This document shows positions 1 through 64,000 of a stretch of DNA of 64,000 bases, piece after piece. The translations under genes and the position numbers were made by a program. Under the pieces are notes generated by a model. It saw nothing but the letters and a program-made list of their open reading frames with translations, ran no database searches and had not been told where the DNA came from. The stretch is from a virus (lineage: Duplodnaviria; Caudoviricetes). Positions within the stretch are counted from its first letter, which is position 1. Each line of letters starts with the position of its first letter. The DNA lies in IMG/VR virus record IMGVR_UViG_2597490202_000002, positions 1-64,000 of that record, one strand, 5' to 3'.

Positions 1-906
1 GTGGTTGGTATTGAAAAAAATGAGGTAGATACGGGCAGGTTAAAGGTTGTGACCTACAACGATATTGAAAAGCGACTAAATCGGCATTTGTTGAAATTGC
101 TTGGTCACTATCCTATTGCGGACATCTCAGCACCAATTGCGATTGAAAAACTAAAACCATTAGAACGAGAAAGGAAGCTAGATACTTTGCATCGTATGAT
201 CGGGTATTTAAACCAGATTATGATTTATGCAGTAAATCGAGGGGCTATTAAATATAACCCAACAGCAGACATTGGAAAGGTTTTTTTGAAACCCGTCGTA
301 GAAAATAATCCTACTATTCGTCCTGAATTATTAGGCAAACTGTTTGAAGATTTACAAAATAGTACGCTAGAAATTGAAACTCGTTGTGCATTAGAATTGT
401 TGATCTTAACAGCAGGGAGAGCAGGAGCTATTACACAACTTGAATGGTCTGAAGTGAATTTTGAGGAAAAGATTTTGGATATTCCAAAAGAGAAAATGAA
501 GGGGCGACAAGGGAAAGTTCAGGATTTTGTGCTTCCGCTATCTACTCAAGCGATTAAAATTTTACAGCTTTTACAAAAATTAAATCGCTATCACAGTCGT
601 TTTGTTTTCCCTAGTCGTAAAAATCCGCACCAGCCAATTAGTAAAGAAACGCCTAATAAGGCACTGCAAAGAATGGGTTATCGCAATGTATTGACTGCTC
701 ACGGACTAAGATCGGTATTTAGCACAGCAATGAATGAGGCTGAGTTTAATTCCGAAATTATTGAGGTGTGCTTGGCTCATTTTGAATACTCCAGTGTACG
801 AGGTACATACAATAAAGCAAAATACTTAACTCAACGAGCTGAATATATGCAATGGTGGGGGAATTTTGTTGAGCAAGCAGCTGAGGGGAAAGGGTTATGC
901 AGTTGA
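1..906 (+). CDS. int: Tyrosine integrase (P4-like), 5'-truncated by window edge
   Basis: Catalytic motifs TAGR, HGLR, LAH, GTY; C-terminal YMQWWG typical of P4-type integrases. Confidence 0.93.
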   Translation: MVGIEKNEVDTGRLKVVTYNDIEKRLNRHLLKLLGHYPIADISAPIAIEKLKPLERERKLDTLHRMIGYLNQIMIYAVNRGAIKYNPTADIGKVFLKPVVENNPTIRPELLGKLFEDLQNSTLEIETRCALELLILTAGRAGAITQLEWSEVNFEEKILDIPKEKMKGRQGKVQDFVLPLSTQAIKILQLLQKLNRYHSRFVFPSRKNPHQPISKETPNKALQRMGYRNVLTAHGLRSVFSTAMNEAEFNSEIIEVCLAHFEYSSVRGTYNKAKYLTQRAEYMQWWGNFVEQAAEGKGLCS

Positions 907-1110
907 GGTGCATTCACTCTGAATTGTATCAATATAGTGGTTTATTTGTTCATTAGACCAAAAATTTTTACCTCCGATCAGAAGTGGCTTTGGGAAATGT
1001 TTGTCATTTTTCATTCTTCTGTTAATTGTTGGTACACTGACATCAAGCAGTGTAGCGACAGATTTTTTGTCAAATAACATTTTTGTTGTATTTTCCATCT
1101 TTTCCTCCAA
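895..1110 (-). CDS. AlpA-family excisionase / HTH protein
   Basis: VATLLDVSVPTINR..HFPKPLLIGG.NFW pattern; convergent with int. Confidence 0.85.
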   Translation of the reverse strand: MEEKMENTTKMLFDKKSVATLLDVSVPTINRRMKNDKHFPKPLLIGGKNFWSNEQINHYIDTIQSECTSTA

Positions 1111-1186
1111 TAAAAAACCTAGCTTTCGCTAGGCTTGTTCGTTGATCCATAAAATAAAACCGCCCATAAAGAGCGGTTGGTTGTGG

Positions 1187-1789
1187 TTAAAAGTTTGCTA
1201 ATCGTTGTTGATTAATCTGTGGCAAGACTTGCTCAATGAATGGGTCAAGCCACACGTTAAACTCGTGTGCGATGTCGTAGGCTTTTCCTGCAATATCGTT
1301 TTTAACATAGCGAGAAATGCCCAAATCTTCGTACAGTTTACGGTGGAATACTTCCACTTCTTTTGCAAAAGCTCTGGCTCTTACTAGGTATTTGGCAATT
1401 TGTTCTGCTTTTTCGTGTGGAAGAACGACATCAGGCTTAGGTTCAAGCGGTGCGATTTGTTGTTCATTTTCCGAAATTTCACGATCAAGAATATCTAGCA
1501 CCCATTTGCGAAAATCTTTGGCGACTTTGGTGCGGGCGAACATTGCGATAAGGTGAGCTCCACGCAAAGAGAAGACGCGAACTTGTTGTTTTCCGCCTGC
1601 GGTTTGCAGTTCGATAAGTGCGGTCATTTCTGCAGTAAATTCGTCTGCGTTGCGGTTGTAAAGGTTTGGAATATCCGCTGATGGATTTTTATAGCCTAAT
1701 GCCTTTCCAAGATCAAATGATGTAAAGAAAGTTTTATTTTTTTGGCTGATCACCGTCATTGCGGTGTTTTGAAATGTTAAAGTTGTCAT
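1187..1789 (-). CDS. BRO-N-like phage antirepressor
   Basis: LGKALGY..NADEFT..RVFSLRGAHLIAMFART.VAKDFRKWVLD; preceded by a c4-like RNA. Confidence 0.85.
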   Translation of the reverse strand: MTTLTFQNTAMTVISQKNKTFFTSFDLGKALGYKNPSADIPNLYNRNADEFTAEMTALIELQTAGGKQQVRVFSLRGAHLIAMFARTKVAKDFRKWVLDILDREISENEQQIAPLEPKPDVVLPHEKAEQIAKYLVRARAFAKEVEVFHRKLYEDLGISRYVKNDIAGKAYDIAHEFNVWLDPFIEQVLPQINQQRLANF

Positions 1790-1843
1790 ACGCTTATTCT
1801 CTAATTGAAATTTAATTCAATCATCACGAGCAACTGCGATTAC

Positions 1844-1930
1844 TGGTGATGAACTAGGCAAGGTTCGCAGTACTGGTGAATAAGCGGTTAAACTTCCAGC
1901 GGGCTTTCGCCCCCTTACCTAGTCCATCAT
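1844..1930 (-). ncRNA. c4/P4-CI-like antisense RNA #1
   Basis: Long closing stem ending in CCA and a GNRA-type hairpin. Loops ACCGCTTATTC and ACTGCGA are complementary to GAATAAG and TCGCAGT, which occur both upstream in the leader and downstream near the ant start. Confidence 0.8.
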
Positions 1931-2117
1931 TGACAACTTTTCAAAGGGAGTGTCAATTTGGAACACCCTTTTGAAGTTTTAAGGGTCTTGCAATTTGCAA
2001 GTACCTTTAATCTGACTAGATTTTGGCTATAAAAAAAGTCGCTTTTGGCGACTATCATTATTACCGCCACTTATTCTTTCAGGACTGCGATCCCGACTTT
2101 CTGTTGAAAGTGGGGGT

Positions 2118-2147
2118 ATCTTAAACTGAATTGGGAGCGGTTGTCAA
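2118..2147 (-). promoter_or_regulatory. sigma70 promoter TTGACA-N18-TAAGAT (member of the repeated cassette family)
   Basis: Sequence match; seven related copies lie in prophage 2. Confidence 0.7.
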
Positions 2148-2247
2148 TGCGGTTTTTTAACGAGAACCGCAAAACTCGCCTTACTTGTTACCACAACGCA
2201 TAAGGATTATAATTTGTACAACCACAACGTATAAATTAGGATTTGTT

Positions 2248-2373
2248 ATGTCTAATCAAAAGCCATCTCAACCAAAACCACAACCAACCCCATCTAAACC
2301 TCATCAGCCTGCTTATAAAAAGCCCGAACCAGTGTTTGTAGGTGATAGTGTAGATATTCCTAAGAAGAAATAA
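2248..2373 (+). CDS. Small Pro/Lys-rich peptide (41 aa)
   Basis: ATG after AGGA, upstream TATAAT; stop abuts the stop of the convergent membrane-protein gene. Confidence 0.45.
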   Translation: MSNQKPSQPKPQPTPSKPHQPAYKKPEPVFVGDSVDIPKKK

Positions 2374-2907
2374 TTAGGGCAAATAATGTAGTAAACTTGA
2401 ACTAATCACCATTAATAAAATCGGCAAGCTGATAGCAGTCATAATCGCTCTATCAGTATATTTCCGGTATATAGCATTGGTATTAAGCAAAGATAAAATA
2501 GCTTGGTTGATGTTATGTAATTCATAGCGTCTTAGTATGCCAAGTTTATTTTTATCTTGGCTGTTTTTGAATGATTCGTTATAAAGATTTTGTGGAATGT
2601 TTGTTCCCATTTGTCGTATTTTACTTAATAAAACGTAATGAGTTAGCATAAATGCGGATATTGTCCAACCCGCCATTAGTAAAATGGCATTGACAATAAT
2701 AATGGGATGTATTTTATCAATGCTGTTTATTAGCAGTAATGAGATAGAACCAATACCCAAAAGCAGATAATTTAATAGGCGGTAGGCTTTTTCTCGATTG
2801 TTTTCGTTTGATTTTTTTACATCGTCATAACTCTGTAAGGCTTGTTTTTCTAAATATTCAAGCATTTCATCATCAACATCTAAAAAGTAATCGTCGGGTA
2901 AGTTCAT
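2374..2907 (-). CDS. Hypothetical membrane protein (about 3 TM)
   Basis: Hydrophobic segments; GGAG RBS. Confidence 0.75.
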   Translation of the reverse strand: MNLPDDYFLDVDDEMLEYLEKQALQSYDDVKKSNENNREKAYRLLNYLLLGIGSISLLLINSIDKIHPIIIVNAILLMAGWTISAFMLTHYVLLSKIRQMGTNIPQNLYNESFKNSQDKNKLGILRRYELHNINQAILSLLNTNAIYRKYTDRAIMTAISLPILLMVISSSLLHYLP

Positions 2908-2962
2908 TATAATTCTCCAAATATTTAGTTAAAATAGCTGAGGTGCTAAAGGATAAAAAAGA

Positions 2963-3067
2963 TTAGTCATCTTTTAATTTTCCATCTAGATAATTTAGAA
3001 CCCATTTTACACAGTATAAGGCAATACCAATATAAACAAGTGAATATATAAATGTTGAAAATGTCAT
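2963..3067 (-). CDS. Small single-TM peptide MTFSTFIYSLVYIGIALYCVKWVLNYLDGKLKDD
   Basis: Read manually; AAGGA RBS; below the ORF-track cutoff. Confidence 0.5.
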   Translation of the reverse strand: MTFSTFIYSLVYIGIALYCVKWVLNYLDGKLKDD

Positions 3068-3162
3068 TGTTGAATCCTTAATAAAAAAGCCCACGTTTTG
3101 TGGGCAAATGGATCATCATTATGATTACGGGTGTTTTAAGTGCTTACCGTGTACACTTTTGT

Positions 3163-3405
3163 TCAGTCAGAACTAGATTTTAGAAATCGTGCTACTGTTT
3201 CATTGTTGGTTATTTCACTTATTACTTCAGCATCACTGTATTTGTTGATCGCAGAAATGGCTTTGCAAGCCTTTAGTTCCAAACCGTCATAATACGGAGT
3301 AATTTTGATGGAACTTAGAACCGCTTCTATAATTTGGTGTTTTTGCACCAAATTAACGGTTGAGCTTGTTACACTTTCCGCTTTTGAGTAGTTTTCTGTG
3401 TTCAT
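3163..3405 (-). CDS. Hypothetical phage protein (probable start MNTENY)
   Basis: GAGG RBS before the internal ATG; absent from the homologous position in prophage 2. Confidence 0.55.
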   Translation of the reverse strand: MNTENYSKAESVTSSTVNLVQKHQIIEAVLSSIKITPYYDGLELKACKAISAINKYSDAEVISEITNNETVARFLKSSSD

Positions 3406-3747
3406 TTTGTTTAACCTCATTTGTTTGTTGCCATTCAGAACCGCTCTCAGCAAGAGTGAAAAATTCACATTAAAAAAGCCTCTTGGTTAGCCTGAAAGCG
3501 GTTTTGAATGGTGCGTTGATTTGCTACGCTGGCTCAACGCTAAGCCTCGATAGCCATTTCGTGGGTATGCACGAAATGGTCAAATTTATTACTTGCGTTT
3601 GTGCTACCTGATTCACTGCCAGTGCTTAACCTTTCCACAAGTAATCACACCGCTTGAGCTATGGCTTTCACATAGCTTGTTGATACCATCTCACCTTTGG
3701 CAAGCGGTGCGTTTTTGTCTAAATTGTGTCGAGATGAAATAATGGAA

Positions 3748-3969
3748 TTAGCCGCCTTTTTGGAGTAATCTACGCATTAACCTTGCTATTTTTGAAAGCG
3801 GGTTTTCAGGGATATATACTGAAAGATGTATCTCGCCATCAACGGTCGCTTGGGACATTGCTTTGACTTTTTCTTGCGCCTCTTCAAATGAGTTGGCATA
3901 AATTTCTGTTGCCCACTTCTTTCCGCCGAAGCTATAAGAAACAGCATAGCATTTCATTTTTTCTTGCAT
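3748..3969 (-). CDS. Conserved hypothetical phage protein
   Basis: Near-identical copy at 57815-58036. Confidence 0.75.
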   Translation of the reverse strand: MQEKMKCYAVSYSFGGKKWATEIYANSFEEAQEKVKAMSQATVDGEIHLSVYIPENPLSKIARLMRRLLQKGG

Positions 3970-3983
3970 AAGGAGTTACCTCT

Positions 3984-4154
3984 ATGTATTTTCAAATTTT
4001 CCAAGGTGTTAATGGTCAGTGGTATTGGCGATTAAAATCCGCCAATCACGAAACCATTGCTTCTAGCGAAGGATATACAACTAAACAAAACTGCTTGCAC
4101 TGCATAGGTTTAGTGATGGATACCACGCAAAAAACACCTGTTTATGAAGTTTAG
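3984..4154 (+). CDS. YegP/DUF1508-family small protein (56 aa)
   Basis: MYFQIFQGVNGQWYWRLKSANHETIASSEGYTTKQNC matches the family pattern; AGGAG RBS. Confidence 0.8.
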   Translation: MYFQIFQGVNGQWYWRLKSANHETIASSEGYTTKQNCLHCIGLVMDTTQKTPVYEV

Positions 4155-4180
4155 TGTTCAAGCCCTGTTGGAGCAGGGCT

Positions 4181-4468
4181 TTAAATCCGTATCAACTCCC
4201 GACAACTACGTCTGATTTTCTCTTTGGCTCGAACTGTTGTTGGTTTGATTTTGCCTTTGTTGCAAGCGTAATTTGCAATATCAATCATTTTTTTGCTTGG
4301 TCTTTCAAGGCAGGCTATATCTACTCTTGAAAGGGTGTTAGCGGTCTGTTTTTTGCGATTTTTTGCGAACATTCTCGCTAGTCTGCCAGCTTTACCCGTT
4401 GTGCGAACTTCTGCTTTTTCGCAGTATTTGTTGCTTGTTGGGTTACGTTCGATAATGATTTTAGTCAT
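4181..4468 (-). CDS. Basic N-like antiterminator candidate
   Basis: First ORF after PL/boxA; Arg/Lys-rich; duplicated at 58262-58549. Confidence 0.5.
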   Translation of the reverse strand: MTKIIIERNPTSNKYCEKAEVRTTGKAGRLARMFAKNRKKQTANTLSRVDIACLERPSKKMIDIANYACNKGKIKPTTVRAKEKIRRSCRELIRI

Positions 4469-4668
4469 TGCCGTGTCCTCTGTTTGTTGTCATTCATAGC
4501 GACACTTGTCTAACATTTCCTTTCCGATCTCAGTTCGTTGTAGATAAATCCGCATTGATGTGAGATGTTCCAGTTCTCTGTAAATGTCGCTATGAATAGC
4601 AATTCCTGTTTGCCTCAGCCCCACTGGTACAGGCGACCAACCTTGTTTGGTGATGTGGGTTATTCGTG

Positions 4669-4681
4669 TTGTTAAAGAGCA
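4669..4681 (-). promoter_or_regulatory. boxA (nutL-like) TGCTCTTTAACAA
   Basis: Matches the boxA consensus just downstream of the PL operator region. Confidence 0.75.
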
Positions 4682-4709
4682 TTGAGCCGTAGCTCGTTTT
4701 GATGGGTGT

Positions 4710-4790
4710 AGTTTAGTAAATATTAAACATTAAGTAAAGTGTTTATTTAGTAAAAAATAAATAAAGTTTAGTATTTGTTTAGTAATTTGT
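4710..4790. promoter_or_regulatory. PL/OL operator region of prophage 1 (TTTAG-N6-NTAAA repeats)
   Basis: Same motif occurs between cI and cro. Confidence 0.6.
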
Positions 4791-4913
4791 TGATTTTAAA
4801 GGGAAATAAATTTTGTAATGTGTGTTTGATTGATTGTTTTTTGAGCAATGAAAGGGTTGAGATATGAGAAAGGGGGAAAAATTAGTGAGAATAAAGGAAT
4901 ATTTCGGAAAAAT

Positions 4914-5073
4914 TTGACGCAATGAATTGTTAGATTTATAATTTAAACAAATCGAAGGCGTTGGAAATCTAAGTTACCCAAGGTCGATTTTATTAAGTGG
5001 GGGCGTTGGAAATCTAAGTTACCCAAGACCACTTAATATAAACCCCGAGCTGATGAGTTCGGGGTTTTTGTTT
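4914..5073 (+). ncRNA. Stand-alone ~120-nt structured RNA with two identical 26-nt units, including its promoter and terminator
   Basis: TTGACG-N17-TATAAT (4914-4942). GGCGTTGGAAATCTAAGTTACCCAAG at 4957-4982 and 5002-5027, each closed by a different stem. Intrinsic terminator at 5040-5073. Confidence 0.75.
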
Positions 5074-5560
5074 ATTGGTCATCATTGGGTTTTATGCTGT
5101 CGCCTTTAGGAATGACAGAAAACAACTCAGCACGGGGTTTCTTTGATGTTAACTCTAAAATAGCACGATCATTCACTAAATTACCGTAGCCATCGTGACG
5201 TTGGTGTGGGTTTTCTAGGGCGGTAGCTCGGTTTGATGGTACAAGGCAAGAATGAACGGATAATGCGCTTTCTGCTTGCTTTACCATATCGTTAATATTG
5301 TAACCGTCTTTGCTTCGGCTTTGATAATGATGGCGACCAATATAGACAATTTCATTACATTCAAGTGGTGGCAATTCTGCCTTTTTTCTATGTTGATTTA
5401 TATCAAGAAATTGTTTATCTGTGAATGAGCCTATTACTTGTAATTTCGCTTTCTTTCCTTGGCTTATTTCGGTTAGATTTTGTCTAATAAGTGCTTTTGC
5501 ATTTTCGTATAATGGCATAGATTGTATTTTCACTAAGTTATTTGGAATATATTCTAGCAA
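5072..5560 (-). CDS. Hypothetical protein, possible BECR-fold (PBECR-like) RNase
   Basis: RHH motif followed by a helix and beta-rich C-terminus ending LFSVIPK. The fold is inferred. True start is probably MPLYEN. Confidence 0.5.
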   Translation of the reverse strand: MLEYIPNNLVKIQSMPLYENAKALIRQNLTEISQGKKAKLQVIGSFTDKQFLDINQHRKKAELPPLECNEIVYIGRHHYQSRSKDGYNINDMVKQAESALSVHSCLVPSNRATALENPHQRHDGYGNLVNDRAILELTSKKPRAELFSVIPKGDSIKPNDDQ

Positions 5561-5577
5561 AGAATTAGGAGTTTAAT

Positions 5578-5868
5578 ATGGTAGAACTACAAGATTTTGA
5601 TATGGCGGAACATTTAAGAAGTGAAGAGGAAATTCAGCTTTACTTAAATGAGGTGCTAAAAGAAGATGATGTAGATTTGATTTTATCCGCTTTAGGCGAT
5701 ATTGCGAAGGCTCGTAATATGAGTCAGATCGCAAGAGAAGCTGGTGTAAGCCGTGAGGGGTTATATAAGGCTTTTTCGGGTAAAGGTAATCCGACATTTT
5801 CTACGGTGCTTAAAGTCATGCGTGCTTTAAATCTTACCTTTGAAGTAAAACAAGCGGTTCATACTTAG
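5578..5868 (+). CDS. HI1420-family addiction module antidote (HTH)
   Basis: FDMAEHL..ALGDIAKARNMSQIAREAGVSREGLYKA..GNPTFSTV signature. Confidence 0.9.
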   Translation: MVELQDFDMAEHLRSEEEIQLYLNEVLKEDDVDLILSALGDIAKARNMSQIAREAGVSREGLYKAFSGKGNPTFSTVLKVMRALNLTFEVKQAVHT

Positions 5869-5895
5869 ATAAAAGAAAACCGCCACGGTGGGCGG

Positions 5896-6735
5896 TCAGT
5901 TGTGGTTATTAAATTTGTCACAAAGCTTTTTGAGTGATTTTTCAGAGGCTTTTTTTGGTAAATTGTTTCTCACATTACTGCGTTTTTGCGCTTTAGCAAT
6001 GCGATCACCAAAATAACGCTTGAAAATTTCGTAGTCAGGTTTGGACTCTGGCTCTATTTCATAAAATGAAAGTTTACCATAAATAGCGCATAGCCAATCA
6101 GCACATTGAATTGTTTGATATAACTTACTGTCTACTTGTACTGGTGCTTCGATTAGCTGAAATTTGCTATTTTGATGCATTTCATAGATTGCATTTTTTA
6201 CAATACTTGCACTTGATTCACTATCATCCATAAAGATCAGAAATTGATCTTCTTGGTTTTTAAATTCATCATCTAGTCGTTTGATAATCTCTTTTAAACT
6301 AGATAAATAAACCCGTTGAGCATCGTGTTTATCTACATCTTTTTGCTTGGCTTCACCAACATAAAATAGGAAACCTCCACGTTCGGTTATTTGATTTATA
6401 ATGCGATTGGTAGAGCGTGTGATGTGAATTGTATACCTTTGTAGATTTGCTACAGAGTACTGCTTGGATCCTTTCTTTTCCCACGTCGAAAGTTTAAATA
6501 CTTGACCTTGTTCTTTGGCTTCTTTTCTTGCTTGAGGAATATCATAATTTTCAAACAAGTATTGCTTAAGATTGAAAAAGAAAGAAGAGAATGGACGAAC
6601 CTCTTCAATAGGCAAGACGAACCCACCCAATCCAAAAACAGGGTGAGTTTTATGTGTTGGGTGATCTACGGAAACATAAGGACCAACGTGACCAAATTCA
6701 TCAAGATAAACAATATAAGTTCGAGAGGGATGCAT
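5896..6735 (-). CDS. DUF3800-domain protein
   Basis: N-terminal YLDEFG and C-terminal IQCADW motifs. Probable start is the ATG at 6735. Confidence 0.8.
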   Translation of the reverse strand: MHPSRTYIVYLDEFGHVGPYVSVDHPTHKTHPVFGLGGFVLPIEEVRPFSSFFFNLKQYLFENYDIPQARKEAKEQGQVFKLSTWEKKGSKQYSVANLQRYTIHITRSTNRIINQITERGGFLFYVGEAKQKDVDKHDAQRVYLSSLKEIIKRLDDEFKNQEDQFLIFMDDSESSASIVKNAIYEMHQNSKFQLIEAPVQVDSKLYQTIQCADWLCAIYGKLSFYEIEPESKPDYEIFKRYFGDRIAKAQKRSNVRNNLPKKASEKSLKKLCDKFNNHN

Positions 6736-6758
6736 ATACTTTCCATAACTTAAATACA

Positions 6759-6828
6759 CGGAAGCCCAATCATAAAGACTGGGCCCCGGAATCAGCAACA
6801 AAGAATCTTGCAATCCTCTGCTTCTGAC
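6759..6828 (-). ncRNA. Two-hairpin structured leader/ncRNA upstream of the DUF3800 gene
   Basis: Promoter TTGACT-N16-TATATT at 6833-6860; two stems whose G-U pairs work only on the minus strand. Confidence 0.55.
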
Positions 6829-6915
6829 GACTAATATAAGGCTTTATTTTTAAAAGTCAAGTTTTACTTTATAACAAATTACGGTGGATCCGTTACAAAT
6901 AACTCCTATGCTCAA

Positions 6916-7764
6916 CTATTCTCTATCTTCAATCAACAACGGCTTATCTTTTAATGGTTCAAGTGATTTTGATTTTAATAAGGATTGCATTTGTTGAATG
7001 GCCAGGCGGTTTAAAATAGTAAGTCGCTCTTTTTGTGAGACACCTTGCTCTATGAGTAGTGCATTTTGGCTTTCTAGAGCGGCTAATACCGTAAGTTGCT
7101 CAACGCTGGCATAATCTCGAATGTTGCCTTTTAATGTCGGATTTTGCTCACGCCATTGTTTGGCGGTTAAACCGAACATAGCTTGGTTTAGAATATCGGC
7201 TTCCGCAGAATACACAAATATTGGTTGTGTGCTGTTCAGTAATCTGGGAATAAGATGTGCTTGAATAGCATCGGTATGAATGCGGTAATTAGCTTTGCTT
7301 AGAATACGTTTAACATTCCATTCCGTTTTATTTTCTTGGGCTTCTTTTTGTTTGAGACGTTGGAACTCTTTGATGAGATAGAGTTTAAACTCTGGGCTGA
7401 GCCAAGAGCCAAATTCAAGGGCAATATCCTTATGAGCATAAGTACCGCTGCCATAACGCCCCGTTTTAGCGATTAAGCCGATAGCATTTGTTGCTGACCA
7501 CTTTTTGACAGACATTACAAAGCGGTTTAAGCCGATATTATTTTTAATTTGGTGTAATTCCACCAAATTAAAATTTGGGTTGTTAATCTCTTCCCAAACT
7601 TGCAAAAATTCAATGGTGTTTTTGTTTTGTAGCCAGTTTTTTATCAGTTGATCACCATCACCAAAGGCTTTGCACATATCTGTTAGGCTGATATAGTCTT
7701 CGCCATTTCGTTCTGTAACCCGAATTTCTGTCTCTTGTACGATTATTACATCATTAGGAACCAT
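6916..7764 (-). CDS. KilA-N domain DNA-binding protein
   Basis: DYISLTDM..NWL.NKNTIEFL.WE..GTYAHKDIALEFGSWLSPEFKLYLIKEFQRLK. Confidence 0.9.
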   Translation of the reverse strand: MVPNDVIIVQETEIRVTERNGEDYISLTDMCKAFGDGDQLIKNWLQNKNTIEFLQVWEEINNPNFNLVELHQIKNNIGLNRFVMSVKKWSATNAIGLIAKTGRYGSGTYAHKDIALEFGSWLSPEFKLYLIKEFQRLKQKEAQENKTEWNVKRILSKANYRIHTDAIQAHLIPRLLNSTQPIFVYSAEADILNQAMFGLTAKQWREQNPTLKGNIRDYASVEQLTVLAALESQNALLIEQGVSQKERLTILNRLAIQQMQSLLKSKSLEPLKDKPLLIEDRE

Positions 7765-7863
7765 ACCATTCTCCAGTTTTAATTATGGCGAACTCGCCTA
7801 TTTACTCAATAAAATTCAATAGTTGCTACAAGTAGCTCCTATGCTCAACTGCCACGCCAATAG

Positions 7864-8559
7864 CTACAAATCTTTAGGGTTTATTGGCAATACTCGGATA
7901 AATTTCCCAAGGATAATTGCAGTATCTAAGATTTCTCTCTTTATATCAAAAGGCTCGTAAGTCTTGTTGTCTGATAAAGCTCTATAAACGCCCCCTGGAA
8001 TTTTTTGTAGTCTTTTAATATAAACTTCATCATCAATGGCAAAAATATACACACCTTCGTTATCGTAATAATTGATTGTGGTATCAATAAAAACGACATC
8101 ACCTTTGTTTATTGTTGGAGCCATGCTATCAGTTGGAATAGTGATCATCTCAATGCCATTGCTTGATTTTCTCCCTACAATTTCAAGCAAACCATCTAAG
8201 GAGAAATAGATAGATTGAATAATTTCGGGATAGTTAGTATTGATAAAACCTGTTTCACCAGCCTTAGCTTTAAAGTTAATTAGATGAATAGGATATTGAT
8301 GAGAATGTGTTTCTTGAATGGATATTGCAGACACAATAGCACTTTCTGTTTCTTCATCATAGTCTAAATAAAAGCTAGGCATTCCATACTCATTTTCTAA
8401 TCTTCTTGCTGCACGCTCACCAAAAGATGATTTTCCTGATTTTAATTGTGATATGTAGCTTTTTTCCTTTTCTGGAATATCTCTCGTACTGAACCATTCT
8501 GTAAGTTTTTTTCTACGGATCTCTGGCAGAGTCATATTTTTAATCATAACTAACCTCAC
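7864..8559 (-). CDS. cI: CI-like repressor (HTH plus S24 peptidase)
   Basis: SYISQLKSG HTH, DSMAPT serine and IKRL lysine motifs; divergent from cro. Confidence 0.9.
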   Translation of the reverse strand: MRLVMIKNMTLPEIRRKKLTEWFSTRDIPEKEKSYISQLKSGKSSFGERAARRLENEYGMPSFYLDYDEETESAIVSAISIQETHSHQYPIHLINFKAKAGETGFINTNYPEIIQSIYFSLDGLLEIVGRKSSNGIEMITIPTDSMAPTINKGDVVFIDTTINYYDNEGVYIFAIDDEVYIKRLQKIPGGVYRALSDNKTYEPFDIKREILDTAIILGKFIRVLPINPKDL

Positions 8560-8579
8560 TTTTCATTTTTAAATCATTC

Positions 8580-8660
8580 TATTTAGTATTTCCTAAATAA
8601 GCAAAAAATAAACTTTACTTGACTTTGTATTTAGTTAAATCTAAACTAAATCTAATTTTT
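8580..8660. promoter_or_regulatory. OR/PR region of prophage 1
   Basis: Palindromes TTTAGTATTTCCTAAA and TTTAGTTAAATCTAAA; TTGACT -35 element. Confidence 0.65.
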
Positions 8661-8671
8661 ACTTAACAGGA

Positions 8672-8878
8672 GTGATGATGGACTTAACTAGTTATTTGTC
8701 AGATCGTCCTCGTGGCTTCAAAGCTGATTTTGCAAAAAAGCTTGGTATTTCTAAATCTTATTTACGACAAGTTGAAACAGGATATTCGCCAATGCCTGCT
8801 TATCTTGCTAAGAAAATTGAAGAAGTCACGAATGGCGAAGTAGCCAAATCTGAGCTTCGCCCTGATCTGTGGGATTAA
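8672..8878 (+). CDS. cro: Cro/YdaS-like regulator
   Basis: HTH plus IEEVTNGEV..ELRPD signature. Confidence 0.85.
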   Translation: MMMDLTSYLSDRPRGFKADFAKKLGISKSYLRQVETGYSPMPAYLAKKIEEVTNGEVAKSELRPDLWD

Positions 8879-8898
8879 TTTACCCTATGAGGTACGCA

Positions 8899-9175
8899 AT
8901 GGCACGCAATGAATTAAGCAAGTCTGCAATGAAGATTGCGGACTTAATCAGACAGAAAGCATCAGAGACGAAAGATGCTCAAGCGGCAGAATATGTTGGT
9001 GTAGATGCATCAACGATTTGTCGTTTTAAGGCAGAACATTTAGACAAATTCTGTGCTTACCTTGATTTTTTTAGAATTGGAAGTATCAGAGAAAGGTTTA
9101 AATCGTTTGACAAACAGTGAACTGGATGCCCTCAAGCTATTTGCAGAGAAGGGCGTTCATGCTATTGGAAAATAA
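8899..9175 (+). pseudogene. cII: CII-like regulator with a +1 T frameshift (may be a sequencing error)
   Basis: Near-identical to the intact copy at 61522-61797, but has T7 instead of T6 at 9066-9072. Confidence 0.7.
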
Positions 9176-9213
9176 AAACCCACGCTGGAACGTGGGTATA
9201 TCAAAGGGAGATA

Positions 9214-9945
9214 ATGTTTATGAAAACAGAGTTATTATCTACTAATCAGAGAGAAAATGCAACCCTAACGATGAGTAGTCGGGAGATTGCACGAATCACA
9301 GAAAGCAGACACCGTGATGTGTGCTTATCTATTAGAAACCTGATGAATAAAGGGGTAATTGGGGGGTATGCGGAAAGTCCGTACACCCATGAGCAAAATG
9401 GGCAAGTCTATTACGAGTATCATATTAATAAACGTGATACTTATGTGATTGTGGCTCAATTCTCTCCTGAATTTACTGCTCGTTTAGTTGATCGTTGGCA
9501 AGAGTTAGAGCAAAAGCAAGTGCAACAACTCCCTAGCTATTCAGAAGCATTACGCCAACTCGCCGATAAAATCGAAGAGAGTGAGCAAAAATCCCTTCAA
9601 ATTGCCTCAATGGAAAGTTATTTCCGTAATGGGATTTCACCGTTTGAGTTTGTGAAAGGCTTGAATGGAGTGAACGCTTTGAAAATTGGGGCGTTTTTAG
9701 TGGATAAAAACTGGCTCTATCAAGATGGTAATCATAAACGTGTGAAGTCGTACGCTCGTGATCAGTATTTGACGGAAGAAACGACGGAGATTTCGCAACA
9801 CGGAAAAGATCCGTTTGTGGCATATAAACCTGTTTTACTCAAGAAAGGGGCGGCAAAGCTCTATGAGTGGTACACAAAGCGAGAATTACCGATGAAAGCA
9901 AATTGGAATGGCGTATTTACTCAAGATAAGGTGGTGGGGTTATGA
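9214..9945 (+). CDS. Rha-N / ANT-C family phage regulatory protein
   Basis: TMSSREIA..H..V and SPEFTARLVDRWQELE motifs. Confidence 0.8.
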   Translation: MFMKTELLSTNQRENATLTMSSREIARITESRHRDVCLSIRNLMNKGVIGGYAESPYTHEQNGQVYYEYHINKRDTYVIVAQFSPEFTARLVDRWQELEQKQVQQLPSYSEALRQLADKIEESEQKSLQIASMESYFRNGISPFEFVKGLNGVNALKIGAFLVDKNWLYQDGNHKRVKSYARDQYLTEETTEISQHGKDPFVAYKPVLLKKGAAKLYEWYTKRELPMKANWNGVFTQDKVVGL

Positions 9946-10772
9946 GTTTTAGCCAAAAATTACGCCAACTGGGACAGCCTATTGCGTACTATCCACAATT
10001 AGCAAAACCGTTAGGCGGTGTGACAGCGGCAATTTTATTTGGGCAATTATTCTTTTGGCTGGATAAGACCTCAAACCCATTAGGCGTATATAAAACACAA
10101 GCTGAGCTTGAGCAGGAAACGGGATTAAGTCGCCGTGAGCAAGAAACAGCTCGCAAAAAATTAGTTGAGCTAGGCATCTTGGTTGAAACTCACAAACGCT
10201 TAGAGCACCGCATTTATTTCAAACTGGATTTAGTTAAATTTGATGCATTAATGGACGACATTCGGGAAGAAGCAAAACCGCCATTACCCAATGTCACTAA
10301 TGAACATTCCCCAATGGCGGAAAGCGACATTCGGGAAGAAGCAAAACCGCCATTCGTTAATACAGAGAATACTTCAGAGAATACTAACAATAATACTTCC
10401 CTGACGGGAAGTATAAACGCGCGCGAGAAAAAATCCGCAGATTTGATTTTGTTGGAAAGTTTTGGGATTACCGAACAACTGGCAAAAGATTTCATCGTTC
10501 ATCGGAAATCTTTCAAAGCTCCGATCACCGAAACTGCGTTGAAAGGTTTTCAGCGTGAGGCGGATAAAGCCAAAATTCCTATTCAACAAGCCATTGCAAT
10601 TTCGATTGAGCGTGGTTGGCGTGGGTTTAATGCCAGTTGGGATTGGCAAAATGACGGAGTTTCTGCAAAAAATCCACAAAATCCGTCCGCTCGTAATACT
10701 TCCAAGCCATTTATCCCTGATGACGAAGGCAACTGGGCGGAAGGTATGTCTATCACGCTAAGGGGAAGTTAA
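9942..10772 (+). CDS. Replication initiator (O-like)
   Basis: N-terminal HTH, internal DNA repeats, C-terminal SIERGWRG; upstream of a P-like gene. Confidence 0.8.
   Translation: MSFSQKLRQLGQPIAYYPQLAKPLGGVTAAILFGQLFFWLDKTSNPLGVYKTQAELEQETGLSRREQETARKKLVELGILVETHKRLEHRIYFKLDLVKFDALMDDIREEAKPPLPNVTNEHSPMAESDIREEAKPPFVNTENTSENTNNNTSLTGSINAREKKSADLILLESFGITEQLAKDFIVHRKSFKAPITETALKGFQREADKAKIPIQQAIAISIERGWRGFNASWDWQNDGVSAKNPQNPSARNTSKPFIPDDEGNWAEGMSITLRGS
10256..10354. repeat. Two 30-bp direct repeats (likely ori iterons)
   Basis: CGACATTCGGGAAGAAGCAAAACCGCCATT at 10256-10285 and 10325-10354. Confidence 0.8.
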
Positions 10773-11446
10773 TGCAAAACGTGGCATCAATGAACTTGAA
10801 AAGCCTTGTCGGGCAAGAGCCAAATTACCAAGTGCCAGCAAAGACAACGGCAATTCCTGACGGTGCGATTAGAGCCGTTAATCAATTATTCATTCAGCTT
10901 CGGGCGATTTTTCCTGCATGGAAAAATTCATTTCCTGATGCAGACAGTTACCGTGAAGCAAAACGGATTTGGCTTGAAACGTTGGTGAATGAAAAAATTA
11001 CGACGATTGAGCAACTGCAAAACGGGATTGAGCGAGCGAAAAAATCTAAAAATCCATTCTGGCCAAGCGTAGGCGAGTTTGTGGAGTGGTGCAAAGCGGT
11101 GGACTACGAAGCGTTAGGTTTGCCTGATGAGGATAAACTTTACAAGCGGTTACAAGCGTTTATGAGGTTTGGTATGGAAGAAATCCAGAAGTTTAAGTTT
11201 GTTTCTACGGCGGAGTATTACTTGATTACCGATTTGTATGTGCGTTGTCGGACTGGTGAATGGAGCGATAAGCAACTCAAAGATGAGATTAAAAAATCTC
11301 TCGTCAAGATGAGCAAGCGGTTAAAAACAGGGGAGGTTTTACCAGAACCCAAACTGGCATTACCTCAAGAAGTGAAAGCAGTCGATCGTGAAAAGGTGAG
11401 GGCTTTCTGGGGTGGTTTGTTGAAACAGGTTAGAGGGAGAAGATGA
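10772..11446 (+). CDS. Lambda P-like helicase loader
   Basis: LFIQLRAIFPAW and PFWPSVGEFVEWC motifs. Confidence 0.85.
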   Translation: MQNVASMNLKSLVGQEPNYQVPAKTTAIPDGAIRAVNQLFIQLRAIFPAWKNSFPDADSYREAKRIWLETLVNEKITTIEQLQNGIERAKKSKNPFWPSVGEFVEWCKAVDYEALGLPDEDKLYKRLQAFMRFGMEEIQKFKFVSTAEYYLITDLYVRCRTGEWSDKQLKDEIKKSLVKMSKRLKTGEVLPEPKLALPQEVKAVDREKVRAFWGGLLKQVRGRR

Positions 11447-11500
11447 GTTTGGATTTTATTAAGAAGGTAGGTGGGTATTTTAGAAAAGAGCAGGTTGGTA

Positions 11501-11932
11501 GGTATGGAGCATAAGCGAAAATACTTTTTACGCACTGAGAAAATTAAAAACAATGCCCTTGAATTTGTGAAAGCGTTGCCGATAGATGAGAAAAAACCGT
11601 TAGTGGTTGAAGTGAAGCCTATTACTCGCAACCTTGAGCAAAATGCCAAGTTTCATGCAATGTGCGGCGATATTGCTAAACAGGTGCAATTTAACGGCGA
11701 ATGGCTACCGCTTGAAACGTGGAAGGTTCTTTTAATTTCTGCTCACGCAGAAGCAACGAAAGAAGGCTCTCGTTTGGTAACAGGATTGGAAGGCGAATTA
11801 GTGAATATTCGTGAGAGTACGGCTCAAATGAGCGTAAAACGAATGGCAAGTTTAATCGAGTATGCAACTTCGTGGGGTGTTTCTAATGGGGTGCATTTTA
11901 ATGACAGATGGAATTTTTGGGGGGTGAAATAA
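11501..11932 (+). CDS. ninB: NinB/YbcN-family recombination protein
   Basis: RNLEQNAKFHAMCGDIAKQ..ST..MS motif. Confidence 0.85.
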   Translation, partial: GMEHKRKYFLRTEKIKNNALEFVKALPIDEKKPLVVEVKPITRNLEQNAKFHAMCGDIAKQVQFNGEWLPLETWKVLLISAHAEATKEGSRLVTGLEGELVNIRESTAQMSVKRMASLIEYATSWGVSNGVHFNDRWNFWGVK

Positions 11933-11965
11933 CCTACGCTTAGTGGTTAAGCGTAGGTGTAAGCG

Positions 11966-12379
11966 TTAAGCGGTTAAGATTTTATCCGCTGCGATTTTAG
12001 CTAAGAAGTTGCTACGGTTTTTATACTCTTTGTGAACGGCAACAAAATCATCAATGCGTTTGATGAGATAGCTAGGGAGGGTGATGTTGATGCGTTCGGC
12101 TTTGCCGAGTAAATGGCTAATATCAACATCAACAAAGCCGAAAAAGAAGTCATATTCTGCAAAATCAGGGTTTTTGCGGTGGTTATCAATGGAGGTTGGC
12201 ATCGGAATTTCTTCTCCATCTTCAACTAAGCCTTCAAGGTGGAACACGATGGCTTCTTTGACATTTTGATATGCTTCTTCGAGGGTATCGCCAGCAGAGA
12301 AGCACCCTGGAATATCAGGCACGATAACGCCGTAAGCGTGAGTTTCGTCACCTGGTTCAATTGCAATTGGGTATAACAT
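11966..12379 (-). CDS. hicB: HicB antitoxin
   Basis: YGVIVPDIPGCFSAGDTLEEA plus C-terminal RHH. Confidence 0.92.
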   Translation of the reverse strand: MLYPIAIEPGDETHAYGVIVPDIPGCFSAGDTLEEAYQNVKEAIVFHLEGLVEDGEEIPMPTSIDNHRKNPDFAEYDFFFGFVDVDISHLLGKAERINITLPSYLIKRIDDFVAVHKEYKNRSNFLAKIAADKILTA

Positions 12380-12405
12380 ATTTTGTCCTTGTGGTTATAG
12401 CAGGG

Positions 12406-12588
12406 CTATTTTAGCCCCGCTTGTTTAAGTATTGAGAGTTCAGTTCCTTTTTTTAAATCCTTTTTCGGATGAGGCACTGTTACTCGCCCTTGTTTAGTTG
12501 GATGTTTGAATTGATGGTGGCTTCCACTTGTTGCAACTAAGTACCAACCGTCCGCTTCAATCATTTTAATTATGGTTTTGCTATCCAC
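12406..12588 (-). CDS. hicA: HicA mRNA interferase
   Basis: GSHHQFKHPTK.GRVTVPHPKKDL. Confidence 0.92.
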   Translation of the reverse strand: MDSKTIIKMIEADGWYLVATSGSHHQFKHPTKQGRVTVPHPKKDLKKGTELSILKQAGLK

Positions 12589-12686
12589 ATTATTGTGCTC
12601 CTTTGTTGTTTTTCATGTGTGTATTATACTTATTTTTATGTTTTTATCAACTGTTTATATGTAAGATGTGTATTTTAGGTGAATAA

Positions 12687-12864
12687 ATGAAATTTTACTG
12701 CCCAAACTGCCAATCAATTCTTAAAGACTGGCGTAGGTTTTCTGAAAAAGTCAGAGATTAATAAGGAGAAGCCGTTTGCCTGTACTGGCTTGAAGTGCAC
12801 TAAGCGGTGGAGTGAGAAAGAATTGGAGGCATTTAATGATAAAGCCGAAAGTGAAAAAGCGTAA
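12687..12864 (+). pseudogene. Small Cys/zinc-finger nin-region protein with an apparent +1 A frameshift
   Basis: MKFYCPNC.. joins ..FACTGLKC.. if one A is removed from the A5 run at 12745-12749. Confidence 0.5.
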
Positions 12865-13405
12865 ATGCAAATGCTGTGGTGGTGAGTTTAAGTCTGCGGA
12901 TAGCTTTAGAAAATGGTGTAGTGCTGAATGTGGTGTGAAACTTGCCAAAATAGCCCAAGAGAAAGCACGTCAGAAAGCCATAGAAAAGCGAAATCGAGAA
13001 GAAAGGGCAAAGATTAAAGCAACGAGAGAACGTTTAAAATCTCGTTCTGAATGGCTTAAAGACGCTCAGGCTGTTTTTAATGAATACATTCGTTTACGAG
13101 ATAAAGATGAGCCTTGTATTTCGTGCCGGCGTTTTCATCAAGGGCAGTATCACGCAGGGCATTATCGCACGGTAAAAGCGATGCCAGAGCTGAGATTTAA
13201 TGAGGACAATGTTCATAAACAATGTAGTGCTTGTAACAATCATTTGAGCGGAAATATCACAGAATACCGTATCAACCTTGTACGTAAAATCGGGGCAGAG
13301 CGAGTAGAAGCATTGGAAAGCTATCACCCTCCTGTGAAGTGGTCGGCTGAGGATTGTAAGGAAATTATTAAAACGTATAGGGCGAAGATTAAGGAGTTGA
13401 AATGA
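12836..13405 (+). CDS. ninG: NinG/Rap HNH-type endonuclease
   Basis: FNEYIRLRD..CISC..HAGHY..LRFNEDNVHKQC..CN. Confidence 0.9.
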   Translation: MIKPKVKKRKCKCCGGEFKSADSFRKWCSAECGVKLAKIAQEKARQKAIEKRNREERAKIKATRERLKSRSEWLKDAQAVFNEYIRLRDKDEPCISCRRFHQGQYHAGHYRTVKAMPELRFNEDNVHKQCSACNNHLSGNITEYRINLVRKIGAERVEALESYHPPVKWSAEDCKEIIKTYRAKIKELK

Positions 13406-13779
13406 TTAGATTGCATATCAGCATTGACGATATTTTGAATGTTTGGGTTCGTCGCTGGGCTTCTCATCGTGGGTGCCGTGGTTATCCATCATTACAATCC
13501 TTTATGCCTGAGGCAACTGCTCAAATTACAAAGTATAGTATTGATGAACTGTCAGAGGAACAGTATCTTAAGCTAGATGAAGCTGTGATGACATTACACG
13601 ATTTGAATTTGGAAGCCTATCAGGTGCTAATGGCGGTGTTTTTACAAGGGCAGGATAAGAAGAATATTTGTCTTGAAATGCAGATTTCACCGAGAACCTA
13701 TGACAACCGTTTACGCACCGCACGAGATTTTATGGAAGGGGCGGTATTTGGTTCAGGGTTGATTAGACTGAAGTTTTAG
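13402..13779 (+). CDS. Q-like late antiterminator
   Basis: Position after ninG; C-terminal HTH. Confidence 0.7.
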   Translation: MIRLHISIDDILNVWVRRWASHRGCRGYPSLQSFMPEATAQITKYSIDELSEEQYLKLDEAVMTLHDLNLEAYQVLMAVFLQGQDKKNICLEMQISPRTYDNRLRTARDFMEGAVFGSGLIRLKF

Positions 13780-13805
13780 GCGTATTGCTACGCCTGATTT
13801 ACCCT

Positions 13806-13997
13806 TTACTGTTGTTCAATTGGTTGATTTTGTAGTTGTTCAACTGCTAATTTAATCAGTTGATTTTGTGGAATGTTTCGTTCACGGGCAAGTTGTTCAA
13901 TTAGAGCGATGGTTTCCACACTGAGTTTATATGACTTTGCTTTTACACCACGCTTTTCATCTGAGCGAGCTTTTATTTCATTGATTGACAATTTCAT
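13806..13997 (-). CDS. Small RHH-like DNA-binding protein (module A)
   Basis: RSDEKRGVKAKSYKL followed by two helices; paralogues at 48815 and 50527. Confidence 0.75.
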   Translation of the reverse strand: MKLSINEIKARSDEKRGVKAKSYKLSVETIALIEQLARERNIPQNQLIKLAVEQLQNQPIEQQ

Positions 13998-14018
13998 TAT
14001 TTTTCCCCATAATTTGAA

Positions 14019-14202
14019 GAACTAGGGAGCGGTAACTCCCTAGTAAGTTATCGGATTAGTAAACTGGCAAAGACCAGAGTAACAAAATGATAACTAGGAT
14101 AATGTATTTAAACATTTGATTATCCTCTTCAAGCGTGAGGATTAAGCCTCACACTCGCTTTCAGTCCGTGTTAAATTTCCTAGGTCTAACTACTGAAAGC
14201 GA
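14019..14202 (+). ncRNA. Putative Sib-like antisense RNA (module A); ends approximate
   Basis: TTGACA-N17-CATAAT at 13985-14013 points across the peptide ORF. Confidence 0.55.
14056..14115 (-). CDS. Ibs-like 19-aa toxin peptide MFKYIILVIILLLWSLPVY (module A)
   Basis: GAGGA RBS; length and pattern match E. coli Ibs peptides. Confidence 0.8.
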   Translation of the reverse strand: MFKYIILVIILLLWSLPVY

Positions 14203-14460
14203 TGTTATTATAATTCGGTGCACCGAATAAAACAAGTATTATTTTAGAAAAGCCTACATTTTTCGGAATGTGGGCTTTTTATTTGACAAATAAAAAACTG
14301 AGTAGTAGTATTCGTTACATAGGTGTCGAAACCTACACGGCGGTTAGTCCGCAAAACCTAAAATCCTTTGCGGTTTTTTTATATCTAAAATTTGTACTCT
14401 TTTGTTTGTTGCCAGCAAATCATAAGAGATTTAGATGTTGAAAAGGTAAAATTTATTTCA

Positions 14461-14540
14461 ATGATCGAGTGGGCGACTAATACAATACCGAAAGGGAATA
14501 CGTCCAGCCTGCCGTAGGCTTTCGAACCACTCGATCACCC
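14461..14540 (+). ncRNA. c4/CI-like antisense RNA #2
   Basis: TGATCGAGTGG..CCACTCGATCA stem. Loops GCCGT and TTTCGA are complementary to ACGG and TCGAAA in the leader and near the ant RBS. Confidence 0.8.
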
Positions 14541-14586
14541 TATTCACTAGGGTAAATCTTAATTTCGAAAATTAACGGAGTGACTT

Positions 14587-15438
14587 ATGTCAAATCAAAT
14601 CTCTACTCAAACAATCTCTTTCAACAACCAAGCCTTAATTACATTCGAGCAAAACGGTACACGTTACACTGCTATGAAGCCAATCTGTGAAAATATTGGT
14701 TTAGCGTGGGAGCCTCAATTACTCAGAATTAAGCGTGATGATATTTTAAGTTCAACTATGATCATCACGATCATAGTTGCAGAAGATGGCAAAAATCGTG
14801 AAATGGTTTGCTTGCCAATCGAATATCTCAACGGCTGGTTGTTTGGCATTGATGTAAAACGTTGCAAACCTGAAATTCGTGAAACCTTAATCAAGTATAA
14901 AAAAGAGTGCTACCAAGCCTTACACGATTACTGGTTCAATGGCAAAGCCGAACGCAAAACAACCACAGACGAACGAACAGGCTTACGACAAGCAGTCAGT
15001 GCTTTAGTCAGTAAAAAAGGTTTAATCTATTCCGATGCCTACTCACTTATTCATCAGCGTTTTAATGTTGAGCATATTGACGAGCTAACCCCTGAACAAG
15101 TGGGAATGGCTGTGGAGTATGTTCACAAAATTTATCTTGAAGGGGAGTTGATTATTGATGAGCCTAAGAAAGAAGATGAACAATTATTAAGATTACTTGT
15201 TTCAGCATACCATTTTTGCTACGAAGCCCACGAGTTACGAGAAAAGATTGTTAAAACATATATAGGCTGGGATATAGATAGACACTTTAGCCCACATTAT
15301 CTTCATAACTTAGGCATTCCACTTGAACAATTTTTAGAAAAGACAAGAGATTTCATTCACTCTAATAGCGAACGCATTATGTTTGTTAAAGGAATGAACC
15401 ATTTGCTAGAAGAACCGAAGCAAACAGCAAGATTTTAA
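14587..15438 (+). CDS. P22 Ant-N domain antirepressor
   Basis: YTAMKPICENIGLAW..Q and CLP..LNGWLFGI motifs. Confidence 0.88.
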   Translation: MSNQISTQTISFNNQALITFEQNGTRYTAMKPICENIGLAWEPQLLRIKRDDILSSTMIITIIVAEDGKNREMVCLPIEYLNGWLFGIDVKRCKPEIRETLIKYKKECYQALHDYWFNGKAERKTTTDERTGLRQAVSALVSKKGLIYSDAYSLIHQRFNVEHIDELTPEQVGMAVEYVHKIYLEGELIIDEPKKEDEQLLRLLVSAYHFCYEAHELREKIVKTYIGWDIDRHFSPHYLHNLGIPLEQFLEKTRDFIHSNSERIMFVKGMNHLLEEPKQTARF

Positions 15439-15533
15439 GCAAAAATTTAAACAAAACCGACCGCTTGCGACCTAGCGTTGCAAGTGGTTTTTGTGTTTCA
15501 AAAAAATAATGCGTTTAATCGCTCAAAAAGTGA

Positions 15534-15645
15534 TTGACATCGCGCGAGAAAAGTAGTACATTTCAGCTATGCTTGCAACTCGTACAAGCGAGAGAAAGCG
15601 AAATGATTTTGTAGCCCTGATCGGAAACGGTCGGGGCTTTTTGTT
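15534..15645 (+). promoter_or_regulatory. Late promoter PR'-like plus leader terminator
   Basis: TTGACA-N17-TACATT followed by GCCCTGATCG-GAAA-CGGTCGGGGC-T run. Confidence 0.65.
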
Positions 15646-15862
15646 TGGGGGTTAGGATGGAACAACGAGATATTCTGTTAAAAAACGGTGAAGTAGTTCA
15701 AGAAAAATCTCAATGTCACTATGCCGCTGGCTGGCCATCTCGACGTATATCAGACTGCGTTCCTCACTTCCAAAATAGGAAAATTTATCCATTTGCCGGC
15801 AATAATGACGTACCACAAGATTAAACATATCTAGTGGTGCTGAGTAAATTTGATAAAGGTTA

Positions 15863-16426
15863 TCACAATGGTAGAACTAAATATTGCGTTAAAAAATGCC
15901 GCAGAGCTTTATGGTGAAAATCGACCATTTGTCGATCCTGAAAGTGGAACTCTAACCCTAGCAGGTTGCGAAGCTCTAAGTCGTCTTGGTATTGGATTTT
16001 CCGAAAGTAGACTTGAACCTGATCTTTTAGATAAGTTGCGTAAGAATCTCGCTGCTCTTTAGTAAAACCTGTTGTGAGTTTTTCTATGAAAAAAAGGTGA
16101 AGATCCTTTTCGAGTTGAACTAAGAAGTTAAAGTTATTTGCAATTTTGGCATCTTTAAATGTGAATTCAATATAAGAGAAATGGCTATTATCATATTTTC
16201 CTATCCAGTGAGAACAACCTAGTGTGATAAAGGGGCTATCAGGCTTGTTAAGTTCAATAAGTGTGGTTTTAAGTTCTGGTAGTTGAGCAATTTCTAGGAT
16301 TTCATCTATTTTTTCAGGATGATTAACTAAATCAATTCCACCTGCATTTGGTGTTGGATTTTGGCAATCTTCAGATCCATTTGATGGTCGATATGGAAAT
16401 TTGGTATAACCTTCACGAAAGTACAT
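15863..16426 (-). CDS. Hypothetical moron protein (antisense to late operon)
   Basis: 187-aa ORF with GAGGA RBS. Confidence 0.7.
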   Translation of the reverse strand: MYFREGYTKFPYRPSNGSEDCQNPTPNAGGIDLVNHPEKIDEILEIAQLPELKTTLIELNKPDSPFITLGCSHWIGKYDNSHFSYIEFTFKDAKIANNFNFLVQLEKDLHLFFIEKLTTGFTKEQRDSYATYLKDQVQVYFRKIQYQDDLELRNLLGLEFHFQDRQMVDFHHKALRHFLTQYLVLPL

Positions 16427-16539
16427 AATTTAATCCTCTGCTAGTTTATTTGTTGGGGAACAATATTCTAGCAGTTTTTTTAACCAAGCTCAGTCTTTAC
16501 GGACTGGGCTTTTTTATTGCCTGATATGAGGGCTAAGGT

Positions 16540-16815
16540 ATGAAAAATGTTATGAGAGATATGGGAACACAGACGTATATTTGGTCTGGATTTAGTGGGA
16601 TTATTGCGTGGTTGAGTGAGCAACAGAATTTAATGATTTTAAGTCTTGCGATTGGTATTGTGACGGCGTGTGCGAACTTGTATCAACGCTGTGACGAAGG
16701 TAAGGCGAAGCGTCGTGAACGTGAGCGAGCCGAAGAAGCTCATCAAATCAGAATGCAGATTTATCGGGTAAGGGCAGAGAGGTTAAGTAATGAGCAAGCT
16801 AAAAACACTAGGTAA
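16540..16815 (+). CDS. Holin
   Basis: Hydrophobic segments, charged C-terminal tail, directly upstream of lysozyme. Confidence 0.8.
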   Translation: MKNVMRDMGTQTYIWSGFSGIIAWLSEQQNLMILSLAIGIVTACANLYQRCDEGKAKRRERERAEEAHQIRMQIYRVRAERLSNEQAKNTR

Positions 16816-17335
16816 AGTTGGCGGTGGGGTTTGTTTTGTCAGTGCCATTATTGCGGTGTTGAATACAGATTTTCACGGTCAATTTCGTACAAGTCAGCAA
16901 GGGCTTGAAATTATCGGTGATGCGGAAGGTTGTAAGCGTGAGCCTTATTTGTGTCCTGCAAATGTGCTTACCGTTGGCATTGGTTCAACGGAAGCGTCAA
17001 GCGGTAAGATTGAAAGAAAAGTTTACACGGACAAAGAGATTGCAGAGCGTTGGTTGGTTGATATTCAGCACGCAGAAAAATGCGTGAACCGTTACGCAAA
17101 TGGTGGTGATATTCCGCAATCGGTGTTTGATGTTGCTACTTCGCTGACGTTTAATGCTGGGTGTGGCACGGTGAGTAAATCGACGTTCTTTCGTAAAATC
17201 AAATCAGGCGATTATGTTGGTGCCTGTAATGAGTTGCCTAAATGGGTTTATTCAGGTGGCAAGAAGTTACGAGGGTTAGAAATCCGTCGTGAGAAAGAGA
17301 AGGCGTTATGTTTAGCTGGGTTAATAAAATCTTAA
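16790..17335 (+). CDS. Endolysin, GH24 lysozyme (SAR-type N-terminus)
   Basis: EG..PYLCPANVLTVGIG, FNAG, GL.IRR..E. Confidence 0.92.
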   Translation: MSKLKTLGKVGGGVCFVSAIIAVLNTDFHGQFRTSQQGLEIIGDAEGCKREPYLCPANVLTVGIGSTEASSGKIERKVYTDKEIAERWLVDIQHAEKCVNRYANGGDIPQSVFDVATSLTFNAGCGTVSKSTFFRKIKSGDYVGACNELPKWVYSGGKKLRGLEIRREKEKALCLAGLIKS

Positions 17336-17652
17336 TGGCACTGATTTTGGGCTTGTGTGTGTGGCTATGGGGTCAGTCACAGAGGATAGATAGCTTGAAA
17401 GCCGAGAACCAAACACAAGCCCAAACTATTGAGCAACAGCAAAAAGCAAACAATAAGCTGACAATGCAACTGCAACAAGAGCGACAAGCGGTGGAATATC
17501 AGCAAAGTATTGCAAATAAACTACGAAAGCAGGTGGAGCAGAGTAATGAACAGATTAAAGCTATTTTACAGAAAGAGCCGTGCGGCGTTACTGCTTTGCC
17601 TCGTCCTGTTGTCGATGAGCTTAAGCGGTTGCACAGCAAAGACAAAGATTGA
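17308..17652 (+). CDS. Rz-like i-spanin
   Basis: N-terminal TM plus coiled coil. Confidence 0.8.
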   Translation: MFSWVNKILMALILGLCVWLWGQSQRIDSLKAENQTQAQTIEQQQKANNKLTMQLQQERQAVEYQQSIANKLRKQVEQSNEQIKAILQKEPCGVTALPRPVVDELKRLHSKDKD

Positions 17653-17830
17653 GTATTTATATCCTCCGCAAGCCTTTTTGGTGCCGTGTGAGCGGTCAGA
17701 GTTTGGTGGCACAACCTATGGTGATGCTATCGAGTATCTCGTTAAGGTGATGGGAGAGCGTGACTTGTGTGCGGGTCAGATTGATAGCATTAGAGAGTGG
17801 CAAGCACGAACTAAGCAAGGGTTTAAATAG
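17546..17830 (+). CDS. Rz1-like o-spanin lipoprotein
   Basis: Lipobox LSGC; overlaps Rz. Confidence 0.8.
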   Translation: MNRLKLFYRKSRAALLLCLVLLSMSLSGCTAKTKIEYLYPPQAFLVPCERSEFGGTTYGDAIEYLVKVMGERDLCAGQIDSIREWQARTKQGFK

Positions 17831-18091
17831 CTGATTAACGTTTGTGTCACGGTAGAGAGCGGTCAGATGATCGCTCTTTTATTTTATGTAAATCAAATGC
17901 TACATAATTTGCGTATGGGTTTTGGGATTGTTGGATAAATCCCCGAGAAAATACGCAAGTGATGTAATTTATATATAACAAAACCCCGATCACTGCAAAT
18001 GATCGGGGTTTTTCATTACCCATTAAAGCCGAATGAGTAACGATTTATGGAGATTATGACAGTTTTAACCGTAACCATCAAGGAGATACTT

Positions 18092-18202
18092 ATGGAATAT
18101 GGTTTATGGCAAATAAGCCTTGCAGTAACACTACCTATTTTAGCGTTTGTTTCACCAAAGCTAATTAATGCCATTGCTAATTTATTGAATGTTTTGAAAT
18201 AA
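18092..18202 (+). CDS. 36-aa hydrophobic peptide, candidate type I toxin
   Basis: AAGGAG RBS; antisense promoter and bidirectional terminator in its 5' UTR. Confidence 0.6.
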   Translation: MEYGLWQISLAVTLPILAFVSPKLINAIANLLNVLK

Positions 18203-18217
18203 AAAGGATTAACCACG

Positions 18218-18670
18218 ATGACGAAGAAAGACGAGGTTAAATCCACGTCTAAAGGTCGTGGGTTAACACCTAAGCAAGAAAAATTCTGCCAGCTTTATAT
18301 TGAGCTTGGCAATGCGAGTGAGGCTTATCGGCAGGCTTACGATTGTTCAAAAATGAGTAATGAAACAATCAATACGAAAGCTAAAGAACTACTGAAGAAC
18401 GGTCCGATTACGGTCCGATTGGATGAGTTAAGAAGTTCTCATCAACAACGTCATAACATTACCGTTGATAACTTGTTAGGCAAGCTAGAGCGTATCTATA
18501 ACGAGGCGATGGAGCGTGATACCCCTCAATTCTCATCTGCGGTAAATGCAGTAATGGGACAAGCTAAACTTTTAGGCTTTGACAAACAGGTTATCGATCA
18601 TACAAGCTCTGACGGCTCACTTCGCCCTACGGTTATTGAGTTGGTAGCACCAAATGAAAATACAGCTTAA
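18218..18670 (+). CDS. terS: Terminase small subunit
   Basis: LTPKQEKFCQLYI..NASEAYRQAY. Confidence 0.92.
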   Translation: MTKKDEVKSTSKGRGLTPKQEKFCQLYIELGNASEAYRQAYDCSKMSNETINTKAKELLKNGPITVRLDELRSSHQQRHNITVDNLLGKLERIYNEAMERDTPQFSSAVNAVMGQAKLLGFDKQVIDHTSSDGSLRPTVIELVAPNENTA

Positions 18671-19871
18671 TCTTCCTCCTAAACTGATACCGGTGTTTAC
18701 ACAGCAGAATGTGCGTTATCGTGGTGCTTATGGTGGTCGTGGTTCGGCAAAAACACGCACTTTTGCCAAGATGACTGCGGTTGTTGCATATCAACGGGCA
18801 ATGCAAGGCGAAAGCGGTGTGATTTTGTGTGGTCGTGAGTTTATGAACTCGTTGGAAGATTCATCATTAGAAGAGATTAAGCAAGCCATTCAAAGTGAAC
18901 CGTGGTTAGCAAATTTTTTTGATGTTGGTGAGAAATATGTACGTACAAAGTGCGGTCGAGTTTCGTACATTTTTGCAGGATTGCGCCATAATCTTGACAG
19001 TATTAAATCAAAAGCACGGATTTTACTTGCGTGGATTGATGAAGCAGAAAGCGTGAGCGAAATGGCGTGGCGGAAACTTCTGCCTACGGTGCGTGAAAGC
19101 GGTTCGGAAATTTGGCTCACTTGGAACCCTGAAAAGAAAGGTTCGGCAACGGATTTACGCTTTAGACAGTATCAAGATGAAAGCATGGCGATTGTTGAGA
19201 TGAATTATAGCGATAATCCGTGGTTTCCTGATGTATTGGAGCAAGAACGTTTAAGAGATAAAGCCCGTTTAGATGATGCGACTTATCGTTGGATTTGGGA
19301 GGGGGATTATCTTGAAGAAAGCGAGGCTCAAGTCTTTAGAGGAAAATACCAAGAGCTTGAGTTTAAGCCTTTACCTGATTTTGAAGGTCCTTATCACGGG
19401 TTGGATTTCGGTTTTGCTCAAGACCCAACTGCCGCAGTTAAATGCTGGGTGTTTAAGGATGAATTGTATATTGAATATGAGGCTGGCAAAGTCGGGTTAG
19501 AGCTTGATGATACAGCGACATTTTTGCAGAAAGGTATTACGGGCATTGAGCAGTATGTAATACGCGCGGATTCAGCAAGACCTGAGTCTATTAGCTATTT
19601 AAAGCGACACGGCTTGCCTCGTATTGATGGCGTTTCAAAATGGAAAGGGAGTGTTGAAGATGGGATTGCTCATATTAAATCCTATAAGAAAATCTACATT
19701 CACCCACGCTGTCAGCAAACCTTGAATGAATTTCGTTTGTATAGCTATAAAACAGATAGGCTAAGTGGTGATATTTTGCCTGTGGTTTTAGATGAAAATA
19801 ATCATTATATAGATGCTCTGCGATACGCTTTAGAGCCTTTAATGAAAGGTCGACAATCTTGGTTTGGGTGA
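18654..19871 (+). CDS. terL: Terminase large subunit (PBSX family)
   Basis: GGRGSAKT, WIDEA, GLDFG, HYIDALRYA. Confidence 0.95.
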   Translation: MKIQLNLPPKLIPVFTQQNVRYRGAYGGRGSAKTRTFAKMTAVVAYQRAMQGESGVILCGREFMNSLEDSSLEEIKQAIQSEPWLANFFDVGEKYVRTKCGRVSYIFAGLRHNLDSIKSKARILLAWIDEAESVSEMAWRKLLPTVRESGSEIWLTWNPEKKGSATDLRFRQYQDESMAIVEMNYSDNPWFPDVLEQERLRDKARLDDATYRWIWEGDYLEESEAQVFRGKYQELEFKPLPDFEGPYHGLDFGFAQDPTAAVKCWVFKDELYIEYEAGKVGLELDDTATFLQKGITGIEQYVIRADSARPESISYLKRHGLPRIDGVSKWKGSVEDGIAHIKSYKKIYIHPRCQQTLNEFRLYSYKTDRLSGDILPVVLDENNHYIDALRYALEPLMKGRQSWFG

Positions 19872-19876
19872 GTGAT

Positions 19877-21397
19877 ATGTTTGGATTTTTTACAAAAAAA
19901 ACGGAAGAACCTTTTGAAATAAAAGAAGCAGAAGACAGCTACCCAAATTTCCCAAAAGACAAAAAGGGTAGTGAATATCAACGACAACTACAAAAAATTG
20001 AGCAAGCCAACAATAACATTTTAGCTGGTGGTGATGCTCAAGATGGCGATGAAGAATCTCGGCTAAAAATGGCGTTAAGAGCTTCTGAAGTTGTGAGTAG
20101 CTCTGTTGTTGATTGGTTTGCTAGTCAATCCTTTATCGGTTTTCCATTGTGTGCGGTATTAAGTCAGCAATGGTTAATAAATAAAGCGTGTTTTGTACCA
20201 GCAAGAGACGCTACCAGAAACGGTTACGATATTGTTTCGATGAACGGGGACGATATTCCTGACGAAACAGTCAAGATCTTGCAAAGATATGACAAAAAAT
20301 TCCAAATTAAGAAAAATTGTGAGGAATTTGTAGGGCTTGGGCGTGTTTTTGGTGTGAGGATTGCACTTTTTGAAATTGATAGTGACGATCCTGAGTTTTA
20401 TGAAAAGCCGTTTAATTTAGATGGTGTGACTAAAGGTAGCTATAAAGGGATTTCACAAATCGATCCTAACTGGTGTATGCCTTACTTTGTGAGTGGCGAG
20501 TTAAATAATCCTGCTGCACGGAATTTCTATGAACCGACTTATTGGGTTATTAACGGCAAGAAGTATCACCGCTCGCATTTGCATATTTTCCGAAATGGAA
20601 AACTTCCCGATTTGCTCAAGCCTGTTTATATGTATGGTGGCTATCCCGTTCCACAGCTTATTATGAGCCGTGTGTATAGTGCAGAACGCACTACGGACGA
20701 ATCATTAAACTTGGTTACTTCAAAACGTACATCTGTTTGGCTTACGAATCTTGCTCGGTTTATGGCAAATGAAACGGAAGCGACAGAACGCCTAATGGCT
20801 TGGATTAAATATCGGGATAATAACGGTATTAAGCTGGGTGATAAAGAAGGCGATCAGTTTCAACAATTTGATACAACGCTATCAGGGCTTGATGATGTTA
20901 TTATGACTAACTATCAGGCGGTTTCAGGTGCTTCTAATGTGCCAGTTACAAAACTCTTAGGAACAGCGCCGAAAGGGTTTAGTACAGGCGAAAACGAGGA
21001 TAAGAACTACAATCAAGAGCTTGAGTCAATTCAAGAACACGATTTAACGGAATTTGTCGAGCGACACCATCAATTAGTGATGAAATCCAGTGGGCTTGAA
21101 GTGCTTGATTTGACAGTGAACTGGCGACCAACAGACAGTCCAACGGCTAAGGAATTGGCGGAAATTAACAAAACTAAGGCAGATACGTATAGTGCTTTAG
21201 TGATGTCTGGTGTTGTTGATGGCTCAGAAGTGAGAACGGTGTTAGTTAAAAACCCTGATTCTGGTTTTCACGATATTGGTAATGTTGATTCTGAAAACAA
21301 TCCTTTGGGGCTTTCTGATGATGAAATGCAAGCATTAAAAGAGTTAGGGGTAGATTTCAATGAAAGCAAAGACAGCGAAAGCAAAGAAGCTAATTGA
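19877..21397 (+). CDS. Portal protein (DUF1073 family)
   Basis: Position after terL; YHRS, PVTKLLG..P.G motifs. Confidence 0.85.
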   Translation: MFGFFTKKTEEPFEIKEAEDSYPNFPKDKKGSEYQRQLQKIEQANNNILAGGDAQDGDEESRLKMALRASEVVSSSVVDWFASQSFIGFPLCAVLSQQWLINKACFVPARDATRNGYDIVSMNGDDIPDETVKILQRYDKKFQIKKNCEEFVGLGRVFGVRIALFEIDSDDPEFYEKPFNLDGVTKGSYKGISQIDPNWCMPYFVSGELNNPAARNFYEPTYWVINGKKYHRSHLHIFRNGKLPDLLKPVYMYGGYPVPQLIMSRVYSAERTTDESLNLVTSKRTSVWLTNLARFMANETEATERLMAWIKYRDNNGIKLGDKEGDQFQQFDTTLSGLDDVIMTNYQAVSGASNVPVTKLLGTAPKGFSTGENEDKNYNQELESIQEHDLTEFVERHHQLVMKSSGLEVLDLTVNWRPTDSPTAKELAEINKTKADTYSALVMSGVVDGSEVRTVLVKNPDSGFHDIGNVDSENNPLGLSDDEMQALKELGVDFNESKDSESKEAN

Positions 21398-22226
21398 AGG
21401 TAAGCCCCTTATTGTAAGTGCAGGTATTTCAGAGAAGTATGCTCAAAGTGTCGTAAAAGCTCTTGCTGTAATGCACAAAGAAGCATTAAAAGGGGTTGAA
21501 GAAATCTACGAAAAATACGGACACGCCTATGCAAGTGATTCCGCTGGACAAGATGGGCTACCGAAAGGTGGCTCTTTAATTTCTCAGCTCAGAATCTTTT
21601 TTAATGCGTTACTTAATAAGTACAACCCAATATTCAATTTGATTGCGAAGAAATCAACGGAAAAGATGGTTGAGCAAACCTTAAAGAATACGAAAAGCAC
21701 CTTAAATCTCAGTTTGAGAGAATTAGGGCAAGGGTTGGCGATTAAAAAAGATTATACGAGTGAGCGAGTGAAAGATATTGCACAAGCAGCCACAATGGAA
21801 GCGGTAAGTTTAATTAAAACGATTCCGCAAAAACATTTAGGCGATGTGCAAAAAGTCTTAATGCACTCTATTTCAAGTGATGGGAAAGGTTATGCCGAGT
21901 TAAAGCCTTTTTTGCAAAAATTGTATAAAGGTAATGCAAGAAAAGCTCACTTGGTGGCAATCGATCAGACTCGTAAAACTTACTTAAATATTCAAGCTGA
22001 GAATATGAAAAGTCTTGGCATCAAGAAATTTAAATGGGTTCATTCTGGTGGTGGTCGAGAGCCGAGAAAGCTACATCAAGAGCTAAATGGGAAAGTATTC
22101 TCGTTTGACGATCCACCATACATTGGCGATATGTACGGTCAGAAGGTATATGGGCTTCCAGGGCATTTACCGAATTGTGGTTGCTCTATGTCCGCAGTTT
22201 TCGATTTCGAGGTAGAAGATGATTAA
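21360..22226 (+). CDS. Minor head morphogenesis protein (MuF/gp7-like)
   Basis: IAxDQ-like motif, W.H..R..H, PG..PNC.C. Confidence 0.85.
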   Translation: MKAKTAKAKKLIEGKPLIVSAGISEKYAQSVVKALAVMHKEALKGVEEIYEKYGHAYASDSAGQDGLPKGGSLISQLRIFFNALLNKYNPIFNLIAKKSTEKMVEQTLKNTKSTLNLSLRELGQGLAIKKDYTSERVKDIAQAATMEAVSLIKTIPQKHLGDVQKVLMHSISSDGKGYAELKPFLQKLYKGNARKAHLVAIDQTRKTYLNIQAENMKSLGIKKFKWVHSGGGREPRKLHQELNGKVFSFDDPPYIGDMYGQKVYGLPGHLPNCGCSMSAVFDFEVEDD

Positions 22227-22335
22227 AGTTACTAAATCACAAGCTCAAAGGATTGACAGGCTTTGTGCAAATGTTTTCGTCATGGATGATAAATGGATTG
22301 ATGCTTTATATCAAAGGGTGTGTAAATGGCAATAG
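22219..22335 (+). CDS. 38-aa ORF, probable remnant of a head-packaged protein
   Basis: RIDRL..MDDKWI leader resembles the N-terminus of the 27610 ORF. Confidence 0.35.
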   Translation: MIKVTKSQAQRIDRLCANVFVMDDKWIDALYQRVCKWQ

Positions 22336-23597
22336 CACAAGATAAAAAAGAAGTTGATACAAATGGTTGGTTCGAAGTGAAAGACAACCCCCTCAGCAAA
22401 GAGGGGGTTTTTCTTTATCGGGGCAATCAAATTATTTTGCCTGATGGCTCAAGAGCCTCAAATACAGATGATTTGATTCCCGTATATCGTCCAGCCGATG
22501 AACTTAGTAACCCTGAAGCAATAGACAGTTTTAAGCTCGTTCCTTGGGTGGATGAACATACTATGCTTGGGAGTGAAGAGTTGGGGCTTACGCCAGCAGA
22601 ACGCAAAGGGGTAAGTGGAGTGGTTGGAGAGGATGTTTATTTTAAAGATGGTGTTCTCTACGGAAACATTAAGGCGTTTTCAGAAAATCTCGCTCGTAAG
22701 ATCGAAAGCGGCAAAAAAGAGTTATCGCTTGGCTATCGTTGTAGCTATGAGCGAAGTTCTGGGGAATGGAATGGGCAGAAGTACGATTACATTCAACGGA
22801 ATTTACGAGGCAATCATTTAGCCCTTGTAGATAAAGGGCGAATGGGGGCAGAAGTGCGAGTTATGGACAGTCAAGAGACTGGCATTAGCTATGGCAATTT
22901 TATTTTTACTTGTGATTCATTGATGGAGAAAAACGAAATGAATTTAGAAGAACTTTTAAAGCAAGCGGTTGAAAAGTTTGGTGATTCTGCAACCGCATTG
23001 GCAGAAATTAAAAAATTACTGGATGAGCAAGGGCAAGATAATGAGGGAAATCAAGAGCCTCCAACGCCTCCTGCGACTGATGATGACGAAATGGGCGGTA
23101 ATCCAGATGATGAACCACCAGCACAAGACGATGATGAGGATAAATTAGACAAGCTCTTATCCTTAGTTGAAAGTCTTGTTTCTCGTGTGGAAGCGTTAGA
23201 GGGTAATTCGAAATCAGAAGATGAAGATGATAACCAAGAAGAGCCACAAGAGAAGCCTAAAGTTGGTGATGAAGAAGAGAAAGGTGCTCAGGCAATGGAT
23301 ATGGCGGAAGTGACACGACAAGTTACAAAACGCTTAAACGAGCGTGATTCGATGTACAAAAAAGTTTCTCTACATACAGGAGCTTTTGATGTATCTGCAA
23401 TGGATTCTGCTGAGGCAGTTGCAGCGTATGCGTGTAAGAAGTTAAACCTTAAAACAGCAAAAGGTTTAGAGGTTGCAACAATTACAGGTTATATGGCAAA
23501 TCGTGAGCCTGCAAACAAACAGCGTATTGTTTCAGGTCTGGATAAATCAGATGTAGTTAAGGGTAAAAACTTCTTAACTGGTCAAATCAATAAATAA
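22326..23597 (+). CDS. DUF2213 prohead protease/scaffold
   Basis: ELSLGY, YDYIQRNLRGNHLALV..GR.G; acidic linker. Confidence 0.85.
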   Translation: MAIAQDKKEVDTNGWFEVKDNPLSKEGVFLYRGNQIILPDGSRASNTDDLIPVYRPADELSNPEAIDSFKLVPWVDEHTMLGSEELGLTPAERKGVSGVVGEDVYFKDGVLYGNIKAFSENLARKIESGKKELSLGYRCSYERSSGEWNGQKYDYIQRNLRGNHLALVDKGRMGAEVRVMDSQETGISYGNFIFTCDSLMEKNEMNLEELLKQAVEKFGDSATALAEIKKLLDEQGQDNEGNQEPPTPPATDDDEMGGNPDDEPPAQDDDEDKLDKLLSLVESLVSRVEALEGNSKSEDEDDNQEEPQEKPKVGDEEEKGAQAMDMAEVTRQVTKRLNERDSMYKKVSLHTGAFDVSAMDSAEAVAAYACKKLNLKTAKGLEVATITGYMANREPANKQRIVSGLDKSDVVKGKNFLTGQINK

Positions 23598-23608
23598 GGT
23601 GGTAATTA

Positions 23609-24121
23609 ATGGCTTTTCAACAAAACGTAAACATTGAAATGGGTTTTGGTGTACCTGGCGACATTCACACAGACGGCCCAACACGAACAGAATCCTTGGT
23701 GGTTAATTCTGAAGGTGCTCAATTAAATCTTGTGGGTAGAGCGTTCACAAAAGATGCTAGCAAAAATGTAGCTAAAGTTGGTGGTGCGATTGAAAGTGGT
23801 CGAGTTTTTGCAGGTATCTTAGTGAACTCAAAGGCTTATGCTTTAACAGGATTATCTGGCAATCCATTAGCACCAACGCTAGCGGTGGCAGATAACACTC
23901 AAGCCGATTTCTTAACGATGGGCGATGTCGTTGTTCAGGTTTCTACGCCTTGCAAAATTGGTGATTTAGTTGCTTACGATACCACTACAGGCGAATTATC
24001 AACAGTTGCTGTTGGTGGTTCTGCTTCTGGTGGTAAAGCATTAATTCCTAATGCGACGGTTTATCGCTTCCCTGTAACCTCTGGAAGTGGCGGTTTAACC
24101 GTTATTCGTCTTACAAACTAA
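23609..24121 (+). CDS. Head decoration/cement protein
   Basis: Position between scaffold and capsid; MAFQ..G.PG N-terminus. Confidence 0.7.
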   Translation: MAFQQNVNIEMGFGVPGDIHTDGPTRTESLVVNSEGAQLNLVGRAFTKDASKNVAKVGGAIESGRVFAGILVNSKAYALTGLSGNPLAPTLAVADNTQADFLTMGDVVVQVSTPCKIGDLVAYDTTTGELSTVAVGGSASGGKALIPNATVYRFPVTSGSGGLTVIRLTN

Positions 24122-24185
24122 CAAATAAAAGGACAGAATAAATGACAAAAAAATCAACTCAACACGGTTTTATTTCTGGCCGTGC

Positions 24186-25154
24186 GACCCTATCCCAAAT
24201 TCTGTGTAAACACCCATTTCAACTTAATGGTGATCGTCTAGGCGATCACCAAAATCAATCATAAATCGATTCATCGCCAGTTTCCAGTTCTGAATCGGCA
24301 TTGTCCATTTTTTTGATGCATCTTTAATCGCAAGCCAAATCACTTTGAAAACTGAATCATCCGTCGGGAATACATTTCGTTTTTTAATCACGCGACGAAT
24401 CACGCTATTAAGCGATTCCACGGCATTCGTGGTATAAATCGCTTTACGAATGTCAGCCGGATAATCAAAAAATGTGGCAATATTTGCCCAGTTATCTTCC
24501 CAGCCTTTCGCCACAAGCGGGTATTTTGCCTGCCATTTTTGCGAAAGTGCGGTCAGATTTTCGCGAGCCTGTGCTTCCGTCGGGGCCTGATAAACCTGCT
24601 TTAAATCTGCGGTGACGGCTTTGTAATCTTTCCACGAAACGAATTTCAAGCTGTTACGCACTAAATGCACAATGCAAAGCTGAATCTTCGTTTTAGGATA
24701 GACTGCATTGATGGCTTCCAGGAAGCCTTTTAAACCGTCTACACAGGCAATAAAAATGTCTTTTAAGCCTCGATTTTGAAGCTCTGTCAGCACATTTGCC
24801 CAGAACTTCGCACCTTCATTTTCAGCAATCCAATCACGGTCACGAGGCGTCTCAATTTCTATCTCACCTTCATCACAAATGACGGTCTTAGATGTGTAAC
24901 CGTTACGTGCATTTTTACCTTTTCTAGGCTGATGTTTTTCATAACCAAGATGGTCGGTCAGTTCACCATTTAACGCAGCCTCGACGGTGATTTTCTTGAG
25001 CATCCGTGAAAATTGATTGAGGTCTTCCGGTGTTTTTAGATTTTTGGCAAATTCCGCTGCCAAGGCGTGAAGTTGTTTTCGTTCATAATAAAATACCTGT
25101 GTCTGAATGTATTATCTCAGAAACAGGTATTTACACAAATTGTGGGAGAGGCTC
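24186..25154 (-). mobile_element. IS256-family element, internally deleted (969 bp)
   Basis: About 29-bp imperfect terminal IRs; 8-bp TSD GGCCGTGC at 24178-24185 and 25155-25162. Confidence 0.92.
24224..25086 (-). pseudogene. IS256 transposase, defective
   Basis: RNGY, PRDR, DGLKG, QLC.VH, IYTTN.VE motifs. PRDR is fused directly to WIAENEG (deletion), and the ATG at 25086 is out of frame. Confidence 0.85.
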
Positions 25155-26315
25155 GGCCGTGCTTATGCTAAAGCATTACAAGAGCAACGTTCTGCAATCA
25201 CTATGGATGCGGCAGATGTTGCACAATATGCAGCATTAAAAAACATTGGTATTGGCTTTTCTGATGCATTTTTAAGCCAAGCAAATGTTGCTTATGGTAT
25301 GGACGATGTTCAGGGTGGGGTAACTGCTGGCTCGACAGGCTCTCCTATCCAGTTCTTGCAAGCATGGTTACCAAGTTTTGTGCATGTAGCAACCGCACCT
25401 CGTCAGATCGATATCTTGACTGGTATTTCTACAGTAGGCGAATGGCACGATGAAGAAGTGGTGCAACCGATTTTAGAAATGACCGGTAAGGCAGTTCCTT
25501 ATGGTGATACAACACCAGTGCCATTAGTAGGGTACAACCTTAACTATGAACGCCGTACAATTCAACGTTTTGAGGCAGGTTTTGCAGTAGGTTCTTTAGA
25601 ATCTGCTCGTGGTGCTGCTGCTCGTTTAGATGCGGCAAATACCAAACGTGCTTCTGCAATGTTGGCGTTAAATATCATTCGTAATGATGTCGGTTTCTAT
25701 GGTTACAATGATGGCAACTCTCGTACTTATGGTTTCTTAAACGATCCGTCTTTACCAGCATACAAAACAGTAGCTCAAGGTAAATCAGGTTCTACGAAAT
25801 GGAATCAGAAGACCTTTGAAGAAATCACAGGCGATCTTACAACCGCATTTACTCAATTAGTTGCCCAATCAAAAGGATTAATTGATGCAATCAACACGCC
25901 AACAACATTGGCTCTTCCTGCGGGTCATGAAGTCATTTTAAATACCGTCAATGCGTTCGGTATGAGCGTGAAAAAATGGCTCAAGGATAATTACCCTAAC
26001 TGCCGAACTGAAACCGCACCTCAATTAACTGGTGCAAATGGCGGCGTAGATTCATTCTACTTATACGCTGAAGAAATCGTAGGTGATACATCAGATGATG
26101 ATCGTCGTGTTTGGATTCAAGCTGTTCCAGCTCAATTTATGGCATTAGGTGTCGATCCGCAAGGGAAGCGTACCGTAGAGGACAACACAAATGCAACAGC
26201 TGGCGTAATGTGTAAACGTCCTTACGCAGTATATCGTGCATCAGGTATTTAACCTTAACCACTCAAGCCCAGTTAATTCTGGGCTTTAATTTTTAAAAAC
26301 GAGAGGAAACAACAA

Positions 26316-26681
26316 ATGAATTACGTTTACAGCACTTTGACTTGTGATAACGCATATACGGTCTATGAAAAAACAACAGGGGGCTTAACTATCCCTAAAA
26401 CCGAAGTGATTATTCACGGCGGAACAGGATTGGCAAATAAACATCTGATTACACCGCTTGGTACGGTTACAAAAGTAAGTGATGATGAACTTGCGATGTT
26501 AAAAACAAACCCAGTATTTATTGAACACGTTAAAAATGGCTTTCTAATCGTCCAAGAAGGCGGTAAAGCTGACGATGCGGAAAAAGTAGCAAGTGATATG
26601 GCGGTAGATACTGGTAGCGCACCACTAACAGAGCAAGATGCCGAAAATACGGGTGTAAAAAAAGCGAAAAAAGGTAAATAA
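26316..26681 (+). CDS. Phage head-associated hypothetical protein
   Basis: GAGG RBS; position after capsid. Confidence 0.75.
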   Translation: MNYVYSTLTCDNAYTVYEKTTGGLTIPKTEVIIHGGTGLANKHLITPLGTVTKVSDDELAMLKTNPVFIEHVKNGFLIVQEGGKADDAEKVASDMAVDTGSAPLTEQDAENTGVKKAKKGK

Positions 26682-26683
26682 AG

Positions 26684-27112
26684 ATGGATATTGCTACGTT
26701 CAGAAAAATGTTTCCTGCTTATTCTGATAGTCAAACTTTTAGCAATGAGATGATCGAAATGTGGCTGGACGTAGCAAATGTTCATCTCAAAAAAGGCTGG
26801 TCGTTAAGTGGTAAAACCTACGAACATGCCATTATGTTGATGTTGGCTCATCTTCTTCATAGTGTTGCGAAAACTTCAAGCGGTAATGCTGAATCAGGAC
26901 CTGCTGGAATTGTGACATCTGCGACAGAGGGGAGTGTTAGTGTTTCTTTTGCAACACCTACGACAAAAGATGCGTGGGAATTCTGGCTTGCATCATCGCC
27001 TTATGGATTGCAACTTTGGGCATTATTGCAACAGTTAGGAACTGGCGGTTTGTTTATTGGTGGTTTACCAGAGCGAAGTGCAGTTCGTAAGGTTGGCGGG
27101 GTGTTCTTATGA
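26684..27112 (+). CDS. DUF4054 head-tail adaptor
   Basis: FRKMFPAY, S.TEGSVSVS, SPYG..W.L. Confidence 0.85.
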   Translation: MDIATFRKMFPAYSDSQTFSNEMIEMWLDVANVHLKKGWSLSGKTYEHAIMLMLAHLLHSVAKTSSGNAESGPAGIVTSATEGSVSVSFATPTTKDAWEFWLASSPYGLQLWALLQQLGTGGLFIGGLPERSAVRKVGGVFL

Positions 27113-27609
27113 GTCGGGCGGATAAGTTTAGAAAGGCTTTGCAAGATAAGATCGACAAATTGAGTGCAGCCAACAACAAAGTCGCAAAAGTCGGTATTGT
27201 TGAACATCAACATTATGATGATAACACGCCAGTAGCTTATATTGCTTCAATTCATGAATATGGTTCTCCTAGCAATAACATCCCGCCACGTCCTTTTATG
27301 CGCCCAACAGTATCAGAGAAAAAAGGTGAGTGGGCGAAGATAGGTAAGCAAATTCTGCAAAATGGCGGTGATGTCGATAGTATGCTTGAAATGGTTGGTT
27401 TAAGGGCTTCGGCTGATATTGTTGAAAAAATAAGTAATATTGATGTTCCTCCACTGGCAATTTCTACCAAAAAAGCCCGTAATCGTAAGGCTCACCAACA
27501 AACTGCCAAATATAACAAAAAGCCGAAAGCGGTGTCTATCAAACCTCTTGTAGATACTAAAGTATTAATCAGCTCAATCTCCCATATCGTGACAGATAAG
27601 GGGGATTAA
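27109..27609 (+). CDS. Neck / tail completion protein (HK97 gp10-like)
   Basis: HEYG..IPPRPFMR, KPLVDT. Confidence 0.8.
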   Translation: MSRADKFRKALQDKIDKLSAANNKVAKVGIVEHQHYDDNTPVAYIASIHEYGSPSNNIPPRPFMRPTVSEKKGEWAKIGKQILQNGGDVDSMLEMVGLRASADIVEKISNIDVPPLAISTKKARNRKAHQQTAKYNKKPKAVSIKPLVDTKVLISSISHIVTDKGD

Positions 27610-28167
27610 ATGCATTTTAGTCAAACTAATATCAAACGGATTGAAAGGCTATTGCTTTTATGTGCTTGTGATAAAGATTGGGATGAAAGCAAACATCCTA
27701 GAGCTGAAAATGGTCAGTTTGGGAAAGGGGCTGGTTCAGCTAAGAAAAACTTGGATAAAGAGGCAACAAAAATACCTAGCGTGACGGGTAAAGAGTTAGG
27801 TAACGCAAAAGACATTAAAGATCTGAGAACACGAGCAAGGCTTTATGCAATAGAACATTTCTCCGGAAAGAAGTTTGTTAATTTAAGTACAGGTAATGAA
27901 ATTCAGGTCGGTGCTAGTGGTATAAAACATACTATATCGGGTGCAGCAGAGGATTTGATTAAAACGATCCCTGCCATACCTGAACTAATTGAAACAGCGA
28001 CTTTAATGCATAAAAAGCAAGATAAAAGAGGCGATCCTAATGTTTTATCGGTTGAGATTTATAAAGCTGAAATGAATGTTATGGGTAAAAATGCCAAAAT
28101 GATATTAACAATCAAGCATTATAAAGATGGACGTAGGTATTATGATCATGGTTATATGCGAGAATAG
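27610..28167 (+). CDS. Putative virion-carried protein: WDESKHPR leader plus LPD3-like (possibly BECR-related) domain
   Basis: WDESKHPR..GQF motif; N..TG..I.V...GIKH..IPELI..A..YYDH pattern. Confidence 0.6.
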   Translation: MHFSQTNIKRIERLLLLCACDKDWDESKHPRAENGQFGKGAGSAKKNLDKEATKIPSVTGKELGNAKDIKDLRTRARLYAIEHFSGKKFVNLSTGNEIQVGASGIKHTISGAAEDLIKTIPAIPELIETATLMHKKQDKRGDPNVLSVEIYKAEMNVMGKNAKMILTIKHYKDGRRYYDHGYMRE

Positions 28168-28238
28168 AAGCAACGTAATAATCCAGCACCTTACCGCGTT
28201 CAAGTGCGGTACCTCTTAAATTATCACGCTGCTTCATT
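28167..28238 (-). ncRNA. Structured ~70-nt RNA convergent with the 27610 gene
   Basis: TTGATT-N16-TATAAT at 28246-28273; 16-bp closing stem with two G-U pairs on the minus strand; inner hairpin. Confidence 0.6.
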
Positions 28239-28282
28239 GGTTAAAATTATAGCTCTAATGATTATTTAATCAAGGATTTTAT

Positions 28283-28663
28283 ATGAACCTAAGATCTATT
28301 GCCAACCAACATATCACCACGGTAAACCCCAATATTCAGGCAACACTAAAACTAAACACAGGATATGAAACAAGCGACACAGGAAAGCGAGTATCAAAGT
28401 TTGAAGAATTTCAGGTCAGCATTCAGGCTCAAAGTCTGAGTACGCAAGATTTATCTTTGTTTGATACGTTGGCACAACAAGGGCAAATGCTGAATGTGTA
28501 TGTTTCAGGGCAAATCCACGCGCTAAGACGCATTTCAAATCAAGGTGCGGATAAGCTTGTTTTTAAAGCATTTGGCGAAGAGAGCGAATCTGAATGGCTA
28601 ATTAAATCCGTTTCTGAGAGCTTTCCTAACTGGTGTAAGGTGGTGGTATGGCGGCAGACATAA
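28283..28663 (+). CDS. Head closure / neck protein
   Basis: Synteny; Q.Q.LS and W.KV motifs. Confidence 0.7.
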   Translation: MNLRSIANQHITTVNPNIQATLKLNTGYETSDTGKRVSKFEEFQVSIQAQSLSTQDLSLFDTLAQQGQMLNVYVSGQIHALRRISNQGADKLVFKAFGEESESEWLIKSVSESFPNWCKVVVWRQT

Positions 28664-29154
28664 CAACAACCCACGATGATATTTATAGAGAAGTCCGAGC
28701 TTATTTGCTTGGGCTTTTTTCTTTAGAAGGCGAGAGGGTGATAAGAGATTATAGCAATAATGTGCCTCTGCCGCACTCGCCTTTTATTTTGATGAACATC
28801 ATTTACGAGCAATCGTTATCTACCAATGTTCACTCCTATGATGTTGAAAACGCATTAGCTTCTGTTATGCAAAGTGTAGAAGTGCAAATGCAAATAGATT
28901 TCTATGGGGAAACAAGCGGTCAAATGGCGAGGATTTTTTGCAATTTATGGCGAGATTATCACGCTTGCGACAGGTTGGAAAAATGCCAGCCTCTTTATTG
29001 CGATGAACCACGCTATTTACCTTTTACTAACGAGGCGAGCGAGTATGAAGAAAGATATACAGTAACCGCAAGGCTTGCTTATAACCCTGTTGTTGTACAC
29101 GCTCAAGATTTTATTACTAAACCAAACCCAAGCATTGAGCTTGGAAAACTATAA
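28648..29154 (+). CDS. Tail terminator / neck protein
   Basis: QIDFYG, PLYCD, YEER motifs; precedes the sheath gene. Confidence 0.7.
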   Translation: MAADITTTHDDIYREVRAYLLGLFSLEGERVIRDYSNNVPLPHSPFILMNIIYEQSLSTNVHSYDVENALASVMQSVEVQMQIDFYGETSGQMARIFCNLWRDYHACDRLEKCQPLYCDEPRYLPFTNEASEYEERYTVTARLAYNPVVVHAQDFITKPNPSIELGKL

Positions 29155-29163
29155 GGAAAAACT

Positions 29164-30642
29164 ATGTTTCAATCGATTCCAGCAAGTCAGATTGTGAATG
29201 TGAATCCGTCCGTATTGAGTTCTGGCGGCTCCCCACTTTCGATGAATGCCGTTTTCTTAAGTGAAAATGCGAATTTACCGACAGGTCGAGCGGTTTCATT
29301 TGCAACGGCGGATTCTGTAGGTGAATATTTCGGGTTTACTTCTGCGGAATATCAAGCGGCGGCAGTTTATTTTAAAGGGTTTGATGGTTCAACCATTAAA
29401 CCTGGTACGTTAATTTTCTTTGCTTACAATAAAGCAATAGAAGGTGCATTCTTATTAGGTGCTTCTGTTAAATCATTATCGTTAAATGAACTCAAGAAAA
29501 TTAACGGAACACTCAGTGTAATTATTGACGGCAGTGAGAAAAAAGCAGATTCATTGAATTTAAGTGGTGCAAAAAGTTTCTCTAATGCAGCTGAGTTAAT
29601 TGGTACGGCGTTAGGCTCTGTAACAGTGACTTTTGATAGTCAATTACAAGCATTCAAGGTTGCTTCTTCAACGACTGGCACAACATCAACGATTGCGTTT
29701 GCAACAGGTGCAACTGCAGATGCTTTAGGGTTAAGTGAAAATGCAGGTGCTACGCTTTCACAAGGCTCAAATACAACTACTCCGACAGAAACCATGCAAG
29801 CCGTGATTGGTTCAACGCTTAACTGGGCAACATTTACCACAATCACAGAGCCGACATTAGAGGAAAAATTAGAGTTTGCAAAATGGTCTAACAATCAGAA
29901 TCAACGCTTCTTGTATGTTGGTTGGGGTAAAGAGGCTACTGCAACACAAACAGGCAATACAACAAGTTTTGGCGCGAAATTAAAAGAGTCTGAATATAGC
30001 GGTGCAACGGCTGTATATGGTGGTTTAGATAAAGCGGCATTCTTGTGTGGTACTGTGGCTTCAATTGATTTTACCGAGAAACAAGGGCGTATTACGCTTA
30101 AGTTTAAAGGTCAATCAGGATTAACCGCTGATGTTACCGATGCCACAATTGCTAAGAATTTAGAAGATAATGGCTATAACTATTACGGTGCTTGGGCAAC
30201 GGCTAATGACCGCTTCTTGTTCCTATCTCCAGGTCAGATTTCTGGGGAATGGAAATGGATCGACGCTTACATTAACCAAATCCGCTTAAATAGCCAGCTC
30301 CAGTTAGCGATTATTACATTGCTAACCAGTGCAAAATCAGTCCCTTACAATGATATTGGTATTGCGTTGCAACGTGCAGCGTGTAATGACCCAATTAATG
30401 AGGCATTGAACTTTGGTTCTATTCAAGTGGGTGTTTCGTTGAGCGAACAACAAAAAGCAATCATCAATAACTACACGGGTGTTGATGCTGCTTCACAAGT
30501 AGAGGCCCAAGGCTATTATCTTTACATTGGTAAAGCGACAGCACAAACACGAGGAAACCGTGAATCATTCCCGATGAAGCTATTCTATACGGATGGCGGT
30601 AGTTTACATTCCGTAAATCTTGCTTCTATCAACGTTCAATAA
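29164..30642 (+). CDS. Tail sheath (DUF3383)
   Basis: SIPASQIVNVNP, NWATF, GYNYYG, YTDGG. Confidence 0.88.
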   Translation: MFQSIPASQIVNVNPSVLSSGGSPLSMNAVFLSENANLPTGRAVSFATADSVGEYFGFTSAEYQAAAVYFKGFDGSTIKPGTLIFFAYNKAIEGAFLLGASVKSLSLNELKKINGTLSVIIDGSEKKADSLNLSGAKSFSNAAELIGTALGSVTVTFDSQLQAFKVASSTTGTTSTIAFATGATADALGLSENAGATLSQGSNTTTPTETMQAVIGSTLNWATFTTITEPTLEEKLEFAKWSNNQNQRFLYVGWGKEATATQTGNTTSFGAKLKESEYSGATAVYGGLDKAAFLCGTVASIDFTEKQGRITLKFKGQSGLTADVTDATIAKNLEDNGYNYYGAWATANDRFLFLSPGQISGEWKWIDAYINQIRLNSQLQLAIITLLTSAKSVPYNDIGIALQRAACNDPINEALNFGSIQVGVSLSEQQKAIINNYTGVDAASQVEAQGYYLYIGKATAQTRGNRESFPMKLFYTDGGSLHSVNLASINVQ

Positions 30643-30709
30643 TGTAATTTAATCCATAAGGCGACTTATATTTCAAGCAAATCGCCTTTTTCTTTTTGGA
30701 GAAAAAATA

Positions 30710-31153
30710 ATGCAAACAAATACCTCAAGAACAATTACCTCGGCAAATGCGGTGCTTTTAGCAAAAGCCGTTGGATATAGCCGTGGTTTCGTTCAGATTG
30801 AACAGTATGCGGCAGATAACGCATTTACGTTTAACCAAACGGCGGTAACAGAAACCACAATGGGCGTAGATGGCTATCAGTCTGGTGGTTGGGTTCCTAG
30901 CGAAACCGATTTCAATATTGCACTTGCGGCAAATAGTCCGAGCCGTTCATTTTTCGATGGCGTAAAAGTACATATGCAAAACCAACAGGAGACCGTGCCT
31001 TTTGAGTTTGATGTTACGATTCCGTCAATTGGCAAACGATACACTGCTACAGGTTTTATGACTCAAGCCCAAAGCGGTACCAGCGCTAAAAAAGTCTTAG
31101 ATTCTGCAACGTACAATTTCAAGATTGTGGTGAAAACAGAAGAAGATATTTAA
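30710..31153 (+). CDS. Tail tube protein
   Basis: TITSAN, MGVDG, LAANSPS; follows the sheath gene. Confidence 0.8.
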   Translation: MQTNTSRTITSANAVLLAKAVGYSRGFVQIEQYAADNAFTFNQTAVTETTMGVDGYQSGGWVPSETDFNIALAANSPSRSFFDGVKVHMQNQQETVPFEFDVTIPSIGKRYTATGFMTQAQSGTSAKKVLDSATYNFKIVVKTEEDI

Positions 31154-31273
31154 CCGACTGACTAAAGTCGGTTTTTTATTGCTTACAAGATAGAAAAGTA
31201 CATTCGAAAGCGGTGTTTACTCTCTCGCTCACCGTTTCTTGTAAGCATCTTAAAAGCGAGATTTAGAACCAAT

Positions 31274-31690
31274 ATGGAGAGAGAAAATGGCGTTAAAAAC
31301 AAAAAAATCACAATTGAAAAAGGGCGTGATGCAGGTATTACATTCAAAATTACCGAAATGCCTATTGCGAAAGCGGACAAATGGGCGACAAAAGCCTTAC
31401 TCGCTTTAATGAGTGGAGGCTTTCAAGTGCCAAATGCAAAAGAGGGTATGCTTGGTATTGCTAGAGTGGCTTTATCGGCATTAAGAGAAATCCCAGAAGA
31501 AAAGGCGTTGCCGTTACTTGATGAGCTAATGGACTGTGTGGAAATCGTCACCGAAAGCGGTGCGACTCGTGCACTCGATTTGTCGCTTGGCGATGTACAA
31601 GACATTACGACTTTATGGCTATTACGCAAAGAGGCGTTATCTCTCCATATTGATTTTTTGGAGCAAGAGCCTACCCCGATCTCGGAGTAG
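31274..31690 (+). CDS. Tail assembly chaperone G
   Basis: GRD.G.TF.ITEM motif; lies between tube and tape measure. Confidence 0.8.
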   Translation: MERENGVKNKKITIEKGRDAGITFKITEMPIAKADKWATKALLALMSGGFQVPNAKEGMLGIARVALSALREIPEEKALPLLDELMDCVEIVTESGATRALDLSLGDVQDITTLWLLRKEALSLHIDFLEQEPTPISE

Positions 31691-31869
31691 GCAAAGGTGG
31701 TGATGCAGTCGAATATGTGAATCTAAGTCAAGTTGTGGGTGCGGTGGTGAGTAGCAAATTAGCCACTTACCACGAATTACAAACCGTTTACGGCTTAGAG
31801 GATGCTTTAGATCTGCTCGAAGTATTTACCGTAGATTCATACAACAACAGGAAGGCAAATAATGGCTGA
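31654..31869 (+). CDS. Chaperone GT extension via -1 frameshift
   Basis: Slippery T TTT TTG at 31654-31660; the -1 frame is open to TGA 31869 and encodes ATYHELQTVYGLEDALDLLEV. Confidence 0.75.
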   Translation, partial: FFGARAYPDLGVGKGGDAVEYVNLSQVVGAVVSSKLATYHELQTVYGLEDALDLLEVFTVDSYNNRKANNG

Positions 31870-34366
31870 TGTAATTGATACGCTTGCGATAGATATTGTT
31901 GCTAATGATAGCTTTACTGCGGTAGCAAAACCATTTCTCGCTTTGTTAGAGCGGATGGAGCAGGAACTTGATAGCAATGCAAAAGCTCTGGATGAAGCAA
32001 ATAAAAGCGTAGAAGGGCTATCTACAACCGTTGCTGAATTAAACGATGCCACAAGCGAAGTCTCAAAATCTCAGGATAAGCATACAAAAGCGCTAGAGAA
32101 AAACGAAAAACAATCCAAGAAAAACGAGAAAGCCGCTAAGAATCTTCTTGATGGTGTTCTTGGGTTTGGCAAGGCTCTTGGCGCTATCAGCACAATGATT
32201 ATGGCTGGGATTGGGCTTGATCGTTTAGTTAAGCAAACTTCTCAAGCTAATCAAGAACTCGATTCAATGGCAAAAAACATTGGAATGAGTAGCCGTTCTC
32301 TCGCCTCTTGGCAAGGTGCTGCGGAAGCAATGGGCGGAAGTGCTAGCGGTATGGCTAACACGTTGATGGGGCTATCTGGTGCTTTAACTCGCTTTCAGGT
32401 AATGGGCGATGCTTCTGTTATTCCATTTTTTAATGCGTTAGGAGTCGCGCCTTTAGATGCTATGGGCAATATCCGAAAACTTGAAGAGATTATGCTAGAG
32501 TTGGCGGATAAGTTCAGCAAAATGGATCGTGGCACAGCGCTTGTTATGGCGCAAGGGTTAGGCATTGATGAAGAAACGTTTAACACGCTTGCACAAGGCA
32601 AAGAAGCCTATCAAGAGATGCTTGCTTATCAGAGTAAAATCTACAAATCCAACCAAGACGATATTGAAACCTCTAAGAAGCTGAATAAATCCGTCTCAAT
32701 GCTAAATCAGCAATTTGACGGACTAAAACTGATGATTGCAAATGCGGCGGCTCCAGCCTTATTAACCATTAGCGAATTAACCACAAAATTCTTTGAGTTT
32801 TTAAGCCGAAATGAAAACCTTGTGAAAGGCGTATTTATGGGAATAGCTGGTGCAATGACAGCAGTTCTCATTCCTACATTGCTTTCAGGTGCAAAAGCCG
32901 CTTTAGCGTTTATGGCTCCGTTTTTACCTGCAATTCTACTTGTAGCTGCTTTGGCTGGTGTTTTCGGATTGCTCTATGATGACTATAAAAAATGGGCAGA
33001 GGGTGGTAATTCCCTGTTTAACTGGGGGGCTTTTATTAAGTGGTTTGATAAAGCTAATTTTTCCGTTCGCAGTTTAGTAGATGGTTTCACTTATTTATTA
33101 ACAGAATATGAAGATTGGAATGCTTTAGCTGAAGATGGTAAGTCTTGGTTAAAACTTAAAGGTTTTATTGATGAAAACGGTTTATCCGTTGGCTCGTTAG
33201 CAACAGGATTTAAAAACCTAGGGAAAGACATTGTTGAGTATCTAATGCCTGTATTTGATCGCCTTTTAGGGATTTTGTACAAAATCATTACGCTTGACTT
33301 AGAAGGTGCTTGGGAGGAAGTAAAGAGCCTAGGTAGTGATAGCGTAGATTGGGTAACTCAAAAAACGAAAGATGCTTGGGGAAGTATTCAAAACTGGTGG
33401 AATGGCGTGGAAGAGCGAGCTCCAGAAGCTTTTGATAAAGCCGCTCAAATTCAATCTAGTGATGAAGCCTCATTAACTCAACAAAGTAAAAATGCTGGGT
33501 TTGTTGATACTAAGAAAGGATTTAGCAAAGGAAACTTTGTCTTTGAAGGGCAGAAATCAGCTAAGGGGCTAACACAAGAAGAAACAGGAGCGTTAGCTGC
33601 TCAAATGGTCAAGCGTGAAAGCGGTGGAAACCTTAGAGCAGAAAATCAATATGGATATTTGGGATTATATCAGTTCGGTGCGGCAGCATTAGTTGATGCG
33701 GGGTTAATCGATGATGCTAAATATAGAGCAGCAGTAAGAAAATATGGTAAAGGGTTATCGAATGGCTCTGATGCTGATGTTCACAAGGCATTTTTAGCGG
33801 ATTCAAGTAACTGGACCATCAAAGGTGGTCGAGAGGCATTTTTGAGTAGTAAAGCCATTCAAGATAATGCAATCGTAGCTCTTATGAATAAGAATGTGGG
33901 GTATTTAGGCTCTACTTATCAAGGTTCAGCAGAACATAAAGTTGGCTTATTGATGGCAGCTCACTTAAAAGGAGCAGGCGGAGCGAAAGCCTTCGCAAAC
34001 TCTGGTATAGATAGTACAGATGGTAATGGAACAAAAATATCTGATTACTATAATACAGGTCAAAAGGCGATTCAGTTAGCCAAACAACAAGGAAAATCAA
34101 ACCAAAGCAAACCTATAGATTGGAATACGCCTGTTGGCGGATATATGGTAGCAACAGCCTTAAATGCAACACAACAAGCAAGACAGACTATGCAAAATCT
34201 TGCTCAACCTCAAAACATCAACAGTAATCAACGTACAGAAGTTGTAATCAACGGTGGAGTTAATGTACACTCTAGTGCATCAACGATAACAGGGACTACT
34301 CAAGATGCCGTTAATGGTCTTAAAACGAGTATGTCGGGATTACAATTCAATACGGGATTAGTGTGA
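31862..34366 (+). CDS. Tape measure protein with a lysozyme-like/transglycosylase domain
   Basis: Long helical Ala-rich protein; RESGGN..GLYQFG. Confidence 0.88.
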   Translation: MADVIDTLAIDIVANDSFTAVAKPFLALLERMEQELDSNAKALDEANKSVEGLSTTVAELNDATSEVSKSQDKHTKALEKNEKQSKKNEKAAKNLLDGVLGFGKALGAISTMIMAGIGLDRLVKQTSQANQELDSMAKNIGMSSRSLASWQGAAEAMGGSASGMANTLMGLSGALTRFQVMGDASVIPFFNALGVAPLDAMGNIRKLEEIMLELADKFSKMDRGTALVMAQGLGIDEETFNTLAQGKEAYQEMLAYQSKIYKSNQDDIETSKKLNKSVSMLNQQFDGLKLMIANAAAPALLTISELTTKFFEFLSRNENLVKGVFMGIAGAMTAVLIPTLLSGAKAALAFMAPFLPAILLVAALAGVFGLLYDDYKKWAEGGNSLFNWGAFIKWFDKANFSVRSLVDGFTYLLTEYEDWNALAEDGKSWLKLKGFIDENGLSVGSLATGFKNLGKDIVEYLMPVFDRLLGILYKIITLDLEGAWEEVKSLGSDSVDWVTQKTKDAWGSIQNWWNGVEERAPEAFDKAAQIQSSDEASLTQQSKNAGFVDTKKGFSKGNFVFEGQKSAKGLTQEETGALAAQMVKRESGGNLRAENQYGYLGLYQFGAAALVDAGLIDDAKYRAAVRKYGKGLSNGSDADVHKAFLADSSNWTIKGGREAFLSSKAIQDNAIVALMNKNVGYLGSTYQGSAEHKVGLLMAAHLKGAGGAKAFANSGIDSTDGNGTKISDYYNTGQKAIQLAKQQGKSNQSKPIDWNTPVGGYMVATALNATQQARQTMQNLAQPQNINSNQRTEVVINGGVNVHSSASTITGTTQDAVNGLKTSMSGLQFNTGLV

Positions 34367-34551
34367 TGAAAAAATTTTGTTTACCATTTATCTTGATGTC
34401 GGCTCCTATGCTATCTGTAGCTAATGAGTCATTGCTATTTTCTTGTGAATCGGATAAGAATAATAATGAATTTAGGCTAATAGAGCATACAGACAAGCTA
34501 GAAGCCGAATATCAAGTTGTTAATAAGAAAAAGTGTTTCGGTTTTGATTAA
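34363..34551 (+). CDS. Short signal-peptide-bearing ORF, probably truncated
   Basis: MKK plus hydrophobic signal; ends where relE ends. Confidence 0.4.
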   Translation: MMKKFCLPFILMSAPMLSVANESLLFSCESDKNNNEFRLIEHTDKLEAEYQVVNKKKCFGFD

Positions 34552-34826
34552 TGATAAATCTCTCTCCGATGCCCGATTTCTAAGGCGGTTATCAACAATT
34601 CGCCATTATCAATATGGCAAATAATGCGGTAATCGCCTACACGATAACGCCACATTCCAGATAAATCGCCAACTAAACCTTTGCCCCGATCTCGTGGATT
34701 TTCTAGCGTAGCTAAGGTTTTAAGATAGCGGATAATTTGTTGAGCCTGTTGAGGATTTTTCTTAGCGAGTTTGGCTAATTGCTTTTTAGCGGTTTCCGCT
34801 AAGATGATGTTCCAAGTTAAGCTCAT
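34548..34826 (-). CDS. relE: RelE/StbE toxin
   Basis: PR..GK.L.G.LSG.WRYRVGDYRIIC.I..IGHRREIY. Confidence 0.92.
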   Translation of the reverse strand: MSLTWNIILAETAKKQLAKLAKKNPQQAQQIIRYLKTLATLENPRDRGKGLVGDLSGMWRYRVGDYRIICHIDNGELLITALEIGHRREIYH

Positions 34827-35031
34827 TCTCGACTTCCTCTAATGAATAGGTTTTTTCTTTACCTGAACGGACACGCTCAAGAACCGCATTAGCTAAGAGT
34901 AAATCTTCTAAATCTTCCAAATAGGCTTCTAATGCCTCTTTGACATAAAAAGATTTTGCTCGCCCAGTTTGGACGGAGAGATGATCTAAGCGTTGTTGTA
35001 ATTCGTCTGGTAGTCTTACGGTCAATGCCAT
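34786..35031 (-). CDS. relB: RelB/DUF6290-like RHH antitoxin
   Basis: LTVRLP..RL..L..TGR.KSFY..YLEDLED. Confidence 0.88.
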   Translation of the reverse strand: MALTVRLPDELQQRLDHLSVQTGRAKSFYVKEALEAYLEDLEDLLLANAVLERVRSGKEKTYSLEEVENELNLEHHLSGNR

Positions 35032-35256
35032 AGTGTTATCCTCTTACATTAAGATGTTGGAGTAAGTATAGGGTGGTAATAATTGTAATACAAGTAATAT
35101 GTGGTAACAGGTGGCAAATTAAACGACATTATTCCCCTCAATATTGCCAAAATTTTAACCATAACTAACCGCTTGCGACTTCGTGTTGCAAGTGGCTTTT
35201 GTTGTACCTGAAATTTAACCCGATCAGAAATGGTCGGGTTTTTTATTGGAGAAAAT

Positions 35257-35961
35257 ATGTGGAACTCAATCGGTGTGCCAAGTGTTCCTGGGCTACCCAA
35301 AAACATTGGTGATGCAGCCATAAAATTCGGTGGTGGCTTAGCGGTAAATATGTTCTTTGGTAACTATTGGGGCATATTTAACCAGAACGGAATACCGCTA
35401 TTACTGGCTGATAACGTGAAATCCGTGAAGTATCAAACAAGATCGAAGATTTCTAATGCACCTTTAGAACAAGGCTCTTTTGCATCTTATAACAAGGTTA
35501 TAGAGCCTTATACTGTTGATGTGATGATGACAAAAGGGAGTGGGGGCGTAGCAGAGCGGAGTGCATTTTTAGCCCTTGTTGATGCGTTTGCGAATAGCAC
35601 GGATTTATATATGGTAATCACGCCCGAAGCCATTTACCCAAATTGCAACATTATTGGGTATGACTATGCAAGAGAAGCTGGCGATGGAGCAAGGCTGCTA
35701 AAAGTCAATTTACACTTGCAAGAAGTAAGAGAAGTTGAAGTGGAATACACGGAAACAGAAGCTCCGCAAGCGGAACCAACGCAAAACCAAGGCGAAGTTT
35801 CTGCAAAAGATGTTGGTTCTACTTCTGGCTCGAATAATTCTATCCTTTTAAAAGGAACTAAAAGCGTAGAAGAAAAAGGCTTTTGGGGAACAACGAGAGA
35901 TTTAGCTGGAGATGTTGTAGAAGTGTTCAAAGAATCAATGGGTGGTACTAAATGGCATTAA
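35257..35961 (+). CDS. Baseplate/tail tube initiator protein
   Basis: PLEQGSFASYNKV motif. Confidence 0.75.
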   Translation: MWNSIGVPSVPGLPKNIGDAAIKFGGGLAVNMFFGNYWGIFNQNGIPLLLADNVKSVKYQTRSKISNAPLEQGSFASYNKVIEPYTVDVMMTKGSGGVAERSAFLALVDAFANSTDLYMVITPEAIYPNCNIIGYDYAREAGDGARLLKVNLHLQEVREVEVEYTETEAPQAEPTQNQGEVSAKDVGSTSGSNNSILLKGTKSVEEKGFWGTTRDLAGDVVEVFKESMGGTKWH

Positions 35962-36260
35962 AGATTTATGAAGTACCAGTTAAAAATATCCCTAATCAAT
36001 CGTTATCGGTGGTTGTTGGTGGCGTTGGCTTTGATATTGAACTTAATACAAGGCTGAATGAAGAGCTTTATATATCTTTAAAAGCAAATGGTAAATCTAT
36101 CTTGAATAACAGAATTTGCCGAGATCGCACGCCTTTAATTAGTGTGGAGTATCTTAATGTTGGCAATGTAAATCTTGCTTTTTTCGATACGCAAGGCAAA
36201 CAAAATCCACATTACCAAGCGTTAGGAACAAGATATAAGTTGATTTTTGTGGAGCGGTAA
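35952..36260 (+). CDS. Baseplate plug protein
   Basis: PNQS..D.QG...P...LG.RY.L. Confidence 0.7.
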   Translation: MALKIYEVPVKNIPNQSLSVVVGGVGFDIELNTRLNEELYISLKANGKSILNNRICRDRTPLISVEYLNVGNVNLAFFDTQGKQNPHYQALGTRYKLIFVER

Positions 36261-36261
36261 G

Positions 36262-37149
36262 ATGGGGAGTTTTACTGTTAAAAAGTTAAGGGTAACGATA
36301 GCACTCGGACAGAAAGAGCTTAATTTTGATGATAAGAATAATACGATTGTTGCAGAAAATTTAAGGGTATCTGCCACAATACAATCAGGAAATGGTGCTA
36401 TACAACCTAACGCGAAGATTATGATTTATGGTTTAAGCCAAAATGTAATGAATCGTATATCGAAAATATCGTGGAATATAAAACAAGAAAAGCTGAATTC
36501 TATCAAGTTAGAGGCAAGTTCTGATGGTGGGCAAACTTACACGACCGTTTATTTTGGCACAATTACGTTTGCTTATCCTAACTATGGCTCAGCGCCTGAG
36601 GTTATCTTGACGGTAGATTCTGTTACCGCAATGAATCATCAAATTTTACCGGCAAAACCTTTAAGTTTTAAAGGCGAGGTTGATGTTGCAGGCGTTATCT
36701 CTGAAATATGCAAATCAATGGATATGCGCTTTGAGAATAGTGGCGTTACCGCAAAAGTAAGTAACGCATATTTGCCCCAAACAGCATTAGAGAAAATTAC
36801 AGAGCTTTGTAAAGCAGTAGATGCCACTGTGACTTTAGATGTTAATACAATTGCTATTACTCCAAGAGGGCAACCTCGGAATATAAAAGTCCCGATCATC
36901 TCTCCTCAAACTGGTTTAATTGGTTATCCAACACCGACACTACAAGGGGTTAGTTTGCAATGTTTATTTGATCCGTTAATCAAACATAACGGGCAAATAG
37001 AGATTAGGAATAGCCTGATTGAATCAACAAACGGGCGATGGCGAATATATGGCTTAACGCATTACCTAGAAAGTGAAATCGCTGGTGGTAGATGGTTTAG
37101 TGCTATTGATGCATCAAGATTAGATGCGGGGGTGAAAATTGCAAAATAA
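36262..37149 (+). CDS. Baseplate hub protein
   Basis: IYGL, FEN.GV, IS..TGLIGYP. Confidence 0.75.
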   Translation: MGSFTVKKLRVTIALGQKELNFDDKNNTIVAENLRVSATIQSGNGAIQPNAKIMIYGLSQNVMNRISKISWNIKQEKLNSIKLEASSDGGQTYTTVYFGTITFAYPNYGSAPEVILTVDSVTAMNHQILPAKPLSFKGEVDVAGVISEICKSMDMRFENSGVTAKVSNAYLPQTALEKITELCKAVDATVTLDVNTIAITPRGQPRNIKVPIISPQTGLIGYPTPTLQGVSLQCLFDPLIKHNGQIEIRNSLIESTNGRWRIYGLTHYLESEIAGGRWFSAIDASRLDAGVKIAK

Positions 37150-37798
37150 ATTCGGACAAATGACGGAAGAACAAAGTAGCGGAGGAGTTGGCGAGCTTGG
37201 TTTTATTGTCAGCAGCTTAATCAACCGCATACAAACCGTTACTTTAGTGCAAGTTAAAGCGGTAAATGCGACAGGTGTCGCACCGGTCGGAACGGTAGAT
37301 GTTCAACCAATGGTCGCACAGCTTGACGGGGAAGGTAAGGCTCATGCTCACGGTGTTATTCATAACATCCCTTATTTCCGATTACAAGGTGGTAGCAATG
37401 CGGTTGTTATCGATCCGAAAGTCGGGGATATCGGCATGTGTGGGTTTTGTAGTCGAGATATTTCCTCAGTAAAAGCCAATAAAGCACCATCAACGCCGCA
37501 AAGTTTGCGTAAGTTTGATTATGCGGACGGCTTATATTTTGGTGGATTTTTAAATGGCGTACCTGAGCAATACATCTTCTTTAAAGATTCAGGGATTGAT
37601 GTTGTCGCAACAGGTGAGGTTTATATCAAAGGCTCATCAATCAAGCTTGATGCACCAGTTGAGACTACATCAACCATTCAAGCTAAGGGTGATATTACTG
37701 ATAATGCAAGCTCTGGTGGTAAATCAATGGCTAGTATGCGCCAATCTCACAATAATCACACTCACGGCGGTGGGTCAAAACCAGATACAAAGGTATAA
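37139..37798 (+). CDS. Baseplate spike (gp138/gpV-like)
   Basis: VDVQP, P..GD.G...F..RDI, C-terminal HxH. Confidence 0.85.
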   Translation: MQNKFGQMTEEQSSGGVGELGFIVSSLINRIQTVTLVQVKAVNATGVAPVGTVDVQPMVAQLDGEGKAHAHGVIHNIPYFRLQGGSNAVVIDPKVGDIGMCGFCSRDISSVKANKAPSTPQSLRKFDYADGLYFGGFLNGVPEQYIFFKDSGIDVVATGEVYIKGSSIKLDAPVETTSTIQAKGDITDNASSGGKSMASMRQSHNNHTHGGGSKPDTKV

Positions 37799-37801
37799 GT
37801 A

Positions 37802-38152
37802 ATGGACACGATATTTTTAAACCCTGAAATATGGGACTTAATGTTAGATGATGAAGGGAATATAGCTTATGCAAAAGACCCTTATGCAAAGGCTCAAGAT
37901 GTTGCGAGTGCCATTAAGCTCTTTAAAGGTGAGCTTTACTATGATAAGGCAAAAGGTATCCCTTATTTTGAGGAAACGTTAGGCAAGAAACAATCTCTTG
38001 CGTTGTATCAATATCGGTTAGAGAAAGCAGCATTATCTGTACCTGAAGTTGTTTCGGCAAAAGCCATTATTCAAAGCAATGTGGATAGAACAATAACAGG
38101 GGCGATCAAGTTCACTGATGATAAAGGAAGAAAAGTAGAGGTTAATTTATGA
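37802..38152 (+). CDS. Baseplate wedge subunit (gp25/gpW-like)
   Basis: WDL..D..GNIA..AQDV..GE.YYD..GIPY. Confidence 0.75.
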   Translation: MDTIFLNPEIWDLMLDDEGNIAYAKDPYAKAQDVASAIKLFKGELYYDKAKGIPYFEETLGKKQSLALYQYRLEKAALSVPEVVSAKAIIQSNVDRTITGAIKFTDDKGRKVEVNL

Positions 38153-39336
38153 CAAATGTACCAAACATACAATTTACGCCTCAAGGGTTAATTTTGCCTA
38201 CAGAGCAAGAAATTTTAAACGGTGTTTTAGCGGATTTTAATGTCGCTTTCGGTGGAAACCTTAATAGAAACTTGGAAACCCCACAAGGTCAATTGGCAAG
38301 CTCCATCGCGGCGATTATTGCAGATAAAAATAATCAAATTGCTTGGTTGGTAAATAACCTGGACCCTGATTATTCGGAAGGGTTTATGCAAGATGCGATA
38401 GGTAAACTCTATTTTATTAAGCGGAAAGGGCAGATTAACTCAACAGTTGAATGTACTTTTTATGGACTTCCAGGAATAACGATTCCAAAGGGATTTATTG
38501 TTAAAGACGAAAATAATAATGACTGGGTATTAGATCAAGAGATCAGTATATTGAGTTCTGGTCAAGTTGTCGGAAATCTTACAGCAAAAGGTATATATTC
38601 AGCTGCTGCTAATAGTGTAAATAAAATTCATCAGTCAATCTTAGGATTGGATAGAGTTGATAATCATAGCCCTGCTATTACAGGAACAGAAAAAGAAAGT
38701 GGTTCGGAATTTGCAGAACGTTATAAAAAAAGTGTAGCGAAAAATTCTTTAGGAATGCCTGCTTCTGTTTATTCTAATGTGGCTTCATTAGATGGTGTTG
38801 TTGATTGTTATGTTATTGATAATCCTAAAAGCACAGAAACAAGAATAGGAATAACAAATAAAGTGTTAGAGCCTCATAGTGTTTATGTTGCGGTATTAGG
38901 TGGAAATGATCAGGAAATAGCAAAAACTATATGGAGATATGCTGGAAATGGGTGTGATTTTACTGGTGACACAACAGTGAATGTAGAAGATGATAGTTAT
39001 ACAGTTCCTAGACCAGTGTATGAGATAAAATTTATGCGACCCAATTTGACCCCTATTTATTTTCAAGTGAAGTTGCGAACAGGTTCAGTTATAGGAAGTG
39101 CGGAACTAGTTAAATCTACAATAAAAAATACTTTCGATAAGCAAAATCGTAGGAAAATTGGCTCAACGCTTTACGCCATTGAATTTGTTTCTGATGTTGT
39201 TAATGCTTTACCTAAAGATCACCTGCTGGATATAAAAATAGGGAAAAGCAAATCTGTATATGCGGATTCAATCGAATTGGGAATAGATCAATATCCAACA
39301 CTCACGGAGTCAAATATTAGTGTGGTGTTTATATGA
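38149..39336 (+). CDS. Baseplate J-like protein
   Basis: TPQGQ, G..QDAIG, PHS.YVAV.GG. Confidence 0.85.
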   Translation: MTNVPNIQFTPQGLILPTEQEILNGVLADFNVAFGGNLNRNLETPQGQLASSIAAIIADKNNQIAWLVNNLDPDYSEGFMQDAIGKLYFIKRKGQINSTVECTFYGLPGITIPKGFIVKDENNNDWVLDQEISILSSGQVVGNLTAKGIYSAAANSVNKIHQSILGLDRVDNHSPAITGTEKESGSEFAERYKKSVAKNSLGMPASVYSNVASLDGVVDCYVIDNPKSTETRIGITNKVLEPHSVYVAVLGGNDQEIAKTIWRYAGNGCDFTGDTTVNVEDDSYTVPRPVYEIKFMRPNLTPIYFQVKLRTGSVIGSAELVKSTIKNTFDKQNRRKIGSTLYAIEFVSDVVNALPKDHLLDIKIGKSKSVYADSIELGIDQYPTLTESNISVVFI

Positions 39337-39950
39337 TACAGCTAGAAAAAACAATTATTAGCCAATATGCAAATAGTCCGATCATAACTAGTCTGCTGAA
39401 GAATATTAATGAAAATCTAGATCCGAGAGTTGATATAGAGGGATTTTATAATTTAATTTGGAATCTTGATACAGCTAGAGGTATAGGACTTGATATTTGG
39501 GGGAAAATCGTTGGCATAAATAGAAATATACAAGTTGATGAGAAAAATCAGTTTGTTAGCTCAACTTTAGCAACAGAAGATTTAAAGGATTTTGCTGTTG
39601 GTACTCGACATCTAATGAATGATGAAATGTATAGAGCAATGATATTTTTCAAAGCAATGAGTAATACTATTTATGCAACAGCTCCCCATATAAATAAATT
39701 AGTGTCCAGTCTTTTTGAAAAGAGAGGAAGGGCTTATTTCATTAAGAATGGGACAATGATGGCGAGATATGTGTTTGATTTTAATCTTACACCTATTGAA
39801 AAAGCTGTCATTATAAGTACGGATTTATTACCTAGACCTACAGGTGTTTTAGTTGATTTCTATGAACCAGATATAAGGAATGCATTTGGTTTTAATGAAG
39901 CAGGTATGGCGCCTTTTGGGCAAGGTGCTTTTTATATAGGTGATAGATAG
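39333..39950 (+). CDS. Baseplate wedge (DUF2612)
   Basis: SQYANSP, TA.G.GLDIWGKIVG, LP.PTGV. Confidence 0.85.
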   Translation: MIQLEKTIISQYANSPIITSLLKNINENLDPRVDIEGFYNLIWNLDTARGIGLDIWGKIVGINRNIQVDEKNQFVSSTLATEDLKDFAVGTRHLMNDEMYRAMIFFKAMSNTIYATAPHINKLVSSLFEKRGRAYFIKNGTMMARYVFDFNLTPIEKAVIISTDLLPRPTGVLVDFYEPDIRNAFGFNEAGMAPFGQGAFYIGDR

Positions 39951-40012
39951 ATTAATTAATGAGTAATACAAGCCTGTGAATTTATTTCACAGGCTTTTTT
40001 ATTGGAGTAAAT

Positions 40013-42178
40013 ATGGCACAACCAAAATTATTATCAAAAATTTGGGCTAGTTTAGGACTTAAAACGGATATTCCTGAAACTAGAACTAGAGATTTGGCAC
40101 AAAGTGCTGCTACATACGAGGAGGGCTTTCCTCAGATCACAATGACCCCAATCACACAAGGGGGAAAAGCACCATCTGGTAAAGATATGAACGGTATATT
40201 AAGAGATATTACGGAGCATATCGTTTACCAAAACAAAGGTGGAAAATATCTGTTCGATGCTTCTTTTGCAGAGAAAATTGGTGGATATGAGAAAGGGGCT
40301 GTATTGATTACTAATGATTTTACTAAATTTATGGTTAGTTTAGTGAATCAAAATAAAGTTAATTTTAATACCTCAAACTATCAAGGCAGTTGGGCTGTCA
40401 TTGCTACAATTGATTTGGTTAAATTTATCACACCAAAAAGTATAACAGCAACGAGTACAAATACTACTGACAGTACAGGACATTCTCACGCAATTGACAC
40501 GGCAACCACATCTCGCAAAGGAATTACCCAACTCACCAACGACACAGGGCTAGACTCTGAGTCACTGGCATTAACCGCAAAAGCAGGTAAAGCTATTGCT
40601 CAGTCTGTGGCACAGTTGCAACTTAGTACAACGAATGCACTCAATCAAAAAGTCAATAAAACGGATATCAGTAACGCTGTCAATTCAACATCTCAAACTA
40701 CGGTGGCATCGTCGCAAGCGGTCAAAACGGCTTATGATTTAGCTAACAGTAAATACACGGCTCAAGATGCCAGCCCAACCCAAAAGGGCTTGGTGCAACT
40801 CGCCAATAACTTAACCACCAATGATGCTACAAAGGCGTTGACGGCAGCACAGGGAAAAATCTTAAAAGATGAGATTGATGGGATTGAGATTGGGGGGCGG
40901 AATTTAATTAAAAATTCTCGTCTATTAAACGACACTACCCACTGGAATGTAATTGGTGGAAGGGATGTTAGAAATGGAATCGCAGTTTTAAAAAGTTTAG
41001 ATACATCGAGCCAATGGTGCTGGAGACAAACTTTTGATTTGCCTGAGAAGCAATATACATTTAGTGCTGAGGTCAAACCCGAAAGAACTGCGTTTTATCT
41101 CCATCTGTACAATGGGAAGAGCTGGGTTAATTTTCATGCAAGAAATTTGACTCCAGGCATATGGCAAAAAATATCGATTACCTTCGTTAGTGCGATAAGA
41201 AACATTTCATTCATTAATCCAGGTGAAGGACTTGTAGAATTACAAAATCCTATGCTTGTCGAAGGCAATAGAGCTATGACTTGGGCTCCAGCGCCCGAAG
41301 ATTTAACCGAAGAAGCGCTTAATAGTGCCCGTCAAAACTATGTTGCCAAAGCTGGGGACACAATGACAGGTAATCTCATGATTAACCATGCAGTTTCTCA
41401 CGTTAAAGGGCAACGAAATAGCGTTGATACTTGGTATGTGGGTAATGAAAGTGGGAGTAATCAAGATGTTATATTAAATTCTTATGTCCATCATACCTAC
41501 ATTAAATTGAAACAAGACAGAGTTGAATCGAACAAACCTATCTATCGAGGCAATCACCTCGTGTTTGACGAAGGAAATTTGCTTCCCGTTCGACAGATTG
41601 ATTTGCGTTCTATTGCTAATGGGCAAATATCTTTCCAAGATGCTACGCCTGCGCAGTTACCGCTTGGAGCTTTCGTGGGGCTATCTAAAAAATCTCACTT
41701 GAATGGTGCGGGCGATGGCTGGATGATGATTAACAAAGGCTGGCCAGATAACTCAGGAGTATTTGCTTGCAATCGTATTGGTATTTCGGGCGATAGAATA
41801 CGCTTCCAAACTGCAAATAATCTTAATGCTTGGGGGAATGTAATTGAGCTGGCCAATCTCAGTGATTTTATCTATCAAAAAATCGGCAATTTTGAAATTC
41901 GCAAATACCCTGATGGGATGATGATTCAAACCTATTTTTATGATGTAAATGATTTGAAAGAATGGGGAGAAAAGCAATTTACTTGGGCTGTCGCTTTTGC
42001 TGATAAACCTATGGTGATACCTAAAGTGGAGCATACCTATGGTATAAACAGCGATGTTGGTAGTGCTATTATGAGAAAAAGCACCAATGCTGTTTGTTAT
42101 TATAAATTATATGAACACCACAGTGAGGATCAAGGTGACTGTCGAGTACAATTTTTAGGTATTGGTCGCTGGAAATAG
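40013..42178 (+). CDS. Tail fibre
   Basis: GFP.IT..GG..P.G.D.NG N-terminus, DA...KG..QL repeats, YPDG..IQ C-terminal domain. Confidence 0.9.
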   Translation: MAQPKLLSKIWASLGLKTDIPETRTRDLAQSAATYEEGFPQITMTPITQGGKAPSGKDMNGILRDITEHIVYQNKGGKYLFDASFAEKIGGYEKGAVLITNDFTKFMVSLVNQNKVNFNTSNYQGSWAVIATIDLVKFITPKSITATSTNTTDSTGHSHAIDTATTSRKGITQLTNDTGLDSESLALTAKAGKAIAQSVAQLQLSTTNALNQKVNKTDISNAVNSTSQTTVASSQAVKTAYDLANSKYTAQDASPTQKGLVQLANNLTTNDATKALTAAQGKILKDEIDGIEIGGRNLIKNSRLLNDTTHWNVIGGRDVRNGIAVLKSLDTSSQWCWRQTFDLPEKQYTFSAEVKPERTAFYLHLYNGKSWVNFHARNLTPGIWQKISITFVSAIRNISFINPGEGLVELQNPMLVEGNRAMTWAPAPEDLTEEALNSARQNYVAKAGDTMTGNLMINHAVSHVKGQRNSVDTWYVGNESGSNQDVILNSYVHHTYIKLKQDRVESNKPIYRGNHLVFDEGNLLPVRQIDLRSIANGQISFQDATPAQLPLGAFVGLSKKSHLNGAGDGWMMINKGWPDNSGVFACNRIGISGDRIRFQTANNLNAWGNVIELANLSDFIYQKIGNFEIRKYPDGMMIQTYFYDVNDLKEWGEKQFTWAVAFADKPMVIPKVEHTYGINSDVGSAIMRKSTNAVCYYKLYEHHSEDQGDCRVQFLGIGRWK

Positions 42179-42187
42179 GAGAATACA

Positions 42188-42754
42188 ATGACACTTTATT
42201 ACAAAAACGGCTTTTATGACGACAGCCACGGCGGCTTTGTACCAGAGGGCGCTTGTGAAATTTCGGCAGAAACCTACCGCTTGTTACTTGAAGGGCAAGC
42301 TCAAGGTAAGCTAATCATTGCCGATGATGAAGGGAATCCGATTTTAAGTGAGCCACCGCCGATACCTATTGAAGAACAACGCCAGCAAGTCCGCAACGCC
42401 ATCAACACCCTGCGAGATAAGAAAATCAACGGCGGTGTTTATGTGCCAGCGATTGACAAATGGATTGACACAGACGCAACAGCAGAGCGTAACATCTTGT
42501 CTGTCAAAGCGACTTTTGACTTATTCGGAGACCAAGAAATTCCTTGGACTTTTGCGGATAATTCGGTGGCAATGATTAACAAAGAAAAATTGTTAGTCAT
42601 TTGGCAGGTGTTAATGGAAGCCAAGACTGGCAATCACGCTAATGCCTTGAAGCATAAGGCGATGGTGGAGCAAGTAGAAAATCCGCTTGAATATGATTAT
42701 TCGGATGGGTGGACGCAGACTTATGAGGAATTTGCAGGAGCTGCGAATGGATAA
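42188..42754 (+). CDS. Tail fibre assembly protein (DUF4376-like)
   Basis: LLEGQ..GK.I..D..G.P; W..ADN. Confidence 0.8.
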   Translation: MTLYYKNGFYDDSHGGFVPEGACEISAETYRLLLEGQAQGKLIIADDEGNPILSEPPPIPIEEQRQQVRNAINTLRDKKINGGVYVPAIDKWIDTDATAERNILSVKATFDLFGDQEIPWTFADNSVAMINKEKLLVIWQVLMEAKTGNHANALKHKAMVEQVENPLEYDYSDGWTQTYEEFAGAANG

Positions 42755-43208
42755 AATCTACCTTGCACTTTACAAAGGCAATGCCAAAAACTGGCAAGCC
42801 CGTTTGGAAGATTGGCTGATTCGCAAAGCAACCAAAGGGCAATACTCGCATTGTGAGATTGCAATACATAAAAGTCGAATTTTCGACCATTATCACCAAG
42901 AAGAATGGTTTGAGTGTTATAGCTCAAGCCTCCGTGATGGTGGTGTGCGTTGCAAAATTATCAACGTATCTGACCGCTCTAAGTGGGATTTGGTTGAGCT
43001 ACCAAATGTGACAGAGGCTCAAATTAGATTTTACTTTGAAATAACCAAAGGTAAAAAGTATGACCTTTGGGGAGCATTGGGTGTAGTGCTTGGATTTAAG
43101 CAACGTGGAGAACGGTTCTTTTGCTCTGAATGGTGTTTTAATGCGATTTTTAATAGCGAACAGGGCTGGCGATTTAGTCCGAATCAGTTGGCTATTTTAT
43201 TAAAATAA
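42747..43208 (+). CDS. Permuted papain-like (YiiX/NlpC-P60-like) phage protein
   Basis: YSHCE, YD..G, FCSEW, SP..L. Confidence 0.7.
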   Translation: MDKIYLALYKGNAKNWQARLEDWLIRKATKGQYSHCEIAIHKSRIFDHYHQEEWFECYSSSLRDGGVRCKIINVSDRSKWDLVELPNVTEAQIRFYFEITKGKKYDLWGALGVVLGFKQRGERFFCSEWCFNAIFNSEQGWRFSPNQLAILLK

Positions 43209-43386
43209 AAGCCTCCATTGTGGAGGCTTGTTTCCAGACTTGCGAGTTAGATCGCAAAATAATTTCTTAGATTAATTTTTGGGTATTATGATTGATATTA
43301 CTTCATAATCAACCATTTAACAAATGGTATTAAAATCAACATGTTACTCTTTTAAATCTATTCCAGCTAGTTAAGCTATTCTCAAG

Positions 43387-43686
43387 TTAATACAACATTT
43401 CGCTATAAAGCTCTTTAGGTTCATAGCCGATATTAAATCTAATTTGATTATTAGCTTTTGCGATTTCGAGTGCTTCTCTTCTATCTACAAAACGACTGAA
43501 ATTGGTTAAAAATCCCTGTTCTTTTTTCCGCCATTCATCGTATTCCATATTTTCCTTGATGAGTCTGAATGTTTGGTCATAATGCCTTATAGACGGGATA
43601 ATTATTTCAATACTTGGGTCAGTAATGTTGAATAGTTTTATTGCCGCACATACGACTAATTCCAGATGCTTTTCAGGTGATTTCAT
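43387..43686 (-). CDS. Conserved hypothetical phage protein
   Basis: CAAI..RH..QGFLT..RFVDR.EA..IA..LYSE pattern. Confidence 0.75.
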   Translation of the reverse strand: MKSPEKHLELVVCAAIKLFNITDPSIEIIIPSIRHYDQTFRLIKENMEYDEWRKKEQGFLTNFSRFVDRREALEIAKANNQIRFNIGYEPKELYSEMLY

Positions 43687-44192
43687 AAATCTTCCTCCTT
43701 AACAAACACGCCATCAATCATTTTGCCTTTTCTGTCTTTGATTTGGTCGTAGGCAAATCGAGTGCAATCAATAATGTCAATCTCTTTGGCTCGGCAATAC
43801 CGCATTAGGTTGTAAAAAATCATATTTACTGATTCTGGGTACACTTTTTCTGCTTCAGGAACGCCGTAGTCAGAAAGAAAACCAAGAAAACGTAATATCC
43901 AAAAGAGATGTTCGTCTGCGTTGAAAACGTTATCTTCCTCGTAGATGTAATCTGAATCTAGGTAGGTGTCATAAAGCGTTTCTTCAATGTTGAGCATTTT
44001 GCACAGATTAGTTAATACCACGACACTATCGCCCACGCTATCACGGATTTTGTCAGTGTCGTTTTTGTTATGCCCGCTGAATAGCTCACCGACTTCTTCA
44101 GAAAGCTTAAAGATTTGTTTTTGTACGGTTGATCCGTTGATGATATTACGGTCTTCCGCCCATTGTTCGATTTGTTGGATAAGTTGTTTCAT
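43683..44192 (-). CDS. MazG-like nucleotide pyrophosphohydrolase
   Basis: WAEDR, KL.EEVGEL, D.VGD, AYD.IKDRKG. Confidence 0.88.
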   Translation of the reverse strand: MKQLIQQIEQWAEDRNIINGSTVQKQIFKLSEEVGELFSGHNKNDTDKIRDSVGDSVVVLTNLCKMLNIEETLYDTYLDSDYIYEEDNVFNADEHLFWILRFLGFLSDYGVPEAEKVYPESVNMIFYNLMRYCRAKEIDIIDCTRFAYDQIKDRKGKMIDGVFVKEEDL

Positions 44193-44242
44193 TTGGTTTT
44201 CTCCATAAAATAAAACCGCCCATAAAGAGCGGTTGGTTGTGG

Positions 44243-44447
44243 TTAAAAGTTTGCTAATCGTTGTTGATTAAGCTGGGGTAGGGCTTGCTCAATGAATGGG
44301 TCAAGCCATACGTTAAATTCGTGTGCGATGTCGTAGCCCTTGGCGACAATCTCGTTTTTCAGAGCCACTAACAATATGAAGATCCGTTAGAGAATAAAGA
44401 TTTTCGTAAGTACGAATAGATGTTTTTAGAATGGTTAAGTTTGACAT
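44243..44447 (-). pseudogene. Internally deleted antirepressor (KilA-N-like start plus the C-terminus shared with 1187-1789)
   Basis: MSNLTILKTSIR..YSLTDLH is joined out of frame to YDIAHEFNVWLDPFIEQ..QQRLANF. Confidence 0.75.
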
Positions 44448-44493
44448 ATTATGCCCCTTGATTTTCAGTTAGTCTTTCGATCAACCTTAGTAG

Positions 44494-44577
44494 GGTTGAT
44501 CGGGCTTCAACTACCAAATCAAGCTGGCGGAGCTTATTTCCCGAAGGTATTTTATTAGGCTCTCTCGACCCGACCAC
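44494..44577 (-). ncRNA. c4/CI-like antisense RNA #3
   Basis: Loop CTTGATTT is complementary to AAATCAAG in the leader and at the RBS. Confidence 0.8.
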
Positions 44578-44708
44578 TGAAATCCTCAGATCTGAGGAAT
44601 TACAAATTTTAGGCATAAAAAAACCGCTTTTATTGTCGGAGCGAGAAACCGACTTGATTTAGTAGTGCGGTTATCTTAATCCGAAAGGGCGGTTTTTGTC
44701 AATAGGAT

Positions 44709-45989
44709 TTACTCGTCCATCAAGTCTTTTGTTTTTTGTGGAATATCTTTAACTTGTCCTTTAATTCCATCAATCGCTTTATCTAAGCGTTTTCCTACAC
44801 CGTCTATAATGGTTTCAAGTGGTGTAGAGTTTAAATCTCGCTCAAATACTTTTGTTGGATTTGAACCTAAATTATCAACTGCAATTTGTAATAATTGCTC
44901 TTCTAATTCAGGAGACTGCTCTTGTACTTGTTTACGGTAACCTTCAAATGCCATTGCAGAAGAGTATTTATAGCCATAATCTTCACGCAAGCGGAATAAA
45001 TAGGCCCGTTCTTTCGATTTAATCCAAGCGACAATTAAGAATGGCAAGGATATAGCTGATTTGGCAAAGAATTGCACCCAATCAAATTGGGTGTGAATTT
45101 GCCCTTCGGGTAAGGCGTGGGTAATTAAACTTGAATTAAATCCCCATAATGAAATGCCTGCGGTGATAATAAGTGCTCCAATTAGAAAACCGTCTGCCCA
45201 TTTCATCTTTGTGTTAATGTCGTCCATTTGTTTTTTGAAAGAACCTGCCATACTTGCTCGGTTGGCATCATCGATGATTTCTTGAATATCTTGTTTCTGT
45301 TTATTGAATAATTTAATCATTTCTTCAATCTCCTTATGGTATTGCTCTATTTTGGGTTTATTGGTTTCAACCGTGCTTGCAAAGGTGGTGATCTTAGCAA
45401 GGTTACTTTCAGCCGTTTTGGCAAAAGTGGCAATATCAACACAGTGTTCGTCTGCTGTGCTATACCATTCTGCAATATCGTCAGTTTGAACTTTTGCTGC
45501 TTTGTAGGACTTTTCGAGTGCTGAGAGACTGGTTTGTAACTTTTCAAATTCAGCCTTATCTTTGGTAAGTTGATTTTCTAAGGCAATATGTTCAGTAAGA
45601 TTTGCTTTAATTTTCGTAATATCGGCTGAGATAGCTTGGCGTTCTTCTTCTGTTCGGAATTCACCTTTAACTTCAATAAGGTAGGTTTCTTTTATTAAGC
45701 GTTTGAATGCGATGAGATAACCAATAAAGCGAGTTTCTTCGTTACTGCGCCATTCTGTTTTTGTTGTTAATTTCGATATATTGTTAATAAGTGTTAGAGC
45801 GCGTCTTTTAAAAAAGGCAATTTCAATGGGGTTATTTATTTCAGTAAATTTATCTATTTGATTATAAATAGTTTCAATTTCATTAAGTATATTGGCGAGT
45901 GTAATTGTTTTTAAAAAAACATAATCATTATTGAATTCCTGTTCAATTTGATGTTTTAATTTTGTTAATGCTGTTTTAATTGTTTTCAT
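44709..45989 (-). CDS. Coiled-coil protein with C-terminal 2-TM domain
   Basis: Long heptad region; TM pair; REDY.YK..A.AFEGY. Confidence 0.75.
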   Translation of the reverse strand: MKTIKTALTKLKHQIEQEFNNDYVFLKTITLANILNEIETIYNQIDKFTEINNPIEIAFFKRRALTLINNISKLTTKTEWRSNEETRFIGYLIAFKRLIKETYLIEVKGEFRTEEERQAISADITKIKANLTEHIALENQLTKDKAEFEKLQTSLSALEKSYKAAKVQTDDIAEWYSTADEHCVDIATFAKTAESNLAKITTFASTVETNKPKIEQYHKEIEEMIKLFNKQKQDIQEIIDDANRASMAGSFKKQMDDINTKMKWADGFLIGALIITAGISLWGFNSSLITHALPEGQIHTQFDWVQFFAKSAISLPFLIVAWIKSKERAYLFRLREDYGYKYSSAMAFEGYRKQVQEQSPELEEQLLQIAVDNLGSNPTKVFERDLNSTPLETIIDGVGKRLDKAIDGIKGQVKDIPQKTKDLMDE

Positions 45990-46109
45990 TTCATATTTCC
46001 CTGAAATTCAGATACAAAAAAAGCCGTTGGTGGACGGCTTGGATTGGGATAATGTTAAGCTGAATTGGGGGCGGTGTCAATATGGAATAAAAAAGCCTAC
46101 GAGGTAGGC

Positions 46110-46532
46110 TTATTCATTCTCTTGTTGTTGCTTTTCTAAAACACTTGCTTTGCCTCGTCCAAATCCTGCCCAGTAACCAGCAAGTAATGCACCACCGATT
46201 TTTAGCATTTCTAATGCAAAATCTGTTTTATCTGTGTACATTGCAATAACCACAATAATTGTGATAACAACAACACCTACACCAATTAAGATATGGCGTT
46301 GTGAATGAAGTTTAGAAACTGCAGTAATTTGTTGAGTGCGATCGCCTTTTTGAGCTTCAATACTTGCGAGTGCAATTTTCTCATTAGATTCAATGCGTTT
46401 CCGTTCAAGCTCTAATTCCTTTTCTTTTACAGCCTGATTCGCTTGTTGAACCTTCACAAGATCTCGCATTGTAGCAAGAAGTTGTGCGTCCGTTGGTTGT
46501 GGGTTTTTATTATTCATTAACGTACTGGACAA
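46110..46532 (-). CDS. Hypothetical 2-TM protein
   Basis: Coiled coil plus two hydrophobic helices. Confidence 0.7.
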   Translation of the reverse strand: MSSTLMNNKNPQPTDAQLLATMRDLVKVQQANQAVKEKELELERKRIESNEKIALASIEAQKGDRTQQITAVSKLHSQRHILIGVGVVVITIIVVIAMYTDKTDFALEMLKIGGALLAGYWAGFGRGKASVLEKQQQENE

Positions 46533-46711
46533 AGCTGTGGCGTTTTATAAGTGATTTGGAATGAACCATAACCACCAGAGCCAATTTTAGGTGGAACAAA
46601 AGTAACATTCTGGATGTTGTTACTTACTGTGGATTTTCTCGCTTCGTTTAAGTACTGTTTCGCTGAAACGTTGCGAACCTTTTTAGGTACAAGCAGTGGC
46701 GTTTTAGTCAT
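46517..46711 (-). CDS. Small hypothetical protein
   Basis: AAGG RBS; FVPPKIG..GYGSF. Confidence 0.65.
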   Translation of the reverse strand: MTKTPLLVPKKVRNVSAKQYLNEARKSTVSNNIQNVTFVPPKIGSGGYGSFQITYKTPQLCPVR

Positions 46712-46876
46712 ATGAAATACCTTGTTTGAGTGATGAAAATCCCTTGTGAAATAAGGATTTTATATAAAAAAACACATTGAGGTGGTTGTAAACTTTCTGT
46801 TGAAAGCACGGCTATCTTAATCCGAAGGGGGGCGGTTGTCAAATACAAAAGCCTGCGGAAATAGCAAGCTTTGTGG

Positions 46877-47443
46877 TTATTGTTTGGGTTTATCTTCGTC
46901 AATCCATTTTTCTGCAAGCCATTCAAACTCACAAAACAGTTTATTGTTGTTATTTTTAATACGACGCAATTCCATAATATAGGGTTTCAACGTATTCCAG
47001 TCAGTGATTACGCTACTTTTACTCATTCGTTTATAAACGGCTTCATCAAATAAATTCTCTTTGATGCCAACACAAATAAATTCAATCGAGTTGAGAATAT
47101 CAAGTACGATGAAATTTTGTCGATTTGTTTCATCTGTTGCTTCTGCATGTTTTTCGAGGGAGCAAGCTAAGCTCGTGAAGTTTAGCCCCCCATCACGCAT
47201 TTTCATATAAGATTTTCGGCGTTTGCGGTAATAGGCATTATTGCTATTGCTGATAAGTAATTCGATAGTTGCTTTTTGTTTGTGCTGTTTTCGTAATTCT
47301 TTCAGTTGTGACCACGCAAAATAGGCTAGGTAACCTGTGAATAAACAAGTTCCTAGCCCTACAAGCAGATTAATATCAAAGTTAAAGTTACTAAAATATA
47401 CCAGCATTTCATTGGTGGTAGGTTGAGGCATTAAACTTCCCAT
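46877..47443 (-). CDS. DUF4760-like membrane-anchored protein
   Basis: N-terminal TM; LN..EFI..GI....DE..YK..FE.LA.KW. Confidence 0.7.
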   Translation of the reverse strand: MGSLMPQPTTNEMLVYFSNFNFDINLLVGLGTCLFTGYLAYFAWSQLKELRKQHKQKATIELLISNSNNAYYRKRRKSYMKMRDGGLNFTSLACSLEKHAEATDETNRQNFIVLDILNSIEFICVGIKENLFDEAVYKRMSKSSVITDWNTLKPYIMELRRIKNNNNKLFCEFEWLAEKWIDEDKPKQ

Positions 47444-47627
47444 CCTTCATTTAGTGAAAAACCGTCCCAACCTTCGTTAATTGATTTAGACATTTCATTA
47501 CTCCTAATTTAAAACTAAAATACACAAAAAAAGCCTGCAAATGCAAGCCCTGTCACGTTCCGTATTTTAAAAAAGCACTTTCTGTTGAAAGTGGGGGTAT
47601 CTTAAATTAAAGGGCGGTGGGTGTCAA

Positions 47628-48425
47628 TTAGATTTTATTCATCGAACCATTGAGTTTCAGAATTTTATAAATAACAGGCTCTTCTTCGATATATTCAACC
47701 AATACATCCACCAAGAAGATTTTGTGATAAGGGTATTCTTCGTTGATGATCATGGTGTCTTTAAGTGATTTATCTTCAAATCGCACTCTTACTGGCTTTG
47801 ATGAAATCGCAGGGATAATGGCTCTGTCGTGAGCTTTGCTTTGAGCGTCTGCGGTGGACGACCAATAAAGCGTGGTGTTTCGTAAGGTATTTTCTTCACG
47901 CTCTTTGAGGAGTTTCAATTCTCGGTTAATGTTATTTTGAGCTAGCCCTGCCATTGCATTGTCGGCGTGTAGATGAATATGCACATCGCCTTGATTATTC
48001 GATACTTGTAGATTGAATTGTGCTTTGGGGTCGATAGCGATAGGTTCTAAAATATTATTGGCATTTTTTAACATTGCCGGTGTAAGTCGTTCAGGCTTTT
48101 CGCCTTTATTCATTGCCCAGTCTAAAATCATTTTGAGATGTCCTCCAAATTCGAGAATGGCATTACCCTGTTCAATTATCGGGTAGGTGCTTGAAACCAG
48201 TGCGGCAAGCTCAACAAGGAAACAGCCTTGTGTGATTTTTTCCACATAAATATGCTGTTCGCAAGGCTCAATTTCAATTTTGTTGTCTTGGATAAATTGG
48301 CGGTATTCTGCAGCTATCCCTTCCATACTTTGGCAAAAGGTAGAGAGTTGTAGCGGTTCACTGTTATCAATTTCGATGAGTAGTTTCATATTTTTGTCTA
48401 TTGTGTAATGTGTTTCAGCTACCAT
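47628..48425 (-). CDS. Hypothetical accessory protein
   Basis: Long ORF with GAGG RBS and its own promoter. Confidence 0.75.
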   Translation of the reverse strand: MVAETHYTIDKNMKLLIEIDNSEPLQLSTFCQSMEGIAAEYRQFIQDNKIEIEPCEQHIYVEKITQGCFLVELAALVSSTYPIIEQGNAILEFGGHLKMILDWAMNKGEKPERLTPAMLKNANNILEPIAIDPKAQFNLQVSNNQGDVHIHLHADNAMAGLAQNNINRELKLLKEREENTLRNTTLYWSSTADAQSKAHDRAIIPAISSKPVRVRFEDKSLKDTMIINEEYPYHKIFLVDVLVEYIEEEPVIYKILKLNGSMNKI

Positions 48426-48655
48426 ACCGCACCTCAAATTTTGGATACAAAAAAAGCCGTGTTAGACGGCTTAGATTGAGATAATGTTAAACTGAAAGGG
48501 CGGTGGGTGTCAAATACAAAAACATTAATTATTTTAGTTTAACCTTAAAAATATCTTGATTATTTATTTGGTTTAACCTAAAATATGCTTGTTTTCGGAA
48601 TGGTTCTGAAAATGAGAAGCCCAGCTTTCACTGGGCCACTAAATGGAGCTAGGAT

Positions 48656-48727
48656 ATGAAGATTTTCAGAGTTCTAATCCTAGTTACCGTAGTATTACTC
48701 ACCTGTTGTTCAGGTACGGTAGTTTAA
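48656..48727 (+). CDS. Ibs-like 23-aa peptide MKIFRVLILVTVVLLTCCSGTVV (module B)
   Basis: GGAG/AGGA RBS; shares the ATCCTAGTTA core with modules A and C. Confidence 0.65.
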   Translation: MKIFRVLILVTVVLLTCCSGTVV

Positions 48728-48814
48728 GGTAACTCCTGAAGGGGGAAGGTCGGATGTCCCCCTGACGGCTCCAACTATAAGCCTTTTGGCTTAAAAGATC
48801 AACAAGGAATTTCT

Positions 48815-49033
48815 ATGCAAACTGAAAAACGCTCTCGTGGTCGCCCAAAATCTGGTTTAACTCTTCAGGAACTGCAAGCAAGAAGCGAAGCTAAGCGTGG
48901 GGTTAAGCTCAAAGGCTTTAAACTTCATCAAGAAACGATTGAGCTTATTGAACGCCTTGCCGAGCAACACGGTATTTCACAAACACAGGTGATTGTGCAA
49001 GCGGTTGAGTTATTTAATCAGAAAGGGGCGTAA
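48815..49033 (+). CDS. RHH-like protein with AT-hook-like GRP motif (module B)
   Basis: RGRPK; RSEAKRGVKLKGFKL. Confidence 0.75.
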   Translation: MQTEKRSRGRPKSGLTLQELQARSEAKRGVKLKGFKLHQETIELIERLAEQHGISQTQVIVQAVELFNQKGA

Positions 49034-49176
49034 TGCCCTTTATTCTTTCATTAGCGCCATCCAAAATAGAGTTTTCCCTAGTTTTTGTTTGACTACACTT
49101 AATTTCAGGTTGATGATGCTGAGAATTAAGCATAAACACGTTAATGAAATCAACCAGCTCATCTGCCTAGTCCCCA

Positions 49177-49440
49177 TTAAAAATTAAACCCCTGCCCGTG
49201 TGTTACGACCTTTTCGATTTCTTCGTAGCGGCGGACGTTAAATTTCTCAAACTCTAATACTTTGACTAGGCTTTCTGCTTTAGCCTTGAGTTGTTCGAGT
49301 TCTTGCTGTTGTTTGAAATTCTGTGCGACAAGTTCTGAAATGTGTTCGTTTGCTCGAATAACGGCAAGGGCTTGCCGTGAGCAGAGTGTTATATAATAGT
49401 TTAACTGCTTACGCAGTTTGAAAGGATTGAGGGTTTTCAT
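49177..49440 (-). CDS. Hypothetical phage protein
   Basis: ORF in the leftward operon. Confidence 0.6.
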   Translation of the reverse strand: MKTLNPFKLRKQLNYYITLCSRQALAVIRANEHISELVAQNFKQQQELEQLKAKAESLVKVLEFEKFNVRRYEEIEKVVTHGQGFNF

Positions 49441-49463
49441 AGTGGTTCCTTTGGTCAATCGAG

Positions 49464-50183
49464 TTAGTTAAGAATTCTACTTTGAGCAACTTCGATCAGT
49501 AGTTTGTATTCGTGATGGGTCTTGTCATCGTGGACTTCTTTTGATTTTGATAAAAACTCGTCCACCGTGCCTGTAAAGCAACCACGAGTAACAATTAACC
49601 CAAATTTTCCATTAAAGACCGTAAGCGTTCCATTTTCTGAGCCTACATTACTTGCCCAAAAAATCATTTTGCGTTCAGAGATAACTGCAAAAGATCTCAC
49701 CCGAGCATCACCGAACACCCGAGCGATATCGTACACCCGAGCATCACCGCACACCCCAGCGTTACCGTACACGCAAGCGTCACCGTACACCCGAGCATCA
49801 CCGAACACCCAAGCGTTACCGAACACCCAAGCCTTACCGTACACCCCAGCGTTACCGTACACGCAAGCGTTACCGAACACCCAAGCCTTACCGTACACCC
49901 GAGCATTACCGTACACCCGAGCATTACCGTACACCCAAGCATTATCGTACACCCCAGCGTTACCGTACACGCAAGCGTCACCGCACACCCGAGCATTATC
50001 GTACACCCAAGCATTACCGCTATGATCTAAATTCTTTTCGGTTTCGATATAACCGCCTAATTGGCCTGCTCCAACTAAACCAAATGTAATAAGTGCTTTA
50101 ATTCGATAGAGCGTTCTGCCTAAATGTTCTACTGTGTCATCTTTGAGTAGTTCGTATTTCTTTTGTGTAGTTTGTTCTGTCAT
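49464..50183 (-). CDS. Hexapeptide-repeat (left-handed beta-helix) phage protein
   Basis: LYRI.AL..FG.V..G..GG.I N-terminus, 18 GNAxVY-type repeats, V.RGCF.G C-terminus. Confidence 0.88.
   Translation of the reverse strand: MTEQTTQKKYELLKDDTVEHLGRTLYRIKALITFGLVGAGQLGGYIETEKNLDHSGNAWVYDNARVCGDACVYGNAGVYDNAWVYGNARVYGNARVYGKAWVFGNACVYGNAGVYGKAWVFGNAWVFGDARVYGDACVYGNAGVCGDARVYDIARVFGDARVRSFAVISERKMIFWASNVGSENGTLTVFNGKFGLIVTRGCFTGTVDEFLSKSKEVHDDKTHHEYKLLIEVAQSRILN
49695..50018. repeat. 18 x 18-bp coding tandem repeat
   Basis: Units such as CCGTACACCCGAGCATTA. Confidence 0.9.
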
Positions 50184-50221
50184 TTTTAATTTCCTTGCAA
50201 TAAAAAACCGCCTGTATTGCT

Positions 50222-50253
50222 ACAAGCGGTTGGTTTTCGTGAAAATGTTGCAA
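50222..50253 (+). other. Actinobacillus-type DNA uptake signal sequence (example)
   Basis: ACAAGCGGT core with downstream T-tract and TTGCAA; others near 52381-52414, 54537 and 58950-58985. Confidence 0.75.
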
Positions 50254-50402
50254 TAAAAAAGCCACCGTAAAAACGATGGCTTTTCTTAAAACTTCTTGAG
50301 TTTGTCAGTACACTAATCTATAATGCACTTGTTTTCAGCAATGGTGCTGAAAACGAGCTGGGTCCGACCTTAAATCTAACCCAACTTTTGGAGGGATAAC
50401 AT

Positions 50403-50462
50403 ATGCTTTACCGCATTATCCTAGTTATCATTCTCTTAGTAATTAGCTTGCCGGCTTACTAA
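50403..50462 (+). CDS. Ibs-like 19-aa toxin peptide MLYRIILVIILLVISLPAY (module C)
   Basis: GGAGG RBS; very close to the E. coli Ibs pattern. Confidence 0.85.
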   Translation: MLYRIILVIILLVISLPAY

Positions 50463-50526
50463 GTTGAATGAACTAAGCAGGGGGAGAAATCTCCCTGCTC
50501 TTCAAAACTGATATTAAGGATTTATT

Positions 50527-50715
50527 ATGGCATTGTCAAGAAGTGAGATTGTGGCTCGCAGTGATGCAAAAAAGGGGATGCAAGCCAAAACCTATAAACT
50601 TCCGCAAGCGTTGGTGGCTGAAATTGAGTTGTTAGCCAAACAGTGCGGTATCTCTCAAGGATTGTTAATTGCTCAAGCCGTTGAGCTGTTTAAGCAATCG
50701 CAGAAAGGGGCGTAA
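50527..50715 (+). CDS. RHH-like protein (module C)
   Basis: RSDAKKGMQAKTYKL. Confidence 0.75.
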   Translation: MALSRSEIVARSDAKKGMQAKTYKLPQALVAEIELLAKQCGISQGLLIAQAVELFKQSQKGA

Positions 50716-50756
50716 TGCCCTTTATTAAAACGCCCTCAAAACTAAGGGCGTTGCCA

Positions 50757-51371
50757 TTAATTCACTTTCAACGCCTTCAGCGTTTCAATAAATTGCGGAA
50801 TGTACTTATCAAAGGCTTTCATCAACACAGGATCGGGGTTTTCGGTGTGGATAAAAAGCGTTTGTTTTTGATATTCAGGGCAGTAGCTGACAAAATCCCA
50901 ACTGTCATAACCCGTAACCCATAAGGCGACTTGTACCTGTATGATGTACTCGCTGGGTACCACGCCCTCAATGATATATTTGATGTGGGTTTTCATTTTG
51001 GGGCATTTGATTTCTAAGCCTTTTCGTAAGGTTGGGATAAGTCCATCGGGGCTTACCATCATATCTTTGTCGGCATTGCGATATACACCACCAACCTGAA
51101 CAACATCATTGCCTGTGGCGAACTCATACGCCATTCTTGCTTGTTCTTCAAGCTGATTACCTCGCAACATATCGCTGGATTTAAAGCCTTCTGTTAAGCC
51201 CTCAATGCTTTCTGCGACCAGTTCGGCAAGGTAGCTTGTCCACGCACTTGATTTTTTACCGCTTGGGGTGACGATATTTGACACCCCTGTTGCAGTAGGA
51301 ATACCTAATCGTGCGGTGAGCCATTCTTCTGTGCCTTGCTCACAGTTGAGTGTGATTAGGTTTTCTATCAT
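50757..51371 (-). CDS. YqaJ/lambda-exonuclease family
   Basis: QGTEEWL..RLG, SPDGL, LEIKCP, QVQ. Confidence 0.92.
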   Translation of the reverse strand: MIENLITLNCEQGTEEWLTARLGIPTATGVSNIVTPSGKKSSAWTSYLAELVAESIEGLTEGFKSSDMLRGNQLEEQARMAYEFATGNDVVQVGGVYRNADKDMMVSPDGLIPTLRKGLEIKCPKMKTHIKYIIEGVVPSEYIIQVQVALWVTGYDSWDFVSYCPEYQKQTLFIHTENPDPVLMKAFDKYIPQFIETLKALKVN

Positions 51372-52234
51372 AACGGTATATTTTCCCCTAGGTTTTCGCT
51401 TTGTGCATGTGATTTATCAACACGCTCATTCAAGATTTTGATTAAATGTTCAGCTTTGTCTTTCGGTAGTTGATCAAGGCTGTTTACACCATAGTACGCA
51501 ATAGCTTTGGCGACATCGGTTTGTGTAATTTGGATAAGTTGATCGAGTTGTTGGCGTTGTTCATCAGTGATCCTAACAACGCCATCTACATCGATTACGG
51601 TTTGTTGTGGTGAAGCTGGATTAATAGGCTCTTCAGTTATCTCATCAGCAGTGATTACACCGCCCAATTCATCAGGAAATGCTTTACGCAATGCACCCGC
51701 TTCAGCACATTTAGCAAGCTGCCCTCGAGGGCGTTTCGTCCACATTGAATTAACTTTATATTTTCCTGTTCGTTGTTTGCCTTCCCATATTTCTGTTATT
51801 GCACAGGCTTCAGTAAAATACTCAGTATGAGAAAATGCACAGCGTTCACCATTAACAAAACGATAAACAGTTACTTTGCACCATTCAGGAGCATTCACAC
51901 CAAGATATTCTATAGTATCGCCAAATACAGGATCATCTTGCCCTGCCATTTGCCTGGTACGAAATGCTGTAATTCGTTGTTCATAAATACCCGGCATAAT
52001 TACATCACGCCATTTTTTTTCTCCTGTTTTTGCATCCGTTACGCTCATTGGCACAATATGACAAGGTTTCTTGAGAATATCCATTTTACGAGCCTTGCAA
52101 TAATCAATCGCAAGTAAAATACTTTCGTCTTTCGCACCAGGGAAAATGCTGTTTTGTAATGTACTCCATACTGCGTGGTCTATGCCACGTTCAGAAAGTG
52201 CGGTTTGAATGTTGGATGGTAAGTTTGTTGTCAT
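51368..52234 (-). CDS. bet: RecT/Bet single-strand annealing protein
   Basis: YCKAR.MD..KKP, W...P..QL.KCAEA.ALRKAFP. Confidence 0.92.
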   Translation of the reverse strand: MTTNLPSNIQTALSERGIDHAVWSTLQNSIFPGAKDESILLAIDYCKARKMDILKKPCHIVPMSVTDAKTGEKKWRDVIMPGIYEQRITAFRTRQMAGQDDPVFGDTIEYLGVNAPEWCKVTVYRFVNGERCAFSHTEYFTEACAITEIWEGKQRTGKYKVNSMWTKRPRGQLAKCAEAGALRKAFPDELGGVITADEITEEPINPASPQQTVIDVDGVVRITDEQRQQLDQLIQITQTDVAKAIAYYGVNSLDQLPKDKAEHLIKILNERVDKSHAQSENLGENIPL

Positions 52235-52243
52235 AATTTATCC

Positions 52244-53176
52244 TTATTTTGCTTTATTAAGTGAAACACAATCCCCAAACTTCGCTTTAAGCTCACGAGC
52301 AATATTAACAGCTTGGGATTGAATGGTTTGATTTAATCGAATGGTTATCACAAAATCCCCTAAAGGCTCTGTGGTTTCCGTTTTTGCAAAATCCTGTGGA
52401 TTTTCGACCGCTTGTTGCTGTGCCATTTCATCTGCAATAGCTTTTGCCTCCGCTTGAACTTTTTCCGCCTCAGCTTTTGCTTTAGCCTCTTGTTCTGCCT
52501 TGGCTTTAATTTCCGCCTCTCTCTGTTCTTCTTCGGCAATGCGTTGCTGAATGATTGGCTCTAACTCATCATCTCCTGCAATCAACATTAACCAGTCTTT
52601 AAACAGGTATTCGTAATGAATTGGAATGAGCTTTCTGCGTGCAGAAATTCGAGCTGCCTCTGCTCCGATTTCTGCGGTAATGGCGGTTTCTTCGGCGTTC
52701 ACCGCACTTGTTAAAGTTGCCAGTGTACTTCTACGTTTAGTCGCATCTTCAAGGCGTTTTTTGATATTTTCCTTTGGAATATTACGCTCAAGGGCAAGCG
52801 ATACATCGCTTTCGTGACTGCCTTTGATTGTTAAAATTCGTTCAAAGGCTTGAGAGATAATACTTTCTTTAATCTCTGCTTTTCGGTTTTTGACCACTTT
52901 TTCACGGTTTAAACGTTCTTGTCTGAAACGTTCAGCGATTTGTTCTGCTGTCGAAATTAACTCTGCGATTTCTCCGCTATGCGTTTGTTCAATCGCTGTG
53001 CGGATTTTATCTTCAATTTCTTTAAGCTCTTTCACTTCGCTATCTGCCTTAGCAAAATCGTCATCGGTTTCAAAGGTGGTCGTGAGCGTTGCAAGGTAGG
53101 CGTTAGCTTGTTCTTCAAAGGTTTTGATGTTGGTTGAAAGGACTTTGCTTTCGGTGGATAGAATTAGGTCTAGCAT
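52244..53176 (-). CDS. Coiled-coil phage protein (DUF1351-like)
   Basis: TDDDFA.A motif; precedes bet. Confidence 0.65.
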   Translation of the reverse strand: MLDLILSTESKVLSTNIKTFEEQANAYLATLTTTFETDDDFAKADSEVKELKEIEDKIRTAIEQTHSGEIAELISTAEQIAERFRQERLNREKVVKNRKAEIKESIISQAFERILTIKGSHESDVSLALERNIPKENIKKRLEDATKRRSTLATLTSAVNAEETAITAEIGAEAARISARRKLIPIHYEYLFKDWLMLIAGDDELEPIIQQRIAEEEQREAEIKAKAEQEAKAKAEAEKVQAEAKAIADEMAQQQAVENPQDFAKTETTEPLGDFVITIRLNQTIQSQAVNIARELKAKFGDCVSLNKAK

Positions 53177-53190
53177 TTTAAAATCTCTCT

Positions 53191-53328
53191 TTAGTCAATA
53201 AAATGATTAATATCAGGGTCTTTACAAGCTTTTGCATAACGTTTCCAGACGGGCAAGTCTGTGTCATCGTCATCATCCCTGTCGTATTCGTAATTTTCTT
53301 TTGCGATAGCTCGTTCAAGGTCGTCCAT
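53191..53328 (-). CDS. Small acidic protein (45 aa)
   Basis: AGGAG RBS; MDDLER..DRDDDDD. Confidence 0.5.
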   Translation of the reverse strand: MDDLERAIAKENYEYDRDDDDDTDLPVWKRYAKACKDPDINHFID

Positions 53329-53854
53329 TCTGTTGCTCCTGTGTTTTCTTCACCATTTCCGCTAATGCTCCGAACATCTGCGGTTCAAGTACAATCGTGT
53401 TGGCGTTGGCTCTTCTGTCTAGCATTAGGCGGACATTGCCGTTTTTATCTACGAGATAGCCATTTAAGCCGTAAGGGGTAAATGGTTTTCGTTTGGGCTG
53501 TGATGGCTTCGGCTTCGGCTCAACTTGTTCTGTTGGTGCTGTTTCAATCTCAACTTGTTCTGTTGGTGCTGTTTGCTCAACCTGCTCCGCTTCGATAATT
53601 GTTCCTTTTAGCCCAACTTTTTTAGTTTGCTCAATTACAATCGGGATATGCCCTTTGATTTCAGGGTAGTGAGGGATAGCTCTTTTACCGACTAAGCCTT
53701 TTTGACTGTTATATCTATCAATGGCTTTGTTTAAATTTCGGATAGCAAGAATTTCCGATGTCATTGGTACGCCTTGAAACTCTAGATGTTTATCCACCCA
53801 CATTTCACCGAAGTATTTTTTATTTGGGTTTTGTAAAATTTGAAGTTTGATCAT
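53315..53854 (-). CDS. Hypothetical phage protein with duplicated TAPTEQVE
   Basis: ORF with an internal direct repeat. Confidence 0.7.
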   Translation of the reverse strand: MIKLQILQNPNKKYFGEMWVDKHLEFQGVPMTSEILAIRNLNKAIDRYNSQKGLVGKRAIPHYPEIKGHIPIVIEQTKKVGLKGTIIEAEQVEQTAPTEQVEIETAPTEQVEPKPKPSQPKRKPFTPYGLNGYLVDKNGNVRLMLDRRANANTIVLEPQMFGALAEMVKKTQEQQNGRP

Positions 53855-54171
53855 CTTTTTGCTCCTACAATCAGTTTGTTAAGTTGGTTTTGGTTATGTT
53901 GTTTAATCAGCTTCACATCTTCACCTGTAACGTTATCAGGCGGTGGAAGATGTAGAGCTAATGCGTTGTAATTTACCTCTTCAGGGGTGATTTCAGCTTG
54001 TTTGAAGTCATCTTCCGTCCAAATCTTTTCTGCTTGGAAATTGCTTTCTACGGGCAGAGTAGAGACAAGCTCAGGCTCTTCACAGCCAGTTAAACTTCCG
54101 CCTGTCACAAAGGCGATAAGCAAGGCACCGAGTAGGTATTTCAGGTTGAGTTTTTTGATAAGTGTCTTCAT
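53851..54171 (-). CDS. Putative lipoprotein
   Basis: Signal peptide with LTGC lipobox. Confidence 0.7.
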   Translation of the reverse strand: MKTLIKKLNLKYLLGALLIAFVTGGSLTGCEEPELVSTLPVESNFQAEKIWTEDDFKQAEITPEEVNYNALALHLPPPDNVTGEDVKLIKQHNQNQLNKLIVGAKR

Positions 54172-54253
54172 TTTTTATTCCTTTTGTTGAATTTTGGGTG
54201 TGAGAAACCACCGCAGGCTTTCGGGGAAAGTGCGGTGGGGTTGGGTTTTGGGT

Positions 54254-54898
54254 TTAATTAAGTTTTAATCGTGATTTGATACGCTCAAATTCAATCGGGT
54301 TACTTTCCTTAAACGGTTCGATAAGGCGTTTAAGGATTGGTAAGTTTTCATCAATGAGGCGTTTGTACTCTCGATGATGGCTGTACACCGCAGGGTGGAA
54401 GTTTGAGCCGATGGCTGCTAGGGGTTGTTCGAGTTCGCCTAGTAGGTCGTTCATATTGCGGTGTGAGATAAGTAACCAAACGAGGCTGTAGATTTCCGCA
54501 CCGGTAAACGATGCCGGATAGCGGACTTCGGGTTTTACAAGCGGTTGGTTTTGTTGTTCATTTTGCAAAATTTCACGGTCGAGAATATCCAGCACCCATT
54601 TGCGGAACTCTTTGGCGACTTTGGTTCGGGCGAACATTGCGATTAGGTGACAACCACGCAGACTGAAAATTCTCTGCTCAATTTGGCGGTTAGAACCGTT
54701 AATGCCATTCGTAGTCAAATTGACTACGGTTGTCATATCGGCAGTAAATTCATCAGCATTTCTTTCATAAATTTTAGCAATAGAATTAGTATGTTGATAT
54801 TGTAAAGCTAATGCTAAATCACTTGATGAAATATAAGTTTGGTTGTTACGTTGGATCGCAGTTAATGCTACGTTTTGGAAAGTAAGTTGATTTGACAT
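54254..54898 (-). CDS. BRO-N-like / P22 Ant-C antirepressor
   Basis: N-domain homologous to 1187-1789; different C-domain. Confidence 0.85.
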   Translation of the reverse strand: MSNQLTFQNVALTAIQRNNQTYISSSDLALALQYQHTNSIAKIYERNADEFTADMTTVVNLTTNGINGSNRQIEQRIFSLRGCHLIAMFARTKVAKEFRKWVLDILDREILQNEQQNQPLVKPEVRYPASFTGAEIYSLVWLLISHRNMNDLLGELEQPLAAIGSNFHPAVYSHHREYKRLIDENLPILKRLIEPFKESNPIEFERIKSRLKLN

Positions 54899-54942
54899 AA
54901 TTTTGTACCTTTCGTTTTAGTTCAGTAGTCGATCACTTAGTA

Positions 54943-55026
54943 GGTGATCGGGCTTCAACTACCAACGAAAGATGGCGGAGCTTATTTCCACAAGGGTATT
55001 GTATTAGGCTCTCTCGACCCGATCAT
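54943..55026 (-). ncRNA. c4/CI-like antisense RNA #4
   Basis: Same scaffold as #3; loop CTTTCGTT is complementary to AACGAAAG in the leader and at the RBS. Confidence 0.8.
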
Positions 55027-55146
55027 AACTGATCGCTACCTAAATTTTAGGTACAAAAAAAACCGCTTTGTATCGGAGCGAGTAACCGACTTTCGTTGTG
55101 TAGTGCGGTTATCTTAATCCGAAGTAGCGGTTTTTGTCAATGGGAT

Positions 55147-55860
55147 TTACTCTGTTTCCGAGATTTTAAATTGAACAGCAACGAGAGAGTAATCATCAAT
55201 AGGTGATTTCTCTATTCTTTTTTGTAAGGTTGCTGAAAATTTCACAATGCTATTCATCGTTTTTTCAGAGAAGCGTGGGCGATGTTCCCAAAAATGATGA
55301 GCACCGTCTGACATAATGTAGATGGAGACCTCATTATTCTCATCCTTAATTTCTGACATCGGAATAAAGAATTCATCTGGTTTCATTTCGACTTGTGTAG
55401 AAATTGCCGTGGTGATGACATTTTTTCCTGATAGCTCTTTTAATTCTTTCTTTGTATAGATTTTTTCATCAAATAACTTTTGATGAGTTGTGTGATCTTT
55501 CGTTTTTTGGCGAAGTTTATTACCTTGCTTTATATATAGACGACAGTCACCAATATGCCCTATGCACAATCCTTCTTGTGTTAAATAACCAAATGTTAAG
55601 GTTGTAGATGCTTGGTTATATTCTGGGTCAAGTTTTTTAATTTCAGCCAAACTAGCGGAAAATACATTATTGTAAGCTAGTTCTAGGTTTTTGATCGCGA
55701 TTCTGGAGGCAATTTCTCCGCCTTTGTATCCTCCAACACCATCAGCCACTGCAAATAAGTAACCGTTATTGTGTTTAGTGCAAGATAGAATATGATCTTG
55801 ATTTTGCCGTATTTGTTCTTTTGGAAAAGAGAATGATGCACTAGCAATTAAGTTAATCAT
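55147..55860 (-). CDS. PP2C-family Ser/Thr phosphatase
   Basis: NQD, VADGVGG..GGE.AS, HIGDCR, SDG, DD.S. Confidence 0.93.
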   Translation of the reverse strand: MINLIASASFSFPKEQIRQNQDHILSCTKHNNGYLFAVADGVGGYKGGEIASRIAIKNLELAYNNVFSASLAEIKKLDPEYNQASTTLTFGYLTQEGLCIGHIGDCRLYIKQGNKLRQKTKDHTTHQKLFDEKIYTKKELKELSGKNVITTAISTQVEMKPDEFFIPMSEIKDENNEVSIYIMSDGAHHFWEHRPRFSEKTMNSIVKFSATLQKRIEKSPIDDYSLVAVQFKISETE

Positions 55861-55864
55861 TGAA

Positions 55865-56623
55865 TTATTCCCCCATCAAATGATTTATATCATTAATAAT
55901 TTCTTGCACTGACATATACCTATCTTTAGGTTTTCTAGCTGTACATTTTTGCATGATTTTATCATATTTAGAGTCTAGCTGTAATTCTTCCATTACAACA
56001 CCGATAGCAAAAATATCAGATTGTATTGAATAATCACCGCCACTTAAAATTTCTGGCGACATATACTGTGATGTCCCCATTTTTTGTCCAATTTGCGTAA
56101 GAGCAGTAGATGCACTATTTAGATTTTTGATTAATCCAAAATCTGAGAGCTTATATTCTCCATTTGGATATTTTAGAATGTTTTCAGGTTTTATATCTCT
56201 GTGAAGGAACCCTTTTTTATGGAGATAATTCAGTCCAGATAGCACCATTTTCAATATATTCAATTTGTCTGAATAACTAAGTCTTTGAGAACTATCCAAA
56301 TAGCTGTTTTTCTCAAGCGTATCTGCTAAACTTTCTTCTGCAAGTTCCATAATAAACCAAGGCTGTTCTCCAAGAGAATACATACAAATATGGACAATAT
56401 TACTATGAAAACATTCTGCTTGATATATTACTTCTCTCTTGAAACGTTCTTTATATTCATCAAGTTCTTGTGAATTTTGTACTCTAGGTGAAAAATGCTT
56501 TCGTGCGAATTCTTTAGATATTGTTTTTGATTTATTATAGACGGCAACTCTTTCTACCGTTCCAAAACTACCATTACCAATTTTATCGACAGGCTTTATC
56601 CAATAATTTCTAAATTCTTCCAT
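55865..56623 (-). CDS. Hanks-type Ser/Thr kinase
   Basis: IGNGSFG.V, HRDIKPEN, DFG, GT..YMSPE, SDIFAIG. Confidence 0.95.
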   Translation of the reverse strand: MEEFRNYWIKPVDKIGNGSFGTVERVAVYNKSKTISKEFARKHFSPRVQNSQELDEYKERFKREVIYQAECFHSNIVHICMYSLGEQPWFIMELAEESLADTLEKNSYLDSSQRLSYSDKLNILKMVLSGLNYLHKKGFLHRDIKPENILKYPNGEYKLSDFGLIKNLNSASTALTQIGQKMGTSQYMSPEILSGGDYSIQSDIFAIGVVMEELQLDSKYDKIMQKCTARKPKDRYMSVQEIINDINHLMGE

Positions 56624-56755
56624 ACGTTTTCCTTCAGAGCAGATACAAAAAAAGCCGTTGGTAGACGGCTTGAAAGTACAGTTATCTTAATCCGAATGGG
56701 CCGTAGGCGTCAATCCCACAGACTGAAATCCCCTTGTTTAGCGGGTGATTTTTCG

Positions 56756-57397
56756 TTAAGCCCAAAGCAATTCAGCCAATCGCACTTTTTCTTTAAATTC
56801 ATTGACGGATTTTTTAGCGTACGTCAATGAATAAGAATGTTCTCGTTTTTCAGGGAATTTTTTTAGGTCCGAATGTTTGTCTTCTGCCTCTTTTAGCTTA
56901 TGTTTGAAATACTCAAGACTTTCAGGCATGGATAAATCAATTTTTTCAGCCATGGATTCCCAGTATGCAATTTTATCGGCATAACTTTCGGCTTTTTTCA
57001 TTTCTTCAACAGCCTTATCCATTCTTTTAGCATTACGTTCAATCAAAGCTCTGTGTCGTTTTTCGCTGTGATGTCCGATTTTTATTGGCTCAGCAAGACT
57101 TAAAAAGTCACGCCCCTCATTAGCCGCCTCACAATATTGATTACTGCGTTTTGCGGCGTTATCAGCATATTCTTGATAACGTTGTGCTTTCGCTGTGGCT
57201 CGAGCTTGACTATCCAACCCATCACAACGCACAAAAGAGTAAAAATAAAATCCCCCTTGTTGTTTAACGAGGTTGTGTATTTCAACCTCTGTTTCATTGC
57301 CGTATTTACTTGTCACGGTAATAATTTCGTTCTTTTCGTGCTGCTCTTGGCATTTTGCTAAAAATACGTTTGGGCAGAACTTTGCATATGTATTCAT
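56756..57397 (-). CDS. DUF3560-domain protein
   Basis: EPIKIGHHSEKRHR. Confidence 0.88.
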   Translation of the reverse strand: MNTYAKFCPNVFLAKCQEQHEKNEIITVTSKYGNETEVEIHNLVKQQGGFYFYSFVRCDGLDSQARATAKAQRYQEYADNAAKRSNQYCEAANEGRDFLSLAEPIKIGHHSEKRHRALIERNAKRMDKAVEEMKKAESYADKIAYWESMAEKIDLSMPESLEYFKHKLKEAEDKHSDLKKFPEKREHSYSLTYAKKSVNEFKEKVRLAELLWA

Positions 57398-57574
57398 TTT
57401 TTTACCTCAAAAAAACACCCACCTGTTACAGTGGGCTAACGTAGCGGATCATCATTATGATTACGGGTGTTTTAAGTGCTTACCGCATACACTTTTGTTT
57501 GTTGCCATTCAGAACCGCTCTCCAAGACAATCAAGGAGAAAATTGTCTAGTGTTAGCAAGAGAACGGTTTTGAA

Positions 57575-57651
57575 TGGCGACCGCAGAGAGACTCGAACTC
57601 TCAACCTACTGCTTAGAAGGCAGTTGCTCTATCCGATTGAGCTATGCGGTC
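57575..57651 (-). tRNA. tRNA-Arg(UCU)
   Basis: Cloverleaf GACCGCA..TGCGGTC-GCCA, D-loop TAGCTCAATCGGA, anticodon loop CTTCTAA, GTTCGA. Confidence 0.95.
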
Positions 57652-57814
57652 GATTTTACTTGCGTTTGTGCTACCTGATTCACTGCCAGTGCTTAACCTT
57701 TCCACAAGTAATCACACCGCTTGAGCTATGGCTTTCACATAGCTTGTTGATACCATCTCACCTTTGGCAAGCGGTGCGTTTTTGTCTAAATTGTGTCGAG
57801 ATGAAATAATGGAA

Positions 57815-58036
57815 TTAGCCGCCTTTTTGGAGTAATCTACGCATTAACCTTGCTATTTTTGAAAGCGGGTTTTCAGGGATATATACTGAAAGATGTATCT
57901 CGCCATCAACGGTCGCTTGGGACATTGCTTTGACTTTTTCTTGCGCCTCTTCAAATGAGTTGGCATAAACTTCTGTTGCCCACTTCTTTCCGCCGAAGCT
58001 ATAAGAAACAGCATAGCATTTCATTTTTTCTTGCAT
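57815..58036 (-). CDS. Conserved hypothetical phage protein (copy 2)
   Basis: One amino acid different from 3748-3969. Confidence 0.75.
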   Translation of the reverse strand: MQEKMKCYAVSYSFGGKKWATEVYANSFEEAQEKVKAMSQATVDGEIHLSVYIPENPLSKIARLMRRLLQKGG

Positions 58037-58050
58037 AAGGAGTTACCTCT

Positions 58051-58236
58051 ATGTATTTTCAAATTTTCCAAGGTGTTAATGGTCAGTGGTATTGGCGATT
58101 GTGTCGCGTTTTGTCTAGTGGCTTGATTGATATTATTGCAACAAGCCATCAAGCCTATTCAGATAAATCTGTTTGTGAAATTGATATTATGAATGTCAAA
58201 CTCACAAATGCTACAACGCCAATTCGTTATATTTAA
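58051..58236 (+). CDS. YegP/DUF1508-family protein (variant allele)
   Basis: First 17 residues identical to 3984-4154, then divergent. Confidence 0.7.
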   Translation: MYFQIFQGVNGQWYWRLCRVLSSGLIDIIATSHQAYSDKSVCEIDIMNVKLTNATTPIRYI

Positions 58237-58261
58237 CCTTAAGTCCTGTTAGAGCAGGGCT

Positions 58262-58549
58262 TTAAATCCGTATCAACTCCCGACAACTACGTCTGATTTT
58301 CTCTTTGGCTCGAACTGTTGTTGGTTTGATTTTGCCTTTGTTGCAAGCGTAATTTGCAATATCAATCATTTTTTTGCTTGGTCTTTCAAGGCAGGCTATA
58401 TCTACTCTTGAAAGGGTGTTAGCGGTCTGTTTTTTGCGATTTTTTGCGAACATTCTCGCTAGTCTGCCAGCTTTACCCGTTGTGCGAACTTCTGCTTTTT
58501 CGCAGTATTTGTTGCTTGTTGGGTTACGTTCGATAATGATTTTAGTCAT
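58262..58549 (-). CDS. N-like antiterminator candidate (copy 2)
   Basis: Identical protein to 4181-4468; boxA at 58750-58762. Confidence 0.5.
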   Translation of the reverse strand: MTKIIIERNPTSNKYCEKAEVRTTGKAGRLARMFAKNRKKQTANTLSRVDIACLERPSKKMIDIANYACNKGKIKPTTVRAKEKIRRSCRELIRI

Positions 58550-58792
58550 TGCCGTGTCCTCTGTTTGTTGCCATTCATAGCGACACTTGTCTAACATTTC
58601 CTTTCCGATCTCAATTCGTTGTAGATAAATCCGCATTGATGTGAGATGTTCCAGTTCTCTGTAAATGTCGCTATGAATAGCAATTCCTGTTTGCCTCAGC
58701 CCCACTGGTACAGGCGACCAACCTTGTTTGGTGATGTGGGTTATTCGTGTTGTTAAAGAGCATTGAGCCGTAGCTCGTTTTGATGGGTGTAT

Positions 58793-58862
58793 AATACACT
58801 ATGTATTTTATAAGTAAATACCAAATGTATTATTTTTCGCAATAAAAAATACAAAATGTATT
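58793..58862. promoter_or_regulatory. OL1-3 operators AATAC-N5-GTATT
   Basis: Palindromes at 58793-58807, 58817-58831 and 58848-58862. Confidence 0.85.
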
Positions 58863-59070
58863 TAATTGATTGATTTTAAAGGAAAATAAATTTTGTGAAG
58901 TGTGTTTGATTGCTTGTTTTTTAATCATTTTCTTGGTGTCAGGAAGATGTTTTTGCAAAAAAATGATGGAATGTTACCGCTTGTTGTGAGTGTTAGGTGG
59001 GGGTAGTTAGTGTAGTATGGAGTAGTTAGTAGTAGATTTTAGGCAAAAGAAAACCGCCACAAATGGCGGT

Positions 59071-59541
59071 TTAGGTCTGTTCTTCTTTCATTACTTTCTC
59101 TGCGATGTCAAAAATTAATTTTTGAATGGTGAGGAAGTTGATAATGAAGTAAATTAAGCTAATCAAAGAAAACAACAATGCGACAGTTTCTGGATTGAAT
59201 ATTATTGTAAGTTCAATCGCAGAAAGCGTATGGCTATGAACAATCTGACTTATTAAGAAGGTGATTGTTGCTAGTGAGAAATACATCAAAAAGCTATTTC
59301 TTACATTTGCGATGTTTTCTTTGACCCGTTTAAATATCTGTGGATTTTTAATGGCACTTGGATTAAAGGTACAAACGATCCCCATTCCAATAGAAAACAT
59401 AATGCCAGATAATGTGTAAATGGTGGGCACAACAGCCTTATACACACCTTCTTCGGGTGTGTATAAGGAAGATAGAACCAATGCACCTACTAATGTAGTA
59501 AGGCTAACGACAATCCATTTAATTTTTACCTGCATTTTCAA
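59071..59541 (-). CDS. 4-TM membrane protein (RexB-like position)
   Basis: Four hydrophobic helices; overlaps the upstream gene. Confidence 0.75.
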   Translation of the reverse strand: MKMQVKIKWIVVSLTTLVGALVLSSLYTPEEGVYKAVVPTIYTLSGIMFSIGMGIVCTFNPSAIKNPQIFKRVKENIANVRNSFLMYFSLATITFLISQIVHSHTLSAIELTIIFNPETVALLFSLISLIYFIINFLTIQKLIFDIAEKVMKEEQT

Positions 59542-60466
59542 GTTCTTTTATAAAAAGCTCCATTTGTTGGAAAAGTGTCTGTTCGTTTAGTTTTCCCGTA
59601 TCTGTGGTATCTACTTCGACCTGTTTTGTTCTTTGAAGTTCACTGCCAGTTACCGATGTACCATTACGAGTTTTGAATGAGATATTATCTAAATCAGACA
59701 CAGGTTTCAACATTGCTGAAAAAACTTTCTTAATCTGATCTGGTGAGTTTTTGGTCGGTTTCTTAATTTGTATAAGTAACTTAGCGGAAACAAGTTGACT
59801 GAAATCAATATCATCAAAATCTTCGGCATCGACAAAGAATTCTTTGATATGTTCAACTGCAAGGTGAGTAATATCTTTAAACCGAGAAACCATTGATGAC
59901 CCTGAATTGTCTTGTTGCGTTGCATCAAGATTTACACTGTTATCGTTATTAGGATCTTGAATAACAAAGGATCGAATATTACTTAAATCATATTCTTCTT
60001 TTAGTTCAATCACAGGATTGAGTTCGATTAATTCATTTAGTAGCCAGTTTAGGTAGGTTTGTAAGCGTGTAATCGTCGTTCTTCCTGGTAAATTTGTTAC
60101 TACAAAACGATTGGAAAGTAAAAAATAGTAGTGGTTTTTATAGATGGCACTGGTATTAAGTTTTGTATTGAGTAAATCGCTGATCGAAAAATTGGCTTTT
60201 TGAAAGAGCTTTTCATCAATATGCTGCACATTATCCCCTGGTGCAATCCGTAGCATTGTGGCAAAAACCAATTGGTCTTTCTCTGTATTGAAGTGAGAGA
60301 TTAAATCTTCTTCTTTTTTCGGGTCATCTTCACTTAACAGCATTCTTCTTTCATTGCTCGATTGTGAATTATCGAGTTTCTGCTTTAATAAAACCGCAAT
60401 TTGAAGAGGTTTGCTCACTGTGTTATTTACAATTTCAAAGGCTCTAAGTTTTACTTGTTTGTTCAT
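59519..60466 (-). CDS. Soluble 315-aa protein (RexA-like position)
   Basis: Immediately downstream of cI. Confidence 0.7.
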   Translation of the reverse strand: MNKQVKLRAFEIVNNTVSKPLQIAVLLKQKLDNSQSSNERRMLLSEDDPKKEEDLISHFNTEKDQLVFATMLRIAPGDNVQHIDEKLFQKANFSISDLLNTKLNTSAIYKNHYYFLLSNRFVVTNLPGRTTITRLQTYLNWLLNELIELNPVIELKEEYDLSNIRSFVIQDPNNDNSVNLDATQQDNSGSSMVSRFKDITHLAVEHIKEFFVDAEDFDDIDFSQLVSAKLLIQIKKPTKNSPDQIKKVFSAMLKPVSDLDNISFKTRNGTSVTGSELQRTKQVEVDTTDTGKLNEQTLFQQMELFIKELENAGKN

Positions 60467-60505
60467 TTTTTCTTCCCATCATCTACCAATAAAATTCAAC
60501 AGTTG

Positions 60506-61159
60506 CTACAAGTAGCTTCTATGCTCAACCGCTACGCCTATAATACGAATGTCTTGTTTCATTGAACTGAGAGTTGGGAAATCTTGATTTAATGGCACTA
60601 GCTCAAAATGTGGATTGCCTGATGGTGATAACTCTCCAAGTTCACGATAACGTTTTAAGGTCGCTTCGCCATTGCCATTTACTGCTGCAACAAAATCGCC
60701 AGGATGTGGGCGTTTTCTGACATCAATCAACACTAAATCCCCTTCGCTGAATTTAGGCTCCATAGACATTCCTGACACTCGTAAAAAAAACGCATTTGGA
60801 CCTGCGTCAATTTCTGTATCAATATAGTCATAGCCTTCTGAGTCTCTAAAATCATAAGTTTCTGTCCACATACCAGCTTGAATAGAGCTAACAAGAGGAT
60901 AAGCTCGAGATTTTTTTACAGAAGTTGGGGTTATATTTGGATCGAAATCCTCAATAGTACCATCACCATTTAAGATAACCTTATTCACTCCTGTTAGATT
61001 TATCATTTGAGCAACTTCATTTACATTAGGCATTCTTCTTCCTGTAAGCCAATGACCAATAGCTCCCTGAGTCTTCCCCATTGATTCTGCAATATCATCT
61101 TGTCTTAGATTTTGCTCTTGCATTTTTTCACGTACATATTGGTTCCATTGTTTTTTCAT
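60506..61159 (-). CDS. cI: CI-like repressor (HTH plus S24)
   Basis: TQGAIGHWLTGRR.P, GMSMEP, ATLKRY. Confidence 0.92.
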   Translation of the reverse strand: MKKQWNQYVREKMQEQNLRQDDIAESMGKTQGAIGHWLTGRRMPNVNEVAQMINLTGVNKVILNGDGTIEDFDPNITPTSVKKSRAYPLVSSIQAGMWTETYDFRDSEGYDYIDTEIDAGPNAFFLRVSGMSMEPKFSEGDLVLIDVRKRPHPGDFVAAVNGNGEATLKRYRELGELSPSGNPHFELVPLNQDFPTLSSMKQDIRIIGVAVEHRSYL

Positions 61160-61191
61160 ACTACACCCACCTGAACAAAAATTAACTAATT

Positions 61192-61266
61192 ATTACTTAC
61201 CGTATTAAATATTCAAAATACAAAAAGTATTTTGTTTTTGACTTTATAAAATACCTTATGTATTAT
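61192..61266. promoter_or_regulatory. OR1-3 operators and PR
   Basis: A(A/T)TAC-N5-GTATT at 61192, 61217 and 61250; TTGACT-N17-TATTAT. Confidence 0.85.
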
Positions 61267-61294
61267 TAATGCATTTTTAATACAGGAGCTAAAA

Positions 61295-61501
61295 ATGAAC
61301 AGAATTTCTGAGTTCAGAAAAGCTGCCAACCTTACTCAAGTCGAAATCGCTAAATTGATCAATAAAACTCAAGGTGCTTTTGGTCATTACGAAACTGGCT
61401 TGAGAGAGCCGTCACTTAGTACAGCAAAAAAGATTGTGCGAGTACTTAATGAACACGGTGTTGCTTGTTCTTTAGACGACGTTTTCCCTGTTGGCAGTTA
61501 A
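61295..61501 (+). CDS. cro: Cro-like HTH regulator
   Basis: LTQ..IA..TQGAFGHYETG.REP; recognition helix resembles that of its cI. Confidence 0.88.
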   Translation: MNRISEFRKAANLTQVEIAKLINKTQGAFGHYETGLREPSLSTAKKIVRVLNEHGVACSLDDVFPVGS

Positions 61502-61521
61502 TTTACCCAAAGGAGTGCGCA

Positions 61522-61797
61522 ATGGCACGCAATGAATTAAGCAAGTCTGCAATGAAGAATGCGGACTTAATCAGACAGAAGGCATCAGAGACGAAAGATG
61601 CTCAAGCGGCAGAATATGTTGGTGTAGATGCATCAACGATTTGTCGTTTTAAGGCAGAACATTTAGACAAATTCTGTGCTTACCTTGATTTTTTAGAATT
61701 GGAAGTATCAGAGAAAGGTTTAAATCGTTTGACAGACAGTGAACTGGATGCCCTCAAGCTATTTGCAGAGAAGGGCGTTCATGCTATTGGAAAATAA
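61522..61797 (+). CDS. cII: CII-like regulator (intact)
   Basis: Position after cro; GVDASTICR HTH. Confidence 0.75.
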   Translation: MARNELSKSAMKNADLIRQKASETKDAQAAEYVGVDASTICRFKAEHLDKFCAYLDFLELEVSEKGLNRLTDSELDALKLFAEKGVHAIGK

Positions 61798-61840
61798 AAA
61801 CCCACGCTGCAACGTGGGTTAGTTACGGAGGTTTTCACTT

Positions 61841-62023
61841 ATGAATGAACATCATACCGAGTTGCATTCTAGCGAAAAATCGTCCTTTTGGCAAGAGATG
61901 GAGTATCGAAAGCGATGTTATGCCGAACTAGAGCGTCGTAATTTTGCAGGTAACGTGGACTATGACGAGATTTTTAACCAGATTGATAAGGATTTAAGCG
62001 ATGAATGCAGTAGTAAAAGTTAA
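61841..62023 (+). CDS. Hypothetical protein
   Basis: GGAGG RBS. Confidence 0.55.
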   Translation: MNEHHTELHSSEKSSFWQEMEYRKRCYAELERRNFAGNVDYDEIFNQIDKDLSDECSSKS

Positions 62024-62891
62024 AGAAACACCGATTTTTAAGTTAGGCGAAAACAGACAATCACAAGAGGCTAGGAAAGTGAGTGTTGATGATGGATTTA
62101 CGGCAATTCCAAATGAGCTTCTAAAGGCAATTTTACGCTCAAAAGTATTGGGCTGGAAAGGCTCTTACTTGTTGGCAACCATTCTTAAAACGCTTTCTTG
62201 GCATAAAGAAAGTGATTGGTTTACTCACTCTCAAGTCTGCGAAATGATGGGCATTGAACCAACAAAATATCATGTCAATCAACTTTCAGCAGCACGTAAA
62301 GAGCTTATCAAAGAGCAAGTCTTATTTGAAGATGGTAAAAAAACGGGTGTAAATCTAGATGTTTTTAACTGGGAAATGGTGAATCCCGAAAAAGTAGGGA
62401 GTTCCCGAAATAATAGGGAATTAGTTCCCGAAATTGTAGGGAATAAGTATCCCGAAAAAGTAGGGAACACAAAAGAAACTATTACAAAAGAAAAAATAAA
62501 TAATACCCCCTTACCCCCTAAAGGGGAATCGGCTATCGCCGATGAACAACCGCAAGCGGTGAAATGTGAACAACATTCTGCAAAACCAGAAAAGATTAAA
62601 TCACCGCCTATGGACTATCAGGCGGTAGCTGATTTGTATAACCAAGCTAATCAGAATTCGGGTTCAAGATTGCCGATGGTGGAAAAAATCAATGATGCTC
62701 GTCGGAAAGGGATTAAAAAATTAATGGCTGAGCTTAGAGAGCCAAGTTTGGAATGTGCTGAGCTGTATTTCAATGCGTTGTTTGCAAGCCTGCGGCCGTT
62801 TCATACGGGTGAAAATGGCGGTTGGGTGGCTAATTTTGATTGGGCAATTCGCCCTGCGACGGTGCTGAAAGTTCGTGAAGGAGCGTTGTGA
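62001..62891 (+). CDS. Lambda O-like replication initiator
   Basis: DDGFT.I.NELL N-terminus, internal iterons, W.ANFDW C-terminus. Confidence 0.88.
   Translation: MNAVVKVKETPIFKLGENRQSQEARKVSVDDGFTAIPNELLKAILRSKVLGWKGSYLLATILKTLSWHKESDWFTHSQVCEMMGIEPTKYHVNQLSAARKELIKEQVLFEDGKKTGVNLDVFNWEMVNPEKVGSSRNNRELVPEIVGNKYPEKVGNTKETITKEKINNTPLPPKGESAIADEQPQAVKCEQHSAKPEKIKSPPMDYQAVADLYNQANQNSGSRLPMVEKINDARRKGIKKLMAELREPSLECAELYFNALFASLRPFHTGENGGWVANFDWAIRPATVLKVREGAL
62384..62466. repeat. Four 17-bp iterons TCCCGAAA..TAGGGA (ori)
   Basis: At 62384, 62403, 62426 and 62450, followed by an A-rich tract. Confidence 0.88.
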
Positions 62892-64000
62892 TGTCTGAAA
62901 ATCTGCGAAAAATCACTTACGAGGTCGAGGTAAGTACCGTTGGTTCTCTGTTGAATGGTGGATTGACGGCTCAGGCGAGAGAGGTGTTGAGTTGGTTAAA
63001 ACCTGAGATGTTTTTGACGTTCAAGCTAGGTGAAATCTATTCAAACATTCAACGCCAAGCGAGCAAGGATAATCTGATTGATATGTTGTTACTGAGTTCT
63101 GAGTACGGTGTTCAGCTTGCCGATATGGCGGAAACCATAAAATCAGTGGTGTCTGCATCAAACTTAACGGGATATGCTACGAAGGTTTTTAATTTCTATC
63201 AGCGTAGAGAAGTGTTGAAAGTACTTGTGAGCCTTGCTGGTGAGTTGAATTTAGCTCGTGATGAACAGTTAGATGCGATTGCAACAAAGGGCGTTGAGCA
63301 TATTTCTGCGTTGCTGAATAAGAGTGCGAGTGTTGCACCTGCGGGAATGGGGAGTTTGCTTGATGGCTATTATCAACTACTGCAAGACAGGCATAAACCT
63401 GAATTTAAACAGCGTTTGTTGTTTACTGGTATTCAAGCCTTGGATGACATTTTGCAAGGCATTGATGAAACCGATATTTGTGTCGTTGGTGGGCGGTCTG
63501 GTAATGGTAAAACCGAAACGGCAATTACGTTTACGAAAAACATTTTAGAGCAAGGTGGTTCGGTGTTGTTTTTCTCTCTTGAGATGAGCAGACAACAAAT
63601 TATGGATCGTCTGATTGCCAGTGCAAGCGGTGTTAATTCTGCAAAACTTCGTAATCCTGAATGGTTGAGTGATGAAGATTTTGCTCGAATGAGTGAGGCT
63701 ACAAGTGTGATGAAAGATCAAAAGCTCTTTGTGGTGGATAAAGGAGCTTTGTCTGTTGAAGAGATTACGGCGATCACAGAAAGGCATTTGGCTGAGCATA
63801 AAAAGTTAAATGCAGTGGTGGTTGATTATATTGGTTTGGTTAATCATGGGGCGTTAGATGGGCGAGTGAACCGTACTTATCAGATCGGAGAAACCGTAGA
63901 GCGATTAAAGGCATTTTCTAAACAAGTTCACGTCCCGTTTATTTTACTTTCGCAGTTAAGCCGAGATGCAGAGGGTTCTACCCCAAATAATGCAAACTTG
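62891..64000 (+). CDS. DnaB-like replicative helicase (3' end beyond window)
   Basis: GGRSGNGKT, FSLEM, VDYIG, LSQLSR. Confidence 0.9.
   Translation, partial: MSENLRKITYEVEVSTVGSLLNGGLTAQAREVLSWLKPEMFLTFKLGEIYSNIQRQASKDNLIDMLLLSSEYGVQLADMAETIKSVVSASNLTGYATKVFNFYQRREVLKVLVSLAGELNLARDEQLDAIATKGVEHISALLNKSASVAPAGMGSLLDGYYQLLQDRHKPEFKQRLLFTGIQALDDILQGIDETDICVVGGRSGNGKTETAITFTKNILEQGGSVLFFSLEMSRQQIMDRLIASASGVNSAKLRNPEWLSDEDFARMSEATSVMKDQKLFVVDKGALSVEEITAITERHLAEHKKLNAVVVDYIGLVNHGALDGRVNRTYQIGETVERLKAFSKQVHVPFILLSQLSRDAEGSTPNNANL

Follow-up and report, generated by a model that had tools for sequence, protein, structure and literature searches.

Three small cassettes (A, B and C) in a 64,000-nucleotide stretch of viral DNA (the window) are reasonably likely to be prophage-borne type I toxin-antitoxin modules of the Ibs/Sib type to which an autorepressor with a ribbon-helix-helix (RHH) fold has been added. 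Judged by homology, A and C are diverged relatives of Ibs/Sib and module B is a more remote copy. Re-reading of the sequence and ORF translation confirmed the three loci at the positions given in an initial annotation, and every element of the hybrid that it had proposed (a type I system with a co-transcribed autorepressor, diversified into orthogonal copies) gained comparative support from the anatomy, homology, linkage and operator-RHH association computed here.

In the proposed mechanism, a sigma-70 promoter would drive a single mRNA with a structured leader, a 19–23 aa hydrophobic Ibs-type peptide and, after a gap of about 60–90 nt, a 62–72 aa RHH protein. Convergent to it, a strong promoter that overlaps or immediately precedes the RHH start codon would yield an antisense RNA of the Sib type spanning the entire peptide ORF and its ribosome-binding site; peptide translation would be blocked, with the RHH ribosome-binding site left uncovered. 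Dimers or larger assemblies of the RHH protein would bind the spacer palindrome between the -35 and -10 boxes of the toxin promoter and repress transcription of the toxin and of the RHH gene itself, thus placing the toxin under two layers of control, autorepressor and antisense RNA.

Results

As initially annotated, the modules are opposed to the surrounding operons: A is flanked by two plus-strand genes, a Q-like antiterminator and Ant, while B and C are embedded in a minus-strand operon that includes genes for RecT and an exonuclease. Their features are as follows.

Module A (minus strand)
14207..14235, minus: sense (ibs-type) promoter TTGTTT-17-TATAAT (sequence reading)
14213-14228, minus: presumed RHH-A operator, perfect 16-bp palindrome ATTCGGTGCACCGAAT in the promoter spacer (sequence reading)
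14135..14201, minus: 5' leader with two hairpins upstream of the SD, a 10-bp stem (14201..14156) and a second (14152..14135) (folding)
14056..14115, minus: Ibs-like peptide MFKYIILVIILLLWSLPVY, 19 aa + stop (ORF; codons 14115..14059)
13985..14130, plus: putative Sib-like antisense RNA gene, extent as matched by Rfam SIB_RNA (30.7 bits, E 3.9e-4, model 1-147 of 147)
13985-14013, plus: antisense promoter TTGACA-17-CATAAT (neutral scan, 11/12)
14022-14043, plus: 5' GC stem-loop of the antisense RNA (Rfam SIB_RNA match region)
13806..13997, minus: RHH gene A, 63 aa + stop (codons 13997..13809; phrog_3887 E 4.9e-28)

Module B (plus strand)
48556-48584, plus: sense promoter TTGATT-17-TAAAAT (neutral scan)
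48534-48547 and 48568-48581, plus: two copies of the operator word (A/G)GTTTAACCT (word search)
48656-48727, plus: hydrophobic peptide ORF, 23 aa + stop (ORF; codons 48656-48724)
48610..48802, minus: presumed antisense RNA unit (promoter and hairpins)
48802..48774, minus: antisense promoter TTGATC-17-TATAGT (neutral scan, 9/12)
about 48762..48741, minus: antisense GC hairpin (within the presumed antisense unit)
48637..48618, minus: antisense terminator-like hairpin (terminator scan)
48815..49033, plus: RHH gene B, 72 aa + stop, with an N-terminal RGRPK extension (codons 48815-49030; phrog_3887 E 3.6e-30)
49023-49041, plus: terminator-like hairpin overlapping the RHH-B stop (scan)

Module C (plus strand)
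50256..50285, strand unassigned: hairpin flanked on each side by T/A runs, immediately 5' of the module (sequence reading)
50296..50324, plus: sense promoter TTGAGT-17-TATAAT (neutral scan)
50305-50316, plus: putative operator TCAGTACACTAA (word search)
50403..50462, plus: Ibs-like peptide MLYRIILVIILLVISLPAY, 19 aa + stop (ORF; codons 50403-50459)
50388..50539, minus: putative Sib-like antisense RNA gene, extent as matched by Rfam SIB_RNA (44.5 bits, model 1-147 of 147)
50539..50511, minus: antisense promoter TTGACA-17-TAATAT (neutral scan, 10/12)
50498..50477, minus: antisense GC stem-loop (Rfam SIB_RNA match region)
50527..50715, plus: RHH gene C, 62 aa + stop (codons 50527-50712; phrog_3887 E 4e-27)

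A fourth module (D), with a different RHH gene, lies just beyond the window edge. The hairpin 5' of module C may serve as distal terminator for the C antisense RNA and as insulator from the phage operon; depth in RNA-seq run X3 was 15,013 at 50300 versus 92 upstream, a weak hint, as all RNA-seq runs were assembled contigs, which show no strand, ends or level.

The neutral promoter scan recovered the three antisense promoters exactly where they had been annotated, together with the sense promoters of B and C; the -35 box of the A sense promoter (TTGTTT) was too weak for it. Thus, all three modules have a convergent promoter-like site placed for antisense cover of the ORF and the ribosome-binding site, and among 111 distinct loci a promoter match of at least 9/12 was present downstream of the peptide in 83, versus 9 of 111 shuffled controls. 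For A and C, Rfam SIB_RNA was the top match, covering the model end to end on the antisense strand; both scores lie below the gathering score of 56 bits (RF00113). The alignment has counterparts of the Sib promoter and its 5' GC stem-loop, of the segment complementary to the last codons and stop, and of the SD/early-codon hairpin. Module B had no match to this model, and a custom RNA model (R1), trained partly on B-type sequences, matched B-type relatives. Read on the opposite strand, the module A leader hairpins are located at the 3' portion of the putative antisense RNA, and the leader gave fold z-scores of -5.2 on the antisense strand and -6.3 on the sense strand.

On comparative grounds the peptide ORF is a real gene: across 77 distinct 19-codon ORFs, entropies at the three codon positions were 1.23, 0.54 and 1.50, and 61% of single-base codon differences were synonymous (26% expected). 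The A and C peptides have the traits by which Ibs peptides are recognised (18–19 aa, very hydrophobic, a conserved polar/aromatic C-terminus, a maintained coding sequence), and the consensus of 69 distinct peptides ends in S-x-P-A-Y, a pattern from which the 23-aa B peptide departs at its C-terminus. Pfam Ibs_toxin (PF13956) matched the C peptide with 15.5 bits, below the cut-off of 27, and the peptides of two relatives with E 0.013 and 0.049; peptides A, B and D were unmatched by it.

Consistently with the linkage that the initial annotation had suggested looking for, an 18–23 aa hydrophobic ORF lay upstream in every one of the 50 loci retrieved with the RHH gene. Conversely, 61 Pasteurellaceae genomes were examined at 121 Sib-like loci, of which 87 have an RHH gene next downstream, 70 from the family of A, B and C (family 1) and 17 from a second family (family 2), and the remaining 34 had none; since these loci persist, the RHH protein is not essential to the toxin-antitoxin core. 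A five-way alignment including two Mannheimia phages was colinear over the whole module, and because of this colinearity and the repetition of the layout in dozens of loci, the arrangement is not due to chance. Scans of A, B and C returned no terminator-like site between peptide and RHH gene and no usable separate RHH promoter, in agreement with the proposed co-transcription.

These loci also bear on another reading, in which the RHH protein would be the real product, the peptide a leader peptide, and the antisense RNA a means of tuning a phage regulator with its main targets elsewhere in the phage or host. Only the long transcript can yield the RHH protein, the modules sit at regulatory hot spots (beside Q and inside the early-left operon), and plasmid copy control offers a precedent for an RHH protein combined with an antisense RNA on a downstream gene. 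We consider this reading rather unlikely, given that conservation of the peptide is at the protein level and follows the Ibs pattern, that the antisense RNA is homologous to Sib, that 34 of 121 loci retain the peptide-antisense unit with no RHH gene at all, and that the operator words of A and C have no second copy in the window (for the A palindrome core, even allowing up to 2 mismatches).

By modelling and profile comparison, the downstream protein has a strand-helix-helix (RHH) fold. The profile of phrog_3887, a phage 'transcriptional regulator', spans the A, B and C proteins at full length. Pfam RHH_1 (PF01402; cut-off 20.5) scored them at 20.4, 16.0 and 15.6 bits, respectively, and a family-2 relative (L070) at 21.3, and the RHH family profile matched CopG-family structures (E 2e-4 and 1.2e-3). 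The AlphaFold model of RHH A (pLDDT 88.9) has an extended segment (residues 17-26) followed by two helices (27-40 and 44-56) and preceded by an extra N-terminal helix (5-16). Its top Foldseek rows were CopG (target-normalised TM 0.82–0.86, rmsd 0.8–1.0 Å over 38–41 columns), followed by Arc and RHH antitoxins, with E-values that are non-significant at such length. Weak matches were to the NCBIfam 'replication regulatory protein RepA' (E 0.0043) and to PHROG 'Arc-like repressor' families; PADLOC left the RHH proteins unmatched. The two RHH families, which occupy the same position in the modules, are distant relatives at best (hhalign probability 55%).

A type II toxin-antitoxin pair was rejected, as the operon is without an adjacent protein toxin gene: between the flanking hairpins of A, B and C, only the peptide and RHH ORFs were found. 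In A and C the antisense -35 box coincides with Leu-Ser codons 3-4 of the RHH gene, as first annotated, a physical entanglement noted in family 1 that could suggest action of the RHH protein at the antisense (Sib) promoter instead of the toxin promoter. In family-2 modules, however, the antisense promoter is placed ahead of the RHH start, and no palindrome was noticed by eye in the A and C antisense promoters. A role as protein antitoxin, in turn, would require a 19-aa membrane peptide as an unlikely RHH partner, with no second toxin gene beside the three modules. We regard either variant as very improbable; the RHH protein probably switches off the toxin's own promoter, as the distribution of promoter palindromes suggests.

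Scored as an inverted repeat with arms of at least 5 bp, an in-spacer repeat was present in 41 of 62 distinct family-1-linked promoters (66%; shuffles 14%) and in 3 of 22 RHH-less promoters (14%; shuffles 7.5%). The repeat measure separated RHH-linked from RHH-less promoters (Mann-Whitney p = 3.4e-5), having been narrowed after a first, broader measure had separated the classes weakly (p = 0.029). The other 21 of the 62 family-1 promoters had no 5-bp in-spacer repeat, and family-2 repeats sit around the -35 box, with an in-spacer repeat in only 4 of 16. The C palindrome is one mismatch from TTAGTacACTAA of its closest relatives. In module B, a second copy of the operator word 34 bp upstream (48534-48547) adds to the initial annotation, and this word pair recurs in B-type relatives.

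Among 45 tabulated modules, operator classes corresponded one to one with RHH classes despite exchange of the intervening segment, and operator distance correlated with RHH distance with the middle segment controlled (partial Mantel r = 0.24, p = 2e-4). Operator distance also tracks middle-segment distance (partial r = 0.46), and shared descent therefore accounts for part of the signal. Comparison of natural mosaics indicates that the palindrome goes with RHH type rather than with the toxin core: module C differs from phage 587AP2 by 12% in the middle, 53% in the RHH and 59% in the operator, and L034 differs from L010/L035 by 34–35% in the middle with identical RHH and operator. Such mosaics could stem from internal cassette replacement by recombination, without functional coupling.

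This bears on a reading in which toxin-antitoxin pair and RHH gene are functionally independent neighbours that co-travel as a recombination unit, the palindromes being relics or another factor's sites. Quite unlikely in our judgement, it would accommodate the middle-segment correlation, the free recombination of modules and the approximately one third of family-1 promoters without a clear repeat, but not readily the enrichment of the repeat only where an RHH gene follows, the one-to-one classes maintained across an exchanged segment, or the presence of two barely related RHH families in the same position. Palindromes enriched at RHH-linked promoters and tracking RHH type argue for the autorepressor reading, and the operators of A and C occur nowhere else in the window. 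For the proposed orthogonality of the copies, operators differ among the four modules of the record, and their antisense regions are 49–65% identical.

Discussion

The E. coli ibs/sib layout, a peptide with a covering antisense RNA, has been reviewed (PMC4147584, PMC8594479), and the Sib RNA lies entirely inside the ibs mRNA (PMC8594479). The relevant passages of these papers and of PMC2887945 mention no protein partner of Ibs/Sib. The initial annotation knew of no description of the architecture, and no paper describing the three-part layout with its RHH link was found in the literature searched. Two of its parts were known before: passages of an earlier study report Pasteurellales Ibs homologues (Fozo 2010; PMC2887945), and the RHH family is already annotated (phrog_3887; NCBI name 'ribbon-helix-helix protein, CopG family').

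The modules resemble E. coli ibs/sib in their 19-aa hydrophobic peptide (A and C), a predicted antisense RNA over the whole ORF and ribosome-binding site, a near-consensus antisense promoter in the equivalent place, and the 5' GC stem-loop with SD/early-codon hairpin. They differ from curated Ibs/Sib members in scoring below both cut-offs (Rfam SIB_RNA and Pfam Ibs_toxin), and from the chromosomal tandem repeats of E. coli in being single prophage copies set against an operon; the chief difference is the downstream RHH gene on the toxin mRNA, together with the promoter palindrome.

In plasmid copy control (pMV158 CopG/RNAII; R1 CopB/CopA), an RHH autorepressor and a convergent antisense RNA belong to the same operon. 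The modules would likewise have a small RHH protein at its own operon promoter and a convergent antisense RNA on a cistron of the same mRNA, and among known proteins CopG matches the RHH protein best in both sequence and fold; unlike in the plasmids, where a replication initiator follows the repressor, the controlled gene would be a membrane toxin preceding it. In the immI region of phage P22 (Arc, Pant, sar RNA), an Arc-type RHH protein acts on an operator in its own promoter alongside a convergent antisense RNA. The modules share with it a putative RHH operator in the RHH gene's own promoter, a small convergent antisense RNA within the unit and a temperate phage setting, and Arc is among the fold matches; in P22, however, an antirepressor is controlled and the repressor comes first in gene order, and the RNAs have no sequence relation.

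Type II systems with RHH antitoxins (CopA_SO, MazE and AtaR, all fold matches) likewise have an RHH protein autorepressing the toxin operon promoter, as is putatively the case here, but the modules have no protein toxin partner, and it is the RNA rather than the RHH protein that would neutralise the toxin. The type I toxins tisB, symE and dinQ are under LexA, a global host repressor. They thus combine a repressor at the toxin promoter with an RNA antitoxin, as the modules putatively do, with the difference that here the repressor would be encoded by the cassette, specific to it and carried on the toxin mRNA, whereas LexA is encoded elsewhere.

The three-part layout of Ibs-type peptide, Sib-type antisense RNA and small DNA-binding protein is common in Pasteurellaceae. 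From the sequences we infer sense and antisense transcripts, a toxic peptide, DNA binding by the RHH protein and a role that may lie in prophage stabilisation or defence, and distinct RHH-operator pairs together with diverged RNAs would allow several such cassettes to be carried in one cell without cross-talk.

Cassette layout and position

The window covers the initial 64 kb of a provirus record that is 85 kb long. Cassettes A, B and C, each composed of an Ibs-like peptide ORF, a Sib-like antisense unit and a putative ribbon-helix-helix (RHH) gene, were found where the initial annotation had placed them, each oriented opposite to the neighbouring phage genes:

13806-14235, minus strand: cassette A, flanked by the genes for a Q-like antiterminator and for Ant
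48534-49041, plus strand: cassette B, within a minus-strand operon with RecT-like and exonuclease genes
50296-50715, plus strand: cassette C, within a minus-strand operon with RecT-like and exonuclease genes

All three have a sigma-70-like sense promoter with a palindrome inside its 17-bp spacer, followed by a leader with two hairpins, an RBS and hydrophobic ORF of 19-23 aa, a GC-rich hairpin and an ORF of 62-72 aa. A promoter and terminator scan of A, B and C detected neither a terminator-like site nor a usable promoter in the interval from the peptide ORF to the RHH ORF, so the sense promoter would produce a single mRNA for both. A neutral promoter scan returned convergent promoters in all three modules (11/12 in A, 9/12 in B and 10/12 in C), at positions identical to those of the antisense promoters already proposed; the overlap of the antisense -35 hexamer with the start of the downstream gene in A and C was likewise recovered, at codons 3-4 of the ORF.

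B and C have an identical 25-nt 3' end (49020-49044 and 50702-50726), comprising the end of the RHH coding sequence with its stop codon plus a hairpin, which may represent a recombination boundary of the cassette. Elsewhere in the window, Rfam gave matches to sRNA-Xcc1, in the stretch that separates module A from the Ant gene (14463-14544, plus strand; 57.4 vs a gathering score of 53), to C4 antisense RNA, which is an immunity RNA of the P1/P7 type (1842-1934, minus strand; 53.5 vs a gathering score of 45), and to a tRNA gene in the prophage region (57578-57651, minus strand; 72.9 bits).

An Ibs/Sib-type toxin-antitoxin core

At permissive thresholds, SIB_RNA (RF00113) was the top Rfam match of regions A (30.7 bits, E 3.9e-4) and C (44.5 bits, E 7e-7), in both cases over the full model (positions 1-147 of 147) and on the strand opposite to the peptide ORF, with both scores below the gathering score of 56 bits; the same search gave no SIB_RNA match for B. 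In the alignment to SIB_RNA, the features held in common with the E. coli family are the promoter hexamers (which the Rfam model includes), the GC stem-loop at the 5' end, the sequence complementary to the final codons and stop, and a hairpin formed by the complement of the RBS and codons 5-7. Folds of the two strands of A gave z-scores of -5.2 and -6.3 against shuffles, the RBS being paired with early codons in the sense strand, and Pfam Ibs_toxin matched the C peptide with 15.5 bits (cut-off 27). Among 77 distinct 19-codon versions of the peptide ORF, the second codon position was the most constrained and 61% of single-base codon differences were synonymous, vs 26% expected; thus, selection acts on the peptide ORF at the protein level. 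By homology, we regard the toxin-antitoxin core of the cassettes as Ibs/Sib. This core is not new, since PMC2887945 already described Ibs homologues of Pasteurellales in 2010, in one Haemophilus influenzae strain (one) and in H. somnus (seven). Inhibition of the F0F1 ATP synthase by Salmonella IbsA is reported in a preprint.

RNAalifold predicted four pairs in a MAFFT alignment of 26 antisense sequences, with the GC stem-loop misaligned, and we therefore make no formal covariation claim for this element; by eye, its pairing is kept by differing stem sequences.

The downstream protein

The downstream proteins of A, B and C matched phrog_3887 ('transcriptional regulator') with E 1e-27 to 1e-30, and their Pfam RHH_1 scores were at the cut-off or under it. 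A profile from 17 relatives matched CopG-family structures. Consistently, an AlphaFold model (pLDDT 88.9), with an additional N-terminal helix, an extended segment and then two helices, resembled CopG best, followed by Arc and RHH antitoxins. These profile and model matches identify the downstream protein of each cassette as a predicted RHH protein, as the initial annotation had suggested, and NCBI names the family 'ribbon-helix-helix protein, CopG family'. NCBIfam returned weak matches only (YbfE-type 'LexA regulated protein' and RepA), and PADLOC returned no match for four RHH proteins. The family is a small one, with 294 clusters at E <= 1e-3 out of 5.8 billion; the sources named among the best 120 of the 294 are nearly all Pasteurellaceae, plus Moraxella and one Neisseria.

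A second family (starting MAN..TEHS) is RHH-like as well, with one member passing Pfam RHH_1 and an hhalign probability of 55% against the first family, in identical helix-strand-helix-helix order. A fourth cassette, D, encodes such a protein (locus L057, 703-1180, minus strand; ~66.2-66.7 kb of the same record, beyond the window). It has the same layout, with a 20 aa peptide (MKTYQIIIFLILIVLSSSAY), a 72 aa second-family RHH and an 11-bp inverted repeat around the -35 box. Since D and module A adjoin the same downstream sequence, two related lambdoid prophages seem to be present in the record.

Linkage of the peptide and the RHH gene

The RHH-based search retrieved 14 genome and 36 IMG/VR loci, and an 18-23 aa hydrophobic ORF was present in all of them (50/50), 58-104 nt 5' of the RHH gene, which bears out the co-occurrence that the initial annotation had proposed to check. 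Together with A, B, C and two Mannheimia phages, these loci gave 44 distinct module sequences. A distant RHH without the N-terminal helix (L196 and L197, identical loci) had no hydrophobic ORF upstream; the peptide link thus belongs to the RHH family proper and not to all RHH relatives.

Starting from the RNA, a covariance model was built on the antisense region with the RHH start excluded. It had matches in 61 of the 151 Pasteurellaceae species genomes searched, and 121 of the 130 match rows were examined (omitting the two weakest rows and, from a single genome, seven repeat copies). The Sib-like loci were followed by a family-1 RHH in 70/121 cases, by a second-family RHH in 17/121 and by neither in 34/121, so that the RHH-linked form (87/121 of the loci examined) is the most frequent one among Ibs/Sib loci of Pasteurellaceae; it is found in Moraxella too. 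At least one RHH-linked locus was present in 41 genomes, and 20 had stand-alone loci only. Among the RHH-less loci are tandem arrays, copies that adjoin tRNA genes and cases in which an RHH gene has visibly decayed.

Several individual loci were recorded in this census and in Moraxella. One Pasteurellaceae genome with 11 matches (G035; loci L181-L183 and L185 looked at) has one RHH-linked cassette in about nine copies, located on separate contigs, plus two of another type; the three examined copies were identical, which suggests a multi-copy element as carrier. Another genome has a tandem trio of RHH-less Sib-like units spaced by ~335 nt (G048:C5:3397-4202; L121, L143 and L134), a repeat arrangement similar to that of the E. 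coli sib loci. In a Moraxella sp., two units ~900 bp apart (L081 and L075) form a tandem pair with a gene for a small helical protein (67 aa, no Pfam RHH match) at the downstream unit only; as the -35 box is surrounded by an identical inverted repeat in the two promoters, a single protein might control the pair. Finally, L106 (genome G110) and L105 (genome G150) retain an A-type operator remnant: the RHH frame of L106 leaves the family pattern after 'MSINEI', apparently through decay of the RHH gene with a stand-alone toxin-antitoxin unit remaining, and L105 has no ORF of >=40 aa downstream.

Association between operators and RHH types

Among related cassettes, those of one RHH type have a common palindrome at the sense promoter (the putative operator), and different RHH types go with different palindromes. 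At least eight operator classes were seen, with a palindrome centre whose register varies between classes, including:

TCGGT-NN-ACCGA
TTAGT-AC-ACTAA
GTTGG-N4-CCAAC
TGTAGG-N4-CCTACA
GTATGT-AA-ACATAC
paired GTTTAACC words

Of the 62 distinct promoters linked to a family-1 RHH, 41 had an in-spacer repeat with arms >=5 (14% in shuffles), vs 3 of the 22 promoters with no RHH (7.5% in shuffles), with p = 3.4e-5, a value qualified by the choice of this measure after the result of a broader one was known. The broader measure (longest inverted repeat in the 45-nt promoter region, loops <=12) separated RHH-linked from RHH-less promoters weakly (means 6.0 vs 5.6, p = 0.029) and was replaced; its weakness came from terminator hairpins further upstream that lie inside the 45-nt region. 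In family 2, long repeats are placed around the -35 box and not in the spacer.

Across 45 distinct modules, operator distance was associated with RHH distance when controlled for the middle, the segment between the operator and the RHH gene (partial Mantel r 0.24, p = 2e-4), and natural mosaics point in the same direction: C and phage 587AP2 differ by 12% in the middle, 53% in the RHH and 59% in the operator, and locus L034 differs from loci L010 and L035 by 34-35% in the middle with the same RHH and operator. Operator distance was associated with middle distance as well (partial r 0.46), and shared descent thus adds to the signal. Overall, these associations suggest the toxin promoter as the target of the RHH.

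The operator words of A and C each occur once in the window. The operators of the four cassettes of the record (A, B, C and D) are all different, and identity between their antisense regions is 49-65%, the longest common runs being 7-19 nt, a divergence that fits independent operation of the four.

Transcript data

The region was present in RNA libraries of three studies (four of the 24 runs listed), as assembled contigs from which strand, ends and level are not readable. In run X3, contig depth over C, which includes the contribution of other module copies in the strain, was ~29,000-32,000 over 50248-50415 (the part of C with the leader and sense promoter), with 15,013 at 50300 within the sense promoter, 5,805 over 50416-50667 and 92 upstream. 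As a hint only, this pattern would fit an abundant antisense RNA ending at the hairpin at 50256-50285. Contig breaks at 50673-50702 were rejected as transcript ends, their place being that of the 25-nt stretch common to B and C.

Discussion

Homology, linkage and operator association support the hybrid type I system proposed in the initial annotation, in which an Ibs/Sib unit is combined with a cassette-encoded, probably co-transcribed RHH and a matching operator. The predicted antisense RNA would start ~20 nt ahead of the RHH start codon, and would thus overlap the peptide ORF and its RBS and leave the RHH RBS free. In E. coli, the Sib RNA is contained entirely in the ibs mRNA (PMC8594479), and Sib RNAs block translation, with processing of the duplex by RNase III (PMC4147584). 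The RHH is predicted to bind the sense promoter and so to feed back onto it. Moreover, since the cassettes are oriented against the phage operons, read-through from these operons would add antitoxin-sense RNA and not toxin mRNA.

A more speculative reading, to which we give the lesser credence, takes the cassette as an autonomous switch of three components that serves addiction or defence, with a feedback circuit and mutually blind specificities. The RHH gene would then be transcribed solely through the firing Sib promoter, resulting in a feedback circuit of two promoters and a repressor, and loss of transcription or of the prophage, or an incoming phage shutting off host transcription, would shift the balance to toxin synthesis. 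RHH-operator pairs and RNA sequences would have diversified into many mutually blind specificities, which would allow one cell to stack several independent copies, and RHH genes would have been recruited downstream of the peptide at least twice.

To our knowledge, where type I toxins are under protein regulation the regulator is a host factor such as LexA; unlike this, the predicted repressor described here is cassette-encoded on the toxin mRNA and would be specific. The initial annotation knew of no description of the architecture, and no RHH linked to ibs/sib was found in the literature searched either: term searches found no mention of the link in the main text of PMC2887945, PMC8594479, PMC5367252, PMC4553209, PMC11264685 and PMC4147584. 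Pasteurellaceae loci may be listed in Supplementary Tables S5/S6 and Figure S3 of PMC2887945.

Annotation has missed the toxin half of these cassettes, as illustrated by the GenBank records of the Mannheimia phages PHL101 and 587AP2, in which the RHH gene is annotated alone. If the repressor role is true, the RHH would add a protein layer to type I control, and the cassettes would represent a naturally occurring collection of orthogonal repressor-operator pairs of small size, in which every pair has its matching antisense RNA, as well as a compact system in which to ask why the prophages of animal-associated bacteria keep several of them.

What the first reader, a model, noticed from the sequence alone, without database searches (positions are those of the whole stretch)
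27610..28273. Second case: virion-associated LPD3-like gene followed by its own convergent structured RNA
Seen: directly after the stop codon lies a minus-strand promoter (TTGATT-16-TATAAT) and a ~70-nt RNA. Its 16-bp closing stem GAAGCAGCGUGAUAAU/AUUAUUACGUUGCUUC pairs fully only on the minus strand (two G-U), and it contains an inner hairpin UACCGC-ACUUGAAC-GCGGUA. The gene sits in the head operon and starts with a WDESKHPR..GQF leader. Inference: a capsid-delivered effector whose immunity factor is an RNA made constitutively by the lysogen. With the 4914 locus this suggests a general 'nuclease plus convergent ncRNA' class. The inner loop loosely resembles an anticodon loop (CUUGAA), which is speculative.
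Basis: partly seen in the sequence, partly recalled or inferred. Interest (0 to 1): 0.75.

Follow-up and report, generated by a model that had tools for sequence, protein, structure and literature searches.

The report
Small RNA gene facing phage LPD3
Directly behind a phage virion-protein gene of unknown function lies a backward-facing gene for a folded RNA of about 75 bases, and the same pairing recurs in many other phages, so the RNA is probably the protein's dedicated partner, perhaps an antidote made of RNA.

Summary
The gene at 27610-28167 is an LPD3 protein (Pfam E 1e-26) in the head/neck operon. The 115-nt gap behind it holds a 19-bp closing helix, an inner hairpin and a minus-strand TTGATT-16-TATAAT promoter.

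It is a real RNA gene. I call its family T1. A second family, T2, sits in the same place in other phages. In 31 of 32 loci whose LPD3 is at least 39% identical to the window's, a T1 and/or T2 unit lies just after the LPD3 stop, always on the opposite strand. The helices covary, G-U pairs outnumber A-C pairs (31:7 and 29:3), and a -10 box sits 1-9 nt upstream. Neither family matches Rfam 15.

The reverse test agrees: 22 of 26 T2 sites in 2.9 million viral contigs abut LPD3. A syntenic phage that carries PBECR1 in place of LPD3 has no RNA and no gap. Three lone RNA copies exist.

The LPD3 model resembles BECR RNase toxins (best Z 6.2), a modest match. An RNA antidote or immunity role is the best reading, but it is inferred and untested. 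The anticodon-loop idea is not supported.

The scan has noted LPD3 with a convergent RNA before on other DNA. T1 itself had no look-alike in its index. My paper searches found no description of the pairing.

The parts
27610..28167 (+). LPD3 gene, 185 aa, basic (pI 9.5). It is a stand-alone form of a domain that relatives fuse to the portal protein.
   Evidence: ORF. Pfam PF18798 at E 1.1e-26. pI. Portal fusions.
27610..27723 (+). N-terminal leader, aa 1-38. It is shared at 95-100% identity with proteins that carry a PBECR1 domain instead of LPD3.
   Evidence: L002 matches residues 1-38 at 95% and then diverges. P0017 is 100% identical over 21% of the query and carries PF18809.
27679..27720 (+). 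Junction motif W-x-E-x-x-H-x-R-x-x-x-G-x-F (here WDESKHPRAENGQF), placed before the effector domain.
   Evidence: The motif precedes LPD3, PBECR1 or PBECR3 in 11 of the 13 sources scanned. L022, L024 and L042 gave no match, and L035 gave two. Alignment A1.
27808..28143 (+). LPD3 domain proper, aa 67-178. The model is helices followed by a four-stranded antiparallel sheet. Invariant K106-H107-T108 lie in helix 102-109 and invariant D179-H180-G181 on the last strand.
28246..28273 (-). Sigma-70-type promoter of the RNA gene: -35 TTGATT, 16-nt spacer, -10 TATAAT. The -10 box ends 10 nt before the closing helix.
   Evidence: A -10 hexamer matching at least 5 of 6 sits at the same distance in 11 of 12 distinct T1 units.
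28160..28239 (-). Predicted T1 RNA, about 75-80 nt. The ends are inferred, not mapped.
   Evidence: Covariance model R1 scores 85.3 bits at 28166-28238 (-). Fold.
28217..28235 (-). 5' arm of the closing helix P1.
28167..28185 (-). 3' arm of the closing helix P1. Its last base is the G of the LPD3 stop codon.
28212..28216 (-). 5' side of the internal loop. It is part of the motif AAGAGGU, unchanged in all distinct T1 sequences of A4 and A7.
28192..28211 (-). Inner hairpin: a 6-bp stem and the loop ACUUGAAC. Loop motif GAAC kept in all but the L004b/L035b variant (GAAA).
   Evidence: The stem is fully replaced by compensating bases in L179.
28186..28191 (-). 3' side of the internal loop, part of the conserved motif AAGGUGCUGG.
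28160..28166 (-). U-rich tail (UAUUCUC) after P1. It overlaps the last LPD3 codons. It is a weak terminator-like end.
   Evidence: Relatives have clearer U runs.

Best explanation
The 115-nt gap behind the LPD3 gene holds a gene for a small structured RNA of about 75 nt. I call its family T1.

The RNA is transcribed from its own sigma-70 promoter towards the LPD3 gene. It ends at a long closing helix that abuts the LPD3 stop codon. This part is shown by comparative evidence.

T1 and a second, unrelated family (T2) are dedicated genetic partners of the portal-associated LPD3 domain. This linkage is shown.

LPD3 is a basic domain carried in or at the virion, as a portal fusion or behind a shared leader. 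Its fold and invariant residues resemble colicin-like BECR ribonuclease toxins. This part is inferred from a modest fold match.

The most likely mechanism is that the RNA acts in trans as an antidote. It would bind the LPD3 domain through its conserved internal-loop and hairpin-loop nucleotides and keep it inactive. That could happen in the producing cell until the protein is packaged. It could also happen in lysogens and in cells with lone RNA copies, which would then be protected from LPD3 brought in by related phages. This mechanism is inferred and not tested.
For: RNA gene:
- R1 (T1) gave 14 matches in 298 kb of the window plus 46 loci, all opposite to LPD3.
- On the R1 alignment, 17 of 25 pairs have compensatory changes, 0 of 500 shuffles reach the observed values, and slid controls pair 32-47% against 70.5%.
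- RNAalifold on a plain MAFFT alignment of 7 T1 sequences finds 13 pairs, 9 of them compensatory.
- T2 is 92.8% paired against 33-45% when slid. 14 of 20 pairs are compensatory, and one G-U is kept in 17 of 17 sequences.
- G-U against A-C cells: 31:7 for T1 and 29:3 for T2.
- A -10 hexamer matching at least 5 of 6 lies 1-9 nt upstream in 11 of 12 T1 units and in all 19 T2 units that do not directly follow a T1 unit. The other strand reaches 5 of 6 once.
- A strain variant, 28233 T>C, keeps the pair only as G-U on the minus strand.

Linkage:
- 31 of 32 loci with LPD3 at least 39% identical carry T1 and/or T2 right after the stop.
- Of 26 T2 pattern sites in viral contigs, 21 abut a convergent LPD3. 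One more does so on the same contig beyond the locus edge. Two abut an 18-aa LPD3 C-terminal remnant where PBECR3 has replaced LPD3. Two are lone copies.
- All 5 model-confirmed T1 sites among the 80 listed metagenome loci are convergent to LPD3 at 20-89 nt.
- Syntenic L002, with PBECR1 instead of LPD3, has no gap and no RNA.

Action in trans:
- Lone copies with promoters exist: T1 in a Pasteurellaceae chromosome with no LPD3 found in that genome, and T2 in a provirus rated 100% complete with no LPD3 found.
- Loop motifs are invariant while the stems drift.

RNase-like LPD3:
- VIA-align: 7m5f_C Z 6.2, 6cp9_A Z 5.8, BrnT 5.1, then RelE, MqsR, YafQ and colicin D at 4-4.8. Foldseek's top match is 6cp9_A at E 0.015.
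- Invariant K106-H107 lie in a helix and H180 on the last strand. A preprint describes a Lys-His in the pre-alpha element and a His on the last strand for colicin-like BECR enzymes (passages seen).
- The domain has pI 9.5.
- Contigs from two runs of one study show the LPD3 gene with a 268-nt internal deletion while the RNA region is kept.
Against: - No experiment or read-level data show the transcript, LPD3 toxicity, RNA-protein binding or virion delivery.
- The fold match is modest. The tool warns that Z under 8 can reflect only a common arrangement, and Foldseek also lists NTF2-like folds at similar E-values.
- No sequence-level link to BECR families was found.
- One of the five covariation measures for T2, further pair types, does not exceed shuffles (28 against 28.1; 322 of 500).
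- The T1 model alignment is only 70.5% paired because of register shifts, and T1 rests on few independent lineages.
- RNA type does not track LPD3 relatedness simply. Neisseria-type phages carry T1 and T2 together. The closest locus with DNA (L042, 61% identical) has a different structured element with weak promoter evidence.
- Distant LPD3 domains inside long polyvalent proteins (L033, L038) have no gap behind them.
- A convergent RNA whose complement lies in the late mRNA can also act as a plain antisense regulator.
Confidence: 0.45

Rival explanations
1. Cis-antisense control, in the manner of a type I system or lambda OOP. The RNA pairs with its perfect complement in the late polycistronic mRNA just after the LPD3 stop. 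The duplex would be cut by RNase III, or convergent transcription would interfere. This would silence leaky late transcripts in the lysogen or uncouple LPD3 from downstream head genes. No protein binding would be needed.
For: Convergent layout with a conserved promoter, and an RNA 3' end that touches or overlaps the LPD3 stop codon. The complement is by necessity part of the late transcript.
Against: Lone copies far from any LPD3 cannot act in cis. Loop and internal-loop nucleotides are invariant across phages while stems drift, which automatic cis complementarity does not require. Tandem arrays of two or three units occur.
Confidence: 0.2
2. The RNA is a substrate, cofactor or cargo of LPD3 rather than its inhibitor. 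For example, the portal-linked LPD3 domain binds or processes the RNA and takes it into the capsid, or the RNA guides LPD3 to a target.
For: LPD3 is fused to the portal protein in relatives. The domain is basic. The RNA has conserved single-stranded motifs suited to recognition.
Against: A housekeeping-type promoter facing the strong late operon is an odd way to supply a lytic-phase cofactor. Lone RNA copies in genomes without LPD3 would have no partner. Nothing tests packaging.
Confidence: 0.13
3. It is an independent prophage small RNA with host targets. It rides in a recombination-prone slot next to LPD3 without functional coupling.
For: Lone copies exist in other contexts. Two unrelated RNA families and at least one further structured element occupy the same slot.
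Against: The adjacency is near-universal in both directions: 31 of 32 loci, 22 of 26 T2 sites and 5 of 5 T1 sites. The RNA is lost together with LPD3 in L002.
Confidence: 0.1
4. The stem acts only on the plus strand, as a terminator, processing site or stabiliser of the late mRNA.
For: The plus strand also folds (-27.3 kcal/mol, z -2.6).
Against: The plus-strand helix has A-C mismatches where the minus strand has G-U (31:7 and 29:3). One G-U is kept in 17 of 17 T2 sequences. The conserved -10 box and the U-rich tail are on the minus strand. No U run follows the stem on the plus strand.
Confidence: 0.03

Closest known systems
Type III toxin-antitoxin systems: ToxIN, CptIN, TenpIN (recalled) and AvcID (PMC10511110, abstract read)
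   Same: A small, labile, constitutively made RNA would neutralise a protein toxin by direct binding. The pair forms a compact two-gene module on mobile elements.
   Different: In ToxIN-type systems the antitoxin is an array of direct repeats upstream of the toxin on the same strand, and the toxin processes it (recalled). Here a single folded unit with its own promoter faces the protein gene. The protein resembles BECR RNases, not the ToxN/Kid-like fold (recalled). The protein is also a virion-linked phage domain.
Type I toxin-antitoxin loci with convergent, 3'-overlapping antisense RNAs: txpA/RatA, bsrG/SR4, pAD1 par (recalled, not read here)
   Same: Tail-to-tail layout, an own promoter, and an RNA end that overlaps the 3' end of the partner gene.
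   Different: Those toxins are small membrane peptides and the RNA works by base pairing. Here the partner is a 185-aa soluble basic protein. The RNA keeps invariant loops and also occurs as lone copies.
Polymorphic toxin-immunity systems: MuF toxins of temperate phages (PMC5576092, passages read) and CdiA-CT/CdiI (structures 6cp9 and 7m5f as fold matches)
   Same: A conserved carrier or leader plus a junction motif, a swappable C-terminal effector domain (LPD3, PBECR1 or PBECR3), a linked specific element directly downstream, and displaced toxin remnants and orphan copies.
   Different: Every described immunity factor of this kind is a protein (recalled). Here the linked element is an RNA on the opposite strand.
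LPD3 and PBECR domains of phage polyvalent proteins (Iyer et al. 2017, PMC5512222, passages read)
   Same: The protein is a solo LPD3 in a neighbourhood of phage structural genes, as that paper describes for solo forms.
   Different: The passages shown for that paper treat LPD1-40 as domains of elusive function and do not list LPD3 among the potentially enzymatic ones. The terms 'noncoding' and 'RNA gene' do not occur in its main text. The BECR-like fold and the RNA partner are additions made here.

Membership tests
Pfam LPD3 (PF18798) | Match to the family profile above the gathering score | tested here: met
   93.7 bits against a cut-off of 27, E 1.1e-26, profile positions 1-114 of 114. All 17 members of A1 match.
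[quoted passage not shown] | Alpha/beta fold: helices followed by a four-stranded antiparallel sheet, superposable on known members | tested here: inconclusive
   The model has mean pLDDT 82, and block means of 91-96 over residues 61-180. The top VIA-align rows are BECR toxins: 7m5f_C Z 6.2, 6cp9_A 5.8, BrnT 5.1, and RelE, MqsR, YafQ and colicin D at 4-4.8. Z under 8 is not decisive, and NTF2-like folds also appear in Foldseek.
BECR-fold ribonucleases | Catalytic His (often preceded by Lys) in the pre-alpha element and a second His on the last strand (as described in preprint 10.64898/2026.08.28.747851, passages seen) | tested here: inconclusive
   K106-H107 are invariant in helix 102-109, and H180 is near-invariant on strand 176-184. 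No residue-level superposition was available.
BECR-fold ribonucleases | RNA cleavage activity | not testable with these tools
   Needs an enzyme assay.
BECR-fold ribonucleases | Sequence-profile link to a known BECR family | tested here: not met
   No PBECR or RelE-type Pfam match at E up to 10 for 17 members. A profile search of PDB sequences gave only one chance-level row.
Type III toxin-antitoxin systems | The antitoxin is an array of tandem direct repeats upstream of the toxin on the same strand | tested here: not met
   A single folded unit sits on the opposite strand, downstream of the protein gene. The tandem arrays in relatives are of different units.
Type III toxin-antitoxin systems | The RNA binds and inhibits the protein toxin | not testable with these tools
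   No RNA-protein prediction or assay was available.
Type I toxin-antitoxin systems (3'-overlap class) | A convergent antisense RNA with its own promoter that overlaps the partner transcript | tested here: met
   Layout and conserved promoter. The transcript itself has not been seen.
Type I toxin-antitoxin systems (3'-overlap class) | The toxin is a small hydrophobic peptide | tested here: not met
   The partner is a 185-aa basic protein with an alpha/beta globular fold in the model.
Polymorphic toxin systems | Conserved N-terminal part with interchangeable C-terminal effector domains | tested here: met
   The same leader carries LPD3 (window), PBECR1 (L002, P0017-P0019) or PBECR3 (L035).
Polymorphic toxin systems | A cognate immunity protein gene directly downstream | tested here: not met
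   No plus-strand ORF of 40 aa or more lies in 28168-28282. The minus-strand 41-aa ORF at 28112-28237 is not conserved on inspection. An RNA gene is there instead.
Any Rfam 15 family, including tRNA | Covariance-model match | tested here: not met
   No match at gathering score in the window. No match at E up to 5 at the element in 7 loci including this one. ARAGORN finds only tRNA-Arg at 57575.

The most novel reading that the evidence does not exclude
T1, T2 and further RNAs may be immunity factors made of RNA for a polymorphic family of phage-delivered, portal-linked BECR-type RNases. This would be a polymorphic toxin system whose antidote is a structured RNA. Lone RNA genes in other prophages and chromosomes would serve as orphan immunity that protects cells against incoming LPD3-armed phages.
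Probability: 0.35. Interest if true: 0.85.

Novelty: new variant of a known kind. Interest (0 to 1): 0.75.

Why it matters
LPD3 is a widespread phage and plasmid domain. The one paper that treats it at length (passages seen) assigns it no function. A dedicated, covarying RNA partner gives it a testable function and a handle for experiments.

If the RNA is an antidote, this would extend RNA antitoxins to BECR-like enzymes. It would also extend them to virion-borne phage effectors, and give the first RNA immunity factor in a polymorphic-toxin-like system.

There are practical consequences too. The two RNA families matched no Rfam 15 family, and T2 lies in an unannotated gap of the one isolated phage record examined (BgManors32). 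Gaps behind LPD3 genes should not be read as empty.

Tried and rejected
RNA-seq. 12 of the 24 listed runs (3 studies) hold the stretch, but all four runs laid are assembled contigs without strand, ends or local depth. They neither show nor exclude the transcript. Two runs lack cover over 27782-28009, which goes with the 268-nt joint and says nothing about expression.

Pattern scans.
- The first T1 pattern (16 fixed bases) was too loose.
- The stricter T1 pattern gave 13 stretches. Four of them (L165, L172, L176, L177) lack the closing helix and are chance matches.
It is therefore a sample, not a census.

Genome surveys. T1 was found in 1 of 151 Pasteurellaceae and 2 of 151 Neisseriaceae species genomes. 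T2 was found in 1 of 151 Burkholderiaceae genomes, and that one was the starting genome. These ran with stricter filters, so the result is 'not found in those searched'.

Ideas dropped.
- Small protein. The 41-aa minus-strand ORF at 28112-28237 is not conserved. On inspection of the sequences, the aligned frame meets a stop in L003, and the start codon is ACG or absent in L040 and L004b. No formal coding test was run.
- Shine-Dalgarno mimic for T2. The GGAGG stretch is paired and covaries (GACGU/ACGUU, GCGGU/ACCGU), so its sequence is not what is kept. The AAGAGGU motif of T1 stays unexplained.
- tRNA or anticodon mimic. No support.
- The phages collection has no DNA match to the locus.
- hhalign of the 162-aa protein at the 4914 locus against LPD3 gave probability 0.2%.

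Not done or not possible.
The DNA around the closest LPD3 relatives (P0001-P0005, 59-95% identical) could not be examined, and these would have been the best test of T1 covariation.
- I did not use complex prediction, which takes no RNA. I also did not use the search of protein representatives, the protein-atlas search or the second structure job.
- Supplements are closed. The supplementary alignments of Iyer 2017 and the supplementary tables of the K56-2 Tn-seq paper may bear on LPD3 residues and on the BCAM1066 lead.
- The claim that the pairing is not in print rests on the searches and 114 of the held library only.
Full report
What is in the window. The window is the first 64 kb of an 85-kb IMG/VR provirus record. 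The ORF at 27610-28167 (+) encodes 185 aa and matches Pfam LPD3 (PF18798) at E 1.1e-26 over residues 67-178. Its neighbours are head and neck genes:
- a cement protein at 23609
- the major capsid protein at 25107
- DUF4054 at 26684
- a Neck1/tail-completion protein at 27109
- a head protein at 28283
- the neck terminator at 28648
- the DUF3383 sheath at 29164

The arms are 28167-28182 and 28220-28235, and two positions are A-C on the plus strand and G-U on the minus strand. As RNA, the minus strand folds into a 19-bp closing helix, an internal loop and a 6-bp hairpin (-35.8 kcal/mol, z -4.5). The plus strand folds less well (-27.3 kcal/mol, z -2.6). A TTGATT-16-TATAAT site lies on the minus strand at 28273..28246. 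Taken alone, such a site is no better than chance in this AT-rich DNA.

No known RNA family. Rfam 15 at gathering scores finds a C4 antisense RNA, an sRNA-Xcc1 and a tRNA elsewhere in the window, and nothing here. A permissive scan at E up to 5 of this locus and six related loci finds nothing at the element. ARAGORN finds no tRNA here.

Relatives of the protein, and a natural swap. A protein search found 16 LPD3 relatives. It also found three proteins that share only the first 20-40 residues and then carry a PBECR1 domain. One syntenic phage contig, L002, has the same flanking genes in the same order. Its effector gene keeps residues 1-38 at 95% identity and then switches to PBECR1. That gene overlaps the start of the next gene, so there is no gap, and neither RNA model matches. 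The RNA element therefore comes and goes with the LPD3 module. The motif W-x-E-x-x-H-P-R-x-x-N-G-x-F precedes LPD3, PBECR1 or PBECR3 in 11 of the 13 sources scanned, with no match in L022, L024 or L042. In many relatives LPD3 is the C-terminal domain of the portal protein (Phage_portal_3 plus LPD3). In others it is a separate gene between the portal and a DUF2213 gene. These facts support a virion-linked, interchangeable effector. They do not show delivery.

Two RNA families behind LPD3. With an alignment of the relatives I fetched 45 LPD3 loci: 36 from viral contigs and 9 from species genomes. Folding the DNA behind each stop codon showed recurrent structures that are always stronger on the strand opposite to LPD3.

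Family T1 is the window's kind. It has a long closing helix, then AAGAGGU, then a hairpin whose loop ends in GAAC, then AAGGUGCUGG. Covariance model R1 gave 14 matches in 298 kb (the window plus 10 loci), all opposite to LPD3.

Family T2 is unrelated in sequence. It has an outer helix, a CGG/CCG clamp, a GAGGU/ACCUU helix, a GUUCAA bulge and a hairpin with a 7-nt loop, followed by a U run. Model R2 gave 33 matches in 31 loci, all opposite to LPD3 and right behind its stop. It gave none in the window.

Taken together, 31 of the 32 loci whose LPD3 is at least 39% identical to the window's carry T1 and/or T2. The exception, L042, carries a different structured element (z -3.5) with only weak promoter evidence. 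In Neisseria-type phages T1 and T2 sit in tandem, or as T1-T2-T1 arrays.

Is it RNA, and on which strand?
- T2: 92.8% of cells are paired, against 33-45% when the partner is slid. 14 of 20 pairs have changes on both sides, and four of five measures beat all 500 shuffles. The fifth measure, further pair types, does not (28 against 28.1). One G-U pair is kept in 17 of 17 sequences.
- T1: the model alignment suffers register shifts and is 70.5% paired. Even so, 17 of 25 pairs show compensatory change, 0 of 500 shuffles reach the observed values, and slid controls pair 32-47%.
- An RNAalifold run on a plain MAFFT alignment of seven T1 sequences recovers the inner part of the closing helix and the hairpin. 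It predicts 13 pairs, 9 of them compensatory.
- The lone copy L179 replaces the whole hairpin stem and the closing helix with other complementary sequences. It keeps AAGAGGU and GAAC, and keeps AAGGYGCUGG.
- Pairs valid only on this strand (G-U) outnumber pairs valid only on the other strand (A-C) by 31:7 for T1 and 29:3 for T2.
- A -10 hexamer matching at least 5 of 6 lies 1-9 nt before the structure in 11 of 12 distinct T1 units. The same holds for all 19 T2 units that are not directly preceded by a T1 unit. The four tandem T2 units share the T1 promoter. On the other strand a 5-of-6 hexamer occurs once.
- T2 ends in a U run that overlaps the LPD3 stop codon (TGAAAAA on the coding strand). 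T1 tails are U-rich but weaker.
- In RNA-seq contigs of related strains, the variant 28233 T>C turns an A-U pair into G-U on the minus strand and into A-C on the plus strand.

The reverse test. A strict T2 pattern found 26 stretches in 2.9 million viral contigs.
- 21 abut a convergent LPD3 domain.
- One is cut by the locus edge, but on the same contig it abuts LPD3 (L008).
- Two abut an 18-residue LPD3 C-terminal remnant, in phages where the portal now carries PBECR3.
- Two are lone copies with good model scores and their own -10 boxes, in accessory regions. One of these two proviruses is rated 100% complete and has no LPD3 match.

Of the 80 loci listed, 5 match the model, and all 5 face an LPD3 domain 20-89 nt away. 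One T1 lies alone in a Pasteurellaceae chromosome, between a YibQ-like gene and a uridine-phosphorylase-like gene (labels from my reading of the ORFs; no family search was run). It has a TTGACA-17-AATAAT promoter, and no LPD3 match was found in that genome. The isolated Burkholderia phage BgManors32 has an unannotated T2 (86.8 bits) in the 148-nt gap behind its LPD3 gene, which is annotated as a hypothetical protein.

What LPD3 may be. AlphaFold2 on the 17-sequence alignment gives mean pLDDT 82, with block means of 91-96 over residues 61-180. The model is helices followed by a four-stranded antiparallel sheet.
- Foldseek against the PDB finds nothing at E 0.001 or better. Its top row is the CdiA-CT toxin of K. 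pneumoniae 342 (6cp9_A, E 0.015), followed by NTF2-like folds.
- The Foldseek-independent aligner ranks BECR RNase toxins at the top: 7m5f_C Z 6.2, 6cp9_A 5.8, BrnT 5.1, then RelE, MqsR, YafQ, colicin D, ParE and HigB at 3.4-4.8. This is consistent but modest.
- No sequence profile links LPD3 to BECR families.
- In the viral structure library the model matches LPD3 domains of polyvalent proteins, and more weakly proteins annotated as nucleases.
- The invariant residues K106-H107-T108 lie in a helix, and D179-H180 lie on the last strand. A 2026 preprint on BECR enzymes describes a His in the pre-alpha element that is often preceded by Lys, and a second His on the last strand. That preprint does not mention LPD domains (passages seen).
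- The domain is basic, with pI 9.5.
- Iyer et al. 2017 treat LPD1-40 as domains of elusive function and do not list LPD3 among the potentially enzymatic ones. The terms 'noncoding' and 'RNA gene' do not occur in its main text (passages).

Mechanism. What is shown: a promoter-driven structured RNA gene is inherited as a unit with LPD3 and faces it. The unit is swapped as a whole, and the RNA can persist or travel alone. What is inferred: the RNA acts in trans on the LPD3 protein. Three observations point that way:
- invariant single-stranded motifs on drifting stems
- lone copies
- the polymorphic-toxin-like features of the locus: a shared leader, a junction motif, swappable BECR-type domains, displaced remnants, and arrays of the downstream element

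The simplest such action is inhibition, as in type III toxin-antitoxin pairs. It would protect the producer cell and, through prophage or orphan copies, protect cells from LPD3 brought by related phages. Contigs from two runs of one study show a 268-nt, frame-breaking deletion inside LPD3 with the RNA region intact. That fits a toxin lost and an antidote kept, but it is a single case. The main rival is plain antisense control of the late transcript. It explains the layout but not the lone copies or the conserved loops.

Relation to earlier notes of this scan. By words, 46 earlier notes in at least 39 genomes describe LPD3-like genes with convergent RNAs. These are unchecked AI notes and I do not count them as evidence. 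They do show that the scan has met this pairing before on other DNA. The T1 sequence had no look-alike in the index. Its protein has no Pfam match and shows no profile likeness to LPD3.

Literature. Searches for LPD3, PF18798, 'RNA antitoxin' with BECR, 'RNA antitoxin' with convergent, structured RNA and phage, and 'polyvalent protein' with 'small RNA' found no description of this pairing in the held library.

Verdict. The RNA gene and its tie to LPD3 are well supported. The nuclease nature of LPD3 is plausible. The immunity role is the best hypothesis but is untested. The anticodon-loop idea is dropped.

Noticed in passing
window 28292-28298: In all four RNA-seq contig sets laid, related strains carry 440 extra letters here in place of 5. 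The site is just inside the start of the head-protein gene, about 20 nt upstream (on the minus strand) of the T1 -35 box. The tool does not show the letters.
   Followed up: no
window 27757-28024: Contigs of two runs of one study (organism B) join 27756 to 28025. This is a 268-nt, frame-breaking deletion inside the LPD3 gene, and the RNA region is kept.
   Followed up: partly
L004 3013-3272; L005 3015-3277; L035 3503-3757: Neisseria-type phages carry T1-T2-T1 arrays behind the portal-LPD3 gene. The first T1 units of L004 and L005 have arms that do not match each other, which suggests recombinant or decaying copies.
   Followed up: partly
L168 9402-11925; L175 11001-13306; L205: In these phages the portal carries PBECR3 after the shared junction motif. 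An 18-residue LPD3 C-terminal remnant still abuts the RNA array, and a further LPD3-like domain lies in a downstream long ORF. The layout looks like displaced modules of polymorphic toxin loci.
   Followed up: partly
T1 hairpin loop (window 28198-28205) and T2 5' bulge (for example L016 3020-3030): The conserved UGAAC of T1 and the conserved GUUCA/GUUUA of T2 are complementary over 5-6 nt. The two units share one transcript only in Neisseria-type phages. I saw this by eye and did not test it.
   Followed up: no
L179 1501-1572 (G030:C4:85807-85878): A lone T1 RNA gene with a TTGACA-17-AATAAT promoter sits in a Pasteurellaceae chromosome, between a YibQ-like gene and a uridine-phosphorylase-like gene (gene labels from my reading of the ORFs; no family search was run). 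No LPD3 match was found in that genome.
   Followed up: partly
L199 2986-3058 (OK665842.1, Burkholderia phage BgManors32): An isolated, sequenced phage has an unannotated T2 RNA (86.8 bits) in the 148-nt gap behind its LPD3 gene, which is annotated as a hypothetical protein (UEW68637.1).
   Followed up: yes
L042 2846-2965 (Mannheimia indoligenes): The closest LPD3 locus with DNA (61% identical) has a different structured element of about 115 nt on the opposite strand (z -3.5). I saw a TAAAAT box by eye in the sequence, but the promoter scan found no site there.
   Followed up: partly
window 4914-5560: A plus-strand small RNA gene with a promoter, a twice-repeated hairpin unit and a terminator faces a 162-aa minus-strand ORF (5072-5560). 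The ORF has no Pfam match and no profile likeness to LPD3.
   Followed up: partly
window 1842-1934 (-), 14463-14544 (+), 57575-57651 (-): Rfam matches to C4 antisense RNA (53.5 bits) and sRNA-Xcc1 (57.4 bits), and a tRNA-Arg(TCT) gene.
   Followed up: no
literature, PMC8770471: In B. cenocepacia K56-2 the 5' part of a DUF2213 gene (BCAM1066) scored as essential by Tn-seq and CRISPRi, which would be odd if it is a phage head gene, as DUF2213 genes are in the phage loci here (prophage origin of BCAM1066 not checked). In T2-type phages the DUF2213 gene lies next to the T2 promoter. I could not check whether BCAM1066 has an LPD3 or T2 neighbour.
   Followed up: no
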